This document shows, piece after piece, positions 1-64,000 of a stretch of 64,000 nucleotides of DNA. The notes beneath the pieces are model-generated. The model ran no database searches. It worked only from the letters and a program-made list of their open reading frames with translations, and was not told the origin of the DNA. The DNA comes from Lytechinus pictus (lineage: Eukaryota): positions 23,500,001-23,564,000 of the forward strand of contig NC_087245.1 of assembly GCF_037042905.1 (NCBI RefSeq). The letters are read 5' to 3'. Positions within the stretch are counted from its first letter, which is position 1. Each line of letters opens with the position of its first letter. The translations under genes were made by a program, and so were the position numbers.

Positions 1-1781
1 CTCATTACCATTCTGCCCATGTGTTATTTTGTCTAATCTCCAATTAGACTGTTAGTAGGCCTACCCATATACAATCCACTTGGCATATACTTGGTTACAC
101 ATCCTCGTACATATGGCTAGATGAAAAGTTTATGAATCATATCTTATTTGTGTGCTATAACAAGTAGAAGATACGAAAATTATAAAATCTGGGAATTAGA
201 CTGTATAATGTATAGGTCAAATGGCAGTTTTACCAAATTATTAGCATACTAATTTGGTCATTATAGACTATATGAGAAAAACACTAAAAAAATGATTACA
301 AGTTTAAGCACGTTGCTTATGCCCGTCACTCTGAAAACTATTGTTTAACGTTTAAAACAAGTCGTTGGAAAAGTTCAAACAATACAAAAGGTTTATACAA
401 CTTGTTGGTAAAGTGTAGATCAGTTACTGCATGAAGACAAAAAACACCTTCCCCCGAAAAAAAGGGTATAGGTCTGTATCACTGTACGAAAACTACAACA
501 TACAACGAGATTGAGTGGGGCCAGAAATTCCTATGATATATGCGTTTACAATATTCAGAAGTACACATATTAAATAATACTTTTATTTTACATAAACATG
601 AGAACTAAACTTAATGTGATAAAGATGTATTTAACGAAAAAATTGGCGTTAAAGATAAATCTTATGACCGGGTTATTTCGGTGACGAGGATAAATACAAG
701 TGTACTTATCTACTTATTCGAAATCGGAATATCAGCTCTGGAGGGAACAAGGAAAGGACTGTTTACTACTTCAATCAAATGGGGTCAGAATTACATCAGT
801 AATTGCCAATGATTCAGTATTCTTTGGACAGACATTCTTACAATTTAAGAAGTGCATCCCATTTGCCTGTATATAGTTGACCCCTAAAGTTCGAACGTAT
901 TCAGCTCAAGTTTATCATGTGTTAAAACAAACTTTAATTTAGTTGATTCACACTTGACACACAAGGAAGGAATATTACGAAGATACAGAGATGCCGCGTT
1001 CTTCTCCCCATCCTGTGTGTACCTCTTTATGTGGATCATTACAGTTATTTTGAAGCTTTCCCAGTTGCAATTATTTGCATTCCACCCTACATTTATACAA
1101 AGTATCCCCGGGCATTTCCAGGGGTGGGTGGGTGGGTGACTGAAATGATTAAGAAGAAGACAAATTGATTATAAGAAATGAATTCATACCATATAAATTA
1201 AGAGAATAACATCGTCTTTAAATATTGAAATGGAAATTTCAATAAATTTATACGAGCATACTCTCGCTGCTATCTTGATCAAAGCAGGGGAACAGATGCA
1301 CACGATTAATAGTGAAAATGTGTTTTCCACGTGGGAATTCACACGAAAACATGTGGCAATGAAATCAAACTGTTTATCTAGCAAGAAAAAAAAATATCTG
1401 CCGTATATATGATTATGAGTGTTTGTTGCGAATGAGACTCTCAGCACATTATCTCGAGAAGAATTTGATATCATGATAAATTAGGAATGAGTGTTAAATG
1501 GATATGATTCAGCCAAACTGGATTTGTCTTATGACTTCAGATGATCAGATGATAGTGGTAAATATAATTATGATGACTCGGCTTGGATATTTTCTCTCAC
1601 TCTTTTTTCTTTTTGGAAGTACGATATATCTCCAAATACATTGCAAACCAGTCAGCGAGATCACCGTAAGCCTTATACTCAAATAAAATTGCATTGTTAG
1701 AAGATTAGCACGGTGCATGATTTCTTTCACCCTTTTTTTTTTATCGGTTCCCTCCTATTAAAAATTTCTTGCACTCCAAAC

Positions 1782-2002
1782 CAGTGGCGTCCGGAGGGGG
1801 GTGCTTGGGGCCACATGGACCCCCCAAAAAAAAAGAAAGAAAGAAAAGGAAAGGATGAATTGAGATATTATTCTCTAAACATTAAAGATAACATTTATCC
1901 CAAATTCAGATAATCTAACTTTCTGCTTGCTCGCTCTCAGCTTTTAAGTATTTGTGCCCCATAACACTATTTTGGACCCTACTTTTTTTCATCACGCTAC
2001 TG
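1782..2002. mobile_element. Short hAT-type MITE (degenerate)
   Basis: Termini CAGTGGCGT...ACGCTACTG; near-perfect 8-bp flanking duplication CTCCAAAC / CTCTAAAC. Confidence 0.65.
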
Positions 2003-4793
2003 CTCTAAACGAAATATTCGAATTTGTTTACATGGGCCTATGTGGTGTCCAAATGCAAATATGCTTACCACTTTGAGTGGATTCTGTTAATTATTTTTGA
2101 AATTTCATTGCGACATTTAACCAAGAAGTGAACAAAATCTAACATAATTGAAGAATGTTTTCAAAATGATGAGACTTGATTGAAGAGGGGACAAGAGGAC
2201 CTAAATTTATCCAGTGTATTATCATTAATGTTTTTTCTACTTTCTTCTTGCCTTTTCAAAACTGATTTAGCATTTTTACCTTTTAGTCACTTGAAATAAT
2301 TATTGTAAGGGGAGCGGGGGGGGGGGGGTGCCTTGTTTTTTTTTCTCGAAAATATCTTCACATTTTCCCCCTTTCTCCTCCATTTTCTTTTTCGTTTTCT
2401 TCTTAATTCATTATTAGATCAGTTTATGCATTCTTCACGGATATAATTTATTTGAAACAAACAAGAATGAAACATCAATTGAAACATCAATATTCAAATA
2501 TATTCTAGAGAATGACGCGAAAGAATTGGACAGGATTTATAACTCCAACAAACTTCGTATAGATCGGTTTGTGAAAGATTTCAGTCTTATCATCGTGTGT
2601 TATCACCGAGATCACTGCCATCTGTATCTAGGCGATTCGTATAAATGAATTCCACCTGATACATCATTATCTGTTTTGGGCAGGCAAGTTCGGAAGTACA
2701 TTGCCACAGGTTGAAATTCCCAAGGTTATTGCTAAGGTCAAAGTATGAAACCATGGTTTCAGAGGAAAACAATCATTTGTACAAAAAGAGAAATACATGC
2801 AGAAAACTGCAGTTAACAAAGGCATCTTTGTATATTGAAGGTGGGGCATGCGGAAGAGGTGGAAATCAGGAGTTGGGAGTTTGATCTATCAACAACAAAA
2901 AAGTTGCGAGCGAGCAAAAAAAAAATCGCTTTTATTACAAATATCAATTTTTTCTATATATTTAGACTCAATATTCAGAAAATTATATTATAATTCACCC
3001 TTTTGTCTCTCCCGTGATTTTTTTTTTTTTGGGGGGGGGGGCAAGTGCATCCCAAGCAACCCCATCTGTACGTCACTGCTTCTTGACCATAACGCATCAA
3101 GAGAGGAGGTTTGATGCCCTCATCGTAGGTCTCCACACATGAAATTTTCAAATAATTTGAACTATATGCGAGCGCGAGCTGAATTTTGAAAAAAAAAGAG
3201 GATATTGCAATCACCGTTTGAAGGTTTCAGTTATCATAAATTCTGAAAAATGGGTACTTGATATTATATAGGTGAAACGATTTTCATCGGAAAGAATGCA
3301 AATAAGGTTATAGCAACCGTTTTTATCATAACGAAATTTCAACCGACCATGAATTTCAGGGACGTGGTCCCTTAACATGCTTCAGGCGTACAGATGTAAT
3401 GATTGGGGCGCCCCCTCAAAACTGTTGGCTCATTGCGCCACTGCATGTGCCCCCCCCCCCCGCTACGTGCCTAAGAAGACTGAAGAATAATAATTTTCTT
3501 TTTAAATATAATTATATCTCTTTATTTTCATACAGGGTAAAACTCATCAACTCTCTTGGAACTAAAAATGCAGATGACAAATGCATCTAAACTATAGACA
3601 GCCGTATTGTAAATCATGTAAGCCATCGTGAACTCTCTCCATTCAAGTCTTTTCATAAACATAAAATTTTGATAGATGCAACATCTTTATAAAATAACTT
3701 TATTTTTTCAGAAAAGAGCACATGGGAGTAAACGAAAATAATAGGTGACGAGTCTCCACTCTGTCGACGCCCACGTAACTCAAAGCAGTTACTGTTTGGT
3801 AACTCTGAGCAGTTTGGTAATAGTCAATGATCGCGAATTTGTATTTCTAATTTCCCTCACTCTCCGAATGAAATTACTTGTTAGAGTTTTCAATTTTATT
3901 CAGGTTCGGAGTACTTTCAAGAGAACCCGTTGGTCAGTGTAAACTTTAAACAAGGAAGAATGATTCACATCCTGGAAATTCTAGTTGGTCAGTCTGGTCG
4001 GTATAAATAGGAAGACTTGTATTTTGACAAACTTAATTTTTGTATTTTCTGGGCGCAGCTGCAAAACGTGTTGACAAAACCACAGGTGCTACGATTGGAT
4101 CATAACTAAGATCAGGGTGTACTACTTGAGTTGATGAATAGAAATACAAGAGATTTGTTTCACAATCCACAACTTTAGACCAAAGTTTGAATTAAACCCG
4201 ACTTCAGAATACGGGCTATATAGTAAGTAAATAATGATGCATGATTTTTACTTATTTACATCGTATAATTATTCCGTTCATTTTATGAAACAGTGCAAGG
4301 CAATTTTGGTTGCTGTTCTTGTTGTTAAATCGAATGTCAACGAAAAATGGTCAGTGCGCAGGCAACCCCAATTCCGCTAAACAAAATTGATTAGCTCTCT
4401 GCCCACCCCCCCCCCCCCCCTCTTTATGAAATCCTGGACCTGTCTGGCCGGCGGCCGCCCCTGTGCCTCGATCGATATATCCAAAAACAGCATCATGTAC
4501 ATCATTTAATCCTATATTTTTCATAAGCCGTCAGTGGTCCCACTCCAAGGTTTGTCATCCGACAGTGCCCGTGGCTGATTTCAGGCACCCCAACGTTTGC
4601 ATCCAATTATCGCCTTGACAAGAAAGCGAATGATGCGAGCCCAAGTAAGAAAGTTGACACTCATCACAACCAGCGGCGATTTGGGCAAATCTAAGTTCAG
4701 CCATGATGCCTTGGAACCCCAAAATGGGGTCAGAGGTTTAAACCAACGGTTATAGATGTTTCTAGGGGATAATACCAATCCCTTTCAAATATA

Positions 4794-4835
<42 letters not shown>

Positions 4836-4884
4836 CGTAAATAAATCAAGCATTAACGCTAGACGTAGCTTCCAAGTATCTCTT

Positions 4885-4930
4885 TTATTGCGAGCTTTCG
4901 GCCAGTGGGGCCTTCATCAGGCCTATAATG
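4885..4930 (-). ncRNA. Minimal type I hammerhead ribozyme motif
   Basis: Minus strand reads UUAUAGGC-CUGAUGA-A-GGCC-CCACU-GGCC-GAA-AGCU-C-GCAAUAA. This has the CUGAUGA and GAAA cores, a 4-bp stem II, a palindromic AGCU stem III, a UC cleavage site and an imperfect stem I. Confidence 0.75.
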
Positions 4931-5008
4931 CATTGAAACAAACAAAATAGAACAAAACCATACAAATAAAATCGTAATAACAACAAAGTAAATAATGTGT
5001 AACAAAGG

Positions 5009-5229
5009 GTACAGAACAGAAGGATTACACTAAGATAACAAAAAATAACAACAGAGGGGGTTGAGTACAGAACAGAAGGGTTACAGTAAGATAACAAAAA
5101 ATAACAACAGAGGGGGTTGAGTACAGAACAGAAGGGTTACAGTAAGATAACAAAAAATAACAACAGAGGGGGTTGAGTACAGAACAGAAGGGTTACAGTA
5201 AGATAACAAAAAATAACAACAGAGGGGGT
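5009..5229. repeat. 56-bp tandem repeat, ~4 copies
   Basis: GTACAGAACAGAAGG...AGAGGGGGTTGA units start at 5009, 5065, 5121 and 5177. Confidence 0.95.
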
Positions 5230-5305
5230 AATGGCTTAAACAAGATGGTGGAATACAATAGAACCGATTGGGAAACTTAAGTGTGTGGAAAGACAAGGTA
5301 TTTAC

Positions 5306-5357
<52 letters not shown>

Positions 5358-6643
5358 GAATTTGCCATTGGTCTATCATCTCCCCCACCCCCACCTCCCA
5401 CAAAAAAGATGGAAATCACTGACTTCAACATCCCCCAAGTTACGACCCATTTACAAATACATATCTCTGTGGGCCCACTCGACAGCAACAAACATGACAA
5501 ATCCATATAAACACACACCCTCACATCAACACCCCTTTTTAAAAGGACAGTCATCGAGAAATCTTAATCTCATAAACTTTTAAAAAGTTTCCGAGATTGG
5601 ATATCCCAAGCCGCATCCCCCCCCCCCCTTGTCGTGCTGCCCTACTGATATGTTTGTTTTGCTTTGTATTTTTTGTATTGTTTTATTTTTTTTGTTTTGA
5701 TTTGTATTCTTTTGTTTTGTTTTATATATTTTTTTTATTGTTTTTTTTTTGTTTTTGTTTTGTTTCGCTGTTCTTGATTTTTTTTTTTTTTTTGGGGGGG
5801 GGGGGGAGTTAAGGTGACTCTCACGGAGTTCTGGCTCGAGAAAAAGGAAATTCAGAAACTTAGTCAGAAACTACAAAACTCCGACATACGTTTTTTGTTT
5901 GGGAATTTAGCGAGTCATTGACTAGCTCGAGGATATGCATTATCAAGCTCCATGTTGATCCATGACCTTTGACCCGGATATTGTTCTGGAAATATTAACG
6001 TCACCAGGGAATTTTGAAAAAAAAATATGAAAGATTATAAATCGGTTATCTATACCCCGAATCCTCTGATAAGAAATGATGTAAAGCTAACCTAGTCAAA
6101 GGAGCTCCGCGGTCACCGTCGGCATGGACTGAAATGTCGTGCGTGTTATCTTTTTTTTTATTATAGGATTAATGATAGTAGTTATGTTGACCCTTTTGAG
6201 AAATTAATCAGCGCCCCATCTTATAAAGAGATTTAATGAGAAGAGAAATGATGCCTTTATTTTCTTTCGTTTTTATCGAGCAACAACTAGGCCTATATGA
6301 ACAGTTAAATAACAAATTTCAATTTTTGCATTTTTGAAGAGAAAAGAAAAAAAAAATCATTCAGTACAATGAAATAAAGTGTGCTTTCCAAGTATACCAA
6401 CTATACTTCAGTTTTTGAATATCGAAATCCTTCCCCTTGAATAGCGAATCGTATTTTGTTTCGGAAGTGTACCAATTACCCTTCTGAATACCGAACCTTG
6501 TTTTATTTTCGGAGTGACAAATCTTTTTTAATCTATTTGAATTCATTTCCATTAAAAAAGCACGTAACAATTCCAATAATAATACGTGTGAAATTAACAA
6601 AATAAAAACGTGAGCATAAACCTACTCCGCAGTACCGATCATA

Positions 6644-6883
6644 CACTCTTAAAATAGTTGGGCAAAAAATGTCAAACTTTTAACCAACCCTGGGCAACAT
6701 ACTGTCCACTCAACTATTGGTTAAAATCTATCCAAATTGGGTAATAAAAACCAACAATTGGGTAATACATTTGCTCAATTTTATAATGATTGCCCAGAAT
6801 ACATATGTATTGTATATATTTTACCAAAATACATTACTCAACACAGTGGACAGTATGTTGCCCAAAATGTTATTTGTGTAGTG
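6644..6883. mobile_element. Small palindromic CACT-terminated MITE (degenerate)
   Basis: CACTCTTAAAATAGTTGGGCAA... pairs with ...TTGCCCAAAATGTTATTTGTGTAGTG; internal GGGCAACATACTGTCCACT / AGTGGACAGTATGTTGCCC inverted repeat. Confidence 0.6.
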
Positions 6884-6998
6884 CTGCTGGTCTCTCGAGG
6901 GCTCCTCATAATGAACCCTATCATGCCTATAGGGGTACTAAACCTTCCGATCGGAAGTATGTTGCCCAAACTTGAAACTTTCAATTCAAGTCAATTAA

Positions 6999-7453
6999 AG
7001 GGGAAGTTACCCTGACAAAAGTTTCTTGTAAAAATAGCAGAAAAATAAAAAAATATATATTGCCGAAGTTTTGAGAAAAATCCATCAAAGAAAAAAAAAG
7101 TTAATTAGAATTTTGATTATTTTATTTGTGACGTCATAATATGCGAGCAACTTTTCTACAAATTGTATGGTTAAAAATCAATTAAACGTCATTTTCTTAG
7201 AAAACTGAAAATGGCTTTTACTGCGCCTTATGGATATTAATGAACAAATCATTTCACACCTGTTCCTAACAAGAAAACAAAAATAAGTCTTCAAGAGCCA
7301 TAAAAAAAATGAAAATCATTCATTATATATTTCATAACATATGTATGGGGCAGCTGCTTGTTTATGACGTCACAAATCCTTCGTAAACGGATTTTCCTAA
7401 TTTTTTTCTCTGCTATTTTTACAAGAAACTTTTCTTCAGGGTGAACTTCCCAA
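6999..7453. mobile_element. Kolobok-type MITE (TTAA target)
   Basis: TTAA|AGGGGAAGTTACCCTGAC ... TCAGGGTGAACTTCCCAA|TTAA, with extended subterminal inverted repeats (AAGTTTCTTGTAAAAATAGCAGA / TCTGCTATTTTTACAAGAAACTT). Confidence 0.7.
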
Positions 7454-7786
7454 TTAAATTCTTTATTTCATTTCATAGAAACAAATAATACAAAGTAATA
7501 TAAATCAGATATAGAGAAGCAGCATAAAATAGAATATCTGGAAAATGAAGGGGTCAGCTAACAATGCTTCTAAGATATGGATCCCCCTGGAAAATACACT
7601 CTAAAAATAAAGTGCTAATTTAGCACTCAAGAAGCTTGTATATTGACTGCACTTCTTAGTGCTGATTTAGTAATTCAAATTTGAGTTAAATAATCCCTAC
7701 ACCTAAGTGAAGTCACTAAACAAGCTCTATAAGAGCTACATTAGCACTTCTGTTCATTATTTTTGATGTATACAAATAATTGGGTA

Positions 7787-8018
7787 CACTGTAAAAACTG
7801 TGGTGTTAAAACTGACACCATTTGGTGTTGATAGAGGACCACACCCTGAGGTGTTAAAATTACATCCTAGAGATTTAACATAACACCAGAGAGTGTAACT
7901 GTTAAACCAAATGTATTGTATAACACCTACAGGTGTTAAACTAACACTGATAACACCAGTGTAAAATAACTGGTGTGGTCCTCTATGTACACCGGTTAAC
8001 ACCACAGTTTTTGCTGTG
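7787..8018. mobile_element. Palindromic MITE with CACTG termini and AACACC subrepeats
   Basis: TA|CACTGTAAAAACTGTGGTGTTAA ... TTAACACCACAGTTTTTGCTGTG|TA. Confidence 0.7.
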
Positions 8019-11000
8019 TATACTTAATGTGATAACTTTCTTTTTACATGTTTTAAGGGTTGAACATTATAAAAGTTTGCAGTGTATAATATGCTATTTC
8101 GCTTGTAAAACGATTAGATGTTTCCGAAGGGAAATGAAACGTAATCCCAAGAGAGCCCAAGCTTCTAGATCACTTTAGATATTACAAATTTTCAAACAAA
8201 TTTTGATGTCATGATTTCATAAGGCTGCTGGCACAGAATAGCAGTTTGGAAAGTTTGAGGTACTTTAGTAGCAGCTGTGAATAAAATCATGCTGGCCAAT
8301 ATCCAGGGGAGGGGGCGGGGGACTTATCGATCATTCGGTGTAAAGAAACACCAACAATAAGAAAAAGGGCACTTCTTGAAGAAAAGCTGCGCGAAAAGGA
8401 GGGGGAAAAGAATGATTTTCTCATATGTATCGTTCATCATGTTCATGTAACATTTTTCCAATACTGGTCTTTATTTTGTGCGATCTAAAATTCCTTGATT
8501 AGGAGGCTTATGTTCGAAAGTTTATCCTGTTTAGCTGGTAGATAGAATGAAGAGAGTATTATTTGACAAATGAAATTATGAATTTCTTTGCGTGTACAAC
8601 GAAATTACATTGATTACCCCATGAAAAACAAAAGCATATCAATGTGCTTGGTTTTATCTGCAAGTGCTTACAATCTGCATTTGCAGGGATACATTTTTGC
8701 TGTAGCTCTGAGTCGACTGATCAGTTACGTTCAGTGCCAACATTTTGCTCCTCCCCCCTCCTTTTTTATTTTTTTTAATTTTTTTTTTAAATTTGCTTTT
8801 AGAAAAACAAGTGACAAATTTCAAATTTTCCATCTGCAGCCTTGTCTGGGAAATATCAATACCACATTTTCCACAGCCTTTGTTAATTTTTACGGAGAAG
8901 AAGGGTCAGTTGCACTATTGTCCTGTCGTCGATCTGGGGCCTCTTCCAGCTTTCCTTTCAAGTCATACCATTAATTTAGTCATGTTCAGGAGGGGTAGTT
9001 CATTTTGCAAGGCGCGAAAATGCCCTTGACCCTAGCAATCGTCTGCTTTGCGCCCTTCCTGTTTGACCGGTGGTAGAAAATTAAAATCATATCAGTCCAG
9101 GGTATAGTGAATGAAACCAGTATGAGGTCTGGAAGGCCAGTATATTAGTATTCTAACAAAAGGTTTCTTTTACCCAGCTGGCGACATTCCGGACATCAGG
9201 GAGGCCGTTGACCATTGCTGACCGGGTCACTCATCACTTACTTCCTCTGACAAACGTCTTTCATCACCTCTCTGTCCGGCCAATCTTAAGACAGTGATCG
9301 AACCAATGGTCACCCCAAAACAATACTTTCTGGTGGCATCAATACTCGAACCCGGGACTCGAACATACACAAAAAAAAAAAAAAATACCATCATACCCGT
9401 TGCAGTCCATTTGTGATGCCATTATTATGTTTTTCTGCACCTCTTAAGAAAATATGAAATAGAAATCTGAACTTTGCGCTTTAGAGGGAAAAGTCCAGGA
9501 AAAGATCGAAATAAAGAATGACCAAAGGGGTCCTTGGGTTAGTTTGTCGTCAGTAAGTGCTCCCACATGTCTAAACAAAATTGCGTAGGAGGCATGCAAT
9601 TTTTTAATTTTCTTTCTTTTCCCTTTTCCGGGCCCTTTTCAATCCAAAGTAGTGAACCTATATGAAGTCCAGTACACTTCCTTCATTTGTAAGAAAAAGC
9701 GAAAATGCTTAGCAATAGTTGAAATTGTACATCATAAGAGAATCCGAGGGGGGGGGGGGCGCAGCTTCTCCCTTATCGCCCTCCATTTGCAGCGCCAAAA
9801 AAGAGGGAATATGGGAAAGAATAGAAAATGAAGGGGGGGGGACATGAATAGTGGGATATGAATCCTCTTCATTAGTCTCTACCGCAAACATTCCATAAAA
9901 TATTCCCTTTCGGGTCTGTGTATCAACACATTTTCAGCTCGCGATTTGCGTTCGTATATATTAATTTATTGTTTTGTGAGATAAGTATTCTGTTGTGCTT
10001 TTTCAGCTGGCGCTTCGCACTCCTTTTATTTGTTGGTTATGTAATTATCATCTTCATGAATACCTGCAAACAGTCGTTAGAATTCCACTTAATAAATTAA
10101 TTATTTGGTTAGAAGCACATCTTGTGATGACAAAAAGCGCCTAAGACCATTCGGCCAAGGCACATTCACAGAATATACAATAAGGTGGGTGGGGCTCTAC
10201 GTGATTGCAAGCATATTCTTGGACATATTCCTCGTTTCATAAGAGTTCATGAAAGAAGTTAATAATGATGGCTTTCTTACTCCACCCCCACCAAATTCAA
10301 CTGTTCCCATGTAACCTATATTCTGATCTCTGACATCTCAAAGGAGAACAGGGAAAAATATTCCACCAGGTAGGAGAAAATGAAAGGTAAAGTTTAAAGG
10401 GCAATGGTATGAGGCAGTATTGATTTTGGACAAAACTTCTACAAGTTCAATTAATGTTCAAGACAGATCGCGGATAAATCGATCCGCAAAATGTCGAGCA
10501 AATAACATAGCAATGAGATTTATGAAATAACATGTCTGTGAAAGCCTACCCCTCTACTACAGTATATCATGGCTTTACATTCGTTTACTGTCCTATTTTA
10601 CATAATAAACATTATTATTATTCCTTTTTGTTACAAAACATTTATTGTACAGTCCATATTATATCAATGATACATTTGATTGAAACGAAAATATTTGAAG
10701 ACGGGGGCATTTAGAGTTCATTTTTTGTAGTATCTTCCTTTATCTATCCATGTACAATTAAAAGTTTAAAAAGTTTTAATGTTATGTATTCTTTCTTCAT
10801 CAAAAAATATCCCATTGATAGGGCCGAAATAATATTTCACAACATTTCTTTTTACGAATTCAATGAAAATATAGGTATATGAAGGAAGGTAGGCCCTATT
10901 CGAAATTGTTTCTGGTTGTTAAGATGGCTAGACTGTGGTATCAACCTTTTATTACAATACCGAGCTAATGGTCGGAAACCAATCTATTTTAAAACCTACG

Positions 11001-11433
11001 CTTCCCTTACAATGACTTTTAAGAAAGGATGAAGATTTCATACAAAAACAAGAATTTCCTGTCTTCTTTACTTTCAACAGGAGCTTTCCGTTGTAAATAT
11101 TTTTATTGGAATGCATAACCTCATCGACAAAGATAATGGAAATGTAAATGAATAGAAAACTGGTAGAGAATATGATTATAATAAATCGTATTTGTGTCTC
11201 CCTGTCCCATATCAAAGAAAAAGAAAGGTCCTTTCTTAATTTTTATTTGATATTGTTTTTTTTTTTTTATCTCTGATGTTAAATGAAATAACGAAGTAAG
11301 TTGAGGTCAGTTAAAGGTACGTATGATTAAGATAACGAGTAATTATAGTCAGATAGTTGATATTGCTGCATTCGTTTAACCATAATCATTCAATACTTCA
11401 CCGAACAACAGTAATTTATTCCATGATCTGCGT

Positions 11434-11710
11434 CAGTGGCAGATCCAGGGGGGGGGGGCACAACCGGCCCGTACCCCCCCCCCCCTTCGAGAGCCATAAT
11501 CAAAATTTGTAATGTAAAAATACCGATTTTACCCACGTGTGTCCCCTTTTAAAAGTGAGAACCCTTTTTTTAATTTTTCTTTGTTTGTCAAATTTTCCGC
11601 GGACGAAATGACCTTCGATTTTAGGTGAAAACTTTTTTTCCTTGTCAATTTTTCATCGGGAAAATGTGTCCCCCCCCCCCCCCCCTTGGAAAATCCTGGA
11701 TCCGCCCCTG
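11434..11710. mobile_element. hAT-type MITE
   Basis: CAGTGGCAGATCCAGG...CCTGGATCCGCCCCTG termini; perfect 8-bp TSD ATCTGCGT. Confidence 0.85.
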
Positions 11711-12340
11711 ATCTGCGTCTTGGAATGATCCCTTTAAAAAGAGGAATAGTCATAAACGAAGCTTTAGGGTGTTAATCTGATAGCCATGGTTTAGTTAATC
11801 CTGGGTTAACATGGTTAACTTAGACCACGAAGTGCTAGTTGTCAACTCACCAACTCACTCTCCAATTTTGTTTTCTTATCCTGCTGCAAAAGGTTGACAA
11901 ATATAATATTAAGACGTAAAACGGGAAGAGTAGGAAAATCCAAAAATATTATGAATTTTAATGCATTAATTGATACATTATAAAAAAATAACCACGAAAA
12001 ATGGAAGAAACCTTATGAAGCCCAAAATTCGATAGAAGTAAGTATTATAATTCGAATTTAGGCTAGGGTTTCACCTAGGTTTAATCATCAGAATACCGCC
12101 ATAAAAGTTTATTGTTTTTCAGTATGCAGATTGTATCTAATGAAGCGTGAATTGTGGAAACCCCGGGAAGGAAATGGTAAATTTTGGAAACATCAAATGA
12201 AATATTGAAATCATTAATAACCACTTGTTTTTCGAAGATCCTGCTTTCCCCTGGTATAATTTCATTTTATTTTTTTCTTATGTAGAGTTTAAAAAGTGAA
12301 TTGTTAGGAATTTCCTGGTTTGATAGCACACTTCAATAGT

Positions 12341-13797
12341 CAGTGGCGTAACTACGGGGGGGCATGGGGGGGGCACGTGCCCCCCCCCCCAATCGGCTGG
12401 CAAAAAAAAAAAAAAAAAACGGGAGAAAAGGGAGAAAAAGAGGGAGAAGAATTTATTGTACATTATAATGTTATATTATATTATATGTTGTGTTATATTA
12501 CATAAGAATAATTTTTTTTCATTACTTTATGAAACATAATGTGCTCAGGGCCTATTTGTTCATTATTCCTGGTACTAGCATTGTCTGTTTAACGAGATAT
12601 ACATGTACAATCATGTTGTACCAAAACGTCCTGTTTTCAAGTCAATATGCACCAAATATATATCATCGCACTTCAAGTTATTATTGTTTTATGTAGTGAC
12701 ATATGCTTCTTTTCATGACTACTTAAAGTGATAGCCCCATTTTAAGGTCTGTATATAAAAAAAATCCTTGTTCGTGTTCGTGCTTACGTTCGAATTAGTG
12801 GATTGATGAGATTTGTCTGCTCTTCATGAATTCCCTGAAATCGTTTCTTAAAATGTCTCTTTTTCTAATGTAAATATCAAAAATTTTCAGCTCGCGCTTC
12901 GCGCTCGCATCATTTGTTTAGTGAAATACGTATGGTCATAGTAGATTCCTACAAACAAGCCTTAGAATGCCCCTCTTCAGATCTGAATTTCCTATATTTT
13001 CAGCTCGCACTTTGCGCTACTGAGATGCGTATGATAATCATGATTACTATGACTACAAAAAGCTCTTCATGTGTTTGAATGTGATTCTAACAAAATCAGC
13101 AATCGCTTGGCACTCGCATTGGATGACTATGGTGAGATATGTATACTCTTAATGGATTAAAAAAAAGAAATAGTCCTTAAAATGTCCCTGTTTGGGGTCA
13201 ATATATACAAAAATTTTCAGCTCGCGCTTCGCGCTCGCATCATTTTGTACGTGAAGTACGTATGGTCTTCATAAATTCCTACAAACAAGCCTTAGAATGC
13301 TTCTCTTCAGGTCTGAATTTCCTAAATTTTTAGCTCGCGCTTTGCGCTCGCAATATTTGAATAGTGAGATGCGTATTCTAATCATGATTACAATGACTAC
13401 AAAAGGTGTTTCATGTTTTCTAACAAAATCAGCAAACGCTTGGCACTCAAATTAGATGAGTATGGTGAGATATGTATTCTCTTATTTGATTTCTAAAAGA
13501 TAATCCTTAAACTGTCTCTGTTTGGGGTCAATAAATACAAAAATTTCAGCTTATTTAATAGCTTATTTTGACCCTTTTTAGGTATGAATTTCAAAAATTT
13601 TCAGCTCGCGCTTCGCGCTCGCATCATTTGATCAATGAGATACATTACATATCCGTTTAATGGCACAGTCCTTAAAATGTCTCTATATAAGGTCAATAGG
13701 CCTATAGCTGGTAATTGAGCGCGCTTTGCGCGCTCACTGAGCGACTCAAAATTTTTGCTGGTGCCCCCCCAATGCCGTGACCCACGGTACGCCACTG
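12341..13797. mobile_element. Non-autonomous hAT-type element with internal subrepeats
   Basis: CAGTGGCGTA...TACGCCACTG TIRs; perfect 8-bp TSD TCAATAGT; repeated CAGCTCGCGCTTCGCGCTCGCA modules; same family as 17401-18485. Confidence 0.9.
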
Positions 13798-14313
13798 TCA
13801 ATAGTGTTCTACATCTTAAGCCCATTTGTTTCGTGTTGGATGGCAGATGATATATATATATAATCAATTGTTATTAATTGCTTCCATTTCGTTACGTAAC
13901 ACATAAAATCATCATGATCATTTGATCTGGTGTCTTCATTTCAAAGGCAAAATCGAAAGTTTCCATCGAGACTTATCAACGACGATGATTTTTATTTTTT
14001 GGAGGGAGTTGGGGATGAACCACTCCTCCCCCAAAAAATCGTCCAAGCGCCCACCCCCACAAAATGACCAAAAAGAAAGAATAAAAAACATATGCTAGGC
14101 CATGTAATTTTACAGGGCATGCAGCGATCCTGTGTCATGTTCTCTTGCAGCCGATCTGCGTGCTGAGTATCCCATTCACATGATTCAGTAAAGTTCACTA
14201 ATGAATTGCTCCAAATGCTAGAGTTCACTTCGAAAATTTTCTCCTCATTCACCACATTCCCTTGTATTTTTAAGGGGGTTGGTACCACAATTGACATTAT
14301 TAAATACCTTATA

Positions 14314-14555
14314 CACTGCAAAAACTCCGGTGTTGATTTAACACCAGCCTGGAATCTATATATGTCCACACCAGAGAAGTGTTACACAACACCAGTATCG
14401 TTATGGTCTAACACCAGATAGGTGCTTATACAACACCAATAAGTATTCAAACAGCATCGGTTTGATTCCAAACTGGTGTTGTTTCAATACTTCTCTGGTG
14501 TGGACATATATATATTCCGGGCTGGTGTTGATTCAACACCGGAGTTTTTGCAGTG
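14314..14555. mobile_element. Palindromic MITE with CACTG termini
   Basis: CACTGCAAAAACTCCGGTGTTGA ... TCAACACCGGAGTTTTTGCAGTG perfect TIRs; related to 7787-8018. Confidence 0.8.
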
Positions 14556-14760
14556 AAAATATGAAAATAAACCTCGCTCTTAAATGTAGGATTTTTTTCG
14601 CACGTTTACTTGGCTCACTTCTGTATAAAATGCCCTACATTTGCAACTTTGCAGATACAACCGGACCGATTTAATTATTTTCTCGGTGAACGTTATGTAA
14701 GAGTTCCATATTCCTGGTATTACCGATAAATAGTTTCACTGGGATCATTAAAAACCTTAA

Positions 14761-15359
14761 AGGTCAATTCCACCCAGAAAATTCTTGATTTAAATCGATA
14801 GAGAAAAATCAAACAAGCATAGAGCTGAAAATCCCATCAAAATCCGATGTGAAATAAGAAAGTTAAGACATTAATAAAGTTTCGCTTATTTTTTCCACAA
14901 AACAGTTACGTGCACAATTTAGTTACATACAAATGAGAGAATCGGTGATGTCCCTCACTCACTGTTTTTCATTGTTTGAATAATACAATATTTCAATTTT
15001 TTACAGATTTCATAATAAGGACCAACTTGACTTAATCATAAAAAGTTAAACAATGGTAACTCCACATATTTAGGGAGGGACAAAACTTTGTTTCACAGGA
15101 CAATGAGGACACAATTATAATATTTCATATAATAAAATGCAAAAGAAATAGTGAGTGATGTCATCAGTTCCCTCATTTGCATACCGAACGGGATGTGCAT
15201 ATAAGCTGTTTTGTGTAATTAAGTGAAACTTATAAATGTCATAACTTTCTTATTTTACATCCGATTTTGATGAAATTTTCAGTTTTATGCTTGTTGGATC
15301 TTTCCCCGGATCTTTCTCTTTTTATTCAATTCAACTTTTTGTTGGGGTGGACTTATCCT
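14761..15359. mobile_element. Kolobok-type MITE, family A
   Basis: TTAA|AGGTCAATTCCACCC ... GGGGTGGACTTATCCT|TTAA; homologous to 31665-32266 and 63385-63987. Confidence 0.85.
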
Positions 15360-17400
15360 TTAAGCATGATTGCCAACAGATAATGATATTGGCAAGGTAG
15401 TGAAAGTAAATCAGTGATAATTGTGTCCATTGTTATTGTCGATAAAGGGATAAAGGATAATGTGTTGATAAAAAGCCATAAAAAACAGTAGATAATAATG
15501 TTTTTGACAAGGTAGCGAAAGTACAGCAGTGATAATGATGGAAGTTCAAGAAAGCATGGTGATCGATAACAAGTGAAGGGAGGGGGGGGGGGGCTCTCAA
15601 GATATTTAAAAAAAATGTATACCTTAGTTGTTCAAGACTTTGCTTAATCACCTTTCCTTGTTAATTTCCCGATAATTAGTCGCACGCTGTGAACAGAGGG
15701 AGACGGCAACAAAACACGGTCATGACGTTCAACGTCAAAGTTAAGTTTGTCCAGTCAAAGTGATGCTTCAATATAAAGGTCAATATCAGGACTTAACATT
15801 TTTTTATAGTGTATTCAAAGTAGGATTTTAATCTTATGTATTGAGTGACAATATCCAGCTGTCTTTTGAAAATTATCCGTATTAGTTTTTCTGAGGGTCG
15901 ACAAGCAAGTTGGTAATCAGATTTACCAGTGACGCTGTGAGCATGGTGAGCCAAAATGTATTGAGATGGTAGAAAATGGAATTTTGGGGCAACGGTTGTA
16001 ATAGGCTATAGAGCGAGCGAATTAAAATTACCATATAAAAATCTATTATTAAAAGTAGATTTTGACATAACATTCAGAAAATGCTAATCATCTTTTTATT
16101 CTTTTAAGTCGTGGATTTTTTTTTTTTTGGGGGGGGGGGGTCGAGTACCCCAAGCCCCCAACTACATATGCTAGTAAGAAGAATCTAAATGAAATTGTCA
16201 TGCTCCTTCAAATTACCCAAAAGAAAGTTTGCCCGATATTCACCTGCATTCGAAAAGGTGGACCTGAAAACAAATTTTCACGGAAGAAGATAGAGCATTT
16301 CACAAGGTACTCTGAAACATGCCGTTTGAAGAGATTTCACATAAAATGTACATGTTTTGAAAATGCTCTTTTACAGATAATGGGAAAATACATGTCTTCA
16401 TATAACAATATACATGTGAGGTAATTGCTCACATTATTATCATGATGATAAGCAGCTAGCTAACCCTTCGCGCCCATCTATGTGACAAAGTTTATCTTCC
16501 TGTTCCTTCCTATGTACAAAACAAGGAACTTTCAGAGGGTGAGGGCATATGAGTCATTGGGTAAGAGAATTCACAACGACTTTACGTATTCGGATTGGCA
16601 GAAATGGGACAAGTATGTCTTTTAGAGGGAAGGGGCTACCCTCTCCACTTTGACTTTTCACGGAGGGCCTACGTGCAGTGAAGGGTCGGGGAATGAGACA
16701 GAAAAAGGAATTAAGTAGAAAGAAAGCTATCCAAAAGTGAGGCGTGGGTCAGGAGTAACTCTTTACGACCCCAATTATTCAATTTAAGAAAGAAAGAAAA
16801 ACCCCAATGACGTCATCTTCAGGAGTTCTTGCCCCCCCCCCATCAAATACCCTGTCACCGCCCCTTGAAAGCGATGAATTTTTTCTGCCGTGTTTGATTC
16901 ACTCTGAATCGTTTATTGCTTTATCCATAAACTAGGACAAATAGTATTTCCTAACCCATTTTTTTTTTGGGGGGAGGGGGTCTAGCTAGGTCTATTGTCT
17001 TAAGTGTTTCTGTGAATAGAATCATGACCAAGAGTGAGTAAGAAACTCGACTACATGTATATCGATATACATAAACCCGATCACAGGAATTCGAAACTGC
17101 CCCTTGAACATTTTTCATATTTTTCTCTAATAAAAATAACAATGTGTAAATTTTACCATGGACCCTATTATCCATGATGTTACCACCGAAGTGTAGTCCA
17201 TAAGAAACATTCCCCTTATCAAGGAAATTTATATCGAGACCAATAAAAGGGATAAAATTCCTGACATGAATTAATAAACTCCAGAATGATATTCTATTTT
17301 CTTGTGAATTTTGTGATTTTGACACCCCAAAACGCGTATTTTTTGAAATACACATTAAACACCGCTGAGTGCTCCAAGCACGAATCCCTGTGGTCGGAGG

Positions 17401-18485
17401 CAGTGGCGTAACAACGGGGGGGGGGGGGGGGGGGGGGCATGGGGGGCACGTGCCCCCCCCCCCCAATCGGCTGGCCCCCCAAAAAAAAACGGTGAAAAGG
17501 AGAAAAAGAGGGAGAAAGGAAGAGAAACATAGTGGGAAAGAAGAAATTATTGTTCATTATAATGTTATATTATAATTATGTTATGTTATATTACATAAGA
17601 AACTAATTTTTGATAACTTTATGAACATAATTTGCTCAGGGCCTATGTCTTCATTGTTCCTGGTGCTCGCATTGTCTGTTTAATGAGATATATAATCCTG
17701 TTGTACTAAAACCTCACGTTTTTAAGTCAATATAAACCAAATTTATTTCCTCGCACTTTGAGTTATTATTGTTTTATGTACTGACATATGCTTCGTTTTC
17801 ATGACTTCTTAAAGTGATTGCCCCATTTTAAGGTCTTAATATAAAACATTTCCTGTCCGTGCTTACGTTCGCTTTAGTGGATTGTTGAGATGCATCTGCT
17901 CTTCATGAATTCCTAAAATCGGTCCTTAAAAATGTCCCTTTTTCTGATCTGAATATAAAAAAATGTCAGCTCGCGCTTCGCGCTTGCATAATTTGGTTAA
18001 TAAAATATGATCTTAGTGAATTCCTACAAACAAGCCTTAAAATGCCCCTCTTCAGGTCTGAATTTCCTAAATTTTCAGCTCGCACATCGCGCTCGCAAAA
18101 TTTGATTAGTGAGATGCGTATGTTAATCATGATTATAATGACTACATTTGATTCATGTGTTTAGATGTAATTCTCACAAAATCAGCTAGCGCTTGGCACT
18201 TTCATTAGATGATTATGGTGAGATATGTATACTCTTGATGGATTCCTAAAATATAGCCCTTAAAATATCCCTGTTTGTGGTCAAAATATGAAAAAATTTC
18301 AGCTCGCGCTTCGCGCTCGCATTGTTTGTTTAGAGGTACGTATCATGATTACACAAAATTGCCTATAATGTCCCTTTTTAGGTCTGAATATAAATTTTTT
18401 TTTAGCTCGCGCTTCGCGCTCGCATCAGTAAGTGATTAAAAAAAATTCTGGTGCCCCCAATGCCGTGACCAACGGTACGCCACTG
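17401..18485. mobile_element. Non-autonomous hAT-type element (second copy of the 12341 family)
   Basis: Same TIRs and body as 12341-13797 with fewer internal modules; TSD GTCGGAGG / GGCGGAGG (7/8). Confidence 0.88.
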
Positions 18486-19404
18486 GGCGGAGGGGTGGCG
18501 AACGAACCTTGCTCTAGACCCCTATTTATTTATTTTCACCTTTAAATTAGGCCCCGTCTAATAATTCTGTTTGTCATTTTTAAGTGCTCCGTCTGGCGTC
18601 TTGTCAATCCTGGATCCACCCCTGTAGTTTGCCCGGGGGGGGGGGGTCGTATCATTTCAAGAAAGAAGATCATCAAGCTAATTCCACATGACGAGGTTTC
18701 ACTAAGAACGTTAGCTTCAGGCAAGCTTCACATCTCTTCTATTACATTTAGCCCAGCAGTTGCATGTGTTTCTGATGAAAATAGGACCAAAGCAGCCAGG
18801 TCAGAGGGCAAATTATTTTCGTGGTTTCCGGTTAGACGTACATAATTGGGTTGTGAATTTGACGAATCGCAGACAGACAGGTAGCAATGCGTTTAATAGT
18901 TAATAGTACAGTTCCTTTTAATCTCCCTCTTTCATGACAAATTGACGAGCATGCTTCAGGCGTCTTGTTGCCATAGCAACATTTGGTGGATGCCGACCAC
19001 ATCACCCACTCAATGTGTCGATAAATAGCCCGTAGATGTTGTCAAAGGATGCAGTCAATGGAATGTCTCTATATCCACGGTATTTTTGTCTTCCATTTCT
19101 ACCTAAAGGTCAAGCTTACTCCGACAGAAATTAAATAGAGAACATCAAACAAACATAACGGACAATTTTCTCTAAATCGGTTTTAAGACTAAAAAGTTTT
19201 CGTTAAAAATGTGCATAACTTGTGATTTAGGTATTGGTTGATTCCTTGATCATGTTGATTAGATAAATTAACAGAAAACTATTCCATTTTTGTTTTAAAC
19301 AGTTTTTATGACATTTTTTAACAAGAATAAATGCATATTCCTCGATATATTTTGTAAATCAATCGTTTCTTATTTCAAATTATCACAGAGGAAAGGAAGA
19401 TATA

Positions 19405-20763
19405 CAGTGTGTATAAAAAAAACGGGACAGTTTTGAAAAGTCTATAAAACATTTGTTTTGAATTATTATATCTATATCTTTATGTTAATAGATGATCTGA
19501 TGTCTTGTCTTTGAATTGCCATTTAAAAAAATAAATTTTGTTCATGCTTGAGCGAACACGGGACGTTTTTGTCGGGGGTTCAAAAAGAGGCTTGCGCCAA
19601 AATGGCAGAAATTAGAAATTTGATGATTAGACTTTTGGCTAATCAGCACACTTCCTCTTAATCTTTTCATTTTCTTTGCCATAATTTTTGAATTATGCTG
19701 TCAAATTTCATGTACAAAATTAATTATTTACCTGAAATATTTTGTTTTTCATTTAAACTTCTTTTACCTTTGAATTTTCCTTATTAAGTAAGAAAAGAAG
19801 ACTTTTTGTCAACCCAAGTAAGAAGATTTACATTATTAATTGGGAGAATTTGTAATTATTCAATTCCTTTTATTACTGGTATGTGAAACAAATTATGTTA
19901 TGGTACCTATAAAAGACATGAATCCTATTTTCAAGGGGTTATTGAATCCTTCACCAAGTTTAATTATGTGCTTGACAGGACAAACAGGAAATAATTCATG
20001 TCTTTCAATGGCAATGGTGTATTGAGTCAAGATATGGCAGATCGGGTAAAATGTATTAAAAGGTTGTGAAGCGAGCAATAAAAGATGTCCACCTTTTTTT
20101 ATTAAAATATCAAAATTTGTGATTTTGACATAATATTCAGTAAATGATATCATATTTCAATTTCTATGTTTTCTGTTATTTTCCTTTCCACTTTTTTTTC
20201 TTGGTCATGATTTTTTTCTATTTGGGGGGGGGGGGGATCACCCCGAGCCCCCACCCATCAGTATGCCACTGTACAAAGGCACCATAACCTTTGTAGCACA
20301 CAATGAAAGGAATTGAAAAAAAAACACGCTCTCCCATACTTCGGTTTAAAAAAAATTGTTCTTGCCTATAAAGAAGGAATATTCAAAGCTAAAAGAGAAC
20401 ATATTAAAAAGGAACAACAACAGAACTATTCAAGCAAAAAAGAAGATTTGGAAATGCATTTTGACCGCATAATTCGAAAATTATGGCAAAGAAAATGAAA
20501 TGAATAAGAGGAAGTCTGCTGATTAGCAAGAAGTCTGACCATCATATTTATCATTTCATGCCATTTTGGCGCAAGTCTCTTTTTTAACCCCAGACAAAAA
20601 CATTCCGTGTTCGCTCAAGCATGAACGAAACTAAATTATTTTAATGGCATTTGAAGGATAAGACTTCAGAGCACCCATTGACACCAAAATATAGAGATCA
20701 TGAATTGAAACAAAAAATGTATAGACTTTTCAAATCTGTCCCGTTTTTTTTTTATACGCACTG
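19405..20763. mobile_element. Tc1/mariner-type non-autonomous element with long TIRs
   Basis: TA|CAGTGTGTATAAAAAAAACGGGACAG ... CTGTCCCGTTTTTTTTTTATACGCACTG|TA; inverted homology extends ~250 bp. Confidence 0.8.
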
Positions 20764-21100
20764 TAGTTTGGGTCGGCCCTGGTGGATTTTCTTTAAATGG
20801 AAAATAAAGCTTTATTAGAAATCAGCCCTCTGATAAACAACATAGATATAATTGGGTGTTTGAAAAGGCAATGCAATCAACATTCTTGGCAATCTCGCCT
20901 GAGCACAGCTAGACAGCCGCAAATCGTATGGGCATTGAATTTGTCAGTAGTATATAGGAGAATGGTATCGTGGAATCACAAATTTGATTAAGGTTCACTT
21001 TGATCAATGAAATTCCCTGGCAGTGCATGAACTCGACTCAACGACTTAAGTTCTGATCTGATGGTACCTTAAAGAAATGTTTTTTTTTTCCAGGACTTAA

Positions 21101-21442
21101 AGGGATCGTTTAACATTGTGAGAAGCTGATTTAAAAAATTCTCAAATTAAGATGAATTATGTTTATGAGTCTATGTACTTGTTCTAAGAAACCCTGGAAA
21201 TCATCTTTAGTTTGAATGAAAAGTTGTTAGTAGGTAGGAAAATGTGATTATATTAGAACTCGTCTACTAGACGATCTCCCAAATTACTGAGACATCCCGA
21301 TTTGAAAATAAAATTGTATGCCTCCCTCTGCGTTGAGATCGTAACGGACACGCAAGCGAGAACTGTCAATCAACCAACAGTGAATGGGGGCAAGGCCGCT
21401 CCGGTCGGCATGTAAACATTACATGCAGCGCATGTTCTCTGC
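21101..21442. mobile_element. Left part of a Kolobok-type element interrupted by the giant foldback
   Basis: TTAA|AGGGATCGTTTAACATTGTGAG terminus. A matching inverted terminus lies at 59550-59588 and a weaker candidate near 49690-49712. Confidence 0.55.
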
Positions 21443-21469
21443 TATGGGGCGCCAAGTGTCCGCCAGTGT

Positions 21470-22080
21470 ATTCCGTCCAAATCACGGCATTCCGTACACA
21501 AAATGTGTTTTTATTCAGACGAAAATCATTTCGTCATGACGCTTTTTTATTTCGTACACAAAATTTATTTTTTGTCACACAAAATCAATTTCGTCTCGAC
21601 GAAATGCACGAAATCAATTTCGTCTAGACGAAATGTAATTGCGTCCACAAAGTTTATTTGGCGTGCCATACGAAATGAATTTTTATCAAACGAAATGGCG
21701 CACCAAATGTCCGATGGTAAATTCCGTCCAATTCACGCAATTCCGTACACAAAATGTGTTTTTGTTCATATGAAAATCATTTCGTCATGACGCAGTTTTA
21801 TTTCGTATACGAAATTATTTTTTGTCACACAAAATCAATTTTCGTCGAGACTAAATGTAATTGCGTCCACAAAATTAATTTCGTTGCGATGCGAAAATCT
21901 ATTCCGTCGACGAAATCATTTTGTGTCAAAACCACAAAAAAATTTCGTTGACGAAATGATTTTGTGTCAAAACACAAAAAAATTTCGTCGACGAAATGAT
22001 TTTGTGTCAAAAGACAAAAAAATTTCGTCGACGAAATGATTTTGTGTTTTGAGTCTTTTTGACATAAAATCATTTCGTCT
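21470..22080. repeat. Left subterminal repeat domain of the giant element
   Basis: Duplicated block with ~250-bp period (ATTCCGTCCAA at ~21470 and ~21721), then ~38-bp units containing the palindrome TTTCGTCGACGAAA. Confidence 0.85.
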
Positions 22081-23384
22081 CCTCTGTCTCGAAGGGGACA
22101 TAAGAAGGTCGCTGATTGGCTGCACCTTGCTCAAGCTGTTTTCGCTCCGGGACGATCACACTTTTTCACAGCTCAGATTGGCATGTTGGTGAACTTATTA
22201 GCTTAGATTTCACGTTATTCATTCCTACATGAGCTGCATACAACTGCTCTAATCGGTAGGATGTGGACGGACATTGCATTCGTAAGTTCAGCTATGTTTT
22301 CGACTTCAAAATTACGTTGAAAAAAAAATGGGAATTCGTTAGTCGTTACCAAACTTGCATTTGCAAAAAGCTGTGTAACAATACTAGTCCCGTGTATTTA
22401 AGTTTATGTACTGTAGTCAGCAGACCATTGGGGGGGGGGTCTTTTCTGCACACCTAAAAAGTAAAATGGTTATGAATTATACAGGTTGAAGATATTTAGG
22501 CTTTGATCTTAATAAATAATGTAAAATTCATTCCGAGCAAAATGCTGAAAATTTCATTGAAATTGGATGACAACAAAAGTTATTGATGCCTGGCCGTACA
22601 TGCCGTATGAAACTCTAACGTTAGGCTACTCCACTCAGTGACTCACGCGTATTGCGAGGGTTAGTATTAGTATACTAACCTCGCACCATTAACCACGTTT
22701 GGCAATGGATTTCTAACTAGTGGGTCACGCGTGCTGTGATCCCACTTCTGGTGTCCACAACACACAACTTCTATTGCTTGATTTTTCTGTGCGCGGCGGC
22801 ATGTAATGAACCCTTGAGTGACTAGGCCTAAAAAACTCAGGCAATGGTTCGTATAGCCAGCCATTAAACACTCCACTATAGCCTATAGGTGAAGCGGAGG
22901 TAAGCAGTAGTGAAGTGTAGTGGAGCTTACACGAACCATCGCCTGCATGCTGTACTAGTATAGTTGTGGTAGCCTTGGCCCTGGCCCCACTCATTACTAG
23001 TTCGAGGTTAGTTGCTACATATAGACAGTTGCTACACTACAGTACATGTATTATTATAGACTATAGTACTAACCTCGTACACCGAACTGCATTTGGCCCT
23101 GGATTTCTGTGAAGTTGGCAAATATCGCTTCATTACAATACAGAATTAATATTTGCCGAAACTCCTCGCTACTCATCGGGGCGCTTTGCGGTGAGTAGCC
23201 ATAATACAAAAAGTCAATAGTATATTTTTAATTAAATCAAAATCATATTAAAAAAAAAGCAAATTTGATTACTTTGGAGTTTGGACTAGAAAGTGACTTC
23301 GCGTGTCTCTTCTTTTTACGCAAAGAAAAGGAAGCCTGATGGTGGCGCTAATAAATTTCACAGCCTTGATTCAGGCTCGCTTCA

Positions 23385-24223
23385 AATGCAGCTCCTCGGT
23401 AATTATGCCCCCGCAGACAAAGTCCGGAGGGGGCATAAAGCGTTGCCCCTGTCCGTTGATTCGCCCGCCCCCCACTCGGTTTCCGCACAATAAATCGAAA
23501 TATATTTCGATTTATATATATTGGTTAAAAAAAAATATGTTGTGTAGGTACATGACACCATAGTACAGGCTAACTTTGAATTCGGAGTCTGCAGGTCCAA
23601 GGTCACAGCTCATGAAATATCCGAGTTGGTTTCCGCATGATGACTTATGAAATATTCAACAGATTTATAAAATTAGGGTGTGTAGGTAGATGACACCATA
23701 TACAGGCTAAGTTCGGAGTCGGCAGGTCAAAGGTCACGGCTCATTAAATATGCAATTTAGTTTCCGCATGATTACTTATGAAATATTCTACATATTTAAC
23801 CGAATTTGAGTGTGTAGGTAGACGACACCAAAATACAGGTCAAGTTCGAATTCGTAGTCGGCAGGTCAAAGGTCACGGCTCATTAAATATGCAATTTAGT
23901 TTCCGCATGATTACTTATAAAATATTCTACATATTTAAACAAATTTGAGTGTGTAGGTAGATGATACCAATACAGGCTAAGTTCGAATTCGGAGTATGCA
24001 GGTCAAAGATCACAGCTCCTTAAAGATATCTTATGAAATATTCAACAGATTTTTTAAAAATTTGGGTGTGTAGGTAGATGATGATGATGATGATGCATAG
24101 CATTTTTACAGCGGCGTAACAGGGTTCGGTGGCCAGGGGGGGGGGGGGGCAAGAGCCAAAAATTTCCCGGTCATATCATGGTATGAATAGGCGTAATGGT
24201 GTAATAAGGCGACTATTTTGAGA
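23385..24223. repeat. Single left-arm copy of the unit amplified x4 in the right arm (HINE-like 5' end plus ~120-bp subrepeats)
   Basis: TTATGCCCCCGCAGACAAAGTCCGGAGGGGGCATAA head followed by tandem GCAGGTCAAAGGTCAC-containing units; reverse complement of the 44277-47228 units. Confidence 0.85.
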
Positions 24224-25735
24224 AGGCCAGAATTTATCTTTAAAAAAAGTTGCGAGCGAGCGAAGCGAGCGAGCAATTTTTTTTTAACCTTTTTAATACA
24301 AAAATCCAATTTTGTGATATATTTTGACATGATATCCAGATAATAAATTTATTCAATTCTTCTCTCTTTAGATTCCTTTTTTGTCACGGTGGTCTGTACG
24401 CCACTGTGAAGAGGATTCTTTGCGGCAGTAGCGTGAAGAGTAAAAAACAAAACAAAAAAACAACGAGGAGCGCAGTATAGAACATGTGCCAAAAGGCTGC
24501 TTTATATATATAAGTCCTGAGCGAGCGAAGCGAGCGAGAAAAAAAATCAACTTTTCATGAGAATCTAACTTTGAGCTATTTTTTTAACATATTCAGTAAT
24601 TAAAATCATATCCTACAATACTTTTCCAACAAAAAAGGAGGTAATTCCTCCTTTTTTTGTTCTTGGCTGTAGAACTTTTTGGGGCCATGGCCCAACCCTT
24701 CCATACGCAGTGCTGTGCGTTTGGGGTCCAGGGCAGAGCCCCAGGAACTTCTTGATATCAAAGCCATTTAAACCTTGCAGAAATCCCCAATTTTAATCAA
24801 ATCGCAGGCATAATATAGCTTTTACACAACACATTTATTCAACCCAGTTGCGTAATGAACCAAATATTTTGAGGGGGCAAAACATAGAAATGTGGGAAAA
24901 ATTTGTAAAAAGTCGCCAGTGTGCAAAGCGAGCTGGAAAAAATTGCCTATTGAAATTACAATCTAATTATGTGATAGATTTTTCCATTATATTCAGCAAA
25001 TAACACATTTCATTGTTTCCATTCATTTCATTATACGTCATGCACGTTGTCTCCTATAAAATTTCTTTTATATCCTCTTGGGTGTGGAACCACGACCCCC
25101 CCCCCCCCCCCCGCCTGTATGGCAGTGATTGAACGTGATTGAACGGGGGCGTTATAGAGCCATTTGAAGATTATAAATGAAGAGCCCCTACTTTGTGGGG
25201 TCTGGGGCAAAGCCCCGGTAGCTTATTTGCATAAAATTTAGAAAACTTATAACACAATGTTGTATGCAGTCCATCTTTCTTCCCGCTCTTTAATTTCAAT
25301 CATCAGCAGCCCGGTCGTGTTATATTTTTTCTTGTTCCTTTTCTTTGTTTTCTAATTTAGCTCTTGACTAATTACATTCTACCTTCGTTTCCCGCTATTG
25401 TTTGCCATTTTGTCATCTTTTAATTTATTTCCCACCGTGCTATTGCATTACATAGGCCCTTTTCTCAATGATTTGTTCTTTTTCAAATGTAAATTCTATC
25501 GTACATTTTCCCGCTTTCCTCCCTTTTCTACTAAAAACAGTTTTTTCTTCATTGTCTTTTTCCTTTTCTCTTTCCATTTCCCTTTCCTCCTTTCCTTTTC
25601 CCCTTTCCTTCCCCTTTCCCTTTCTTTCTCCCTCCTTTTTTTCTTTTTCCCGTTTTTTTTATTTTCCCGGTGAAATCCGCCAGGGGGGGGGGCAACTTGC
25701 CCCCCCCTGCCCCCCCCCCGCCTGTTACGCCACTG
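24109..25735. mobile_element. hAT-type MITE shared by both arms (left copy)
   Basis: CAGCGGCGTAACAGG...CCTGTTACGCCACTG; 8-bp TSD CATTTTTA / CATTTCTA; mirror copy at 42784-44388. Confidence 0.85.
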
Positions 25736-26025
25736 CATTTCTATAGCACCATATATCTGTCAAAGACATTCAAAGGCATATTGGAGGAGCCAGCCAATCT
25801 GGGTCGCCTACAAGGGCGCGCACACAGAACTGTGACCCGCAGGTCTCTCCTCCCGATAACTGGTTGGGGGAATGCAGGTGGACCACTACACAGGGTCATT
25901 TAATATGCGAGTTGGTATCCTCATAATAACTTATAAAATTTCAACAGATTTTTTAAAAATTTGGTGTTTAGATAGATGACACCATAATACATGCAAATGA
26001 GCCTCGAAATTCGAAAATTATAATA

Positions 26026-26610
26026 TTAAAGCAATATTGACTGGCCTCGGGGCGATACGACATATATCGCCCAAACTAGATTTATATCGCCCGAGTCGTA
26101 GACGAGGGTGATATCAATTTAGTGATGGCGATATATGTCCTTTCGCCCCCAGGCCAGTCAATATTGCTATTATTAACCAAATCAGAAATCTAGAGCAAAA
26201 ATCGTTAAAATTTAGATGTTTTAAATTTTTAGAATGAGAATCTACTTTCTCATGTTGAGCAGACTGGGCCTCTGAACTTTACCATTGTGACGTAGGTGAA
26301 ATGACGCGTCCCTGCATGGCCAGGCCGCAGTATCCAGCGTTGTCTCAACTTGATTACCATTATGACGTATAGCACTGCGCGGTTCAAGGACGCGTACAAC
26401 TTAACAACGCGTAGAATACCCGGATGTTAGCGCTGCCTTTTATTGCCCGCTACATTTCCACGCATTTTCTCATTGACTTTTCTGAGCGGGCAATAAATTG
26501 GGCCCGTGGATAAACAATTGGAATTTTATTGACCGGCCATTTGATCCCAGTCTTAAGCAGGCAACAATGTTTCAAAGTTGCCCTGCTCAGATGTCTGATA
26601 CGGTTAATAA
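26026..26610. mobile_element. Left-arm-specific element with an internal region complementary to both termini
   Basis: Absent at the mirror site (~40660). 26143-26167 is complementary to the left end (26031-26055) and the adjacent 26171-26186 is complementary to the right end (26594-26609). Confidence 0.7.
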
Positions 26611-27424
26611 TACATAATAATTCATGGAAAATGAATTATATTGCACACAAGTGGGATAAATCATTCAATAGTAATTGTAATGCACAGAATTATAACAAGT
26701 GTTGGTAAAACATCACAAAACCATTCATTTTAAAGTAGTAAAATAATTGAATTGACAAAGATTCTACCACTTCAGGCCATCCATAATTTGACTCATACTC
26801 GTTGCTTTCAGACCCTTATCAAGATTTTGATAAATTCTCTCTCTAATATATGCATAGAGTTTATAAAATCGTGTGTTTCGGTATCTAAAGAGTTTATTCA
26901 TGATGATAATATTTTGATGGTGTTTGGAATCCTAAAAACCTGTATAATTATCATCATTTTAGGAAGAAAGCCTGTATGGTTTACTTAAACTATTCAAATT
27001 TGATATCTGGGGATACCCATCTCAATGTCCACATACATGTGATTATTTTTTGTCATGAAATGAATTACTGATAATTTCATTTCCTCAGCAATTTAATGCC
27101 CATGTCTGCATGTTTGAGTATGTTTTATGCATATTTCGCCACTGCTATTATTTTGATAGGATGTATTTCCAAATTCATCACAATAATTGTAAGTTTTATC
27201 ATAATTTTACTTTTTGAAAATTATGCTATTTTTGTTCCACCAATAGTATCAATATGACGATATCAATGGATTCTAGTTAATCCTTTTGGGTAAGATTGGA
27301 ACTAACTCTGTGTTTAATAGATAAAGATATATGACTAACTTGTCCAGGTAATGAGAAATGGGCCCCTGCTGAGTAGGCCTAGAGTTTTTATGCCCCCGCA
27401 GACGAAGCCCGGAAGGGGCATTAA

Positions 27425-28198
27425 CCCTAAAATGGCCGGGGGGGGGTTGAATCAACCCCCCCCCCCCTCAACATTTTCTGCGATCATTCCGCCGCGCGAA
27501 ATTTTTTGACCGCGCCACTCACATAGTTTATACTTTTAAGTCTCGCGCATCTTTTGAGACCAAATTTAAGACCCCCGGGTACGCGGTTCCGAAATTACGC
27601 AACATTTTGTAAGTGCATGTCAGACCAAAAATTGTTCCAAAACGTGATTTAGTGTACAAAGTCAATGCAAATTGAGTTTTCTCATCTTATTCATAAAGAT
27701 ATGATTATTTTTACTTTATACAGCTGAAAGCAATTGATTTTAGCATAATTATGCTTCAAAAAAGTTGTGCAATAAATCTGGTGAAAAAAACAAAGAAAAA
27801 CAAAAGGTTGAAAAACAAAGAAATACATAAGAAATTCATAAAACAATAAAATACATAGGAAATTGATTTCCAAACCGAAGTTTTTTTCAATTGCCATTGT
27901 TAAGAATGCTACAAAGAATATTTTTTACCAAAAATTAGCATTCTAGGAGCTTTATTTAGTGAATTAGAGCAAAAAGTATGATTTATGCATAAATTAGCAT
28001 AATTAATTCATATAAAATGAAATCTCATTATTTTGGAAAATTTTACCATACAGCCTTGTAGATTACATCGCACACTACCAGCGTGCAAATTTTTGCGGCG
28101 CTCGCGCGATCGGCGGCTGAGAACTCAGGGGGGGGGTTGAATCAACCCCCCCCCCCCCCCGGCCACAGAACAGCCAAAAAAGCCCGGCCTAGTTAGGG
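27425..28198. mobile_element. piggyBac-type MITE, left-arm-specific
   Basis: TTAA|CCCTAAAATGGCCGGG ... CCCGGCCTAGTTAGGG|TTAA; the right arm has a single TTAA empty site (~39455). Confidence 0.9.
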
Positions 28199-28468
28199 TT
28201 AAGCGTTGCCCCTGTCCGTCCCCCCACTTGGTTTCTGCGCAATAACTCGAAAAATATTTAATGGATTTAAAAAAAATTTGGTGTGTAGGTAGATGACCAC
28301 AAAATACAGGCTAAGTTCGAATTCGGTGTACGCAGGTCAAAGGTCACATCTCATTATATATGCAAGTCGGTTCAAAGGTCTAAATTTGTTAATTAATTAT
28401 ATATATGCATATTGGTTTCTGCATGATATTAAGTTCAAACATATTGAATGGATTTCTGATCGCGTTAA

Positions 28469-29056
28469 AGGGGAATCCAGCCTTGGCCATTAAATGTTGT
28501 GTTGGGAAGGAGAAAAATAAATTAAACAGAATGGTGAAAGTTTGAAAGAAATCGGACAAGCAATAAGAAAGTTATAGCTGCTTTAAAATTGAGATCACTA
28601 ATACTATGTAGATTTCAAATTGGCAACTGGATAAGTAAATTATGACAAGGGCAAGGACAACTTTCCCATAGGCCATGTACTTTATTATCAGGGATTAGTG
28701 GTTTTCTCCTAAGTACCCATTCCCCTGGGGCATTAATCTAAATATAACCCAGGTAGTATATTGTTTTATGTCCTCATGAAAGAAAAATATTAATTTGAAA
28801 TAAAACTTTTGGGAAAAAAAAATCACATTTTCGACATAATATGAATTGGAGTACATGGAAGAGTAGTCCTTGCCTTACATCCCATATGCAGCCAATTTGA
28901 AGTCTCCATGGGTACAGTGATTACCAATATTTACAACTTTTAAAAATTCATAACTTTCTTGTTGTTTGTCCAATATTGTTCAAACTTTCACCTATCAACT
29001 TGTCTGATTTTTCTTTTCCTTATAAAAACAATTTTTTATTTGGGTTGGATTCCCCT
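28469..29056. mobile_element. Kolobok-type MITE, family B, left-arm-specific
   Basis: TTAA|AGGGGAATCCAGCC ... GGTTGGATTCCCCT|TTAA; empty TTAA site in the right arm (~39188); near-identical copy at 55516-56110 in the opposite orientation. Confidence 0.9.
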
Positions 29057-29146
29057 TTAAGCGGGGGCATCCGTGTCCTTTGGACACGTCAAATTTTCTT
29101 AATCATGTGTAATTGATTTTATGACATGTGTTTACATTTGCTGCAG

Positions 29147-29356
29147 ATTCCCATTCAGCCGTTGGACTGAACCTGTACTGTCTGTAACACAGTATGGATG
29201 GTCAATATGAAGCGAGCTTCATTGAATTCCTCCAAGAGCTCTGTACTCCGTTCTGATCATTTTGAAGATGGTTGCTTTGACAGGACTGGGCAAGTGACTC
29301 GTCTTAGACAGGATGCTGTCCCAACCATGTTTGATTTCCTGCCTCGTCTTCAGAAG
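29147..29356 (+). pseudogene. THAP zinc-finger exon (decayed), left arm
   Basis: Bounded by CAG| and |GT. Encodes FPFSR..[frameshift]..VWMVNMKRASLNSSKSSVLRSDHFEDGCFDRTGQVTRLRQDAVPTMFDFLPRLQK, with the THAP FP, W, (C)SxHF and AVPTxF motifs. The zinc-ligand Cys reads Arg (CGT). Confidence 0.85.
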
Positions 29357-29574
29357 GTACAGTAGATCTATATCATACATGTGTTCTAAAGAAATATTTT
29401 CTCTGTATTATCTACCTTTGGTTTGATAGAACATTGCTTTAAATATTCCATTTTCAGTAGCCAAATAGAGATGAAAATTATCCTATTTGGGAGGGTAACC
29501 ATGGACCTGGGCCTATACTGTGTATTTACAGTAAACTCTTACTAAATGAACAAATATATTAAAAATTTGGTTTA

Positions 29575-30956
29575 CCCTACATAATAATCCTGGGCTACTT
29601 TGAGATTGCATAGCCCGGGGGGGGGGCCTTTTTGGTCCCCCTCTTCAGATCTCCATGCACTGTCGATCGCAACGAAAACCGATGCACACGTCACCATCAA
29701 TGTAATCTGCAAGCATGGAGCTCGACATTTTTCACGATAAATCCGTCGCGCGAATTTTTTTGACCGCGTCACTCGTTGACTTTTTACTTTCAAGTCTTGC
29801 GCAACTTTTGAGACCAAAATTGTGACCCCCAGGTACAGGGTTCCGAAATTACGCAAAATTTCGTAACTGCATGCAGAACCAAAATTGCTCAAAAACGTGT
29901 ATTTGTGTACAAATCCAATGCAAGTAGTGTTTTTAGCCAAAATTTATAAAATGTATAATATTTTTCCTTTAACTGCTCAAAATCAATTAATTTTATCTTG
30001 TTTATGATAAAAAAAAACGTCTCCGACAATTTCCATTGAAAAAACCATAAAAAACAAAAAGTCGAAAAACACAGAAATACATAAGAAATTTAGAAAACAA
30101 TAAAATACATAAAAAATGAATGTGATGTTGACAACTTTTTTAAAGATTAATTTAATCAGATGCCTATAAAGAGTAAGTGAAACAAAAATGAGCATTTTAG
30201 GGGCATTATTTTGTTAATTAGAGCAAACTTATGATTTTACGCATTAATTAACATAGCAATGAGCAATGAGATTTTTCGCAGATTTTGATATTATGGTATT
30301 GTAGATAATGCCATGGGTAACGCGCGTGCCAATTTTCGTCGCGATTGCGAGATCAACGGCCGAGATCATAAGGGGGGCTGAATCAGCCCCCCCCCCCCCC
30401 GTCTTCTTAGGCATCGAAATAGCCCAGTCTATTTAGGGTTAAAGATAAATCCCTAAATAATTCCCCAAATTCTATGATTTCTAAACAAATGTGCTCCTGA
30501 AGAAATGGTAAATCTAATTTCTACTTTTATGTATTTTATTGCATGGTTCTATAATTCCATACGTATTTCTTTGTTTTGGGGCCTTATGTATTTTATAGTT
30601 TTTTTTCAATGGGATCACTTCGTGGCACTATTCCAATTATAAAAAGCAAGATTTGATTATTTTCAACCAATTAGTGCAAGAATAATGATGCATTTGTCAA
30701 TTATGACTGAAAATAGAATTTCCATTGGATTAAATATGTATACAAAATAATATTTTTGAGCAATTTTCGGTCCAACATGAACTCATAAAATGTTGCGTAA
30801 CTGCGTATCTGGGCGTCTCGAATTTTGTCTAAAAGCTCTGCGAGAATTGAACGAAAAAAAAAATGGTGGTACCTCGTTTCTCATTGTGGACTTATCGTGA
30901 AAAATGTGGATGGGGGGGCTTATTAAGCCCCCCCCCCCCCCCGGGGCTAGATAGGG
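29575..30956. mobile_element. piggyBac-type MITE shared by both arms (left copy), intronic to the THAP pseudogene
   Basis: TTTA|CCCTA ... ATAGGG|TTAA; mirror copy at 37103-38675. Confidence 0.7.
29723..30438. mobile_element. One-ended piggyBac-type MITE nested in the left arm
   Basis: Ends ...TATTTAGGG|TTAA; body similar to 27425-28198; replaces ~90 bp that are present in the right arm (~38440-38530). Confidence 0.7.
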
Positions 30957-31147
30957 TTAATATATCATCATGAATATTTAAAAAAACATTTATTTTGTTG
31001 CAAGTCACTGGAAAAGGTTTGATTTCTAAATAAATATTATTCTTCATGCATTATCGAATATTTAATTGAAAAATTTAAAGTTATCTTTTCATTCTTGTAT
31101 CTGTTTTTGTTCAATATTTTTTTTTTAAATTCATTCGTCTCGTACAG

Positions 31148-31380
31148 AATTCACCAAACCAAGGAATTCCCCGAAAGAAAGATGTTTTGATTCAGCAAAC
31201 AACCTCCCAGATACTGCAAAGACACCTGTACCAAAGTCTTCAGCACCTTTATTTCTCAAGGACCACTCCTACTCAATATCAGAAAGTCCAAGAGGGGTAA
31301 AGTGGAAGTTAACAGCAATAATGGACTGTATTAAGAACTTGGAGAAGAGGCTGAAAACCACACACGAGAAGTCCCGCCGT
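31148..31380 (+). pseudogene. Downstream exon of the THAP gene: HCF-binding motif plus coiled coil (decayed), left arm
   Basis: Follows a CAG acceptor. One frame reads FTKPRNSPKER...FLKDHSYSISESPRGVKWKLTAIMDCIKNLEKRLKTTHEKSRR. DHSY fits the [D/E]HxY motif followed by a coiled coil, as in THAP proteins. Out of phase by 1 nt with the previous exon. Confidence 0.75.
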
Positions 31381-31664
31381 GTACATTACTTGCTCTTAAG
31401 TTTGGACAAACATAACTTGCAAAACTTTACAACAAATAATTACCCCAATGTGCATTCTGATTATTTAAAATAGCTCAATGAAAATGTTTATCAGTGGGCA
31501 TGTAACAAAAGTGAATTCATTAAATTTGAACGTGTTGCAAAAATGATGTCTTACAGTATATTCATTCTGACTTAGAATGTCAGAAGAAAAAAAGTTTGTG
31601 AAAAGTAGGAATGACGGCAAGATGACAGAAGAATAGAACAGGATAGAGCAAGGGGGACAGATAA

Positions 31665-32266
31665 AGGACAAGTCCACCCCAAAAATTGTTGATATGAATA
31701 AAAAGAGAAAAATCCAACAAGCATATAACACTGAAAATTTGATAAAAAATCGGATGTAAAATAAGAAAGTTATGACATTTAAAAATTTTGCTAAATTTTA
31801 CAAAAGAGTTATATGCACATTCTGTACACAGTCGGTATGCAAATGAGGAGACTGATGACGTCATCCACTCACTATTTCATTTGATATATAGAATAAGGTA
31901 TATTCTAATTTTCTCCTTGTCATGTTAAACAAAATTTTATTCCTCCCTGATCATGTGGAATTAGCATTATTCAATACTTTTTTGGTTCAGTAAAGTTTGT
32001 CCTTATGGTAAAATCTGTAAAAAATGAAATATTGTATAATTCAAACAATAAAAAACAAAATAAACAGTGAGTGAGGGACATTATCGACTGTCTCATTTGC
32101 ATGTCACTGAGTTGTGAATATTTTTGTTTTGTGAAAAATAAGTGAAAATTTAAAATGCCATAACTTTCTTAGTTTACATCCGATTTTGATGAAATTTGCA
32201 GCGTTATGCTAGTTCGATTTTTCTCAATTTAACTGAACCAACAATTTTCTTGGGTAGACTTGACCT
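31665..32266. mobile_element. Kolobok-type MITE, family A, left-arm-specific
   Basis: AGGACAAGTCCACCCC...GGGTAGACTTGACCT; absent at the mirror site (~36395). Confidence 0.85.
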
Positions 32267-32919
32267 TTACTAATGAGCTGTTGGATAGAGACAAAAATAT
32301 GAATTGAGATTGAGGGTGATAGAGAAAGAGAGACAGGTGTGGGGGAGCCTTTGATGAATGCCTGAGAAGGCGAACATTACCATAATTTTTTTTTGAGGAT
32401 TTGGACAGTAATGAATAGTACATGTTTTTTCTGTTGGTATTTCTCAAAATATGTGTATGTTGTATGTAATGAAATGGGTATAATCCTTTTGTAAGATACA
32501 CTCATTCAGAAAATATTAACTAAACAAAAAAAAAAGCCAAATTATATTTTACTTATTTTCAACTGTTCAGACACTCTCATATCAAAAGTACCCCCCCCCC
32601 CCCCTCATTTCAAGGTATTGGAGAGAGAGAGAGGTTGGATGAGAAATGGATTGGCTGTCTGCAGAAAAAATGCAGGGGGAGCAAAACATTTTTAGGATAT
32701 GTTCAAGGGAGCGAAGCGACCGAGCAGAAAAATTATTCTGGGGATATATGTGAGAGAGCAAAGTGACGAGAAGAACAAATGCAGGGGCCAAAATATTTCG
32801 AGAATATGTGAGAGGGAGCAAAGTGACCAAGCAGAGGTAAAAGGAAAGAGGGACAAAAATTGTGGTATGTGTGAGGGAGCAAAGCATCCGATAAAAAAAA
32901 CCAGAAAGCAGGTCAATCA

Positions 32920-35322
32920 AAATATTTTTCGAATTTGTGCTGGTGCGCGACACGTTCACTCCCGAGCGATAGGGACTTGTTTAAAAATGGCATAGGAAAT
33001 ATCTGTTTTCTATAATCATGGTATACTGATAATATGGTAGAATTTAGGTGTTGTAAGAGTTAAATTCTGAATGAACTGTATTGGCTGGTTAGACATGCGC
33101 AGAGGATTATTTGTCTTTATCCATTTTTATTTTCACATTTTTCTTTTGTTTGATTTTATTTTCCAGGGGGTAAGCCCCCTCCCCCCCTCCCCCCGTTCCT
33201 GTGGATACCAATGGGGCGGGGGCTTGGAATAGTGCAAGTTAGAGAGGGTGAATCTGAACTTTATAGATATCAAAAGAGAAAGAAAGAATTGTAAAATGAA
33301 AATGAATAAAAACAAAGATAGAGAGGGGGAGAGTGAGAAAGCAGGTGAACTTTCGAGGGGCATTAAAAAGTCTCAGATTAAAAACAACATTTTTGTTTTT
33401 GTAATTGTTTATTTTATTTACCCAGGGTCAGTCAAAATATTTTGGAATATGTGCGAGGGAGCGACACATTCACTCCCGAGCGGTAGGGACTTGTTTTAGG
33501 AAACATGCGTTTTCTAAGAATGGTAAACGCATATTTTAAGGTAAATTGCCAATTCGTCTACTGCCATACAGTCCACTCACCACATGGTCTACCTTCATTT
33601 TGTCTATAAATGCCATTTCGTCCAATAGCAATTTCGTTTACCACCCATTTAGTCTAATTCTATTAAGGCTAATGCCATCTCCATTAATCAGTTCGTCCAA
33701 TGTTCATTTAGTCCAAGCCATGTTGGCTAATATCAGTTGGTCCAATATCCAAATTATCTACCGGATAATTGTCATTTCGTCTATCATTTCGTCCACCACC
33801 CATTAGGTCCAATAATCAGTTTGTCTAACAACCAAATCGCCCAGTTCGTCCAATTCTCAAATCGTCCAATAGTCATTTATTCTAACAGCCAATTGGTCCA
33901 ATAGCCATGTTGTCTAATATAAATATAATGCATCATCCGGGGGGGGGACGAAATTACTTCTTAAATATACCTTGAAATTCCTGAAGATAAAAAAATATAT
34001 AACTAGGCCTGCTATCAGGAATGGAATGATGCGGTACAGCATGCAGCCTCCTACCCATCCCCCCTGCTCTCTCTACCACATCACGCACACAAAAGGGGGA
34101 ATTGGAGTGGTTAAAAATTATAAAATTGAAATAGGGTCCTTTGATTTGGAATTTACCCTCATTTCTTTTTTTTAACAAATGCACACCTAAAAATGATAAT
34201 CATCACTCATCATATAACAATGATAATAATTGTAATAATAGTAATTAATGATAGTACTAATAAACAAGAAATGTACTATAATAATAACGATAACAGCCTT
34301 GGACGGTACAAAAAAATAAAAAAGAGAGAAAAGTGGGAAAGGATGGGGAGAACATTACATAAAAACATAAAATGTATTACAATGGAGCTTAAAAAAACAC
34401 TAATAAAAGATTAATCAAACGACAGGTGTAAATTAATAACAAATCACAAAGCAACAGGAGTCGAGGTAGCAATACACAGGCACCAAACTAGAAGGACTGC
34501 TAGTAGTAGACTATTCCTATTTGATTGTAGACGAAACAAATATTGACCGGGATGGCAATTGGACCCATTGATGATTAGACCAAATGATTGTTAGATGAAA
34601 TGGGTTTAGACTAAGTGACAGTGGATCAACTGCAGTTGGACAAAATAGAACATAGACAAAATGTAAGTAGACTAAGTGGTCAGTGGCCATTTGCCCTTAG
34701 ACCAATTGGCTATTGGACTAAATGGTAATAGACATAATGAAAATGGACAAAGTGGCTATTGGACAAATTGGCCAAAAATGCAATTAGACCAAATGAAAGT
34801 AGACAAATTGGTTATTAGACGAACTAGCTATTGGACAAAATGGTAATTGGAAGATGTGGAAAAGGAACAACTTATGGTAGATGAAATGACATACCATTTG
34901 GTGAGTGGACAAAATGGCAGTAGACGAAATGGCAATAAACCTATTATAGGCCTACGGTAGAATTTAGGTGTTTTACGAGTCAAATTCTGAATGAACTGTA
35001 TTGGCTGGTAAGACATGCGGCAAGGATCTGTGTCTCTTATCCATTTTTATTTTTCACATTTCTTTTGTTTGATTTCAGTTTTCAGGGGAAGCCCACCCCC
35101 CCCCTCCTGTGGAAGCCAGTGGGGCTGGGGCTTAGAATAGTGCACGATAGAAAGGGAAAAACCGAAACTTTAGATATCAAAAGAGAAACAAAGAATTGTA
35201 AAAATGAAAACAAAGATAAAGAGAGAGCGGGTGAGCTTTCGAGGGGCATAAGAAAGTCTGAGATTAGAAACATCATTTTTATTTATTTCTTTATTCATTT
35301 ATTCTGTTTTATTTACCCAGGG
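32920..35322. repeat. ~510-bp tandem duplication next to the loop, second copy split by a foldback MITE
   Basis: 32920-33425 recurs as 33430-33539 plus 34942-35322 (e.g. GGTAGAATTTAGGTG, AATTCTGAATGAACTGTATTGGCTGGT). Confidence 0.75.
33540..34941. mobile_element. Foldback MITE with tandem-repeat TIRs (MULE/TU-like)
   Basis: GGTAAATTGCCAATTCGTCTACTGCCAT ... ATGGCAGTAGACGAAATGGCAATAAACC; arms built from ~15-16-bp CATTTCGTCCAA-like units; degenerate ~8-bp flanking duplication; absent at the mirror site (~35650). Confidence 0.75.
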
Positions 35323-36678
35323 TAGCCTCTTCAGTACAAAACTGCTTTACAAGAGAGCACTGCACATCTAAATGTATTTATCAGCATTAATAGTTCATAC
35401 ATAATTTTTTAAATGAGCGCGAAGCTCAGGATAATGTTTGATATTCCAACCAGAAAAATTTGCATTTTAAGCATATAATCCCCTGCCCCATTGGCATCCA
35501 CAGGAGGGTGGGCCTTTCTGCCTGGAAACTGAAATCAAAAGAAAAGTGTGGAAAATGGATGAAAGACAAAGATCCTCTGCGCATGTCTTACCAGCAAATG
35601 CAGCTCATTCAGAATCTAACTCTTAGAGCACCTAAATTCTACCGTAGGCCTACAATATGTGTTTACCATGCTTAGAAAACGCATATTTCTTAAGCTATTT
35701 TTAAACAAGTCCCTACTGCTCAAGAGTGAACAAGTCGCTTCCTCACACATATTCGAAAATATTTTAACCTGCTTTTTTTTATCGGTTGCTTTGTTCCCTC
35801 ACATACCCCAACAATTTTATGTCCTCTACATTTCTTCTGCTTGGTCACTTCGCTCCCTCTCACATATTCCCCAAATCTCTTGTCCCTTGCATTTTTCTTC
35901 TCTGTCATTTTGCTCTCTCGCATATATTACAAAATAATTTTCTGCTGTCGCTTCGCTCCCTTGCACATATCCCAAAAATGTTTTGCCCCCCCCCCCCGTA
36001 TTTTTTTTTCTGCAGACAGCCATGTCCCGTTCATACTCTCTCTCCAATACATTGAAATGATGGGGGGGGGGGGCACTTTGGATATGAGAGTTACTGAACA
36101 ATTGAAAATCAGTGAATTATTTGGCTTTTTTTTCTTTTGTTTAGTTAATATTTTCTGTGTGAGTGAAACTTCCGAAGGATTATACCGTTTCGTTACATAA
36201 AACATACAAGTATTTTGAGAAATACCAACAGAAAAAAAAAACCCAGATTCTTCCTGACTGTTCAAATCCTTAAAAAAATTATGGTAATCTTCGCTTTCTC
36301 AGGCATTGATCACAGGCTCCCCCAACACCCGTCTCTCTTTCTCTATCACCCCCATTCTTAATTCATCTTTTTGTCTCTATCCAACAGCTCATTCATAACT
36401 ATCGCCTTGTTCTATCCTGTTCTATTCTTCTGTCAGCTTGCTGTCATTCCTACTTTTCACAAACTTTTTTCTCTTCTGACATTCTAAGTCAGAATGAATA
36501 TACTGTAAGACATCATTTTTGCATCACGTTCAAATTTAATGAATGCACTTTTGTTACATGCCCAGTGGTAAACTTTTTCATTGAGCTATTTTAAATAATC
36601 AGAATGCACATTGGGGTAATTATTTGTTGTAAAGTTTTGCGAGTCATGTTTGTCCAAACTTAAGAGCAAGTAATGTAC

Positions 36679-36894
36679 ACGGCGGGACTTCTGCTGTGTG
36701 GTTTCAGCCTCTTCTCCAAGTTTTTAATAGTCCATTATTGCTGTTATCTTCCACTTTACCCCTCTTGGACTTTCTGATATTGAGTAGGAGTGGTCCTCGA
36801 GAAATGAAGGTGCTGAAGACTTTGCAGTATCTGGGAGGTTGTTTGCTGAATCAAAACGTCTTTCTTTCAGGGAATTCCTTGGCTTGGGTGAATT
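36679..36894 (-). pseudogene. Mirror copy of the THAP-gene DHSY/coiled-coil exon, right arm
   Basis: Reverse complement of 31148-31380 with a small deletion and substitutions. Confidence 0.75.
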
Positions 36895-37102
36895 CTGTAC
36901 GAGATGAATGAATTAAAAAAAAGAAACATATAAGAAATATTGAACAAAAACAGATAGAAGAATGAAAAGATAGCTTTAAATTTTTCAATTAAATATTCGA
37001 TAATACATGAAGAATAATATTTATTTAGGAATCAAACCTTTTCCAGTGACTTGCAACAAAATAAATGTTTTTTTTTTATTAATATTCATGATGATATATT
37101 AA

Positions 37103-38675
37103 CCCTATCTAGCCCCTCGGGGGGGGGCTTACTAAGCCCCCCTCCCATCCACATATTTCACGATAAGTCCACAATGAGAAACGAGGTACCATTATTTTTT
37201 TTCCGTTCAATTCTCGCAGAGCTTTTGAGAGACCAAATTCGAGACGCCTAGATACGCAGTTACGCAACATTTTATGAGTTTATGTTGGACCAAAAATTGC
37301 TAAAAAATATTATTTTGTATACATAAGTAATCCAATGGAAATTCCATTTTCAGTCATAATTGACAAAGGCATCATTATTCTTGCACTGATTGGTTAAAAA
37401 TAATCAAATCTTTGCTTTTTATAATGGGAATAGTACCACGAAGTGATCTCATTGAAAAACAAGTGGAACGCCTCTGGCAGTCTCGCCTGCATTACGCAAT
37501 TTAATATAGCAGCAGTGCTAACTTTGAAAACTACTATAAAATAATCATTCACAAGAACATCATTCATATAATGACATAATACCACGTTCATTGACCATAA
37601 ATGACATTTGAACGGAGACTTAAAAGACTGTCAACTACACCCATGTCCACATTTCATTCACTCTATCCATGAACTTTCAAAGTTATGATGGCACTTCAAC
37701 AATTACCCCAACATGGCCTAAGTTTATTGACCTTAACTGACCTTTGACTTGGTTTTGTGACCTGAAACTCACAGGGGATGTTCAGTGATGCTTGATTACT
37801 CTTATATCCCAAGTTTTATGAACTAGATCCATAAACTTTCAGAGCTAGGATGGTAATTTAACATATACCCCCAACACGGCCAAAGTTCATTGACCTTAAA
37901 TGACCATTCACCATGGTCATGTGACCTGAAACTCGCACAGGATATTCAGTGGTACTTGATTAACCTGATGTCCAAGTTTCATGAACTAAATCCATAAATT
38001 TTCAAAGTTATGATAGTAATTCAACAAATACCCCCAACTTGACCAAAGTTCATTGACCCTAAATGACCTTTGACCTTGGTCACGTGACCTGAAACTAAAG
38101 CAGGATGTTCACTAATACTTGATTAACCTTATTCCCAAGTTTCATGAACTAGGTCCATATACTTTCTAAGTTATGATGTCATTTCAAAAACTTAACCTTA
38201 GGTTAAGATTTGATGTTGACGCCGCCGCCGCCGTCGGAAAAGCGGCGCCTATAGTCTCGCTCTGCTATGCAGGCGAGACAAATACCAATAAAATACATAA
38301 GGCCCCAAAACTAAGAAATACGTATGGAATTATAAAACCAATAAAATACATAAGATTAGAAATTTGATTTACCATTTTTTTCAGGAGCACATTTGTTTAG
38401 AAATCATAGAATTTGGGGAATTATTTAGAGATTTACCTTTAAAGCAGAGAATTCTATATTTAGGCATAAATTAGCATTATTAATTTATTAAAAATAAATT
38501 TAAATTCTGTAAAATCAGCGATACACCCTTAGCTCCATGCTTGCAGATTACATTGATGGTGACGTGTGCATTGGTTTTCGTTGCGATCGACGGAGATCTG
38601 AAGAGGGGGACCAAAAAGCCCCCCCCCCCCCACGGGCTATGCAATTTAAAAGTAGCCCAGGATTATTATGTAGGG
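37103..38675. mobile_element. piggyBac-type MITE shared by both arms (right copy)
   Basis: TTAA|CCCTATCTAGCCCC ... TAGGG|TAAA; mirror of 29575-30956. Confidence 0.7.
37459..38280 (-). mobile_element. HINE/Helentron-like element, right-arm-specific
   Basis: GTCTCGCCTGCA / TGCAGGCGAGAC subterminal inverted repeats; ~170-bp tandem TGACCTTTGACCT-containing units; inserted in an A/T run without a clear TSD; absent at the mirror site (~30600). Confidence 0.8.
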
Positions 38676-38895
38676 TAAACCAAATTTTTAATATATATTT
38701 GTTCATTTAGTAAGAGTTTACTGTAAATACACTGTAAAGGCCCAGGTCCATGGTTAGCCTCCCAAATAGGATAATTTTCATCTCTATTTGGCTACTGAAA
38801 ATGGAATATTTAAAGCAATGTTCTATCAAACCAAAGGTAGATAATACAGAGAAAATATTTCTTTAGAACACATGTATGATATAGATCTACTCTAC

Positions 38896-39101
38896 CTTCT
38901 GAAGATGAGGCAGGAAATCAAATATGGTTGGGACAGCATCCTGTCTAAGACGAGTCACTTGCCCAGTCCTGTCAAAGCAACCATCTTCAAAATGAGCAAA
39001 ACGGAGTACAGAGCTCTTGGAGGAATTCAATGAAGCTCGCTTCATATTGACCATCCATACTGTGTTACAGTATCTGTTCAGTCCAACAGCTGAATGGGAA
39101 T
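38896..39101 (-). pseudogene. THAP zinc-finger exon (decayed), right arm
   Basis: ORF 38887..39120(-) reads ...VWMVNMKRASLNSSKSSVLRFAHFEDGCFDRTGQVTRLRQDAVPTIFDFLPHLQK; same splice sites as 29147-29356. Confidence 0.85.
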
Positions 39102-39519
39102 CTGCAGCAAATGTAAACACATGTCATAAAATCAATTACACATAATTAAGAAAATTTGACGTGTCCAAAGGACACAGATGCCCCCGCTTAACGCGATCAG
39201 AAATCCATTCAATATGATTGAACTTAATATCATGCAGAAACCAATATGCATATATATATAATTAACAAATTTAGACCTTTGAACCGACTTACATATATAA
39301 TGAGATGTGACCTTTGACCTGCGGACTCCGAATTCGAACTTATCCTGTATTTTGTGGTCATCTACCTACACACGAAATTTTTTTTTAATCCATTAAATAT
39401 TTTTCGAGTTATTGCGCGGAAACCAAGTGGGGGGGGGACGGACAGGGGCAACGCTTAATGCCCCCTCTGGGCTTCGTCTGTGGGGGCATAAAAACTCTAG
39501 GCCTACATGTACTCAGCAG

Positions 39520-40897
39520 GGGCCCGTTTCTCAACACTTGGACAAGTTAGTCATATAACTTTATCTACCAAACACAGAGTTAGTTCCAATCTTACCCAAA
39601 AGGATTAACTAGAATCCATTGATATCGTATACTATTGGTGGAAAGTACATGAGACGTAGCCTTAGTCACAAAATAGCATAATTTTCAAAAAGTAAAATTA
39701 TGATAAAACATAATAATAATAATAATAATCTGCTTTTATATAGCGCTTAATACATCGGAATGACGTGTCTAAGCGCTTTACAGATATATTATTAGCCCGG
39801 TGATCGGACTCAATCAGTCATTCCCGCACACAACGTGTGCACATCCTCCACTCCTTCGGGAGTATTTCAGTCAGTCGCCGGTGAGGCGCACACTGTACTG
39901 GACAAGCTACAATGACTTTCACATCCTACCGGGTACCCATTTAGCACCTGGGTCGAGAGTGGCAAAGTGTGGATTTACGCCTTGCCAAAGGACGCCAGAC
40001 CGCGGTGGGATTCGAACACACGTCCCTCTGATTACAAGAGTGAGAACCACTACATCACAGCTCCTCCAAACTTACAATTATTGTGATGAATTTGGAAATA
40101 GATCCTATCAAAATAATAGCAGAGGCAAAATATGCATAAAAAATACTCAAACATGCAGACATGGGCATTAAATTGCCGAGGAAATGAAATTATCACTAAT
40201 TCATTTCATGACCAAAAAAAAAATCACATGTGGACGTTGAGATGGGTACCCCCAGATATAAAATTTGAATAGTTTACGTAAGTAAACCATGCAGGCTTTC
40301 TTCCTAAAATGATGATAATTATACAGGTTTTTAGGATTCCAAACACCATCAAAATATTATCATCATGAATTGTTCAACTCTTTAGATACCAAAACACACA
40401 ATTTTATAAATTCTATGCATATATTAGAGAGAGAATTTATCAAAATCTTGATAAGGGTCTGAAAGCAACGAGTACAAGTCCAATTATGGATGGCCTGAAG
40501 TGGTAGAATCTTTGTCAATTCAATTATTTTACTACTTTAAAATGAATGGTTTTGTGATTTTTTACCAACACTTAATATAATTTCTGTGCATTACAATTAC
40601 TATTGAATGATTTATCCCACTTGTTTGCAATAAAATTCATTTTCTATGAATTATTACGTAATATTATAATTTTCGAATTTCGAGGCTCATTTGAATGTCA
40701 TAGTCTACCCACATGATATCACTACGTCATTAAGAAAGAAGTTATGACAGGTTCGGAGATCTGTCATAACTATTTCGTCAAGTTGTCCCCGATCTTGGCA
40801 AAGAGGGATTCGTGAAACAGTTAGTAGACAAGTAGCTCACTATCTCCAATTTAGTTAAGAAGTTAGAAGACTTATGACGGTGTTGAGAAACGGGCCC
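39520..40897. mobile_element. PIF/Harbinger-type non-autonomous element (complete in the right arm, one-ended in the left)
   Basis: CAG|GGGCCCGTTTCTCAACAC ... GTGTTGAGAAACGGGCCC|CAG: 18-bp TIR and 3-bp CAG TSD. Confidence 0.75.
39710..40067 (-). mobile_element. tRNA-derived SINE with an L2-type tail, right-arm-specific
   Basis: Minus strand: head with B-box GTTCGAATCCC, central CCCAGGTGCTAAATGGGTACCCG, tail AAGCGCTATATAAAAGCAG(ATT)n; absent at the mirror site (~27190). Confidence 0.85.
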
Positions 40898-42783
40898 CAG
40901 TCTACACAAGCAGAACCAAACAGAATCAGTTTGCCACACTCAAATTCCCAATTTGCGCTTGCATCAATTGTTTAGTTACATACCTTTCCCATTTATGATT
41001 ACAAAAAGTGCTTAAAATGACAATTTTTTAGGTCAGAATTTTTAGCTCGCGCTTCGTGTTCCCATTCTTGAAATATGTACCGTCTTCATGGGTAAACAGT
41101 CCTTAATAGGTCCCTTTTCGATCATGCTAGAACACTTGTTAAATATTCTGTTCATGCTTGGCATTCTCAGTAATTATCTAGTTACATACGCATCTTGTTC
41201 AGGATCACAAACAGTGCCCAGAATGTTAAATTTCAGGACAAAATAAATACATGAAAGTTCAAAAAAAGAAAGAAAAAAATATTCGCCTGCGCTTCGCGCT
41301 CGCACTTTTTATATAAGGCCTATGAGATTATTTCATATTGATGTTGCTTTATAAGAATAAAGCTAAGAAATGACTGATCGGGGAAAATATAGGTGAAGAT
41401 AATTTTGGGCCCCATCCCCTATTGGCGAAAGTCTGATACACCCTTGTGACACATACACACACAGAGAAAAAAATAGTGCCCCCCCCCCCTGAAAAAGCAA
41501 GGACCCCCCGGTGCCCCCCTCCCCAGAGAAATAATCCTAGCTACGCCACTGGACTGATTCCTTTATCCCCAAACCACTTATACAAGACAAGCTTATTTCT
41601 ATCCAGGATGTAAATCAGTTCTAGAAAGAGCAATCTGGAAATTTGCCTCTGGCAGGGCCTAGTAGGACACTATAGGTGTTTGATTTGATTGATTTTATTT
41701 CAGCATTTTTTCAACAGAAATAATTAACAAACATAATGTACAACATAAAGAAAAAAATAGTGATACATTTCTTTTTACAAAAATAAATACAAATAATCAT
41801 TCATTTGCAAAAATGTATATAGATAGTATTAGTTTGCAATATTATAAGTTGTACTTTGTACTTTGTTGACTAGACAAAAAAAAATGCTGGAGACCGTTAG
41901 TGTTAATAGGCCTAACGTTATTCCAATACCAACATGATTAAGGGATGCTCCAGGCTGAAGATATTCATAATTGATCATATCTCAAGAAATAGAGTAAAAT
42001 TCACAAAGAAAAATGCTGGAAATTTGATCAAAATCGGATAATAACAAAGTTGTTGAATTTAAAATATTTGCATTATTCCTGTAGATTTCTAGGCATACAT
42101 GAATATTCAGTGGGCAAAATGATGATGTCATAGTCATACCCCCACTTGTTATTTTGTATTTTGTATGAAATTAGGTTTATTAAAAAATTTCCTACAAGTC
42201 ACAATTGGATTGACAACATTTACACCAACTTATTTAATTATAATGGAGACATATCATTTACACATATGACAAAATGAAGCAATTATGATTTCGTGTACAA
42301 TAATAACTGTCAAGGAAAAGGAAAGTGGGGATGTGAAATCATCAGCCCACCTTATGAATATTCATGATGACAATTGTGACATAGACCTAGGGCTAGGCCA
42401 CTCAAGGGTTCATTACATGCCACCGTGAACCAGAAAATCAAGGCACAACGCATGCAACTCTCTTTATGAGCGGATCTCGCATATAGCCATTAGTTTTGAC
42501 CGACTCGATCCTAATTCGATCTTAGCCTGTATTATGGTGTCATCTATCTAAACACCCAATTTTTAAAAAATCTGTTGAAATTTTATAAGTTATTATGAGG
42601 ATACCAACTCGCATATTTAATGACCCTGTGTAGTGGTCCACCTGCATTCCCCCAACCAGTTATCGGGAGGAGAGACCTGCGGGTCACAGTTCTGTGTGCG
42701 CGCCCTTGTAGGCGACCCAGATTGGCTGGCTCCTCCAATATGCCTTTGAATGTCTTTGACAGATATATGGTGCTATAAAAATG

Positions 42784-44388
42784 CAGTGGCGTAACAGGCG
42801 AGGGGGCAAGTTGCCCCCCCTGGCGGATTTCACCGGGAAAATAAAAAAAAAAACGGGAAAAAGAAAAAAAGGAGGGAGAAAGAAAGGGAAAGGGGAAGGA
42901 AAGGGGAAAAGGAAAGGAGGAAAGGGAAATGGAAAGAGATGGGAAAAGAAAACGAAGAAAAAACTGTTTTTAGTAGAAAAGGGAGGAAAGCGGGAAAATG
43001 TACGATAGAATTAACATTTGAGAAAGAACAAATCATTGAGAAAAGGGCCTATGTAATGCAAAAGCACGGTGGGAAATAAATTAAATAAATTAAATAAATT
43101 AAAAGATGACAAAATGGCAAACAATAGCGGGAAACGAATGTAGAATGTAATTAGTCAAGAGCTAAATTAGAAAACAAAGAAAAGGAACAAGAAAAAAAAT
43201 AACACGACCGGGCTGCTGATGATTGAAATTAAAGAGCGGGAAGAAAGATGGACTGCATACAACATTGTGCTATAAGCTTTCTAAATTTTATGCAAATAAG
43301 CTACCGGGGCTTTGCCCCAGACCCCACACAGTAGGGGCTCTTCATTTATAATCTTCAAATGGCTCTATAACGCCCCCGTTCAATCACTGCCATACAGGCG
43401 GGGGGGGGGGGGTCGTGGTTCCACACCCAATAGGATATAAAATAAATTTTATAGGAGACAACGTACATGACGTATAATGAAATGAATGGAAACAATGAAT
43501 TGTGTTATTTGCTGAATATAATGGAAAAATCTAGCACATAATTAGATTTTAATTTCAATAGGCAATTTTTTCCAGCTCGCTTTGCACGCTGGCGACTTTT
43601 TACAAATTTTCCCACATTTCTATGTTTTGCCCCGTCAAAATATTTGGTTCATTACGCAACTGGGTTGAATAAATGTGTTGTGTAAAAGCTATATTATGCC
43701 CGCGATTTGATTAAAATTGGGGAAATCTGCAAGGTTTAAATGGCTTTAATATCAAGAAGTTCCTGGGGCTCTGCCATGGACCCCAAGCGCACAGCACTGC
43801 GTATGGAAGGGTTGGGCCATGGCCCCCAAAAGTTCTACAGCCAAGAACAAAAAAAGGAGGAATTGCCTCCTTTTTTGTTGGAAAAGTATTGTAGGATATG
43901 ATTTTAATTACTGAATATGTTAAAAAATAGCTCAAAGTTATATTCTCATGAAAAGTTGATTTTTTTTCTCGCTCGCTTCGCTCGCTCAGGACTTATATAT
44001 ATATATAAAGCAGCCTTTTGGCAAATGTTCTATACTGCGCCCCTCGTTGTTTTTTTGTTTTGTTTTTTACTCTTCACGCTACTGCCGCAAAGAATCCTCT
44101 TCACAGTGGCGTACAGACCACCGTGACAAAAAAGGAATCTAAAGAGAGAAGAATTAAATAAATTTATTATCTGGATATCATGTCAAAATCTATCACAAAA
44201 TTGGATTTTTGTATTAAAAAGGTAAAAAAAAATTGCTCGCTCGCTCGCAACTTTTTTTAAAGATAAGTTCTGGCCTTCTCAAAATAGTCGCCTTACTACA
44301 CCATTACGCCTATTCATAACATGATATGACCGGGAAATTTTTGGCTCTTGCCCCCCCCCCCTGGCCACCGAACCCTGTTACGCCGCTG
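42784..44388. mobile_element. hAT-type MITE shared by both arms (right copy)
   Basis: Reverse complement of 24109-25735; TSD TAAAAATG on both sides. Confidence 0.85.
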
Positions 44389-47228
44389 TAAAAATGCTGT
44401 GCATCATCATCATCATCATCTACCTACACACCCAAATTTTTTAAAAATCTGTTGAATATTTCATAAGATATCTTTAAGGAGCTGTGATCTTTGACCTGCA
44501 TACTCCGAATTCGAACTTAGCCTGTATTGGTATCATCTACCTACACACTCAAATTTGTTTAAATATGTAGAATATTTCATAAGTAATCATGCGGAAACTA
44601 AATTGCATATTTAATGAGCCGTGACCTTTGACCTGCCGACTCCGAACTTAGCCTGTATTTGGTGTCATCTACCTACACACCATAATTTTTATAAATCTGT
44701 TGAATATTTCATAAGTCATCATGCGAAAACCAACTGGGATATTTCATGAGCTGTGACCTTGGACCTGCAGACTCCGAATTCAAAGTTAGCCTGTACTATG
44801 GTGTCATGTACCTACACACCAACATTTTTTTTAATCAATATATATAAATCGAAATATATTTCGATTTATTGCGCGGAAACCAAGTGGGGGGGGGGGGGGC
44901 GGGGGAATCAACGGACAGGGGCAACGCTTAATGCCCCCTCCGGACTTTGTCTGCGGGGGCATAATTACCGAGGAGCTGCATTTCTCAAAATAGTCGCCTT
45001 ATTACACCATTACGCCTATTCATACCATGATATGACCGGGAAATTTTTGGCTCTTGCCCCCCCCCCCCCCTGGCCACCGAACCCTGTTACGCCGCTGTAA
45101 AAATGCTGTGCATCATCATCATCATCTACCTACACACCCAAATTTTTTTTTAATCTGTTGAATATTTCATAAGATATCTTTAAGGAGCTGTGATCTTTGA
45201 CCTGCATACTCCGAATTCGAACTTAGCCTGTATTGGTATCATCTACCTACACACTCAAATTTGTTTAAATATGTAGAATATTTTATAAGTAATCATGCGG
45301 AAACTAAATTGCATATTTAATGAGCCGTGACCTTTGACCTACCGACTACGAATTCGAACTTAACCTGTATTTTGGTGTCATCTAACTACACACTCAAATT
45401 CGTTTAAATATTTAGAATATTTCATAAGTCATCATGCGAAAACCAACTCAGATATTTCATGAGCTGTGACCTTGGACCTGCAGACTCCGAATTCAAAGTT
45501 AGCCTGTACTATGGTGTCATGTACCTACACACCAAAATTTTTTTAATCAATATATATAAATCGAAATATATTTCGATTTATTGCGCGGAAACCAAGTGGG
45601 GGGGGCGGGCGAATCAACGCTTAATGCCCCCTCCGGACTTTGTCTGCGGGGGCATAATTACCGAGGAGCTGCATTTCTCAAAATAGTCGCCTTATTACAC
45701 CATTACGCCTATTCATACCATGATATGACCGGGAAATTTTTGGCTCTTGCCCCCCCCCCCCCCCCGGCCACCGAACCCTGTTATGCCGCTGTAAAAATGC
45801 TGTGCATCATCATCATCATCTACCTACACACCCAAATTTTTTTTTAATCTGTTGAATATTTCATAAGATATCTTTAAGGAGCTGTGATCTTTGACCTGCA
45901 TACTCCGAATTCGAACTTAGCCTGTATTGGTATCATCTACCTACACACTCAAATTTGTTTAAATATGTAGAATATTTTATAAGTAATCATGCGGAAACTA
46001 AATTACATATTTAATGAGCCGTGACCTTTGACCTGCCGACTACGAATTCGAACTTAACCTGTATTTTGGTGTCATCTACCTACACACTCAAATTCGTTTA
46101 AATATTTAGAATATTTCATAAGTAATCATGCGGAAACTAAATTGCATATTTAATGAGCCGTGACCTTTGACCTGCCGACTCCGAACTTAGCCTGTATTTG
46201 GTGTCATCTACCTACACACCATAATTTTTATAAATCTGTTGAATATTTCATAAGTCATCATGCGAAAACCAACTGGGATATTTCATGAGCTGTGACCTTG
46301 GACCTGCAGACTCCGAATTCAAAGTTAGCCTGTGCTATGGTGTCATGTACCTACACACCAAATTTTTTTTAAATCAATATATATAAATCGAAATATATTT
46401 CGATTTATTGCGCGGAAACCAAGTGGGGGGGGGCGGGTGAATCAACGGACAGGGGCAACGCTTAATGCCCCCTCCAGACTTTGTCTGCGGGGGCATAATT
46501 GCCAAGGAGCTGCATTTCTCAAAATAGTCGCCTTATTACACCATTACGCCTATTCATACCATGATATGACCGGGAAATTTTTGGCTCTTGCCCCCCCCCC
46601 CCCCCCTGGCCACCGAACCCTGTTACGCCGCTGTAAAAATACTGTGCATCATCATCATCTACCTACACACCCAAATTTTTTAAAAATCTGTTGAATATTT
46701 CATAAGATATCTTTAAGGAGCTGTGATCTTTGACCTGCATACTCCGAATTCGAACTTAGCCTGTATTGGTATCATCGACCTACACACTCAAATTTGTTTA
46801 AATATGTAGAATATTTTTTAAGTAATCATGCGGAAACTAAATTGCATATTTAATGAGCCGTGACCTTTGACCTGCCGACTACGAATTCGAACTTAACCTG
46901 TATTTTGGTGTCATCTACCTACACACTCAAATTCGTTTAAATATGTAGAATATTTCATAAGTCATCATGTGGAAACCAACTCGGATATTTCATGAGCTGT
47001 GACCTTGGACCTGCAGACTCCGAATTCAAAGTTAGCCTGTACTATGGTATGGTGTCATGTACCTACACACCAAATTTTTTTTTAATCAATATATATAAAT
47101 CGAAATATATTTCGATTTATTGCGCGGAAACCAAGTGGGGGGGGGCGGGCGAATCAACGGACAGGGGCAACGCTTAATGCCCCCTCCGGACTTTGTCTGC
47201 GGGGGCACAATTACCGAGGAGCTGCATT
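44277..47228. repeat. Higher-order tandem array: 4 units of ~706, 693, 841 and 712 bp, each with ~120-bp subrepeats
   Basis: Units start TCTCAAAATAGTCGCC at 44277, 44983, 45676 and 46517, and end ...AGGAGCTGCATT. Confidence 0.92.
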
Positions 47229-48486
47229 TGAAGCGAGCCTGAATCAAGGCTGTGAAATTTATTAGCGCCACCATCTGGCTTCCTTTTATTTGCGTAAAAA
47301 GAAGAGACACGCGAAGTCACTTTCTACTTCTAGTCCAAACTCCAAAGTAATCAAATTTGCTTTTTTTTAAATATGATTTTGATTTAATTAAAAATATACT
47401 ATTGACTTTTTGTATTATGGCTACTCACCGCAAAGCGCCCCGGTGAGTAGCGAGGAGTTTCGGCAAATATTAATTATGTATTGTAATGAAGCGATGTTTG
47501 CCAACTTCACAGAAATCCAGGGCCAAATGCAGTTCGGTGTACGAGGTTAGTACTAGACTATAGATCTATACATGTACTGTAGCAATCTGTAGCAATATGT
47601 AGCAACTAACCTCGAACTAGTAATGAGTGGGGCCAGGGCCAGTACCACAACTATAGTACAGCAGGCGATGGTTCGTGTAAGCTCCACTACACTTCACTAC
47701 TGCTAACCTCCGCTTCACCTGGCTATATATACGAACCATCGCCTGAGTTTTTTAGGCCTAGTCACTCAAGGGTTCATTACATGCCGCCGCGCACAGAAAA
47801 ATCAAGCAATAGAAGTTGTGTGTTGTGGACACCAGAAGTGGGATCACAGCACGCGTGACCCACTAGTTAGAAATCCATTGCCAAACGTGGTTAATGGTGC
47901 GAGGTTAGTATACTAATAGTACTAACCTCGCAATACGCGTGAGTCACTGAGTGGAGTAGCCTAACGTTAGACTTAGAGTTTCATACGGCATGTACGGCCA
48001 GGCATCAATAACTTTTGTTGTCATCCAATTTCAATGAAATTTTCAGCATTTTGCTCGAAATGAATTTTACATTAATTATTAAGATCAAAGCCTAAATATC
48101 TTCAACCTGTATAATTCATAACCATTTTACTTTTTAGGTTTGCAGAAAAGACCAACCCCCCCCTCCCCCCCCCCCCCATGGTCTGCTGACTACAGTACAT
48201 AAACTTAAATACACGGGACTAGTATTGTTACACAGCTTTTTGCAAATGCAAGTTTGGTAACGACTAACGAATTCCCATTTTTTTTTCAACGTAATTTTGA
48301 AGTCGAAAACATAGCTGAACTTACGAATGCAATGTCCGTGAATAACGTGAAATCTAAGCTAATAAGTTCACCAACATGCCAATCTGAGCTGTGAAAGTGT
48401 GAAAAAGTGTGATCGTCCCGGAGCGAAAACAGCTTGAGTAAGGTGCAGCCAATCAGCGACCTTCTTATGTCCCCTTCGAGACAGAG

Positions 48487-49075
48487 GAGACGAAATGATT
48501 TTATGTCAAAAAGACTCAAAACACAAAATCATTTCGTCGACGAAATTTTTTTGTCTTTTGACACAAAATCATTTCGTCGACGAAATTTTTTTGTGTTTTT
48601 ACACAAAATCATTTCGTCGACGAAATTTTTTTGTGTTTTGACACACAATCATTTCGTCAACGAAATTTTTTTGTGGTTTTGACACAAAATGATTTCGTCG
48701 ACGGAATAGATTTTGTGTGACAAAAAATAATTTCATATACGAAATAAGACTGCGTCATGACGAAATGATTTTCATATGAACAAAAACACATTTTGTGTAC
48801 GGAATTGCGTGAATTGGACGGAATTTACCATCGGTCATTTGGTGCGCCATTTCGTTTGATAAAAATTCATTTCGTATGGCACGCCAAATAAACTTTGTGG
48901 ACGCAATTACATTTCGTCTAGACGAAATTGATTTCGTGCATTTCGTCGAGACGAAATTGATTTTGTGTGACAAAAAATAAATTTTGTGTACGAAATAAAA
49001 AAGCGTCATGACGAAATGATTTTCGTCTGAATAAAAACACATTTTGTGTACGGAATGCCGTGATTTGGACGGAAT
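48487..49075. repeat. Right subterminal repeat domain of the giant element
   Basis: Reverse complement of 21470-22080, with one more ~38-bp unit and a short deletion. Confidence 0.85.
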
Positions 49076-51467
49076 ACACTGGCGGACACTTGGCGCCCCA
49101 TACTCTGCTGGCTCGTTTCTATAGTGCCTTGACGGTTCTAGTCGCAGCAGAGAAAGTAGTATGAAAGAAGAAAAACAGATTCTGATAGCGCAACGAAAGA
49201 TATGTGCAGACCATCTAAGATAAGAAAAATGCAGACTTACTGACTCCTCGCCGGGATGGTAGTAACGTGGCAAATTTGGGGCGATGTACTTTAATATTAC
49301 ATGAAGATAAAGCGAAAGTGTAGCACCAGAATAAAATATGTGCGATCCAGAACATCATACATGTACTTGAGAATAGAATAAGAACATGTGGTCTCTCGAG
49401 CTCTGCGTGTGTCGTGAGCTGAGGCATGGACCATGGCTAGCTGAGGGAAGGATGGCTTTATCCCATGCGTGAACGTTTCGTTGTTTATGTGGGTATGCAA
49501 ATGACTTGGTATTACGTAAGACTCTTCCCATATCGCTCGAAAAATGAACATAATACAGGACATTCATTTTTAATTGTGCAGTCACATGATTATAACATTT
49601 CATTTATTCAAGACTGTTTCTCTAATGGGCCGAGCACCTTTTTGAGAGCAGTAATCAAAACTTGTGTAGTAAATCTGCCATATTTTACTCACGTATACAC
49701 TCCCTTCCTTTGAACGCGAGGTCCTTTCTTCTTCTTCTTTTGCTTGACAAATTTTTGGCGAAATACCTTTAGATTGTAAATTTTTAGATGAAAACCTTTT
49801 TTTTTTCTTTTTTTTTTCTTTTCAAAATTTTCTCATGAATTGTGCCTCCTCCCATTAGAAAAACCTGGATCCACCCCTGCACAACGTAAAGCTGTCCCCC
49901 CCCCCCTCCAACACATAACTGCACAGCCCAACAACCAATGTAACGAACATTTTTATAATAATTATATAAAAAGATTTGGTGCAGCATAAAATATATAAAA
50001 TATAAAGGTATATGCTGGGGATAAAAAGGACATAAAAATAATTGCATTATTCTGTGGCCGGTGGCGAAAGCATAAAAATATTAGATTCTGGATTGGCGGT
50101 GTTCCGGCGGTGTTGAAGCATGATCTTCCGCCGCCAGTGCCAGAATGTATATTTTTACGTACTTCGGGGGGGGGGGGGGGGGTAAGAAATATTTCCATCC
50201 ACATTTCTTCCACATCGGCTGATAAATGCTTAATTATTATCATTTAGGGGGGGGGTGTCCCATGCAACTAAAGTCTGAATTTTTAAGTACATCGTAGCTT
50301 TATTCTTACAATCATGGACCTACTATGGCCTAAATTAATGATGCGAGCGCGAAGCGCGCACGGTAATGTTTATTTTTATATTTCGCCTTGAAAAGAAATA
50401 TAGGAGCGCGAACTTTTTTATGAACATGAACATCTTAAACGGGTCATTCTACTCACTTTTGGTAATCACGCAGGGTATGTTCATCGATTTGATTTATTGT
50501 TCTCGTAAATGCGTATTAGCATTTTCATAACAAAAGAAACATAATATCGTTTAAAATTTTGGCATGAATAATAGAGTGTACTTATTAAAAATATGATTCA
50601 ACCCACACACACCAAATGATCCACACCCAACATATTATGATATTAACAATTAGCAGGATCGAGGATTGTCATTATAAGCACATTGCTTGGAAAAAAATAA
50701 CTGAAAACCCGAGATTCAAACTTATTAAATTGCATTGATTATACAACAGAATGGTGCGAGCGCGGAGCACAAAGAACGAGTTGAAAATTATTAATATTTT
50801 GACATGAAGAGCTGAATCGGGTCATTCTAATCAAATACGGTCTTATGGTAAGTATAAAGTTTATACGCCAAGCGAGCTGATATTTGTTGAAATTAAGATC
50901 TTAATACGAAACATTGTATAAACTGTTTTGGAATATTGCTGCATATTTTCCTGAATAATGATAATAATGTAAAACGCAAGCTGATTTTTTTTAAAGTATA
51001 TTCGCGATTGATTTTTTTTGTATAATGATTTCTACTTTTTCTGTTTTCAAATCGTTCATCTTTTCTTATTTCATTCACTTTTCTTCTTCTTATATCCTTT
51101 CTTATCGTTCCTCTCTATTTCCCCTTTCTCTAGGCATAGATAGCAAAGCCCCAAGAAACTCCAGAATCCTGAGACGTCCAGATGGTATTTTGTACAAAAA
51201 AATGAAGTCACCAATCTAAAAATGTCACTTTAATCCGATTTTAAAAAATGTGGAAAGACACATGCAGGGTTCGGCAACAGGGCATATAAAGTTTAGGAAT
51301 AAAATAGAGAAATGCGAGTAAACGCAAAGAGTTGAATTTGAAAAGTTTTTCGATTTTATATTAACATCCTACATTTTTATTTCAATAGCATGTTCGTGAT
51401 ATTACTTATAACCCCTTATAACATTGCATTATGAAGGGTTATATATAGATATTCCCGTGATGCACAT

Positions 51468-51755
51468 CAGTGTTTCCACTCCTCCCGAAATTCCGAAAAT
51501 TTCGGGAAATTTTACCTTTTCCAGGAAAGGTTCCGAATGAAACAAATCCATGCAGGAAATTTCGGGAAATCCAAAGATTACAAGTAAACAATAATTAAAC
51601 ATAACAACTGTCAACATTCATGTTATATTTTTAAAATTGTTTGCTGAAAGTTTCGGCTGGCTACATTTTTGTACAATTTTTGTTAAAATCAAACTAAAAA
51701 TTCTAGGAAATGTCTATAAATTCGAGAAGTTTGTTTTGGATCTGTGGAAACACCG
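51468..51755. mobile_element. hAT-type MITE
   Basis: CAGTGTTTCCAC...GTGGAAACACCG; perfect 8-bp TSD ATGCACAT. Confidence 0.8.
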
Positions 51756-54679
51756 ATGCACATGGCCTTTGTAAGCGGGGGTGCTAAATCACCTCCAAGA
51801 TTTATATGGGGGTGATGTACAGGTTTGATCCAAACACCTTCATTTTGGTGCGGAAAACAAACTTTTTATTTTTTATTGTATGATTATTTTGCTTTAAATT
51901 TTAAGTATTTTCCTTTGTCAAAACTGCTATTTTGGTATTATTGGTTTTAGTAAACATGTAATATTCATCTTTTTCTTATTTTTATTTTCACAGTTTTCCT
52001 TTCTTTTCTTTTTTCTTTCTTTCTTTCTTTCTTTCTTTCTTTCCCTCTTCCTTTTAAGGGGGTAACTACCCCACTTATCTAAAATTTAGGAGGGCGTGCC
52101 CCTTCCCCTCGCTTCCATTTATCGCTACCTTTCCCATTCCCTTCGTTAGTCTGGTAACCTTATTTCGACGTCAAAGAGTCCACTCTATTGTTCTACAACA
52201 CAACGAACATGACTAAAGAAAGAAAATTGGGAGAGAGAAGTAAAATGAAAGGATCTGAAAACGAAAATAAAACGACGTGTGACCAGGTTGAATTCTCTTA
52301 TTCACAAAGTGCAACCCTGGACATGTAGGAATGGGGGGTCTGAACATGTGATTTTTGAAATCTTGAAATGAAAATCATTACATCATTATGGAATATAAAC
52401 AGGGGAAAAGACAAACAAGAACATAGCAGACATTTTCGTTTCTAATATTAAAATGTCCTTTATTTTTTCTCCTATTTCTTGTCTTGTCCAAGGTTGGAGG
52501 TTGGTTGCTAGCGACCCCCTCCCTTCACGCTAGCGCATTTACACACTGACGAGGCGGATCGGAGAGATGAAATCATATATCTCCAGAATGGACGATGAAA
52601 AAAAATTAAAATTATTGAAAGGGGGAGCGGGAACGCTATAGATTATGCCTATACCTGCGGCCCCCTAAAAAAAATGGAGACGAGGGAAGTGGAAGGGGCG
52701 AGTAGCGTATAAGTTCTAAGTAATGATAATAATAGTAATAAAATAATATAATATTTATATAGCACATGTGTCCATCTTGTTAGGTGCTCAAGGTGCCCAT
52801 GTATTATTATCACTGCTTGATTCGTGTGATCAAAACGAACATACCTATAATCCTTTATTTGAGCCCCTCCCCCGCGCAAACGAAAAACACTACGAACTTC
52901 CACAACCATGCAAGGGAGAGGGGGGGGGAGAAGTGGTGTTCATTTTCAAAAGTGATCATATTATTTTATTTTTTGCTCACGAGCTACACTCCATCGTAAA
53001 TGTTCAAAATGTTTGTCGGTATAGCCCTTGATTCTACAAATGTTTTACACTCTCCTCAGTCACATTTTCTTTCACCATACCCAGGGCAGTACAGGCTTTC
53101 ATCAGTTAAAGGTAGGGGTGGGAATTATCATTCACACTTTCCCGATAGGCCGCCAAAATCATTTTTTTTTTTTTTTTTTTTTTTTTTGGGGGGGGGGGCA
53201 TTATTCACGTTATTATTTATTTATTTATTCATTTATATATTAGAGGGCTTGACCTAATTAAAGATCGAAGTTCTAATGCAGTCTTATCTTTATCTCATGA
53301 GGTCTAAATATATCACATGCAAGCTAAATTTATTGTATATTTTTATTTAGAACTGAGAATTGAATATTCTGGGCAGTTATTGTAATCATGAAGAAGATGC
53401 GTATCTAACGAAAAGATTCGTGCGAGCGCGAAACACAGAAGTAATTTTTAATATACTCACCTACAAAAGTATTCGTTTTGCAGTGACTCATGAATGTACA
53501 TGTAATACAAATCTCACCAATCAATAAAATGCGAGAGCGAGTTGTACATTTTCAATATCTGGGACAGAAAAATGTATATTCGAATCACATTTTCAACCAT
53601 AAATTGGATGGATATATAAGCATAACTTTATGATGCGAGCGTGCATGAAGCGCGAACAGAAATTCGAATTTTCCGCCCGAAACTCGGACAATCTAAGCAC
53701 TTTTTCTGTCATGTACAATATGAGTATTATTGAGAACTGAACATGTTAACCACGTTTTGAAATCATAACCAGGATGAGTATGTAATCAAACAATTAATGC
53801 GAGCGCGAAGCGCGAGCTGATTATTATTTTTTTTAATTCAGATCTAAAAACTGGAAAGTTCAAGTCCCGTTTTTTATTTAAAGAAGAAACGTCATATTAG
53901 AAAATTAGACGCGAGGTGATTTTCCCCCTGGATTTAGACCTAAAACGATACATAAAAAGCAATGGAACCATGAACAGAATGGCTATATATATATATATAT
54001 ATAACTCAACAATCGATTAGAGCGCGGAGCGCAAGCTGATATTTCTTCCGACATGAAAAGTGGACTTTATTACATGGCGTATCTAGCCGGGGCGGCAATG
54101 GAGGCACGTGCCCCGGGTGCTACTTTCAGTGGTGCAAAAACGGGAGATAGATGCAAAGAAAGAAAGGAAAAAAATGAATAGAAAAAGCAAAGGAATTAAG
54201 ACGCTGAAAAAAGGAATACCGCTGACGGTAATACCCCCGTTCTCTGTACCATTAATGCACTTTTCAACATAAAAAAATAATCTTGCATGTCTTTACCCAG
54301 GGATGAATATTCGTGCAACTTTTAATTAGTGATATACTTATATTCTCTCCATGAATTCCAACAAACACTCCTTATAAAAAAAAATAGTTTTTCAAACTCA
54401 AATGTCATAACTTTTCATCTATAGCTACGAGTTTGCATTATTTTTATACCTTTCTTTTCATTAATTCTTGCAAACAGTTCGGAAATATAATTTTCTGGTT
54501 TGTCAAAGCTTCTCACCACGCTCTGATTTTGATGAGGGAGATAAAAACTCTCCATTATACATTTTTAGGTGAGGATATACAAAATATCATCTCGCGCTTC
54601 GCGCTCACATTAGGGCCTACCCCGATGAGATACGTATCCTTTTCATGAATTCCTACAAAAAGCCCCTAAAATTATCCAT

Positions 54680-55320
54680 GCTTTGATTTCCTCCCGATTA
54701 GATTTTTCAAACTCATTGTTCTTTAACCTCCCACAAAAAGATTGGACAAAACTTCAACGTCTACAAAACTCTGCTGCCCGTCTCCTAACATACACTAAAA
54801 AGTATGACTCCATCTCGCCAATCCTCCAGTCCTTACATTGGCTGCCTGTTGATAAAAGAATCTCCTTCAAAATTATTTTACTATTATTCAATTTATTCTC
54901 TCTTCCCCCACATATCTCCGCAGCTCTATCTCAAAATATCAGCCTTCACGCATTCTCCGCTCATCATTCTGATGCTCTATTGCTCCAGACACCCAGAACC
55001 AAACACAAATGGGGGGATGCATTCTCTGTTATAGGACCAAAGCTATGGAATCGATTGCCTATCCAATTACGCCAAATTTTCATCAACAGAAACATTCAAG
55101 TCCCAGTGAAAACTAAATTTTGATCTCCCATTAACATTCAGGAGAATTCAAATTCTATTCTTTTTCGTTTTCTATTGTTGTTGGGTGTTGTGTTTATTTT
55201 TCTACAAGCGCCATGAGCACCGAAAGGTGGACGCGTGCGCTATATAAGAAGCCACCAATATTATTATTATTATTGTTATTATTATTATTATCATTATTAT
55301 CATTATCATCATTATTATTA
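54680..55320 (+). mobile_element. 5'-truncated L2-clade LINE (C-terminal part of ORF2 plus 3' tail)
   Basis: ORF 54683..55123 reads SRLDFSNSL...LQRLQNSAARLL...ISPILQSLHWLPV...AFSVIGPKLWNRLP, typical of the L2 ORF2 region downstream of RT; tail AAGCGCC...GCGCTATATAAG then (ATT)n. Confidence 0.9.
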
Positions 55321-55515
55321 AGATTTCCCCTCAATATTAATTTTTCAGCTCGCCCGTCGTGCTTGCATGAAATGCTTAATTAGACAAGCATCGATATGTC
55401 ACGATTGTAGGTCTCAATATCAATAATTTTCGGCTCGCGCTTCGCGAATGCGTTCATTGTCTGGATATGCTTCATGTTAATTATTACAAAAAGTGCTTAG
55501 AATATTCCTTTTTAA

Positions 55516-56110
55516 AGGGGAATCCAACCCAAATAAAAACTTGTTTTTATAAGAAAAAGAAAAATCAGACAAGTTGATAGATTAAAGTTTGAACAATATT
55601 GGACAAACAACAAGAAAGTTATGAATTTTTAAAAGTTGTAAATATTGGTAATCACTATACTCATGGAGACTCCAAATTGGCCGCATATCGGATTTCATAG
55701 TGATGTAAGGCAAGGACTACTCTTCAATGTACTCCAATACATGTTCTGGCTAAAATGTCATTTTTCCCAAAAGTTTTATTTCAAATTACATTTTTCTTTC
55801 ATGAGGACATTAAACAATATGCAACCTGGGTTATATTTAGATTACTGCCCCAGGGGAATGGGTACTTAGGAGAAAACCACAAATCCCTGATAATAAAGTA
55901 CATGGTCTATGGGAAAGTTGTCCTTGCCCCTTGTCATCATTTACTTACCCAGTTGCCAATTTGAAATCTACATACTATTAGTGATCTCAATTTTAAAGCA
56001 GCTATAACCTTCTTATTGCTTGTCCGATTTCTTTCAAACTTTCACCATTCTTTTTAATTTATTTTTCTCCTTCCCAACACAACATTTTATGGCCAAGGCT
56101 GGATTCCCCT
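55516..56110. mobile_element. Kolobok-type MITE, family B
   Basis: TTAA|AGGGGAATCCAACCC ... GGCTGGATTCCCCT|TTAA; reverse complement of 28469-29056. Confidence 0.9.
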
Positions 56111-57499
56111 TTAAGATCTTAATACTGAAAATAATAGGCACGTGCTTAGCGCTCGCATACGTTGTTTTCGTTAGATACGCATCATTTTCATGATAAAAAA
56201 CCCCGGACTAGAATATTATGTTTTATTTTGACTGGTCGAGTGCAGAGTATATACACAATAGACCTATATTTTGAAAGGGGTGCGATTTTAGCACTTGCCC
56301 GGGCCTCGTTTGTTCTAGATACGCCACTGTGGACATGGTGGACATTAAATTAAACAATGCGAGCGAATAGCGCGAGCTGAATATTATTATGGCCCGACAA
56401 CTGGACATTCTAAGCAGGTTTTTTTAATGTAAATATCAAATTATATGTACCTCAGTAAACAATAATTGCAAGCGCGAAGCACAATAAGCTATTTTTTACA
56501 TGTAGACATAAAAACTAGACATTCCTTTTGCACTTCTTGTAATAATGAATACGAAGGGTATATCATGCTCAACAATATTTTTTTTTTTTATATAATTGAT
56601 CATGACTGGACGTTGTAAAACAATAAAGAACAAGCTGTTTGTAGCGCGAACTAAATTTACTGACATAAAAGTGAATATTTTAAAAGCGCTGCCCAACACG
56701 TAAGAAACTTGTGAAGATGATAATGGAACAGTCTGAATGATGCGAGCGCGAAGCGCGAGCTAACAATTTTGGCGACTGGGACATATGGCCGGGCAATTTT
56801 AATCACTGTACGTAAAAAAAAATGGGCTTGATTGTAAGGCGATTTAGACCTAAAACCTATATACATTCAAATCTCTCTCGGAACATGAAGCAATTAATTA
56901 GAACCGCCCTGTGTGACAGTATATTCTAATCACTGTCGGTATAGCATATATATACACGGAGTAATGGAACATTCCTTCGTGATCCAACAGTTATATCATT
57001 TTTCCGGTAGGCGTCAGTCCGACAGCCTCTTTTCTTTTCATTTTTTTTCTTTCCTTCTTCCACTTTTCTTCTTTCTCTTCTTCCCCATCCTCACTTCTAT
57101 TTTCCCCCTCTCCCCCTTACCCCGACATGGGAAGGGGGGGGGGGTCATACCCTGTTAGAGACGGCCTTTCAATATCGACGGAAATACAATTATGCTCATT
57201 CACAAGAATTTGTTTTAAAATACACGAATTTAAGTGTATTGTTATGTGATAGTTGTGGTGATCATGTATGACTAATTGTTCCATGGAATTTGAATGTTTC
57301 AGTGATTGGATCGAGCAGAAAAGGGAACTTTCGTGATTGATAACGTTTGACTAATTACACTATTTCATTTTTCATTATTTTCCCCAAATGAATGATATCA
57401 TGAGGATATATTATTTTACATTTGTTTTATATTGATTTGTTATACTCGTATTTATTAGAAATTTTCATATTGTAATGCTAATTTAATTGATTTATTTTT

Positions 57500-57710
57500 A
57501 GGGACCCCGGGGAAGAACAGGTTGGCTATCAATAGCCAATATGAAACGGGTCTATCCCTACGATTCTGTATTACATGCATTGTAAGCTTCATTACTGTTA
57601 TATTGTTAATTTGTTATATTGTTTTTTTTTTATTATTTGATTATGTAATGTTATTTTGTTTATATTTATGCATTTTTTTAATCGTGAATAAAACCAACCA
57701 ACCGACCAAT
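57500..57710 (+). mobile_element. Possible LINE 3' UTR remnant
   Basis: GGGACCCCGGGGAAGAACAG...GGGTCT stem-loop-like motif, T-rich UTR, AATAAA and a short (ACCA)n tail. Confidence 0.35.
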
Positions 57711-60700
57711 ATAAACAATACCAGATCGAAGGTAAAGGATGCTTCATATACGCTGAGGTTTCATATAAATTGTATGAAGAAAATCAATAACCAATTTACA
57801 GGTTTTCAGGTAAACGAGCTAGAAAAGAACACAAAAGACTATTTTCACGTAAGGTTCATATAGTAATCAGGGATGTGTAAAAAAAAATCAGACTTCTTTT
57901 TTACTGTAAAGAATTTACGGAAGGAGGATCGAGAGAGGGGAAGCAGAAGAAAAGAAAAGAGCGGCCGAAAGAAATGGAAAATGTAAAAGAAAAGTGATAT
58001 GATTTGAAAGATGTCATGAGCGGATTATATGGCGGAGAAACTGAAAGAATTATTGACCCCAATCATGGATAAAATTAAATACGATTCCTACCCCTTACAG
58101 AAAAACCATAAAAAAAATAAAAAAAACCAACAAAGTTTATGGATAATAATTTGTAGGTCTAATAGTCATTATAGTCCGGGGTCTAGGAGTCGAGATGTTT
58201 TCGGTTTGCAACTACCCTATCTACCACGTTCTAAAATAAAGTCCAAAACGGATAGGCCCCGATCGATCGGAGGGGGGGGGGGGCAATACGTTGATCATGT
58301 TGATCATATAGTTTCTCCCCGGGAGTTTCTCATAAGCATCTTACGTGAAGATAGGCCTACCGAAGATTTTGATGGGATGGATCAAATCCGGGATGGGAAT
58401 ATCTTTGTTTAGTTGGGGGAGCTCGTGGAGAACGTAAAAACACACACACACACACACACAAAAAAAACAAAACACGATGGTGGATGTTTCCATGCCAGGG
58501 GGGGGGGGGGGGAGAAGGAGAGGTCACTGCCTTTATTCCGAGTTCCTACCCAGCTATGCCCCGTGCATGTAAACATGCACATGACACACGAAGGCCTGTG
58601 ACTACGTGGACGTAACATGACCAGAGTGGAGTTCGGATACATATTACAGCTCCATGATATTGCATTACATGGAGCTATATTGCATTCTCTTCTCGAACCA
58701 GTCGACGGACGTTTGCTATATCGTGACCAGGTAAAAGAGAATTATCAACAACCACAAGGATATCTTGTAGTGCATGCAAAGGTAAACTAAAGAAAAGAAC
58801 AGAGGGGATTTTTTTTTTTGGGGGGGGGGCACAATATAGCTTCTGGAAAATCACGCTCCATCCCCGGCCCCCATGATCCACCAAAAAAAACTACTGTACT
58901 ACTCTACACTGTAGATCCGAGATTGTATTTGTAGCCCCGGTTTGTCGCGTTCTTTTCTGTTGTTGTCGTTTTATTTGCTACTAATTTACGTCGCCAAAAT
59001 ATAAATTCATCAAAATCCCATGGTCTGTAAGTCTACAAAGTTCATTATGAGGCATACATGTAGCATATTCAAATGTACAGACCACAGACGGAATGGACAT
59101 TCACGAGTTCGACACAGTTTGACAGTATGATCATGGACCTATGATATTCCCCCAATGTTATGGTCAAGCGACACACACATACACCCTTTCACACAGGCAA
59201 TAAGCAACGCACATGCATCGATCGCTTATCGCACACACCGAGCGGAGACACAGAAAAAGCCAAAAACAAACTAACTTCGCCCACAGATCACGCAAGAAGC
59301 GAAATTCCCCGTGGTAAGCTCCGCCTACTTTCTTGCATACATCACAAGGTGGCGCTATATAATATCGATTTAAATTGGAAACGGAATCATGAATCAACCG
59401 TCGAGAAGTGCATTTTTCTCTTCAAACATTGCCTCAGATTTTCAGTTTTTAAAAACACTTCCCAATCATGTTATGATCCCAAACTTTCACATGGGTATTT
59501 TTGAGCTGTTAGTCAAATGTTCATACCATTTTCAAAAAGCAATATGATAATTTTTTAAATTGCTCACAAAGTGAAACAATCCCTTTAAGGATACCATCAA
59601 ATCATAAAAGTATTTTAATTGAAGCTTTTATACGTGACCCCCAGGAGTAAATGACCAAGTAATCGAACGTGTGAAGGAATAGGGAGAGGTAAAACAACGA
59701 TACCAAAAAATGTTTTAATTTTCTGTCTGTTTGTGTGTTTCCTTTTTTTAACAGTTCTGTCTCCTATATTTCTATTTTATGTAGGCCATTCTCCTTCTCC
59801 CCTTTTCTTATTCAGCCAACTTTCCAAAAGAAAGATGCTATTAAAAAGTAAAAGTGGCTGCTATACGCCTATACCTGCTGAGAGCTTTATGTTGAAACAA
59901 TGAACAAGTACAACTTTAAACTCCTGAAACTCTCCACTTAAAATTGTAATGCTACCTTACGCCATTTTATTTGTTTCGATGAAAGAACCCTCCCCCCTTC
60001 TTCTCCGTCCCCCTCATGCCACCCAAACTTGACAATCCCTTCCCCATCATGCCCATGCTGTTTTTTTCCGCAGCGCACGCACGATGGCGCGCGCTCTCTG
60101 AAAAACAGAGCCACCACCAGTCTATCGTTGTGTAAACATTCTTCGTTCAGGGCTACAACTGTTCTACAAACAATGTCCATCAGGGAACCAGTGTGATCAA
60201 GACACATGGACTTATGACTCCCTGTTCTCCGATCTGCAGATAGGGGGCAATTCCTCAGCTAATTACTACCCCCACCATGAACCCGAACGAAAATAATGTA
60301 GGCACTGTGAATGTGATGCACTCCGAGCATCGCCACAGCGTGTAAAGGTATCCTGTCATCTTGAAAGCTCGAACCGTGTTTGTTTTCAAATCTCAGTTTT
60401 TCTCTAAACATTCTCAAGAATTGAAGGCTACCAAGTGTGATACCTCTTATCGCCTGCAAGTTCCCGTTTTGATCTCAGTCATATCAGCGATGTCGCGAGC
60501 CTCGGAATTCTGACATCTCACGTGAGAAACACTGAAGACTTCAGACTTCAATGAATTCAACTTGTGAGGATATTTTTCTGTGATTAAGTATTAAGTTGCC
60601 ATTGATTTATTTATTGAAACTGTTTCATCGTGTATCCGCAATTATTGAGGGTTTGTTTGATCGTCTATCTCACAGTCACAGGATATACTGATTTGGAATT

Positions 60701-61505
60701 CGTCCAACACTGGAAATACTGCCATTCAAATTTGGTTCCTATCACGGATAAACTACAGTCATCTCCTCCTTATAATGAGCTCTGATTGCCTATTTGTAAT
60801 GGGAATGGACACGGATGCTCTGGCAAAGGGTAACGAAAAAAAAACCCCACAATATTTCCTTTTGATCAATTGCATGATGAGGAGGAACGGAAATGCATTT
60901 TTGAGGTAACACTAACACTCAAAATAACTTCGGTGCAAGTATTAATTTAATTATGAAATTAATGGTTTTAAAACTTAATACTTGAAATATAGGCCTACAT
61001 CGTGAACGGTGTATTGATTAATTTACTCAACAGTGCATTGATGATCCGTCTTTTACGGGGTTCCTGAAAGAATGGATTTCCATTCCTTCTCGTCAAATCA
61101 ATATAAATTAATTAATGTAATGTATGATTACAAAGTTTGTAATATTCTGTAGGTCTACAATGCATGGATGACGGAGAAGGATAAGAGTGCAAGATGAGGA
61201 TTTTATGGTTGCCGGAAATGAAGTGCCGATGATATAGGCCTAAAATACTTCTGATGATTAATTATTTTGTTGTTGTACCATTTTGGGACATATTCTTACA
61301 TTTTTTTGAAGTTCAATAATAGCTCACACGGGGGTCGCCTGTATCTCAGCAAATGCATTTATGAATATAAGATAAAAGGGCTCTTTTCTACCCGCCGATT
61401 TAGAAATCATATAACAGGGTTTATTTCCATATGTGCCCTAAATCCATGAACGCATTGCAAAGAAAATGGTGCTATATTGTGTTAGTAGTAGGCGTAATCA
61501 TAGCT

Positions 61506-61536
61506 AATAGTAGTAGTAGTATTAGTAGTAGTAGTA

Positions 61537-61625
<89 letters not shown>

Positions 61626-61641
61626 TTATTATTATTATTAT

Positions 61642-61725
<84 letters not shown>

Positions 61726-61745
61726 CAGCAGCAGCGGCAGCAGCA
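61506..61745. repeat. (TAG)n microsatellite with (TAT)n and (CAG)n interruptions
   Basis: Read directly; explains the poly-V and poly-L ORFs. Confidence 0.97.
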
Positions 61746-62459
61746 TCAGTGGTGTAGTATTCAGGGATGGCTCTATTGGGGCAGGGGCGACTGTTCTTTG
61801 TGATATTTGAAGTAGTAGAAGTAATGGTGAAAAAAGGGGAGAGACGCCAATGGGGAAGAGAGAAGCGTCAGAGAGATTAAAAGGGATAGGTAGGCCTATA
61901 TATAGCCTTCATATTACTCAATACAATTGTCATGAGGAAAAATTGGTCGTATTGACCGCCCCCCCGGCCTTATCAAAATACCAGAGCGTCACCATGTATA
62001 GTCTGAAGGCAGTGGTGGTATTGTACCCTAAACATGCTAAAAGCAATTTGTTGATGTGGTCGTTGTCAGGGTTTCTTCTTATAAAAATATAACAACGATA
62101 GTGTGATCCTGGTAATTCTTTTTTTTGCGCATAGCCAATTTCCTAAATTTATTGGAATTACAATTATCACGCGGCAACTTTTGAGAGGTTTATGAGGTCG
62201 AACTTGATCATGGCACGGTCCAATTGTAGAGCAAGGCCTTCTGTACCTGAATCACGTGTGGTGAATGAATGGCTTTGCTCCTGGTTATGTTCTTGGATTT
62301 CTGGTTATACTTCGAGAGCAAGATTAGAGAATTTAAAACTTGTTTATACTCTGTAATCCCGTTTTACAACATTTGCTATTTTAGGGTGATGTTTTGAACC
62401 GGCTGTTGAATATCACTAGCAGACTTGCACTTCTTATTTTAATTTCCTCTATCCGTCGA

Positions 62460-62785
62460 GCTGCCCTCCCCCTTCATGTGCCTCTTCCTTAACCCACCCC
62501 ATAAAAATCTCGCCCTCTCTCTCTCTCCCACTCTCTTCCCTTTCTCTATCTCTCTCTAGCCACCCACCCTCCCTCCTCCCTCTCCCCCACACCCTGCAAA
62601 TACACACCCACACCCCCAACAAATACGCCATTCCATCGTTCTCTCTCTCGAGAGATGGTGTCCATAGGGTATTCAAAGTAAAAATTCTGGGTGAATATAA
62701 GGATATACAGTAGGAGATCGAGAGAGGGAGATATATATAGTAATAGAGGGAGGGAGAGAGAGAGGGGGGGGGGGGCAAAAGAGAA
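62460..62785. repeat. Pyrimidine-rich then purine-rich low-complexity block
   Basis: (CT)n/C-rich stretch at ~62510-62650 followed by a (GA)n/G-rich stretch at ~62715-62780. Confidence 0.7.
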
Positions 62786-63384
62786 ATACATAATTTGTTT
62801 CAGTTGCACGCAATCCCCTCACCAAAACAATGGTTGTTAATAATAAAATCATAATATCCGATGAGTACTACCGGTATGATTGAGACTCGGCCAAAATAGA
62901 GCAAGTGTGTTCTAAAACGATCTGACATGATATCAAGTGGTTCAGTCTATTTTGGTTTGAAATGTTATCAGTTAAAGTTCAAGTCCACACAAACGGAAAT
63001 CGGTTTGAATGATCATAATAAAACGTACAATAAGCATAACGCTGCAGATTCCAACAAATTCGTGTAAGAGAGTTTGTAGAGTTGTATTAATATTCGCTTA
63101 TTTATTTCACAAAACATTAAATACAAACAAAAAATAAGATTCGATATGCAAATGAGAGGGTCACATGCACACAATTGTAACTTTTGTAAATTCGGCAATG
63201 CTCTAGTATTTGATTAAATCAGATGATAGTCATGGGGATATCACAGGTACAAGGATAAATAAAATCTTTTTTTGTTATATTATAGGGAGAAAATATAAAT
63301 GTTTTGTACTGTGTATGATTCAGTAAAGAAATCAATAAAAGGGCCTAAATAATATGTGATCATAGTGTCTATTCTTAAACTTAA

Positions 63385-63987
63385 AGGACAAGTCCACCTC
63401 AGAAAAATGTTGATTTAAATCAATAGAGTAAAATCAGACAAACATAATACTGAAAATTTCATCAAAATCGGATGTAAAATAAGAAAGTTATGACATTTTA
63501 AAGTTTCGCTTATTTTTCACAAAATAGTTATACGCACAATTTAGTCACATGCAAAAGAGAGAATCGATGACATCCCTCACTCACTATTTCTTTTGTTTTT
63601 TATTGTTTGAATTATACAATATTTCAATTTTTACAGATTTGACAGTAAGGACCAACTTGACTGAACCATAAAATGTTAAACAATGGTTATTCCACATGTT
63701 CAGGGAGAAATACAACTTTGTTTCACAGGACAATGAGGAGAAAATAAGAATATTTCATATTTCACACAATAAAATACAAAAGAAATAGTGAGTGCGTGAT
63801 GTCATCAGTTCCCTCATTTGCATACCGACCTGGATGTGCATATAACTATTATGTGAAATTAAGCGACACTTAAAAATGTCATAACTTTCTTATTTTACAT
63901 CCGATTTTGATGACATTTTTAGTGTTATGCTTGTGGGATTTTTCTCTTTTTATTAAAGTCAACATTTTCTTGGGGTGGACTTGTCCT
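63385..63987. mobile_element. Kolobok-type MITE, family A
   Basis: TTAA|AGGACAAGTCCACC ... GGTGGACTTGTCCT|TTAA; homologous to 14761-15359. Confidence 0.9.
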
Positions 63988-64000
63988 TTAAATGCCACTC

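Follow-up and report, generated by a model that had tools for sequence, protein, structure and literature searches.

The 64,000-nucleotide stretch of Lytechinus pictus DNA analyzed here (hereafter, the window) contains a long inverted structure with the same hexamer on both flanks. The questions raised by this locus are whether the structure moved as one unit, what kind of element it represents, and how its two arms came to resemble each other. Our preferred interpretation, to which we assign a probability of roughly 0.8, is that the structure is a foldback-type, non-autonomous derivative of an IS3EU/GingerRoot DNA transposon and that this copy inserted recently.

Boundaries, arms and passengers

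The features of the locus are compiled in Table 1. The element begins with TATGGGGCGCC and ends with GGCGCCCCATA, and CTCTGC flanks it on both sides; both the termini and the duplicated hexamer named in the preliminary description can be read in the sequence. The interval 21437–49108 given there holds as the outer limits, but is too wide for the element proper because both duplications were counted in. A random match of two 6-mers at the GC content found here has p ~3.6e-4. The outermost 267 bp of the two ends are an exact inverted match, and the left end contains recurring TTTCGTC/GACGAAA motifs together with 29/40-bp tandem units, which are putative transposase-binding sites. The insertion interrupts a multi-copy host repeat. 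The element is missing from 36 of the 39 other copies of this repeat, with matches to the left and right flanks that overlap by exactly 6 bp, and the two empty copies viewed in full sequence contain one CTCTGC each.

Table 1. Coordinates of the element, its parts and its surroundings in the window
Feature	Position	Strand	Remark
Host repeat, left half	21243–21442	+	multi-copy, interrupted by insertion
Left target-site duplication CTCTGC	21437–21442		single hexamer in empty paralogous sites
Whole element	21443–49102		27,660 bp, without transposase coding
Left arm	21443–33225	+	7,995 bases pair with right arm
Left IS3EU-type end	21443–22080	+	first 267 bp exactly inverted to right end; also in smaller relatives
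Passenger repeat, left-only	26027–26610		584 bp; arm alignment
Passenger element at TTAA site, left-only	27425–28202		arm alignment
Passenger element with TTAA ends, left-only	28465–29060		second copy at 55512–56114
THAP zinc-finger pseudo-exon	29147–29356	+	reads inward; PF05485, E 4e-07
Passenger repeat, left-only	29722–30435		arm alignment
Left-arm stretch copied into right arm	30265–30941	+	in 12 of 15 copies, not in window copy
Probable downstream exon of same THAP gene	31148–31473	+	mirror near 36633–36895
Palindromic passenger repeat, left-only	31662–32269		relatives at 14753–15363 and 63377–63991
Innermost, oldest paired stratum	32272–33225, mate 35477–36393	+	cross-copy comparison
Central spacer, in register with long arms	33226–35476		~2.25 kb; 32 genomic copies at >=88%
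Old 1.4-kb element inside spacer	33540–34942		own degenerate inverted ends (66% over 248 bp)
Small 78% inverted repeat	34929–35669		34929–35134 and 35476–35669, 341-bp spacer
Right arm	35477–49102	-	global alignment
Right-only insert	37460–38288		163-bp tandem units
Mirror THAP pseudo-exon	38896–39101	-	PF05485, E 4.5e-06
Right-only insert	39710–40071		362 bp
Right-only segment	40699–42530		1.8 kb, partly a genome-wide repeat
Three extra tandem copies, right arm	44296–46971		~700 bp each, of 139-bp-unit repeat block
Right IS3EU-type end	48489–49102	-	mirror of left end
Right target-site duplication CTCTGC	49103–49108		read from sequence
Host repeat, right half	49103–49302	+	

The element had been described as a near-perfect hairpin, with 99% of its length in arms of about 13.6 kb each around a loop of about 340 bp. 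None of the three statements is borne out. A global alignment of the left against the right arm pairs no more than 7,995 bases on each side, corresponding to 58% of the element, and the mean substitution divergence between paired bases is 3.7%. The unpaired remainder consists of arm-specific insertions, deletions and tandem duplications of 0.36–1.8 kb. Divergence rises from 0.8% at the outer ends to 12–15% at the center (successive 1-kb bins of the left arm: 0.8, 1.1, 2.7, 2.3, 2.2, 3.6 and 4.9% for bins 1–7, and 3.0, 2.8, 5.8, 3.9, 12.0 and 15.1% for bins 8–13). The long arms end at 33225 and 35477, leaving a spacer of ~2.25 kb; the presumed loop belongs to the small inverted repeat, which exists because 33033–33428 is directly duplicated at 34953–35323. 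Across copies, the left and right versions of the innermost stratum differ by 18%, compared to 0.37% between left and 0.85% between right versions. The terminal inverted repeats (TIRs) may have grown, as had been proposed; uneven homogenization of one old inverted duplication would fit equally well.

Most passenger repeats occupy one arm only and are, therefore, not mirrored cargo, a term of the preliminary description that applies to the THAP fragment. When 40 of the 1,158 candidates were scored, the junction of the 26027–26610 repeat was found only in the window copy and its sister on C31. The presence of a gene fragment, as proposed, is supported by the Pfam matches to a THAP pseudo-exon in each arm, both of which are frameshifted and lack the third zinc-ligand Cys when compared with a relative at locus L052. 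The segment 31148–31473 has no Pfam match; we take it to be a further exon of the THAP gene, given a DHSY motif and a coiled-coil-like stretch. The open reading frame (ORF) adjoining the L052 relative, for which a Pfam scan likewise gave no match, presumably resembles Harbinger transposases, suggesting that the THAP fragment is cargo. A protein search with the THAP relative as the query found nothing.

A family of copies and a transposase-bearing relative

Siblings with different 6-bp duplications, proposed earlier as a check on transposition, were indeed found. There are 87 termini with at most one mismatch to the terminal 22-mer, some of them unpaired, and none for the reversed control. Among the 31 terminus pairs more than 20 kb apart, 30 are flanked by an exact 6-bp duplication, with 30 different hexamers, and the remaining one (C17c) has one mismatch. 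The 31 pairs include the 64-kb C20 pair, a diverged deletion derivative, and a C14 element with a duplicated right end that was counted once; the 91.7-kb C2 pair lies outside this count and is unlikely to be a single element. An exact duplication is missing from the C2 pair and from the 1,174-bp C3, 3.3-kb C13 and 4.5-kb C4 pairs. The large pairs have a median length of 26.6 kb, and the family amounts to about thirty copies and 0.92 Mb. The window copy was read end to end and the siblings over 1.6 kb per end and 10 kb of the center. The same spacer is present at 97–99.9% identity in 14 of the 15 sibling centers, and the same asymmetric layout recurs on at least 15 contigs with different duplications. 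The C31 sister differs from the window copy by 6 substitutions in 9,985 bases (0.06%), in different flanks and with a different duplication. Thus, the element moves as a complete unit, with duplication of 6 bp at the target site; the earlier claim of transposition as one unit is substantiated by the sibling duplications, the empty host-repeat sites and the C31 sister. We found no description of this family in published papers, although it may have a Repbase or Dfam entry, and Rfam gave no match.

The TATGG...CCATA termini match the TAYGG..CCRTA definition of IS3EU/GingerRoot, and the 6-bp duplication of that group is present in 30 of the 31 large pairs. No match was obtained with tblastn for 26 family proteins against the window and the sibling centers, and no transposase Pfam match was obtained in the 115 frames scanned out of 145 with at least 55 aa. 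Because no transposase is encoded, only non-autonomous membership in IS3EU/GingerRoot is possible. The lack of a transposase catalytic domain reported previously was upheld by both searches. A related element on C15 (16,651 bp, duplication ATCTAA) shares 113 of 120 terminal bases with the giant element and carries a PF24764 transposase core with D-32-E spacing and two frameshifts. By eye, its three catalytic motifs match those of IS3EU-1_CVi_1p (a row in the supplement of PMC10045372); judged by Pfam and this row, the C15 enzyme appears to be of the IS3EU/GingerRoot type. This relative strengthens the earlier assignment of the ends to IS3EU. An autonomous partner had also been envisaged: the C15 element has almost identical ends and carries a transposase, but its enzyme is frameshifted.

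No intact close copy of this transposase was found in the assembly. The C11 copy (92% similar) has one deletion and one insertion, the C4 copies (~75%) have many stops, and intact-looking cores elsewhere are only 39–45% identical. No transposase was detected in five small relatives (3.3–5.8 kb) or in the first 4 kb of the C20 pair. A PF00665 scan, in which 150 of 932 candidates were scored, revealed none linked to the ends of the giant element; most matches fell in long open frames of the kind usual for retroelement integrases. A HECT scan gave no match inside any family member.

The arms exchange sequence without crossover

A site was taken as diagnostic if none of the three old-type right arms matched the left consensus there. 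In the remaining 12 right arms, the left allele is present at all 11 such sites in 30626–30903 and at 0 of 11 in 31335–31622. In addition, the right arms of six of the seven siblings tested contain the left-only piece 30265–30435 in truncated form. The left-to-right conversion tract also brought in part of a left-only insertion. Private variants are present on both arms of a single copy in C12, C19b and the window/C31 pair. Tracts could also have been donated by an arm of another copy. The private tract of C19b has no private allele in common with its own left arm, and of the 16 doubleton variants among the paired ends only 2 fall within one copy; the window/C31 sisters account for 11 of the remaining 14. 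Trees of the terminal 1.6 kb group by lineage, not by side, and inversion of the center by crossover was seen in none of nine informative copies (9/9). Taken together, the arms trade sequence without crossover, mostly near the ends and with no exchange detected at the center. Exchange being frequent near the ends and undetected centrally, the identity of the arms forms a gradient. The conversion tracts are datable by comparison of siblings.

An alternative, which we regard as unlikely, is that the gradient reflects stepwise building from the inside outward, or one event in which two copies of the same end fused, with strata frozen thereafter. The step-like strata (18%, 3–5% and ~1–2%) are compatible with such a history, as is the fact that the small relatives have two different ends and the giant element two alike; Galileo is proposed to lengthen its TIRs via recruited internal sequence (PMC3573991). 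However, the lineage-specific tracts and the private variants on both arms postdate the start of the family's spread, and the terminal trees also argue against frozen strata. Stepwise building can account for the origin of the arms, but not for the later exchanges.

Under the transposon interpretation that we prefer, an ancestor that had acquired part of a THAP gene along with repeat-rich DNA would long ago have become an inverted duplication, as the 18% divergence of the inner stratum suggests. An IS3EU-type enzyme acting in trans would bind the repeated terminal motifs and cut and paste the 22–32-kb unit. Exchange between the arms may occur by template-switch repair of breaks with synthesis-dependent annealing; one repair tract would have run on into the left-only insertion before rejoining at a short microhomology, so that more of the two arms became paired. 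Other transposons keep inserting into single arms and then travel along. A bolder version is that of a self-repairing palindrome, in which transposition triggers arm copying, the arms grow and mirror their insertions, and the element acts as a mobile template for long hairpin RNA, in effect a jumping small-RNA trap that silences the collected TE families and THAP-type targets. Conversion itself is observed; the coupling to transposition and the RNA role are hypothetical, and we consider the version as a whole doubtful. Most passengers are still in a single arm.

Other origins and relation to known elements

A composite transposon, in which two independent, opposite-facing medium elements mobilized the DNA between them in the manner of the foldback-flanked Ising TE, is very improbable. 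The arms are patchworks of interspersed repeats, unpaired termini exist, and foldback units of this kind figure in PMC6431247; yet neither the window nor the intervals between sibling ends contain an internal copy of the terminal 22-mer that faces inward, and the innermost stratum is not a free repeat because its 68 candidates are only about twice the family size. Even less credible is a Galileo/P-type foldback with the THAP fragment as the remnant of its own transposase. The THAP exon in both arms recalls Galileo, a long-TIR element of the P superfamily (PMC3573991), but Galileo makes a 7-bp duplication, compared to 6 bp with TA..TA ends here, an integrase-type transposase occurs in the family to which these ends belong, and the presumably Harbinger-like ORF beside the L052 relative suggests cargo. 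With only a broken THAP exon, no P-type catalytic domain and a duplication other than 7–8 bp, P-superfamily membership is refuted. Palindromes are a commonly known assembly error, but an artefact of mis-joined haplotypes or fold-back chimeric reads can practically be dismissed, given the 1–15% arm divergence with arm-specific insertions, the recurrence of the asymmetric layout on at least 15 contigs with different duplications, and flanks that rejoin into an intact host repeat.

Sex-chromosome palindromes are fixed and gene-bearing, with nearly identical large arms kept by non-crossover conversion. The giant element shares the large inverted arms homogenized in this way, but is mobile, gene-less and only partly homogenized. 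Polintons also make 6-bp duplications, with AG..CT ends. A Polinton/Maverick was rejected because the ends are TA..TA and no polymerase, integrase or capsid ORF is present in the window or the 15 sibling centers, and Teratorn because there is no coding content (neither piggyBac transposase nor herpesvirus genes) and the duplications vary freely. These elements likewise span tens of kb, Teratorn with long inverted repeats, but are gene-rich and virus-related (PMC6431247), unlike this palindrome family without an intact gene.

IS3EU/GingerRoot has in common with the giant element the TA..TA ends (for fungal IS3EU, TAYGG..CCRTA), the 6-bp duplication, an integrase-type DDE transposase (here in the relative only), and the carriage of gene fragments with loss of the transposase (PMC10045372, PMC12730594, PMC6839031). 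GingerRoot TIRs are 100–150 bp in elements of 3.9–12.9 kb, compared to ~8 kb per arm in a 27.7-kb element, and the mirrored cargo is a further difference. The long modular TIRs, internal repeats and non-coding middle are those of a foldback element. FB and Tetris also have long modular TIRs and a non-coding middle and are mobilized in trans, but the TIRs of Tetris reach 1,735 bp, its duplication is 8–10 bp, and it is assigned to Mutator (PMC4079207). The TIRs of Galileo in Drosophila mojavensis are likewise long and repetitive inside, and are longest where the copy is non-autonomous, but Galileo belongs to the P superfamily, with a 7-bp duplication and TIRs of at most 1,260 bp; for its TIRs, extension by recruitment of internal sequence through break repair and conversion was proposed (PMC3573991), whereas here single tracts are mappable across copies. 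The paired arms are ~4.6 times as long as the longest foldback TIR among the published systems compared. The element is a giant variant of non-autonomous IS3EU foldback elements, not a new kind of element.

Longer elements are held to be cut and pasted less efficiently (PMC6431247). Despite this penalty, a gene-less palindrome of 22–32 kb reached about thirty sites, and did so recently, with two copies only 0.06% apart. Such giant copies can seed inversions and mislead assemblers. The little-studied IS3EU group is now extended to a foldback form, and the family provides natural palindromes in replicate, whose conversion tracts can be mapped and put in order one by one, a direct test of the break-repair model proposed for long foldback TIRs.

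Structure and cargo of the palindrome

The preliminary description had reported the hexamer CTCTGC on both sides of the element, and it was indeed found there. The two ends match exactly in inverted orientation over their outer 267 bp. However, the near-perfect hairpin proposed at the same time, with arms making up about 99% of its length, was not recovered. In the arm-to-arm alignment, only 7,995 bases per arm (58% of the element) are paired, and the substitution divergence increases from 0.8–1.1% in the first 1.5 kb to 2–3% at 23–26 kb, 3–6% at 26–32 kb and, inside, a maximum of 12–15% at 32–33.2 kb. Sequence lacks a partner in the other arm where passenger repeats occupy one arm only, where there are deletions, and at a threefold duplication of 700 bp. 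Likewise, the supposed loop of ~340 bp is part of a small secondary inverted repeat, whereas the long arms stop at 33225 and 35477.

Features of the window (positions within the window)
Feature	Position	Length	Remarks
TSD CTCTGC	21437-21442 and 49103-49108		flanks the element
Element proper	21443-49102	27,660 bp	start TATGGGGCGCC, end GGCGCCCCATA
THAP exon	29147-29356, mirror 38896-39101		reads inward
Direct repeat	12356-13352 and 17431-18424	~1 kb	80% identical; left of the element
Inverted repeat	19403-20765	430 bp	78%; left of the element

THAP was the sole Pfam domain among the 115 scanned of 145 frames of at least 55 aa (the others are mostly right-arm mirrors), and tblastn with 26 IS3EU-type proteins gave no transposase match in the window or the sibling centres, in agreement with the reported absence of a transposase catalytic domain. 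The gene fragment previously suspected in the arms corresponds to the THAP exon, present once per arm; it is a pseudo-exon, because both copies are frameshifted and lack the third zinc-ligand cysteine, as judged against an 81%-similar relative at locus L052 (C5:48079400-48080900). The cargo is mirrored as far as THAP is concerned, but most passenger repeats are unpaired and confined to single arms. We take 31148-31473, with a DHSY motif, a coiled-coil-like stretch and no Pfam match, to be a probable further exon. At L052, the THAP exon looks intact and an ORF starts 300 bp later that presumably resembles Harbinger/HARBI1 transposase N-termini (no Pfam match); the locus may represent the source family of the cargo. 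A 164-aa frame at 54629-55123, which has no Pfam match at a threshold of E 0.001, resembles the C-terminal part of a LINE ORF for reverse transcriptase.

Transposition as one unit

In the eukaryotic assembly searched (811.7 Mb, 368 contigs), the terminal 22-mer has 87 matches with at most one mismatch, and the reversed control has none. Inward-facing termini more than 20 kb apart form 31 large pairs, with both flanks read, that span 22–64 kb, with a median of 26.6 kb and 924 kb in total. An exact 6-bp TSD flanks 30 of the 31, all hexamers being different, and the remaining one has a mismatch; among nine smaller or doubtful pairs, the TSD is exact in five and in four it is not. The siblings with other TSDs that had been suggested as a check therefore exist, and the claimed movement as one unit holds. 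Left-flank matches were found at 39 other copies of the host repeat interrupted by the element: at 36 of them the right flank follows on, the two matches overlapping by 6 bp; two are absent from the 40 scored right-flank matches, and one is irregular. Two of these paralogous copies, read directly, contain a single CTCTGC each, as anticipated for an empty site.

The window spacer recurs at 97–99.9% in 14 of the 15 sibling centres fetched. The copy on contig C31 has unrelated flanks and a different TSD, and does not differ from the window copy in the 1.6 kb at either end; 9,985 central bases contain 6 substitutions and 9 indels. The two have in common one passenger insertion absent from the other scored copies. 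Given this near-identity despite unrelated flanks, the latest transposition of the window/C31 lineage is very recent. An assembly artefact is ruled out by the sibling pairs with TSDs, the rejoined host repeat and the near-identical copy elsewhere. On C14, the right end plus TSD occurs twice, 3.6 kb apart (3124823 and 3128425), which reflects a local duplication that includes the edge of the element.

Probable IS3EU/GingerRoot affiliation and a transposase-bearing relative

We took Pfam accession PF24764 to represent the IS3EU-type transposase core. A scan with it gave, among others, matches within a 16,651-bp element, C15:3400071-3416721 (loci L053 and L054), which has ~870-bp TIRs and the TSD ATCTAA and agrees with the window element at 113 of 120 terminal bases. 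This element is nested in a giant palindrome copy, at a site homologous to ATCTAA near window 26880 / 40380. The catalytic motifs of its transposase, whose relatives in the protein collection come from animals and fungi, match the row IS3EU-1_CVi_1p in the supplement of PMC10045372. IS3EU/GingerRoot is defined by TA..TA ends and a 6-bp TSD (PMC10045372, PMC6839031), with the end consensus TAYGG..CCRTA (PMC12730594). By its ends, TSD and the motifs of its relative, the giant element thus appears to be of this type, consistent with the IS3EU-like termini first noted. As for an autonomous partner, the C15 element bears a transposase gene, but with two frameshifts. The C11 relative, 92% similar, is likewise broken, and intact-looking cores are only 39–45% identical; no intact close copy was found in the assembly.

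Smaller non-autonomous relatives of 0.8–5.8 kb have ends in common with the giant element. A sister non-autonomous family of 5.2 kb (L047 and L048; C15:6878179-6883425, C6:20209686-20214955) has 1.2-kb TIRs and 6-bp TSDs; only 361 bp separate its C6 member from a copy of the giant element. At C4:22364000-22400000, dozens of tandem, stop-riddled transposase-core fragments, about 55–78% identical to the C15 copy, are found within 36 kb. Nearly identical PF24764 cores without stops occur as two pairs (C11:31942349 and C12:25431373; C13:6342779 and C19:4540528), which are candidate active IS3EU families; a HECT match lies 21 kb from the C13 core. Four related termini at C1:8006427-8013882, in the same orientation with ~2.48 kb spacing, suggest a tandem array of an end.

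Arm-to-arm conversion and probable mechanism

Compared across 11 left and 15 right arms, the innermost stratum (32290-32900) keeps the two sides fully apart, with divergences of 18.1% left-right, 0.37% left-left and 0.85% right-right. A genome-wide search gave 68 candidates for this sequence, roughly double the number of family members; within the limits of that search, the stratum is therefore an old part of the inverted duplication and does not stem from a common repeat that inserted twice. At 30620-31640, left-right divergence averages 2.75%, and is 4.5–4.6% in the window and C31 copies. A site was taken as diagnostic if the right arms of the old type, those of the window, C31 and C11, all depart there from the left consensus; twelve further sites at which only two of the three agree were set aside, and six are unique to the new type. 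In 30626-30903, the other 12 right arms have the left allele at every one of 11 diagnostic sites, and in 31335-31622 at none of 11, a conversion tract that accounts for the lower divergence of most copies. In six of seven siblings tested, the right arm also contains a truncated terminal piece (30265-30435) of an insertion otherwise seen in the left arm only, rejoined at a 3-bp microhomology, so the tract ran from left to right. The donor may have been the opposite arm of the same element or an arm of a different copy. A second tract is private to the C19b copy.

Over the terminal 1.6 kb, the two arms of a copy diverge by 0.06–2.5%, and arms group by lineage; private variants occur on both arms in C12, C19b and the window/C31 pair. 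Since a right-arm marker has not changed sides with respect to the spacer in any of 9 copies, the exchange is conversion without crossover. In a family relative at C8:27752725-27776821, both arms contain the marker, and the spacer gave no match.

The element transposes as a unit with a 6-bp TSD, lacks its own transposase, has ends in common with an IS3EU-type gene and undergoes arm conversion. It would be mobilised in trans via the repeated terminal motifs, and may have originated when a cargo-laden element was long ago duplicated in inverted orientation. Template-switch repair could have generated the tracts and the arm growth, in line with the break-repair type of TIR extension proposed for Galileo (PMC3573991). 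We assign this mechanism as a whole a probability of about 0.8. Searches of openly accessible papers found no account of this family. Foldback structures are thought to arise repeatedly through transposase loss and TIR elongation (PMC4079207). In the sources compared, TIRs reach 1,260 bp in Galileo and 1,735 bp in Tetris and measure 100–150 bp in GingerRoot; with ~8 kb paired per arm, this spreading 22–32-kb family is well outside these TIR lengths.

Follow-up and report, generated by a model that had tools for sequence, protein, structure and literature searches.

Layered divergence between the arms of a giant palindromic transposon in Lytechinus pictus suggests overwriting of its outer parts by the opposite arm

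The stretch of Lytechinus pictus DNA analysed here (64,000 nucleotides, hereafter the window) carries a palindromic non-autonomous DNA transposon whose arms differ at three levels (Table 1). These levels, the ends with their target-site duplication, and derived changes common to both arms are the observed basis of the analysis. The explanation favoured here, with a confidence slightly above even, is an old palindrome whose outer parts have been overwritten by the opposite arm, through a few rare, long repairs reaching the terminus and through short internal patches. The process is most likely arm-to-arm conversion of a known kind, here in a mobile element.

Table 1. Features of the element and its flanks (positions in the window).
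Feature	Position	Strand	Remarks
Palindromic non-autonomous DNA transposon	21443..49102	.	27,660 bp, TA..TA ends
Target-site duplication, left copy, 6 bp	21437..21442	+	6-mer match by chance ~3.5e-4
Target-site duplication, right copy, 6 bp	49103..49108	+	flanks unrelated beyond duplication
Outer layer, left arm	21443..22855	+	mirror 47728-49102; 1.0% substitutions (11/1147)
Middle layer, left arm	22856..31653	+	mirror 36405-47727; 3.3% substitutions (177/5342), 2.9% without CpG
Inner layer, left arm	32272..33230	+	mirror 35470-36394; 12.9% substitutions (115/890)
THAP exon 1 remnant, likely	22221..22281	+	read by eye; 46 bp of it absent in right arm
THAP exon 2, left arm	29147..29356	+	Pfam PF05485 E=9e-5, just below curated cut-off
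THAP exon 3, left arm	31148..31470	+	presumed DHSY motif, coiled-coil-like stretch
THAP exon 2, right arm	38896..39101	-	
THAP exon 3, right arm	36589..36894	-	15-bp, 2-bp and 1-bp deletions relative to left
Old direct duplication forming loop	32905..35330	+	copies 32905-33430 and 33422-35330
MITE-like insert, 1.4 kb	33539-34942		interrupts second duplication copy
Left-only MITE at divergence jump	31660..32270	.	private substitutions 60/587
Region with four left-only stretches	26027..30437	+	26027-26610, 27421-28198, 28465-29056, 29723-30437
Region with three right-only stretches	37460..42530	+	37460-38288, 39710-40071, 40699-42530
Right-only expansion, ~700-bp unit to four copies	44276..47229	-	copies 1.8-4.0% apart

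The TA..TA termini at 21443 and 49102 and the 6-bp duplication are both features of IS3EU/GingerRoot elements. Pfam reads of the element in six frames (12 frame reads) found no transposase domain, neither the integrase-like DDE transposase of IS3EU/GingerRoot nor P-type catalytic domains. The element is IS3EU-like by its ends; there is no transposase to place it, so it is not filed as a member. Elements of the P superfamily, including Galileo, end in CA..TG and make duplications of 7-8 bp, whereas this element has TA..TA ends and a 6-bp duplication. Structurally, it belongs to the foldback class, with very long inverted arms, internal repeats, and a small non-coding centre. Reading the target duplication as 7 bp requires unequal element ends. 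Among the matches listed (24 of 9273), none has a loose end at either terminus, and contig depth was not used as copy number. ORF 21503 was rejected as a gene because it reads through the terminal repeats and has no Pfam match.

After gap masking and removal of tandem arrays, 6015 columns with 226 mismatches remain, and across them divergence between the arms rises inward (p=6e-20 overall). Leaving out the inner kilobase does not abolish the rise (p=6e-6; block permutation p=0.0002). From the terminus, the outer 1.4 kb differ by ~1.0%, the next 9 kb by 3.3%, and the innermost kilobase by ~13%. A sequence-only reading of this DNA had claimed that arm identity falls from the termini to the loop, and both the direction and the spot values hold. 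The outer few hundred bp, described as almost identical, differ at 2 of 358 columns (21443-21800), and the ORFs 21503(+) and 48755(-) at one of 95 residues. The region at 24-31 kb differs by a few percent as estimated (24000-31000, 130/4063 or 3.2%), 32280-32390 by roughly 1 in 10 (9/109), and 32700-32960 by more (29/238). The masked profile is not flat, and a single duplication event cannot yield it, as that reading had argued. It had also raised the mis-pairing of paralogous copies of a duplication at 32920-35322 as a source of the inner level. This source is rejected, since 32272-32910 lies outside the duplication and is still 10.7% divergent, and since the right arm is distant from both paralogous left copies (15.9% and 14.6%).

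The shape of the rise is less uniform than a gradient, and a single straight slope is rejected. A linear ramp plus a jump and three flat levels fit about equally well, with BIC preferring the ramp by 3-8 units and AIC split. The inner jump is firm (support interval 31647-32410), while the outer 10 kb may be a ramp or a step, both being compatible with the fit. When CpG sites are removed, the middle layer is flat (trend p=0.18 and 0.67) and three levels remain, at 0.9%, 2.9%, and 10-16%. The rise inside the middle layer is in large part CpG decay. A flat middle with clean steps is weakened by the ramp fit and only partly restored by CpG removal. In the outer layer, whose boundary is loosely placed (21645-23053), the first 267 bp are identical between the arms and six indels are kept. 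Its divergence is low in intron DNA too (7/574 vs 177/5342, p=0.003), so the low value cannot be put down to selection on end motifs.

Differences in mutation rate together with selection could in principle produce such a profile in arms of the same age, with protected ends and methylated DNA further in. CpG-site divergence is indeed 3.6% at 22856-26026 against 20% at 26611-31653 (p=5e-6), and the CpG observed/expected ratio drops inward from 1.44 to 0.47. However, the three levels persist at non-CpG sites, and GC content is similar along the arm (35-40%). Contigs of another organism (organism B) include counterparts of exons 2 and 3, the loop, and the left-type inner layer, 7.1-10.2% away from the sequence here (7 of the 32 pieces listed). 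This distance of 7-10% lies above the middle level and below the inner level, and it is alike in the middle and inner parts, so mutation rates in the two parts are alike. Rates and selection alone are largely refuted by the non-CpG profile and are very improbable.

Relatives bear on whether the arms were made alike after the palindrome formed. Over the ~77 codons of the decayed THAP gene that both L. variegatus types (X and Y) cover, both arms differ from both types at five codons, one of these changes being the loss of a Cys that both types keep. Six further changes are specific to X and three to Y over the same codons, and the arms differ from each other at 4/216 nt. In all, the arms share derived states without counterpart in the relatives at these five codons and at three element-specific nucleotide sites. 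Four of the seven accessions listed for the Y cluster lie within 1-3 numbers of an X-type accession; the other three, and five of the seven L. pictus accessions, have no listed neighbour. Treating X and Y, or the L. pictus proteins P0002 and P0007, as two arms of one element is therefore indirect, as it uses accession adjacency and not position or orientation. The relatives indicate arm-to-arm copying after palindrome formation in the outer and middle arms.

Inverted repeats can prime fold-back duplication, which offers a later origin. A pre-existing, diverged inverted-repeat pair, now the inner kilobase, would have primed a single duplication of all the DNA outside. The middle level would then date the birth of the palindrome, and only the outer layer would need later conversion. 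The homogeneous middle and the abrupt jump follow without added assumptions, and three copies, 14-16% apart, are already present in the inner region. However, THAP in L. variegatus also comes in two diverged types, some of whose accessions are neighbours, and both the loop and the left-type inner layer occur in organism B. Fold-back would need a second, independent palindrome birth to account for this, and it is an unlikely origin.

Sibling copies within L. pictus constrain how copying proceeds. Six sibling proteins (seven accessions) comprise three of left type and three of right type, with one left/right pair having consecutive accessions. The left-arm exon 2 is identical to P0002 at 53/53 residues. 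The 15-bp deletion, found here in the right arm only, occurs in all six siblings and in both arm types (at the protein level only), a distribution that conflicts with the exon-2 arm markers. It is thus a site that differs between the arms in one copy and is alike in another. One protein of each type shares a second variant. Inversion of the centre was rejected as the origin of these mosaics because the deletion is present in both arm types. In the siblings, patches lie internally and sites outside them are unconverted, so copying is not confined to the ends. The earlier proposal of repeated homogenisation from the ends inward therefore stands in that the relatives indicate arms made alike after palindrome formation, but not in its restriction to the ends. 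The arms are also not reset at every transposition, because the siblings retain left- and right-arm types. Nor is the inverted repeat growing inward: inward recruitment predicts that the inner part is youngest, and here it is oldest.

The internal patches raise the alternative that only short patches are converted, more commonly near the ends. Such conversion would stop wherever pairing is prevented by divergence or by an insertion; possible routes include mismatch repair, either in a snap-back stem or in transposase-paired ends. Over the outer 10 kb, steps fit no better than a linear ramp, and the four 700-bp units of the right arm are as distant from one another as from the left unit. Moreover, outer-layer substitutions are reduced while longer indels are not. 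Five indels of at least 5 bp accompany 11 substitutions in the outer layer, and 16 accompany 177 in the middle (p=0.013, post hoc; p=0.23 for all indels). This counts against wholesale overwriting, which does not predict it. Short patches should leave runs, yet the middle layer is not overdispersed (variance/mean 0.97-1.38, p 0.17-0.58) and is flat without CpG, and the longest identical run between the arms is 267 bp. Short patches as the sole process are quite unlikely.

An assembly artefact, with two haplotypes folded together or ends polished towards each other, is extremely improbable. Alleles of heterozygous marine invertebrates can show ~3% divergence and many indels, and the arms look allele-like in both respects. 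Against this stand the exact ends, the 6-bp duplication, and the unrelated flanks. In addition, run X1 contains left-type, loop, and right-like pieces, and both arm types are separate L. pictus gene models.

Under the favoured explanation of overwritten outer arms, the palindrome would be as old as its inner layer. After divergence from the relatives 7-10% away, one event would have reset ~10 kb, a stretch reaching from the neighbourhood of the left-only MITE (31.66 kb) out to the terminus. At least one later event would have reset the outer 1-1.5 kb. Between resets, the element would jump whole and keep its arm differences. The likeliest trigger is conjectured to be a transposase cut at one end, followed by inward resection and new synthesis templated by the other arm; outer DNA would then be reset more frequently than DNA further in. 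The donor may have been the opposite arm within the same copy, or that of a sister or sibling copy. A broader proposal, tentative and on balance doubtful, is that giant palindromic transposons rebuild their own ends when a transposase-cut or snap-back intermediate is repaired from the opposite arm. Arms would then record dated layers, as a stratified clock would, with end mismatches erased and loops persisting. If so, the many copies of the family would offer conversion tracts that are phased and replicated, together with an initial way into how IS3EU-type elements move.

IS3EU/GingerRoot elements resemble this one in their TA..TA termini, 6-bp duplication, carriage of an intron-bearing gene fragment, and transposase loss. 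However, the GingerRoot elements described have inverted repeats of 100-150 bp and lengths of 3.9-12.9 kb, whereas here the inverted repeat covers nearly the whole 27.7 kb (PMC10045372, PMC6839031). Galileo, a foldback element of Drosophila mojavensis, also has long, internally repetitive inverted repeats, which are 98-100% alike. Copies of Galileo undergo conversion with one another, and two further processes have been proposed, namely repair of one repeat using the other as template and inward extension by copying inner sequence (PMC3573991). Compared with Galileo, the arms here are longer by a factor of ten, age is greatest in the innermost part, and the ends are not those of the P superfamily. 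In human Y palindrome P6, conversion likewise maintains the similarity of inverted arms; its tracts extend to at least 9 kb and were recognised by arm-shared states within lineages (PMC3723533, PMC8600007). P6 is stationary, >99.9% identical, and close to steady state, whereas the palindrome here can move, undergoes conversion only rarely, and retains layers that differ in age. In Wolbachia insertion sequences, one terminal repeat is overwritten by the other; the case described involves a single mismatch in a short bacterial repeat, is tied to inversion of the centre, and comes with no positional profile (PMC3004938). A literature search, with most subscription papers outside its scope, returned no earlier account of divergence graded along the arms of a transposon.

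Because few differences usually survive in converted palindromes, conversion rates, tract lengths, and positions are hard to measure (PMC3723533). With hundreds of arm differences and siblings in two species, this element allows direct mapping of tracts. It is also a caution against dating a foldback element by the identity of its arms.

The MITE at 31660 carries more private substitutions than two other copies in the window (35 and 24), and its long branch may reflect subfamily rather than age. With eight large arm-specific stretches, the jump may adjoin one by chance. TTAA flanks the left-only stretches 27421-28198 and 28465-29056, and the latter is 4.9% from another window copy. Dating worked for only two insertions (28465-29056 and the 31660 MITE), self-alignment of the others being uninformative. 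The window contains no match to the downstream exons of the X type from L. variegatus. Both arms carry decayed THAP exons. Among 36 scanned relatives, picked by length or rank from 150 listed, 19 have P-transposase domains, 16 THAP only, and one a Harbinger-type HTH. The dozens of Lytechinus gene models named 'THAP2/THAP5-like' probably represent cargo of transposons.

Self-comparison of the window gives a single large inverted repeat at 21443-49102, the giant palindromic element, whose arms were compared through an anchored alignment (8285 paired columns). Divergence between the arms, counted outside tandem arrays, falls into outer, middle, and inner layers (table). All spot divergence values of the sequence-only reading, which saw identity fall from the ends to the loop, were reproduced on recomputation, and the inward rise is significant both with and without the inner kilobase. 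Model fitting rejected one straight slope along the whole arm; a ramp that climbs from 1.0% to 4.8% and then jumps nearly ties with three levels, and BIC prefers the ramp. Mis-pairing of paralogs, named by the same reading as a possible source of inner-layer divergence, was excluded, and an artefact behind the profile is exceedingly improbable. The support interval of the jump (31647-32410) contains a MITE that is present in the left arm only and whose private branch is long; this position fits a tract stopped by heterology but could be chance.

Layers of the giant element (left-arm coordinates) and other repeats in the window
Feature	Position	Observation
Outer layer	21443-22855	11/1147 differ (1.0%)
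Middle layer	22856-31653	177/5342 differ (3.3%)
Inner layer	32272-33230	115/890 differ (12.9%)
~610-bp MITE family	14753-15363, 31660-32270, 63377-63991	three copies
Second MITE family	28465-29056, 55512-56114	two copies
Direct repeat pair	12356-13352, 17431-18424	~80% alike, internal 330-bp repeats
Trinucleotide array	61508-61725	73 units
56-bp tandem repeat	5009-5229	four copies

Within the middle layer, divergence climbs from 2.5% to 4.0% (p=0.0016), mostly at CpG sites (6/169 versus 26/128). With CpG removed, the trend within the middle layer disappears (p=0.18 and 0.67), and the outer-middle (p=5e-5) and middle-inner (p=2e-10) differences stay; mutation rate and selection are a very unlikely source of the layering. 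CpG divergence between the arms is 20% at 26611-31653 versus 3.6% at 22856-26026, a contrast that suggests a methylation boundary within the element.

Relatives bear on the age of the layers. Exon 2 of the element's THAP remnant is identical at 53/53 residues to L. pictus gene models, the nearest named proteins, which makes this species, or one very near it, the likely host. L. variegatus has two frequent THAP types, X (P0009 cluster) and Y (P0038 cluster); for P0038, 4/4 listed accessions are only 1-3 numbers away from an X-type accession, and three other Y-cluster proteins have no neighbouring X-type accession listed. Over the ~77 codons covered by both types, both arms are unlike X and Y at 5, X has 6 changes of its own and Y has 3; the arms differ from each other at 4/216 nucleotides of this stretch. 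Contigs of organism B, a relative, that cover exons 2 and 3, the inner layer in its left-type form, and the loop diverge by 7.1-10.2% (7 pieces, among 32 of 164,154 listed). Among 40 of 879 variant rows listed, selected by the left arm differing, 16 fall in the aligned arms: in 9 the arms agree and the runs differ (only 3 of these in element-specific DNA), in 5 the right arm equals the runs, and 2 are three-way. The 7.1-10.2% distance, shared codon states, and variant rows thus indicate that the inner layer predates the split from relatives and the middle layer postdates it. If the relatives are palindromic, as accession order leads us to infer, the middle layer was overwritten after the split. 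At site 31309 (Ile/Leu), the right arm agrees with X-type P0023, and Y-like proteins share the state of the left arm; this may be a relic of the old difference between the arms or may be homoplasy.

Inverted-repeat growth, also proposed from sequence, is not supported, since the oldest part is the innermost; the age order is opposite to that of the Galileo model as outlined in the available text of PMC3573991. Late birth of the palindrome through fold-back at old inverted repeats is unlikely.

Six L. pictus sibling proteins (7 accessions) divide into three with left-arm and three with right-arm states, and arm differences therefore pass through transposition. One left-type/right-type pair has consecutive accessions. 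A 15-bp deletion with an adjacent substitution occurs only in the right arm of the giant element, yet in 6/6 siblings; left-type siblings retain left states outside it (exon 2) and just inside it, and one left-type and one right-type protein share a second variant. At the protein level, such mosaics read as internal exchanges rather than terminus-reaching tracts, and the deletion pattern could alternatively reflect back-conversion of the giant element's left arm from an older copy. That patches alone, biased to the ends, produced the profile is rather doubtful.

We lean towards a palindrome that would already have been old when a single long reset ran from near 31.66 kb to the terminus, with at least one later reset confined to the outer 1-1.5 kb and short conversion patches on top. 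The putative trigger is a cut at one end, followed by resection and resynthesis off the opposite arm, which would leave nested layers. Wholesale overwriting is weakened because indels of at least 5 bp are as dense in the outer as in the middle layer (p=0.013, post hoc; all indels, not significant). Five indels of 6-63 bp remain at 21831-22855 despite ~1% substitutions. Arm-to-arm conversion is described in the available text for Y palindromes (PMC3723533, PMC8600007) and for insertion sequences, where it acts between the terminal repeats (PMC3004938); for Galileo it is proposed there (PMC3573991). Our literature search, which covered the main text of open-access articles, listed no report of layered divergence along mobile-palindrome arms.

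The termini of the element are TA..TA, bordered by an exact 6-bp direct repeat (chance ~3.5e-4), and its flanks are unrelated to each other. These ends agree with IS3EU/GingerRoot elements as described in the accessible part of PMC10045372, and we call the element IS3EU-like without classing it as a member. The terminal 160 bp recur 251 bp inward of each end as an 86% identical copy (21695-21857), after which comes a palindromic tandem array of 40 bp at 21901-22047. Six-frame Pfam scans of the element found no transposase, one THAP remnant per arm being the sole match.

This remnant is a decayed three-exon gene (22221-31470; mirror 36589-48340), with near-identical copies annotated THAP2-like in L. 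pictus and related copies annotated THAP5-like in L. variegatus (a 24-member cluster); these Lytechinus gene models are probably transposon cargo. The fragment lacks the catalytic part. It may represent the 5' end of a THAP9/P-like gene, since 19/36 scanned relatives (chosen by length or rank among 150 listed) bear P-type transposase domains.

In the right arm only, a ~700-bp unit is expanded four-fold at 44276-47229; its copies, 1.8-4.0% apart, match the local arm divergence in age. A separate 1.36-kb element (19403-20765), with 430-bp inverted arms that are 78% alike, sits immediately to the left of the giant element.

Follow-up and report, generated by a model that had tools for sequence, protein, structure and literature searches.

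A 64-kb window of the Lytechinus pictus genome, the whole stretch of DNA analysed here, holds two convergent copies of a THAP-domain sequence. A sequence-only reading took them for either captured host-gene cargo or the relic of a nested THAP-bearing transposon, which raises the question of where they came from and whether they still work. Both copies are one broken three-exon fragment, present in each arm of a giant palindrome. This fragment is, in our reading, likely the 5' end of a transposase gene of the THAP9/P type, which a non-autonomous palindrome of the IS3EU/GingerRoot type probably carries; the THAP pair is thus likely cargo, and not a working or new gene.

Exons and lesions of the THAP fragment

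The two convergent copies are real, with splice sites at the positions first proposed. A search with the Pfam THAP model (PF05485), set beforehand as the test that could refute the assignment, gave 31.1 bits (E 4e-7) and 27.8 bits (E 4.5e-6) against a cut-off of 23.9 bits, both matches spanning only profile positions 32-87. The parts of the fragment are as follows.

22115 to 22181, plus strand: two ATTGG (reverse CCAAT) motifs upstream of exon 1, seen in the sequence; a possible promoter relic
22221 to 22281, plus strand: THAP exon 1, decayed, with a phase-2 GTAAGT donor at 22282
29147 to 29356, plus strand: THAP exon 2, left copy, 210 nt, frameshifted, with RSDHF; Pfam THAP match, AG acceptor and GT donor
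31148 to 31380, plus strand: exon 3, left copy, with DHSY and the first half of the coiled coil; placed by the relatives' profile and alignment
36679 to 36894, minus strand: exon 3, right copy, with a 15-nt in-frame deletion and 2-nt and 1-nt frameshifts
38896 to 39101, minus strand: THAP exon 2, right copy, 206 nt, with RFAHF; Pfam THAP match, AG acceptor and GT donor
48325 to 48339, minus strand: exon 1 remnant of 15 nt, donor intact, placed by the arm alignment

The first exon, initially reported as not found, was located in the left arm by tblastn with relatives, where it scores 35.1; no other site in the window exceeds 13.3, and 20 shuffles reached at most 19.9. ATT replaces its start codon, a stop stands at the first zinc cysteine, the frame is shifted, and the exon is 7 nt below the 23-residue class. 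Searching by regular expression for a first exon of the form M..CxxC returned nothing relevant, since the start codon and the first cysteine are lost. The right arm lacks 46 bp of this exon.

In both exon 2 copies the reading frame is broken between FPFS and the THAP core, and the Cys-to-Arg change at the CSxHF motif is indeed common to them. One nucleotide is missing at the start of exon 3 in the left copy, and 2 and 1 nt plus 15 nt in frame are missing in the right copy. The C2CH ligands do not stand intact in one frame in either arm: at the first Cys the left arm has a stop and the right arm a deletion, and Arg replaces the third. Since no copy keeps an intact C2CH zinc finger, the fragment is predicted to have no protein function. 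The arms differ by 2 synonymous and 11 replacement codon changes; both THAP copies are dead, and their decay is neutral, with no sign of purifying selection.

The proposed DHSY/coiled-coil exon is present at both sites with AG acceptors, and DHSY is retained before the coiled coil in both window copies. Pfam gives nothing significant for exon 3, and its coiled coil was judged by alignment. The GT at 31381, which had been read as an intact donor, is probably a breakpoint and not a used splice site. Homology to P-type transposases stops at KSRR, in the middle of the coil, and P0038, the closest exon-3 relative, continues in frame beyond this point. The GT is read through in two of six L. pictus gene models (the other four end or shift frame earlier), and a contig of run X1 (31154-31615) crosses it.

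Ends and arms of the palindrome

Self-blastn and arm alignment within the 64-kb window delimit a palindrome of 27,660 bp (21443-49102), with arms of about 11.8 kb (left) and 13.6 kb (right).

21437 to 21442: left target-site duplication CTCTGC, 6 bp, from the sequence at the arm edges
49103 to 49108: right target-site duplication CTCTGC, likewise
21443 to 33225, plus strand: left arm, with terminus TATGGGGCGCC and arm-specific insertions (self-blastn, arm alignment)
35477 to 49102, minus strand: right arm, ending GGCGCCCCATA (self-blastn, arm alignment)
21500 to 22085, plus strand: subterminal array of GACGAAAT-cored repeats (29-bp x2.0 at 21578-21635; 40-bp x3.7 at 21901-22047), a putative transposase-binding region
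27425 to 28198: left-arm-only insertion in intron 1, with CCCT..AGGG ends and a TTAA duplication, a piggyBac-type MITE; empty site in the right arm
28469 to 29056: left-arm-only insertion in intron 1, with AGGGG..CCCCT ends and a TTAA duplication, presumably a Kolobok-like MITE; further copy at 55512-56114
31654 to 32260: left-arm-only MITE, with copies at 14757-15364 and 63380-63991
32272 to 33225, plus strand: inner arm segment, an older layer with 14.5% substitutions against its mirror 36393-35477 (arm alignment)
33226 to 35476: central spacer with diverged repeat modules

The right arm has its own insertion at 37462-38277 and extra tandem units of about 700 bp at 44296-47145. Arm divergence climbs inward, from 1-2% near the ends to 3-5% deeper and 14.5% at the core. 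Rfam reports no family within 21000-49500, and Pfam has no significant match for ORF 54629-55120 or for the terminal ORF 48755-49351, which is a reading of the repeat array.

The ends point to the carrier. TATGG at 21443 and CCATA ending at 49102 form the sole such pair within the window, and the arm symmetry breaks off exactly at T..A, flanked by the perfect CTCTGC repeat. IS3EU elements are described with TAYGG..CCRTA ends and a 6-bp target duplication (PMC12730594; PMC10045372), which the present ends match. In GingerRoot, most copies that hold gene fragments have no DDE motif, and these fragments include introns (PMC6839031), as the present one does. Among the 36 stop-to-stop ORFs of at least 100 aa, no long coding frame is recognisable as an IS3EU integrase-like DDE transposase. 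The palindrome is probably a non-autonomous IS3EU/GingerRoot-type foldback element, a class assigned solely from its ends. Foldback elements of the TU family occur in sea urchins. The palindrome departs from GingerRoot as described in PMC6839031 in its size, 27.7 kb compared with 3.9-12.9 kb, in its arms of 12-14 kb, which far exceed the 100-150 bp reported for GingerRoot terminal repeats, and in the position of its cargo, which sits inside the terminal repeats and is therefore doubled. We found no description of this element or its THAP fragment in Lytechinus in the literature searched.

The whole palindrome might instead be a foldback of the Galileo type in the P superfamily, with the THAP fragment as its own transposase gene in extended repeats. 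Exon 1 begins 778 bp in from the terminus, at the place expected for a gene of the element itself, and PMC4168063 describes Galileo copies that consist almost entirely of repeats of 4.2-4.7 kb, the longest arms in that paper, and that have taken up internal sequence and nested elements. However, the outer ends give TA..TA and 6 bp, not the P-type ends and 8 bp of P or the 7-8 bp of Galileo, and an 8-bp duplication (P/hAT type) would require a mismatch and ends moved by one base, away from the exact limit of symmetry. Whereas Galileo belongs to the P superfamily, the carrier ends and the cargo here appear to come from different superfamilies, and we regard a Galileo-type origin as highly improbable.

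An inverted segmental duplication at this one site, with a palindrome that never moved as a unit, would agree with the long residence indicated by independent arm insertions and 1-5% substitutions, and also with the lack of a second copy of the terminus in the 64-kb window. It would not account for the perfect direct repeat at the exact arm ends, nor for the occurrence of both left-type and right-type exon 2 among six L. pictus models (three of each), and such a local origin is most unlikely.

Origin of the probable cargo

The likeness to the N terminus of P-element-type transposases gains support from the relatives. Among the matches other than Lytechinus models, 99 of 146 fit a model of the DHxY-to-HTH linker; 21 of the 99 reach at least 95 residues past the break, and 17 of these 21 continue into P-transposase domains (16 with PF12017 and one more with PF21788). 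The nearest long relatives carry PF12017, PF21787 or PF22824. The L. pictus proxy, P0003, covers linker model positions 1-43, and P0038 stays in a transposase-type linker beyond the break. Some of the proteins behind the linker model and alignment A1 are PF12017-positive, a source of bias in the results obtained with them. An N-terminal THAP domain followed by a P-type coiled-coil linker, with the coiled coil at the leucine-zipper position as in THAP9 and P transposase (PMC7776569, PMC10983969), is found by profile matches to exons 2 and 3 in both arms. P0003 groups with hagfish P0205 (THAP, PF12017 and THAP9_C) and with P0047 at SH-aLRT 88, in a quick tree search over 98 columns in which this key branch is unstarred. 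P0047 belongs to an 11-member hagfish cluster that includes the PF12017-bearing P0199; turtle THAP6 (P0145) and P0105, a THAP protein of the wombat, fall outside the group. The filter for the tree was passed by 92 of 154 candidates, and L. variegatus P0037 was left out.

In contrast to THAP9 and P transposases, the fragment is cut before the HTH and its C2CH finger is destroyed. With a profile of 14 P-type relatives, no HTH, RNase H DDE or GTP-binding domain was found in the six frames of the window; nothing matches beyond position 224 of 981 (best iE 1.6), no C-terminal domain is present, and the central spacer contains no P-transposase remnant. Inspection by eye revealed neither P-type ends nor an 8-bp duplication around the fragment, so that strict nesting is not seen. 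Of the two options first proposed, the relic of a THAP-bearing transposon is favoured. A Kolobok-type donor was rejected from the domains of the relatives: no Pfam-scanned match reads as Kolobok-type, and the distant P0070 has HTH_Tnp_4.

The same carrier could have taken up a fragment of a domesticated host THAP gene (THAP2- or THAP6-like) in the style of a Pack element. THAP, the HCF-binding motif D/EHxY and a coiled coil directly after it form the layout of seven of 12 human THAP proteins (10.1101/813352), and GingerRoot takes up host exons with introns (PMC6839031). NCBI names the models "THAP domain-containing protein 2-like", the best PDB match is THAP domain-containing protein 2 (E 6.3e-9), and host THAP6 also tracks the linker to model position 73. 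The top blastp match, P0043, is a 222-aa pipefish protein without PF12017 (100 bits, against 98.6), and identity over the region to the nearest relatives that carry a transposase is only about 40%. PF12017 occurs in only 20 of 148 scanned matches, and most end earlier, so that they could be host genes. Against this, no intact Lytechinus or other named echinoid parent was found among 18 and 15 candidates or 20 named representatives, the N-terminal CxxC cysteines are absent from all 37 Lytechinus models retrieved, and the high-identity matches are all broken multi-copy models. No intact echinoderm donor was found, single-copy or otherwise. The tree sets the proxy apart from THAP6 and P0105, and the nearest clusters (11 hagfish, 5 tick) are multi-copy with ragged ends, as in transposon copies. 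Unlike a host THAP factor, which would be single-copy, intact and under purifying selection, the fragment is multi-copy and frameshifted. We therefore consider a host-gene origin unlikely.

For the transposase-gene origin, a P-type segment from promoter to coiled coil would have landed about 780 bp inside an IS3EU end, with everything from the HTH on lost. One arm may then have been copied to the other end, as a foldback arising by template switch or repair, which would give the convergent pair. An autonomous partner would supply the IS3EU transposase in trans, moving the whole unit and spreading the palindrome, and conversion between arms and among copies would hold divergence to 1-5% in the outer arms, with 14.5% persisting in the inner 1 kb.

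Transcripts and copies of the fragment

RNA depth over the exon-1 and exon-2 bins of the left arm is 0-0.24x in two runs, of which about 6% was sampled; read depths from runs were not taken as copy numbers. One contig of run X1 ends at 22281 and another starts at 29327, which matches the 30-base overlaps expected from branching at the exon-1 and exon-2 donors. These contig edges, from a run of unrecorded type, suggest some splicing; the 15 joints listed of 237 include none between exons.

The possible splicing and the DHSY kept in both copies would suit inverted P 5' ends retained for regulation, as a KP-like repressor, an HCF-1 sponge or a hairpin RNA like that of Mu killer. KP repressors are truncations to the 5' part of the transposase gene. 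The layout also recalls Mu killer, a partial duplication, in inverted orientation, of the 5' part of a transposase gene (PMC3440606). The destroyed zinc finger, the predominance of replacement changes and the low RNA depth argue against such retention, as does the fact that no live target element with identity above about 55% was found, and a regulatory role is very unlikely. A mobile animal counterpart of Mu killer, in which an IS3EU foldback with inverted P 5' ends and their promoter spread through two sea-urchin genomes and its hairpin or antisense RNA silences P-type transposons in trans, would be a speculative and improbable extension of this analogy.

The broken fragment is multi-copy in the gene models of both L. 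pictus and L. variegatus. Six distinct L. pictus proteins carry it, and the identical L. variegatus models P0005 and P0033 lie on 13 contigs each. All six L. pictus models have the Cys-to-Arg change; of 31 L. variegatus models, 30 have Cys and one is unscorable. The change is therefore likely to have spread in one lineage together with the family as a whole, beyond the arms of this locus. This agrees with the earlier suggestion that the decay predates arm homogenisation or was copied by it. The six L. pictus models include each of the four possible pairings of exon-2 type with exon-3 start, and the arms were probably homogenised by conversion. The divergence gradient, the arm-specific insertions and the recombinant copies make the arms a datable record, so that conversion inside a giant palindromic transposon is directly testable.

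The 85 THAP genes of L. variegatus in the EchinoBase annotation were called surprising in a 2026 preprint (PMC13228809). The products of at least 21 LOC identifiers in L. variegatus are broken forms of the THAP fragment that are nearly identical to one another, and such copies probably account for part of this excess, with overlap with the 85-gene count assumed.

The carrier element and its two arms

The THAP pair is real. It is a cargo without function, and the element that bears it belongs to a known kind, of which it is an unusually large variant. Self-comparison defined the two arms, in which the following features lie:

21443-33225 (+), left arm
22221-22281 (+), exon 1, left copy
29147-29356 (+), exon 2 (THAP), left copy
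31148-31380 (+), exon 3 (DHSY/coiled coil), left copy
49102-35477 (-), right arm
39101-38896 (-), exon 2, right copy
36894-36679 (-), exon 3, right copy

The symmetry of the arms extends precisely to TATGG on the left and CCATA on the right, and each end is immediately flanked by CTCTGC, a 6-bp target duplication. According to excerpts of the literature, elements of the IS3EU families end in TA..TA and most often have target duplications of 6 bp (PMC10045372), fungal IS3EU ends are TAYGG..CCRTA (PMC12730594), and the target duplications of P and Galileo are 8 bp (PMC7776569) and 7-8 bp (PMC4168063), respectively. An excerpt on GingerRoot elements (PMC6839031) describes gene fragments that include introns, a DDE motif kept in only 6 of 22 copies with gene fragments, and repeats of 100-150 bp, much shorter than the arms seen here. 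A search of the literature found no description of the palindromic element.

Inter-arm substitutions, with columns near gaps left out, number 4 in the terminal 398 bp and reach 2.1% onward to 22221, 1.3% at 22267-23467, 3.2% at 23669-25997, 2.9-5.3% from 26605 to 31653 (7.2% in a single piece of 153 columns), and 14.5% at 32272-33225. A chained piece with 11.9% at 23529-23693 was discounted, because non-orthologous tandem units were matched to each other. Arm-specific insertions, including those with TTAA duplications at 27425-28198 and 28469-29056, are younger than the arm duplication. A 139-bp tandem array occupies 23541-24024 and 44296-47145, with three additional units of ~700 bp in the right arm. 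An insertion at 37462-38277, found in the right arm only, holds a 163-bp tandem array (3.3 copies), and the ~0.6 kb at 25998-26604 on the left is replaced by a non-homologous 1.85 kb at 40667-42521 on the right.

Exons and lesions of the THAP copies

The four segments of exons 2 and 3 proposed by the sequence-only reading were all recovered in the sequence, position for position. AG and GT are present at the boundaries of both THAP exons, AG precedes the DHSY segment at 31148 and 36894, and the cysteine of CSxHF is Arg in both copies, as that reading had described. The open frames of exon 2 match profile positions 32-87 of Pfam THAP with 31.1 bits (left, E 4e-7) and 27.8 bits (right, E 4.5e-6), the cut-off being 23.9 bits. 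A GT exists at 31381, but it is probably not a used donor and the 3' end of the fragment is probably a break, because two of six L. pictus models read through 31381, a single contig of run X1 (a sequencing run of unrecorded type) covers 31154-31615 across it, and P0038, the closest exon-3 relative (49% identical), continues in frame beyond the break point.

The first exon, which the sequence-only reading had not found, is present in the left arm. tblastn with two relatives matches 22221-22279 in two frames (IPT*AAYNCSNR, then GCGRTLH); after two more bases comes a GTAAGT donor at 22282, in a phase compatible with exon 2. A frameshift-tolerant score derived from the 23-residue first exons of 40 relatives is 35.1 at this site, 13.3 at the runner-up on either strand, and at most 6.7-19.9 in each of 20 shuffles; a single-frame HMM gives 11.4 bits (2.2-5.9 in 10 shuffles). 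The gene start therefore lies 778 bp inside the terminus, and the gene spans ~9.2 kb. Two ATTGG motifs, a possible promoter relic, lie 40-106 bp upstream of exon 1.

Both THAP copies are dead. The left exon 1 lacks the start codon and the first cysteine and is 7 nt short, and a 46-bp deletion leaves 15 nt and the donor in the right arm. In each copy the reading frame of exon 2 (210 nt left, 206 nt right) is broken after the FPFS start and ahead of the THAP core. The left exon 3 misses one base at its start, and the right shows an in-frame loss of 15 bases, then losses of 2 and 1. Codon differences between the arms comprise 2 synonymous and 11 replacement changes, the pattern expected without selection.

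Probable origin of the gene fragment

A phmmer search with P0003, the L. pictus proxy of the fragment, gave 353 matches at E <=0.001, 150 of them listed, and the P-transposase HTH domain PF12017 occurs in 20 of 148 proteins scanned. A linker model made from 16 of the 20 PF12017-bearing proteins matches 99 of 146 listed matches; 21 of these 99 extend at least 95 residues beyond the break, with PF12017 in 16 of them and PF21788 in one more. A profile search restricted to long proteins gave 29 matches, 22 with PF12017 and none echinoderm-named. The linker model and the alignment behind the profile search both include P-type tails, which biases these counts. A quick tree (92 rows, 98 columns) groups P0003 with five other rows (SH-aLRT 88, unstarred), among them hagfish P0205, which has THAP, PF12017 and THAP9_C domains, and P0047, whose cluster of 11 includes the PF12017-bearing P0199. 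The fragment could instead derive from a domesticated host THAP gene: its nearest relatives are only ~40% identical, the top blastp match (P0043) lacks PF12017, THAP6 also follows the linker, THAP2 is the best solved-structure match, the motif-plus-coil layout is common to 7 of 12 human THAPs (excerpt of 10.1101/813352), and protein searches found no intact parent gene. Turtle THAP6 and wombat P0105 fall outside the P0003 group, and a profile of 14 P-type relatives matches exons 2 and 3 in each arm, with no match to the HTH or catalytic region anywhere in the window. We clearly favour a P-transposase origin and consider the host-gene origin rather unlikely. Hagfish P0040 combines a single THAP domain with a DHSY/coiled-coil module repeated over 11 matched stretches.

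From the directly observed anatomy, lesions, ends, target duplication, insertions and divergence gradient, we infer that the 5' segment of a P-type gene would have been captured beside an IS3EU end and its 3' part lost; one arm may then have been copied by foldback and the palindrome spread by IS3EU transposase in trans, with conversion presumably continuing. A silencing role for the inverted fragments, by analogy with Mu killer (excerpt of PMC3440606) or the KP repressor, is unlikely.

Copies in Lytechinus, transcripts and neighbouring sequence

Lytechinus models make up 4 of 4 matches in one protein search (the L. pictus ones at least 92% identical) and 6 of 8 in another, so that L. pictus or a near relative is the likely source of the window. 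Among the 35 of 44 cluster members listed, some L. variegatus sequences recur identically on as many as 13 contigs. The N-terminal CxxC is absent from all 37 Lytechinus models. The CSxHF position is Arg in all six L. pictus models and Cys in 30 of 31 from L. variegatus, the remaining one being unscorable. The six L. pictus models divide equally between left-arm and right-arm exon-2 types (three each), and between them they pair these types with the NSPK/SSSK exon-3 start in all four possible ways, a sign of recombination among the copies. All four listed accessions of P0033, an L. variegatus model, are numbered 1-3 after an accession of the P0001/P0002 clusters, and this order is a weak hint that loci of L. 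variegatus also hold two relics each. P0001 and P0002 (L. variegatus) are chimeric models at many loci, with the dead THAP exon spliced to unrelated upstream and downstream exons absent from the window. Such copies may explain part of the 85 L. variegatus THAP genes, a number termed surprising in an excerpt of PMC13228809.

Read mapping covered 20600-33400 with ~6% of each of two RNA runs. Depth is 0-0.04 in the exon-1 bin and 0.02-0.24 in the exon-2 bin, and no exon-exon joint occurs among the 15 listed of 237 joints. Among eight listed X1 contigs, one ends at 22281, the next begins at 22252, and another begins three bases before 29330. Graph branching precisely at the two donors would produce such 30-base overlaps, a sign that some copies of the family may be spliced at a low level. 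A product initiated at MVNMK would be without the zinc finger. The segment 25731-25895, within both arms, has ~400-fold strand-biased RNA coverage and loose ends including a GAT/CAT-repeat tail; it probably represents part of a strongly expressed retroelement, and its reads likely come from other loci.

Elsewhere, a 164-aa open frame at 54629-55123 (+) has no significant Pfam match and resembles the C terminus of a LINE reverse transcriptase. An older inverted pair (~420 bp, 78% identity) lies at 19403-20765, just left of the element, and the window also holds a 56-bp tandem array at 4953-5285 and a long TAG/TAT microsatellite at 61500-61750.
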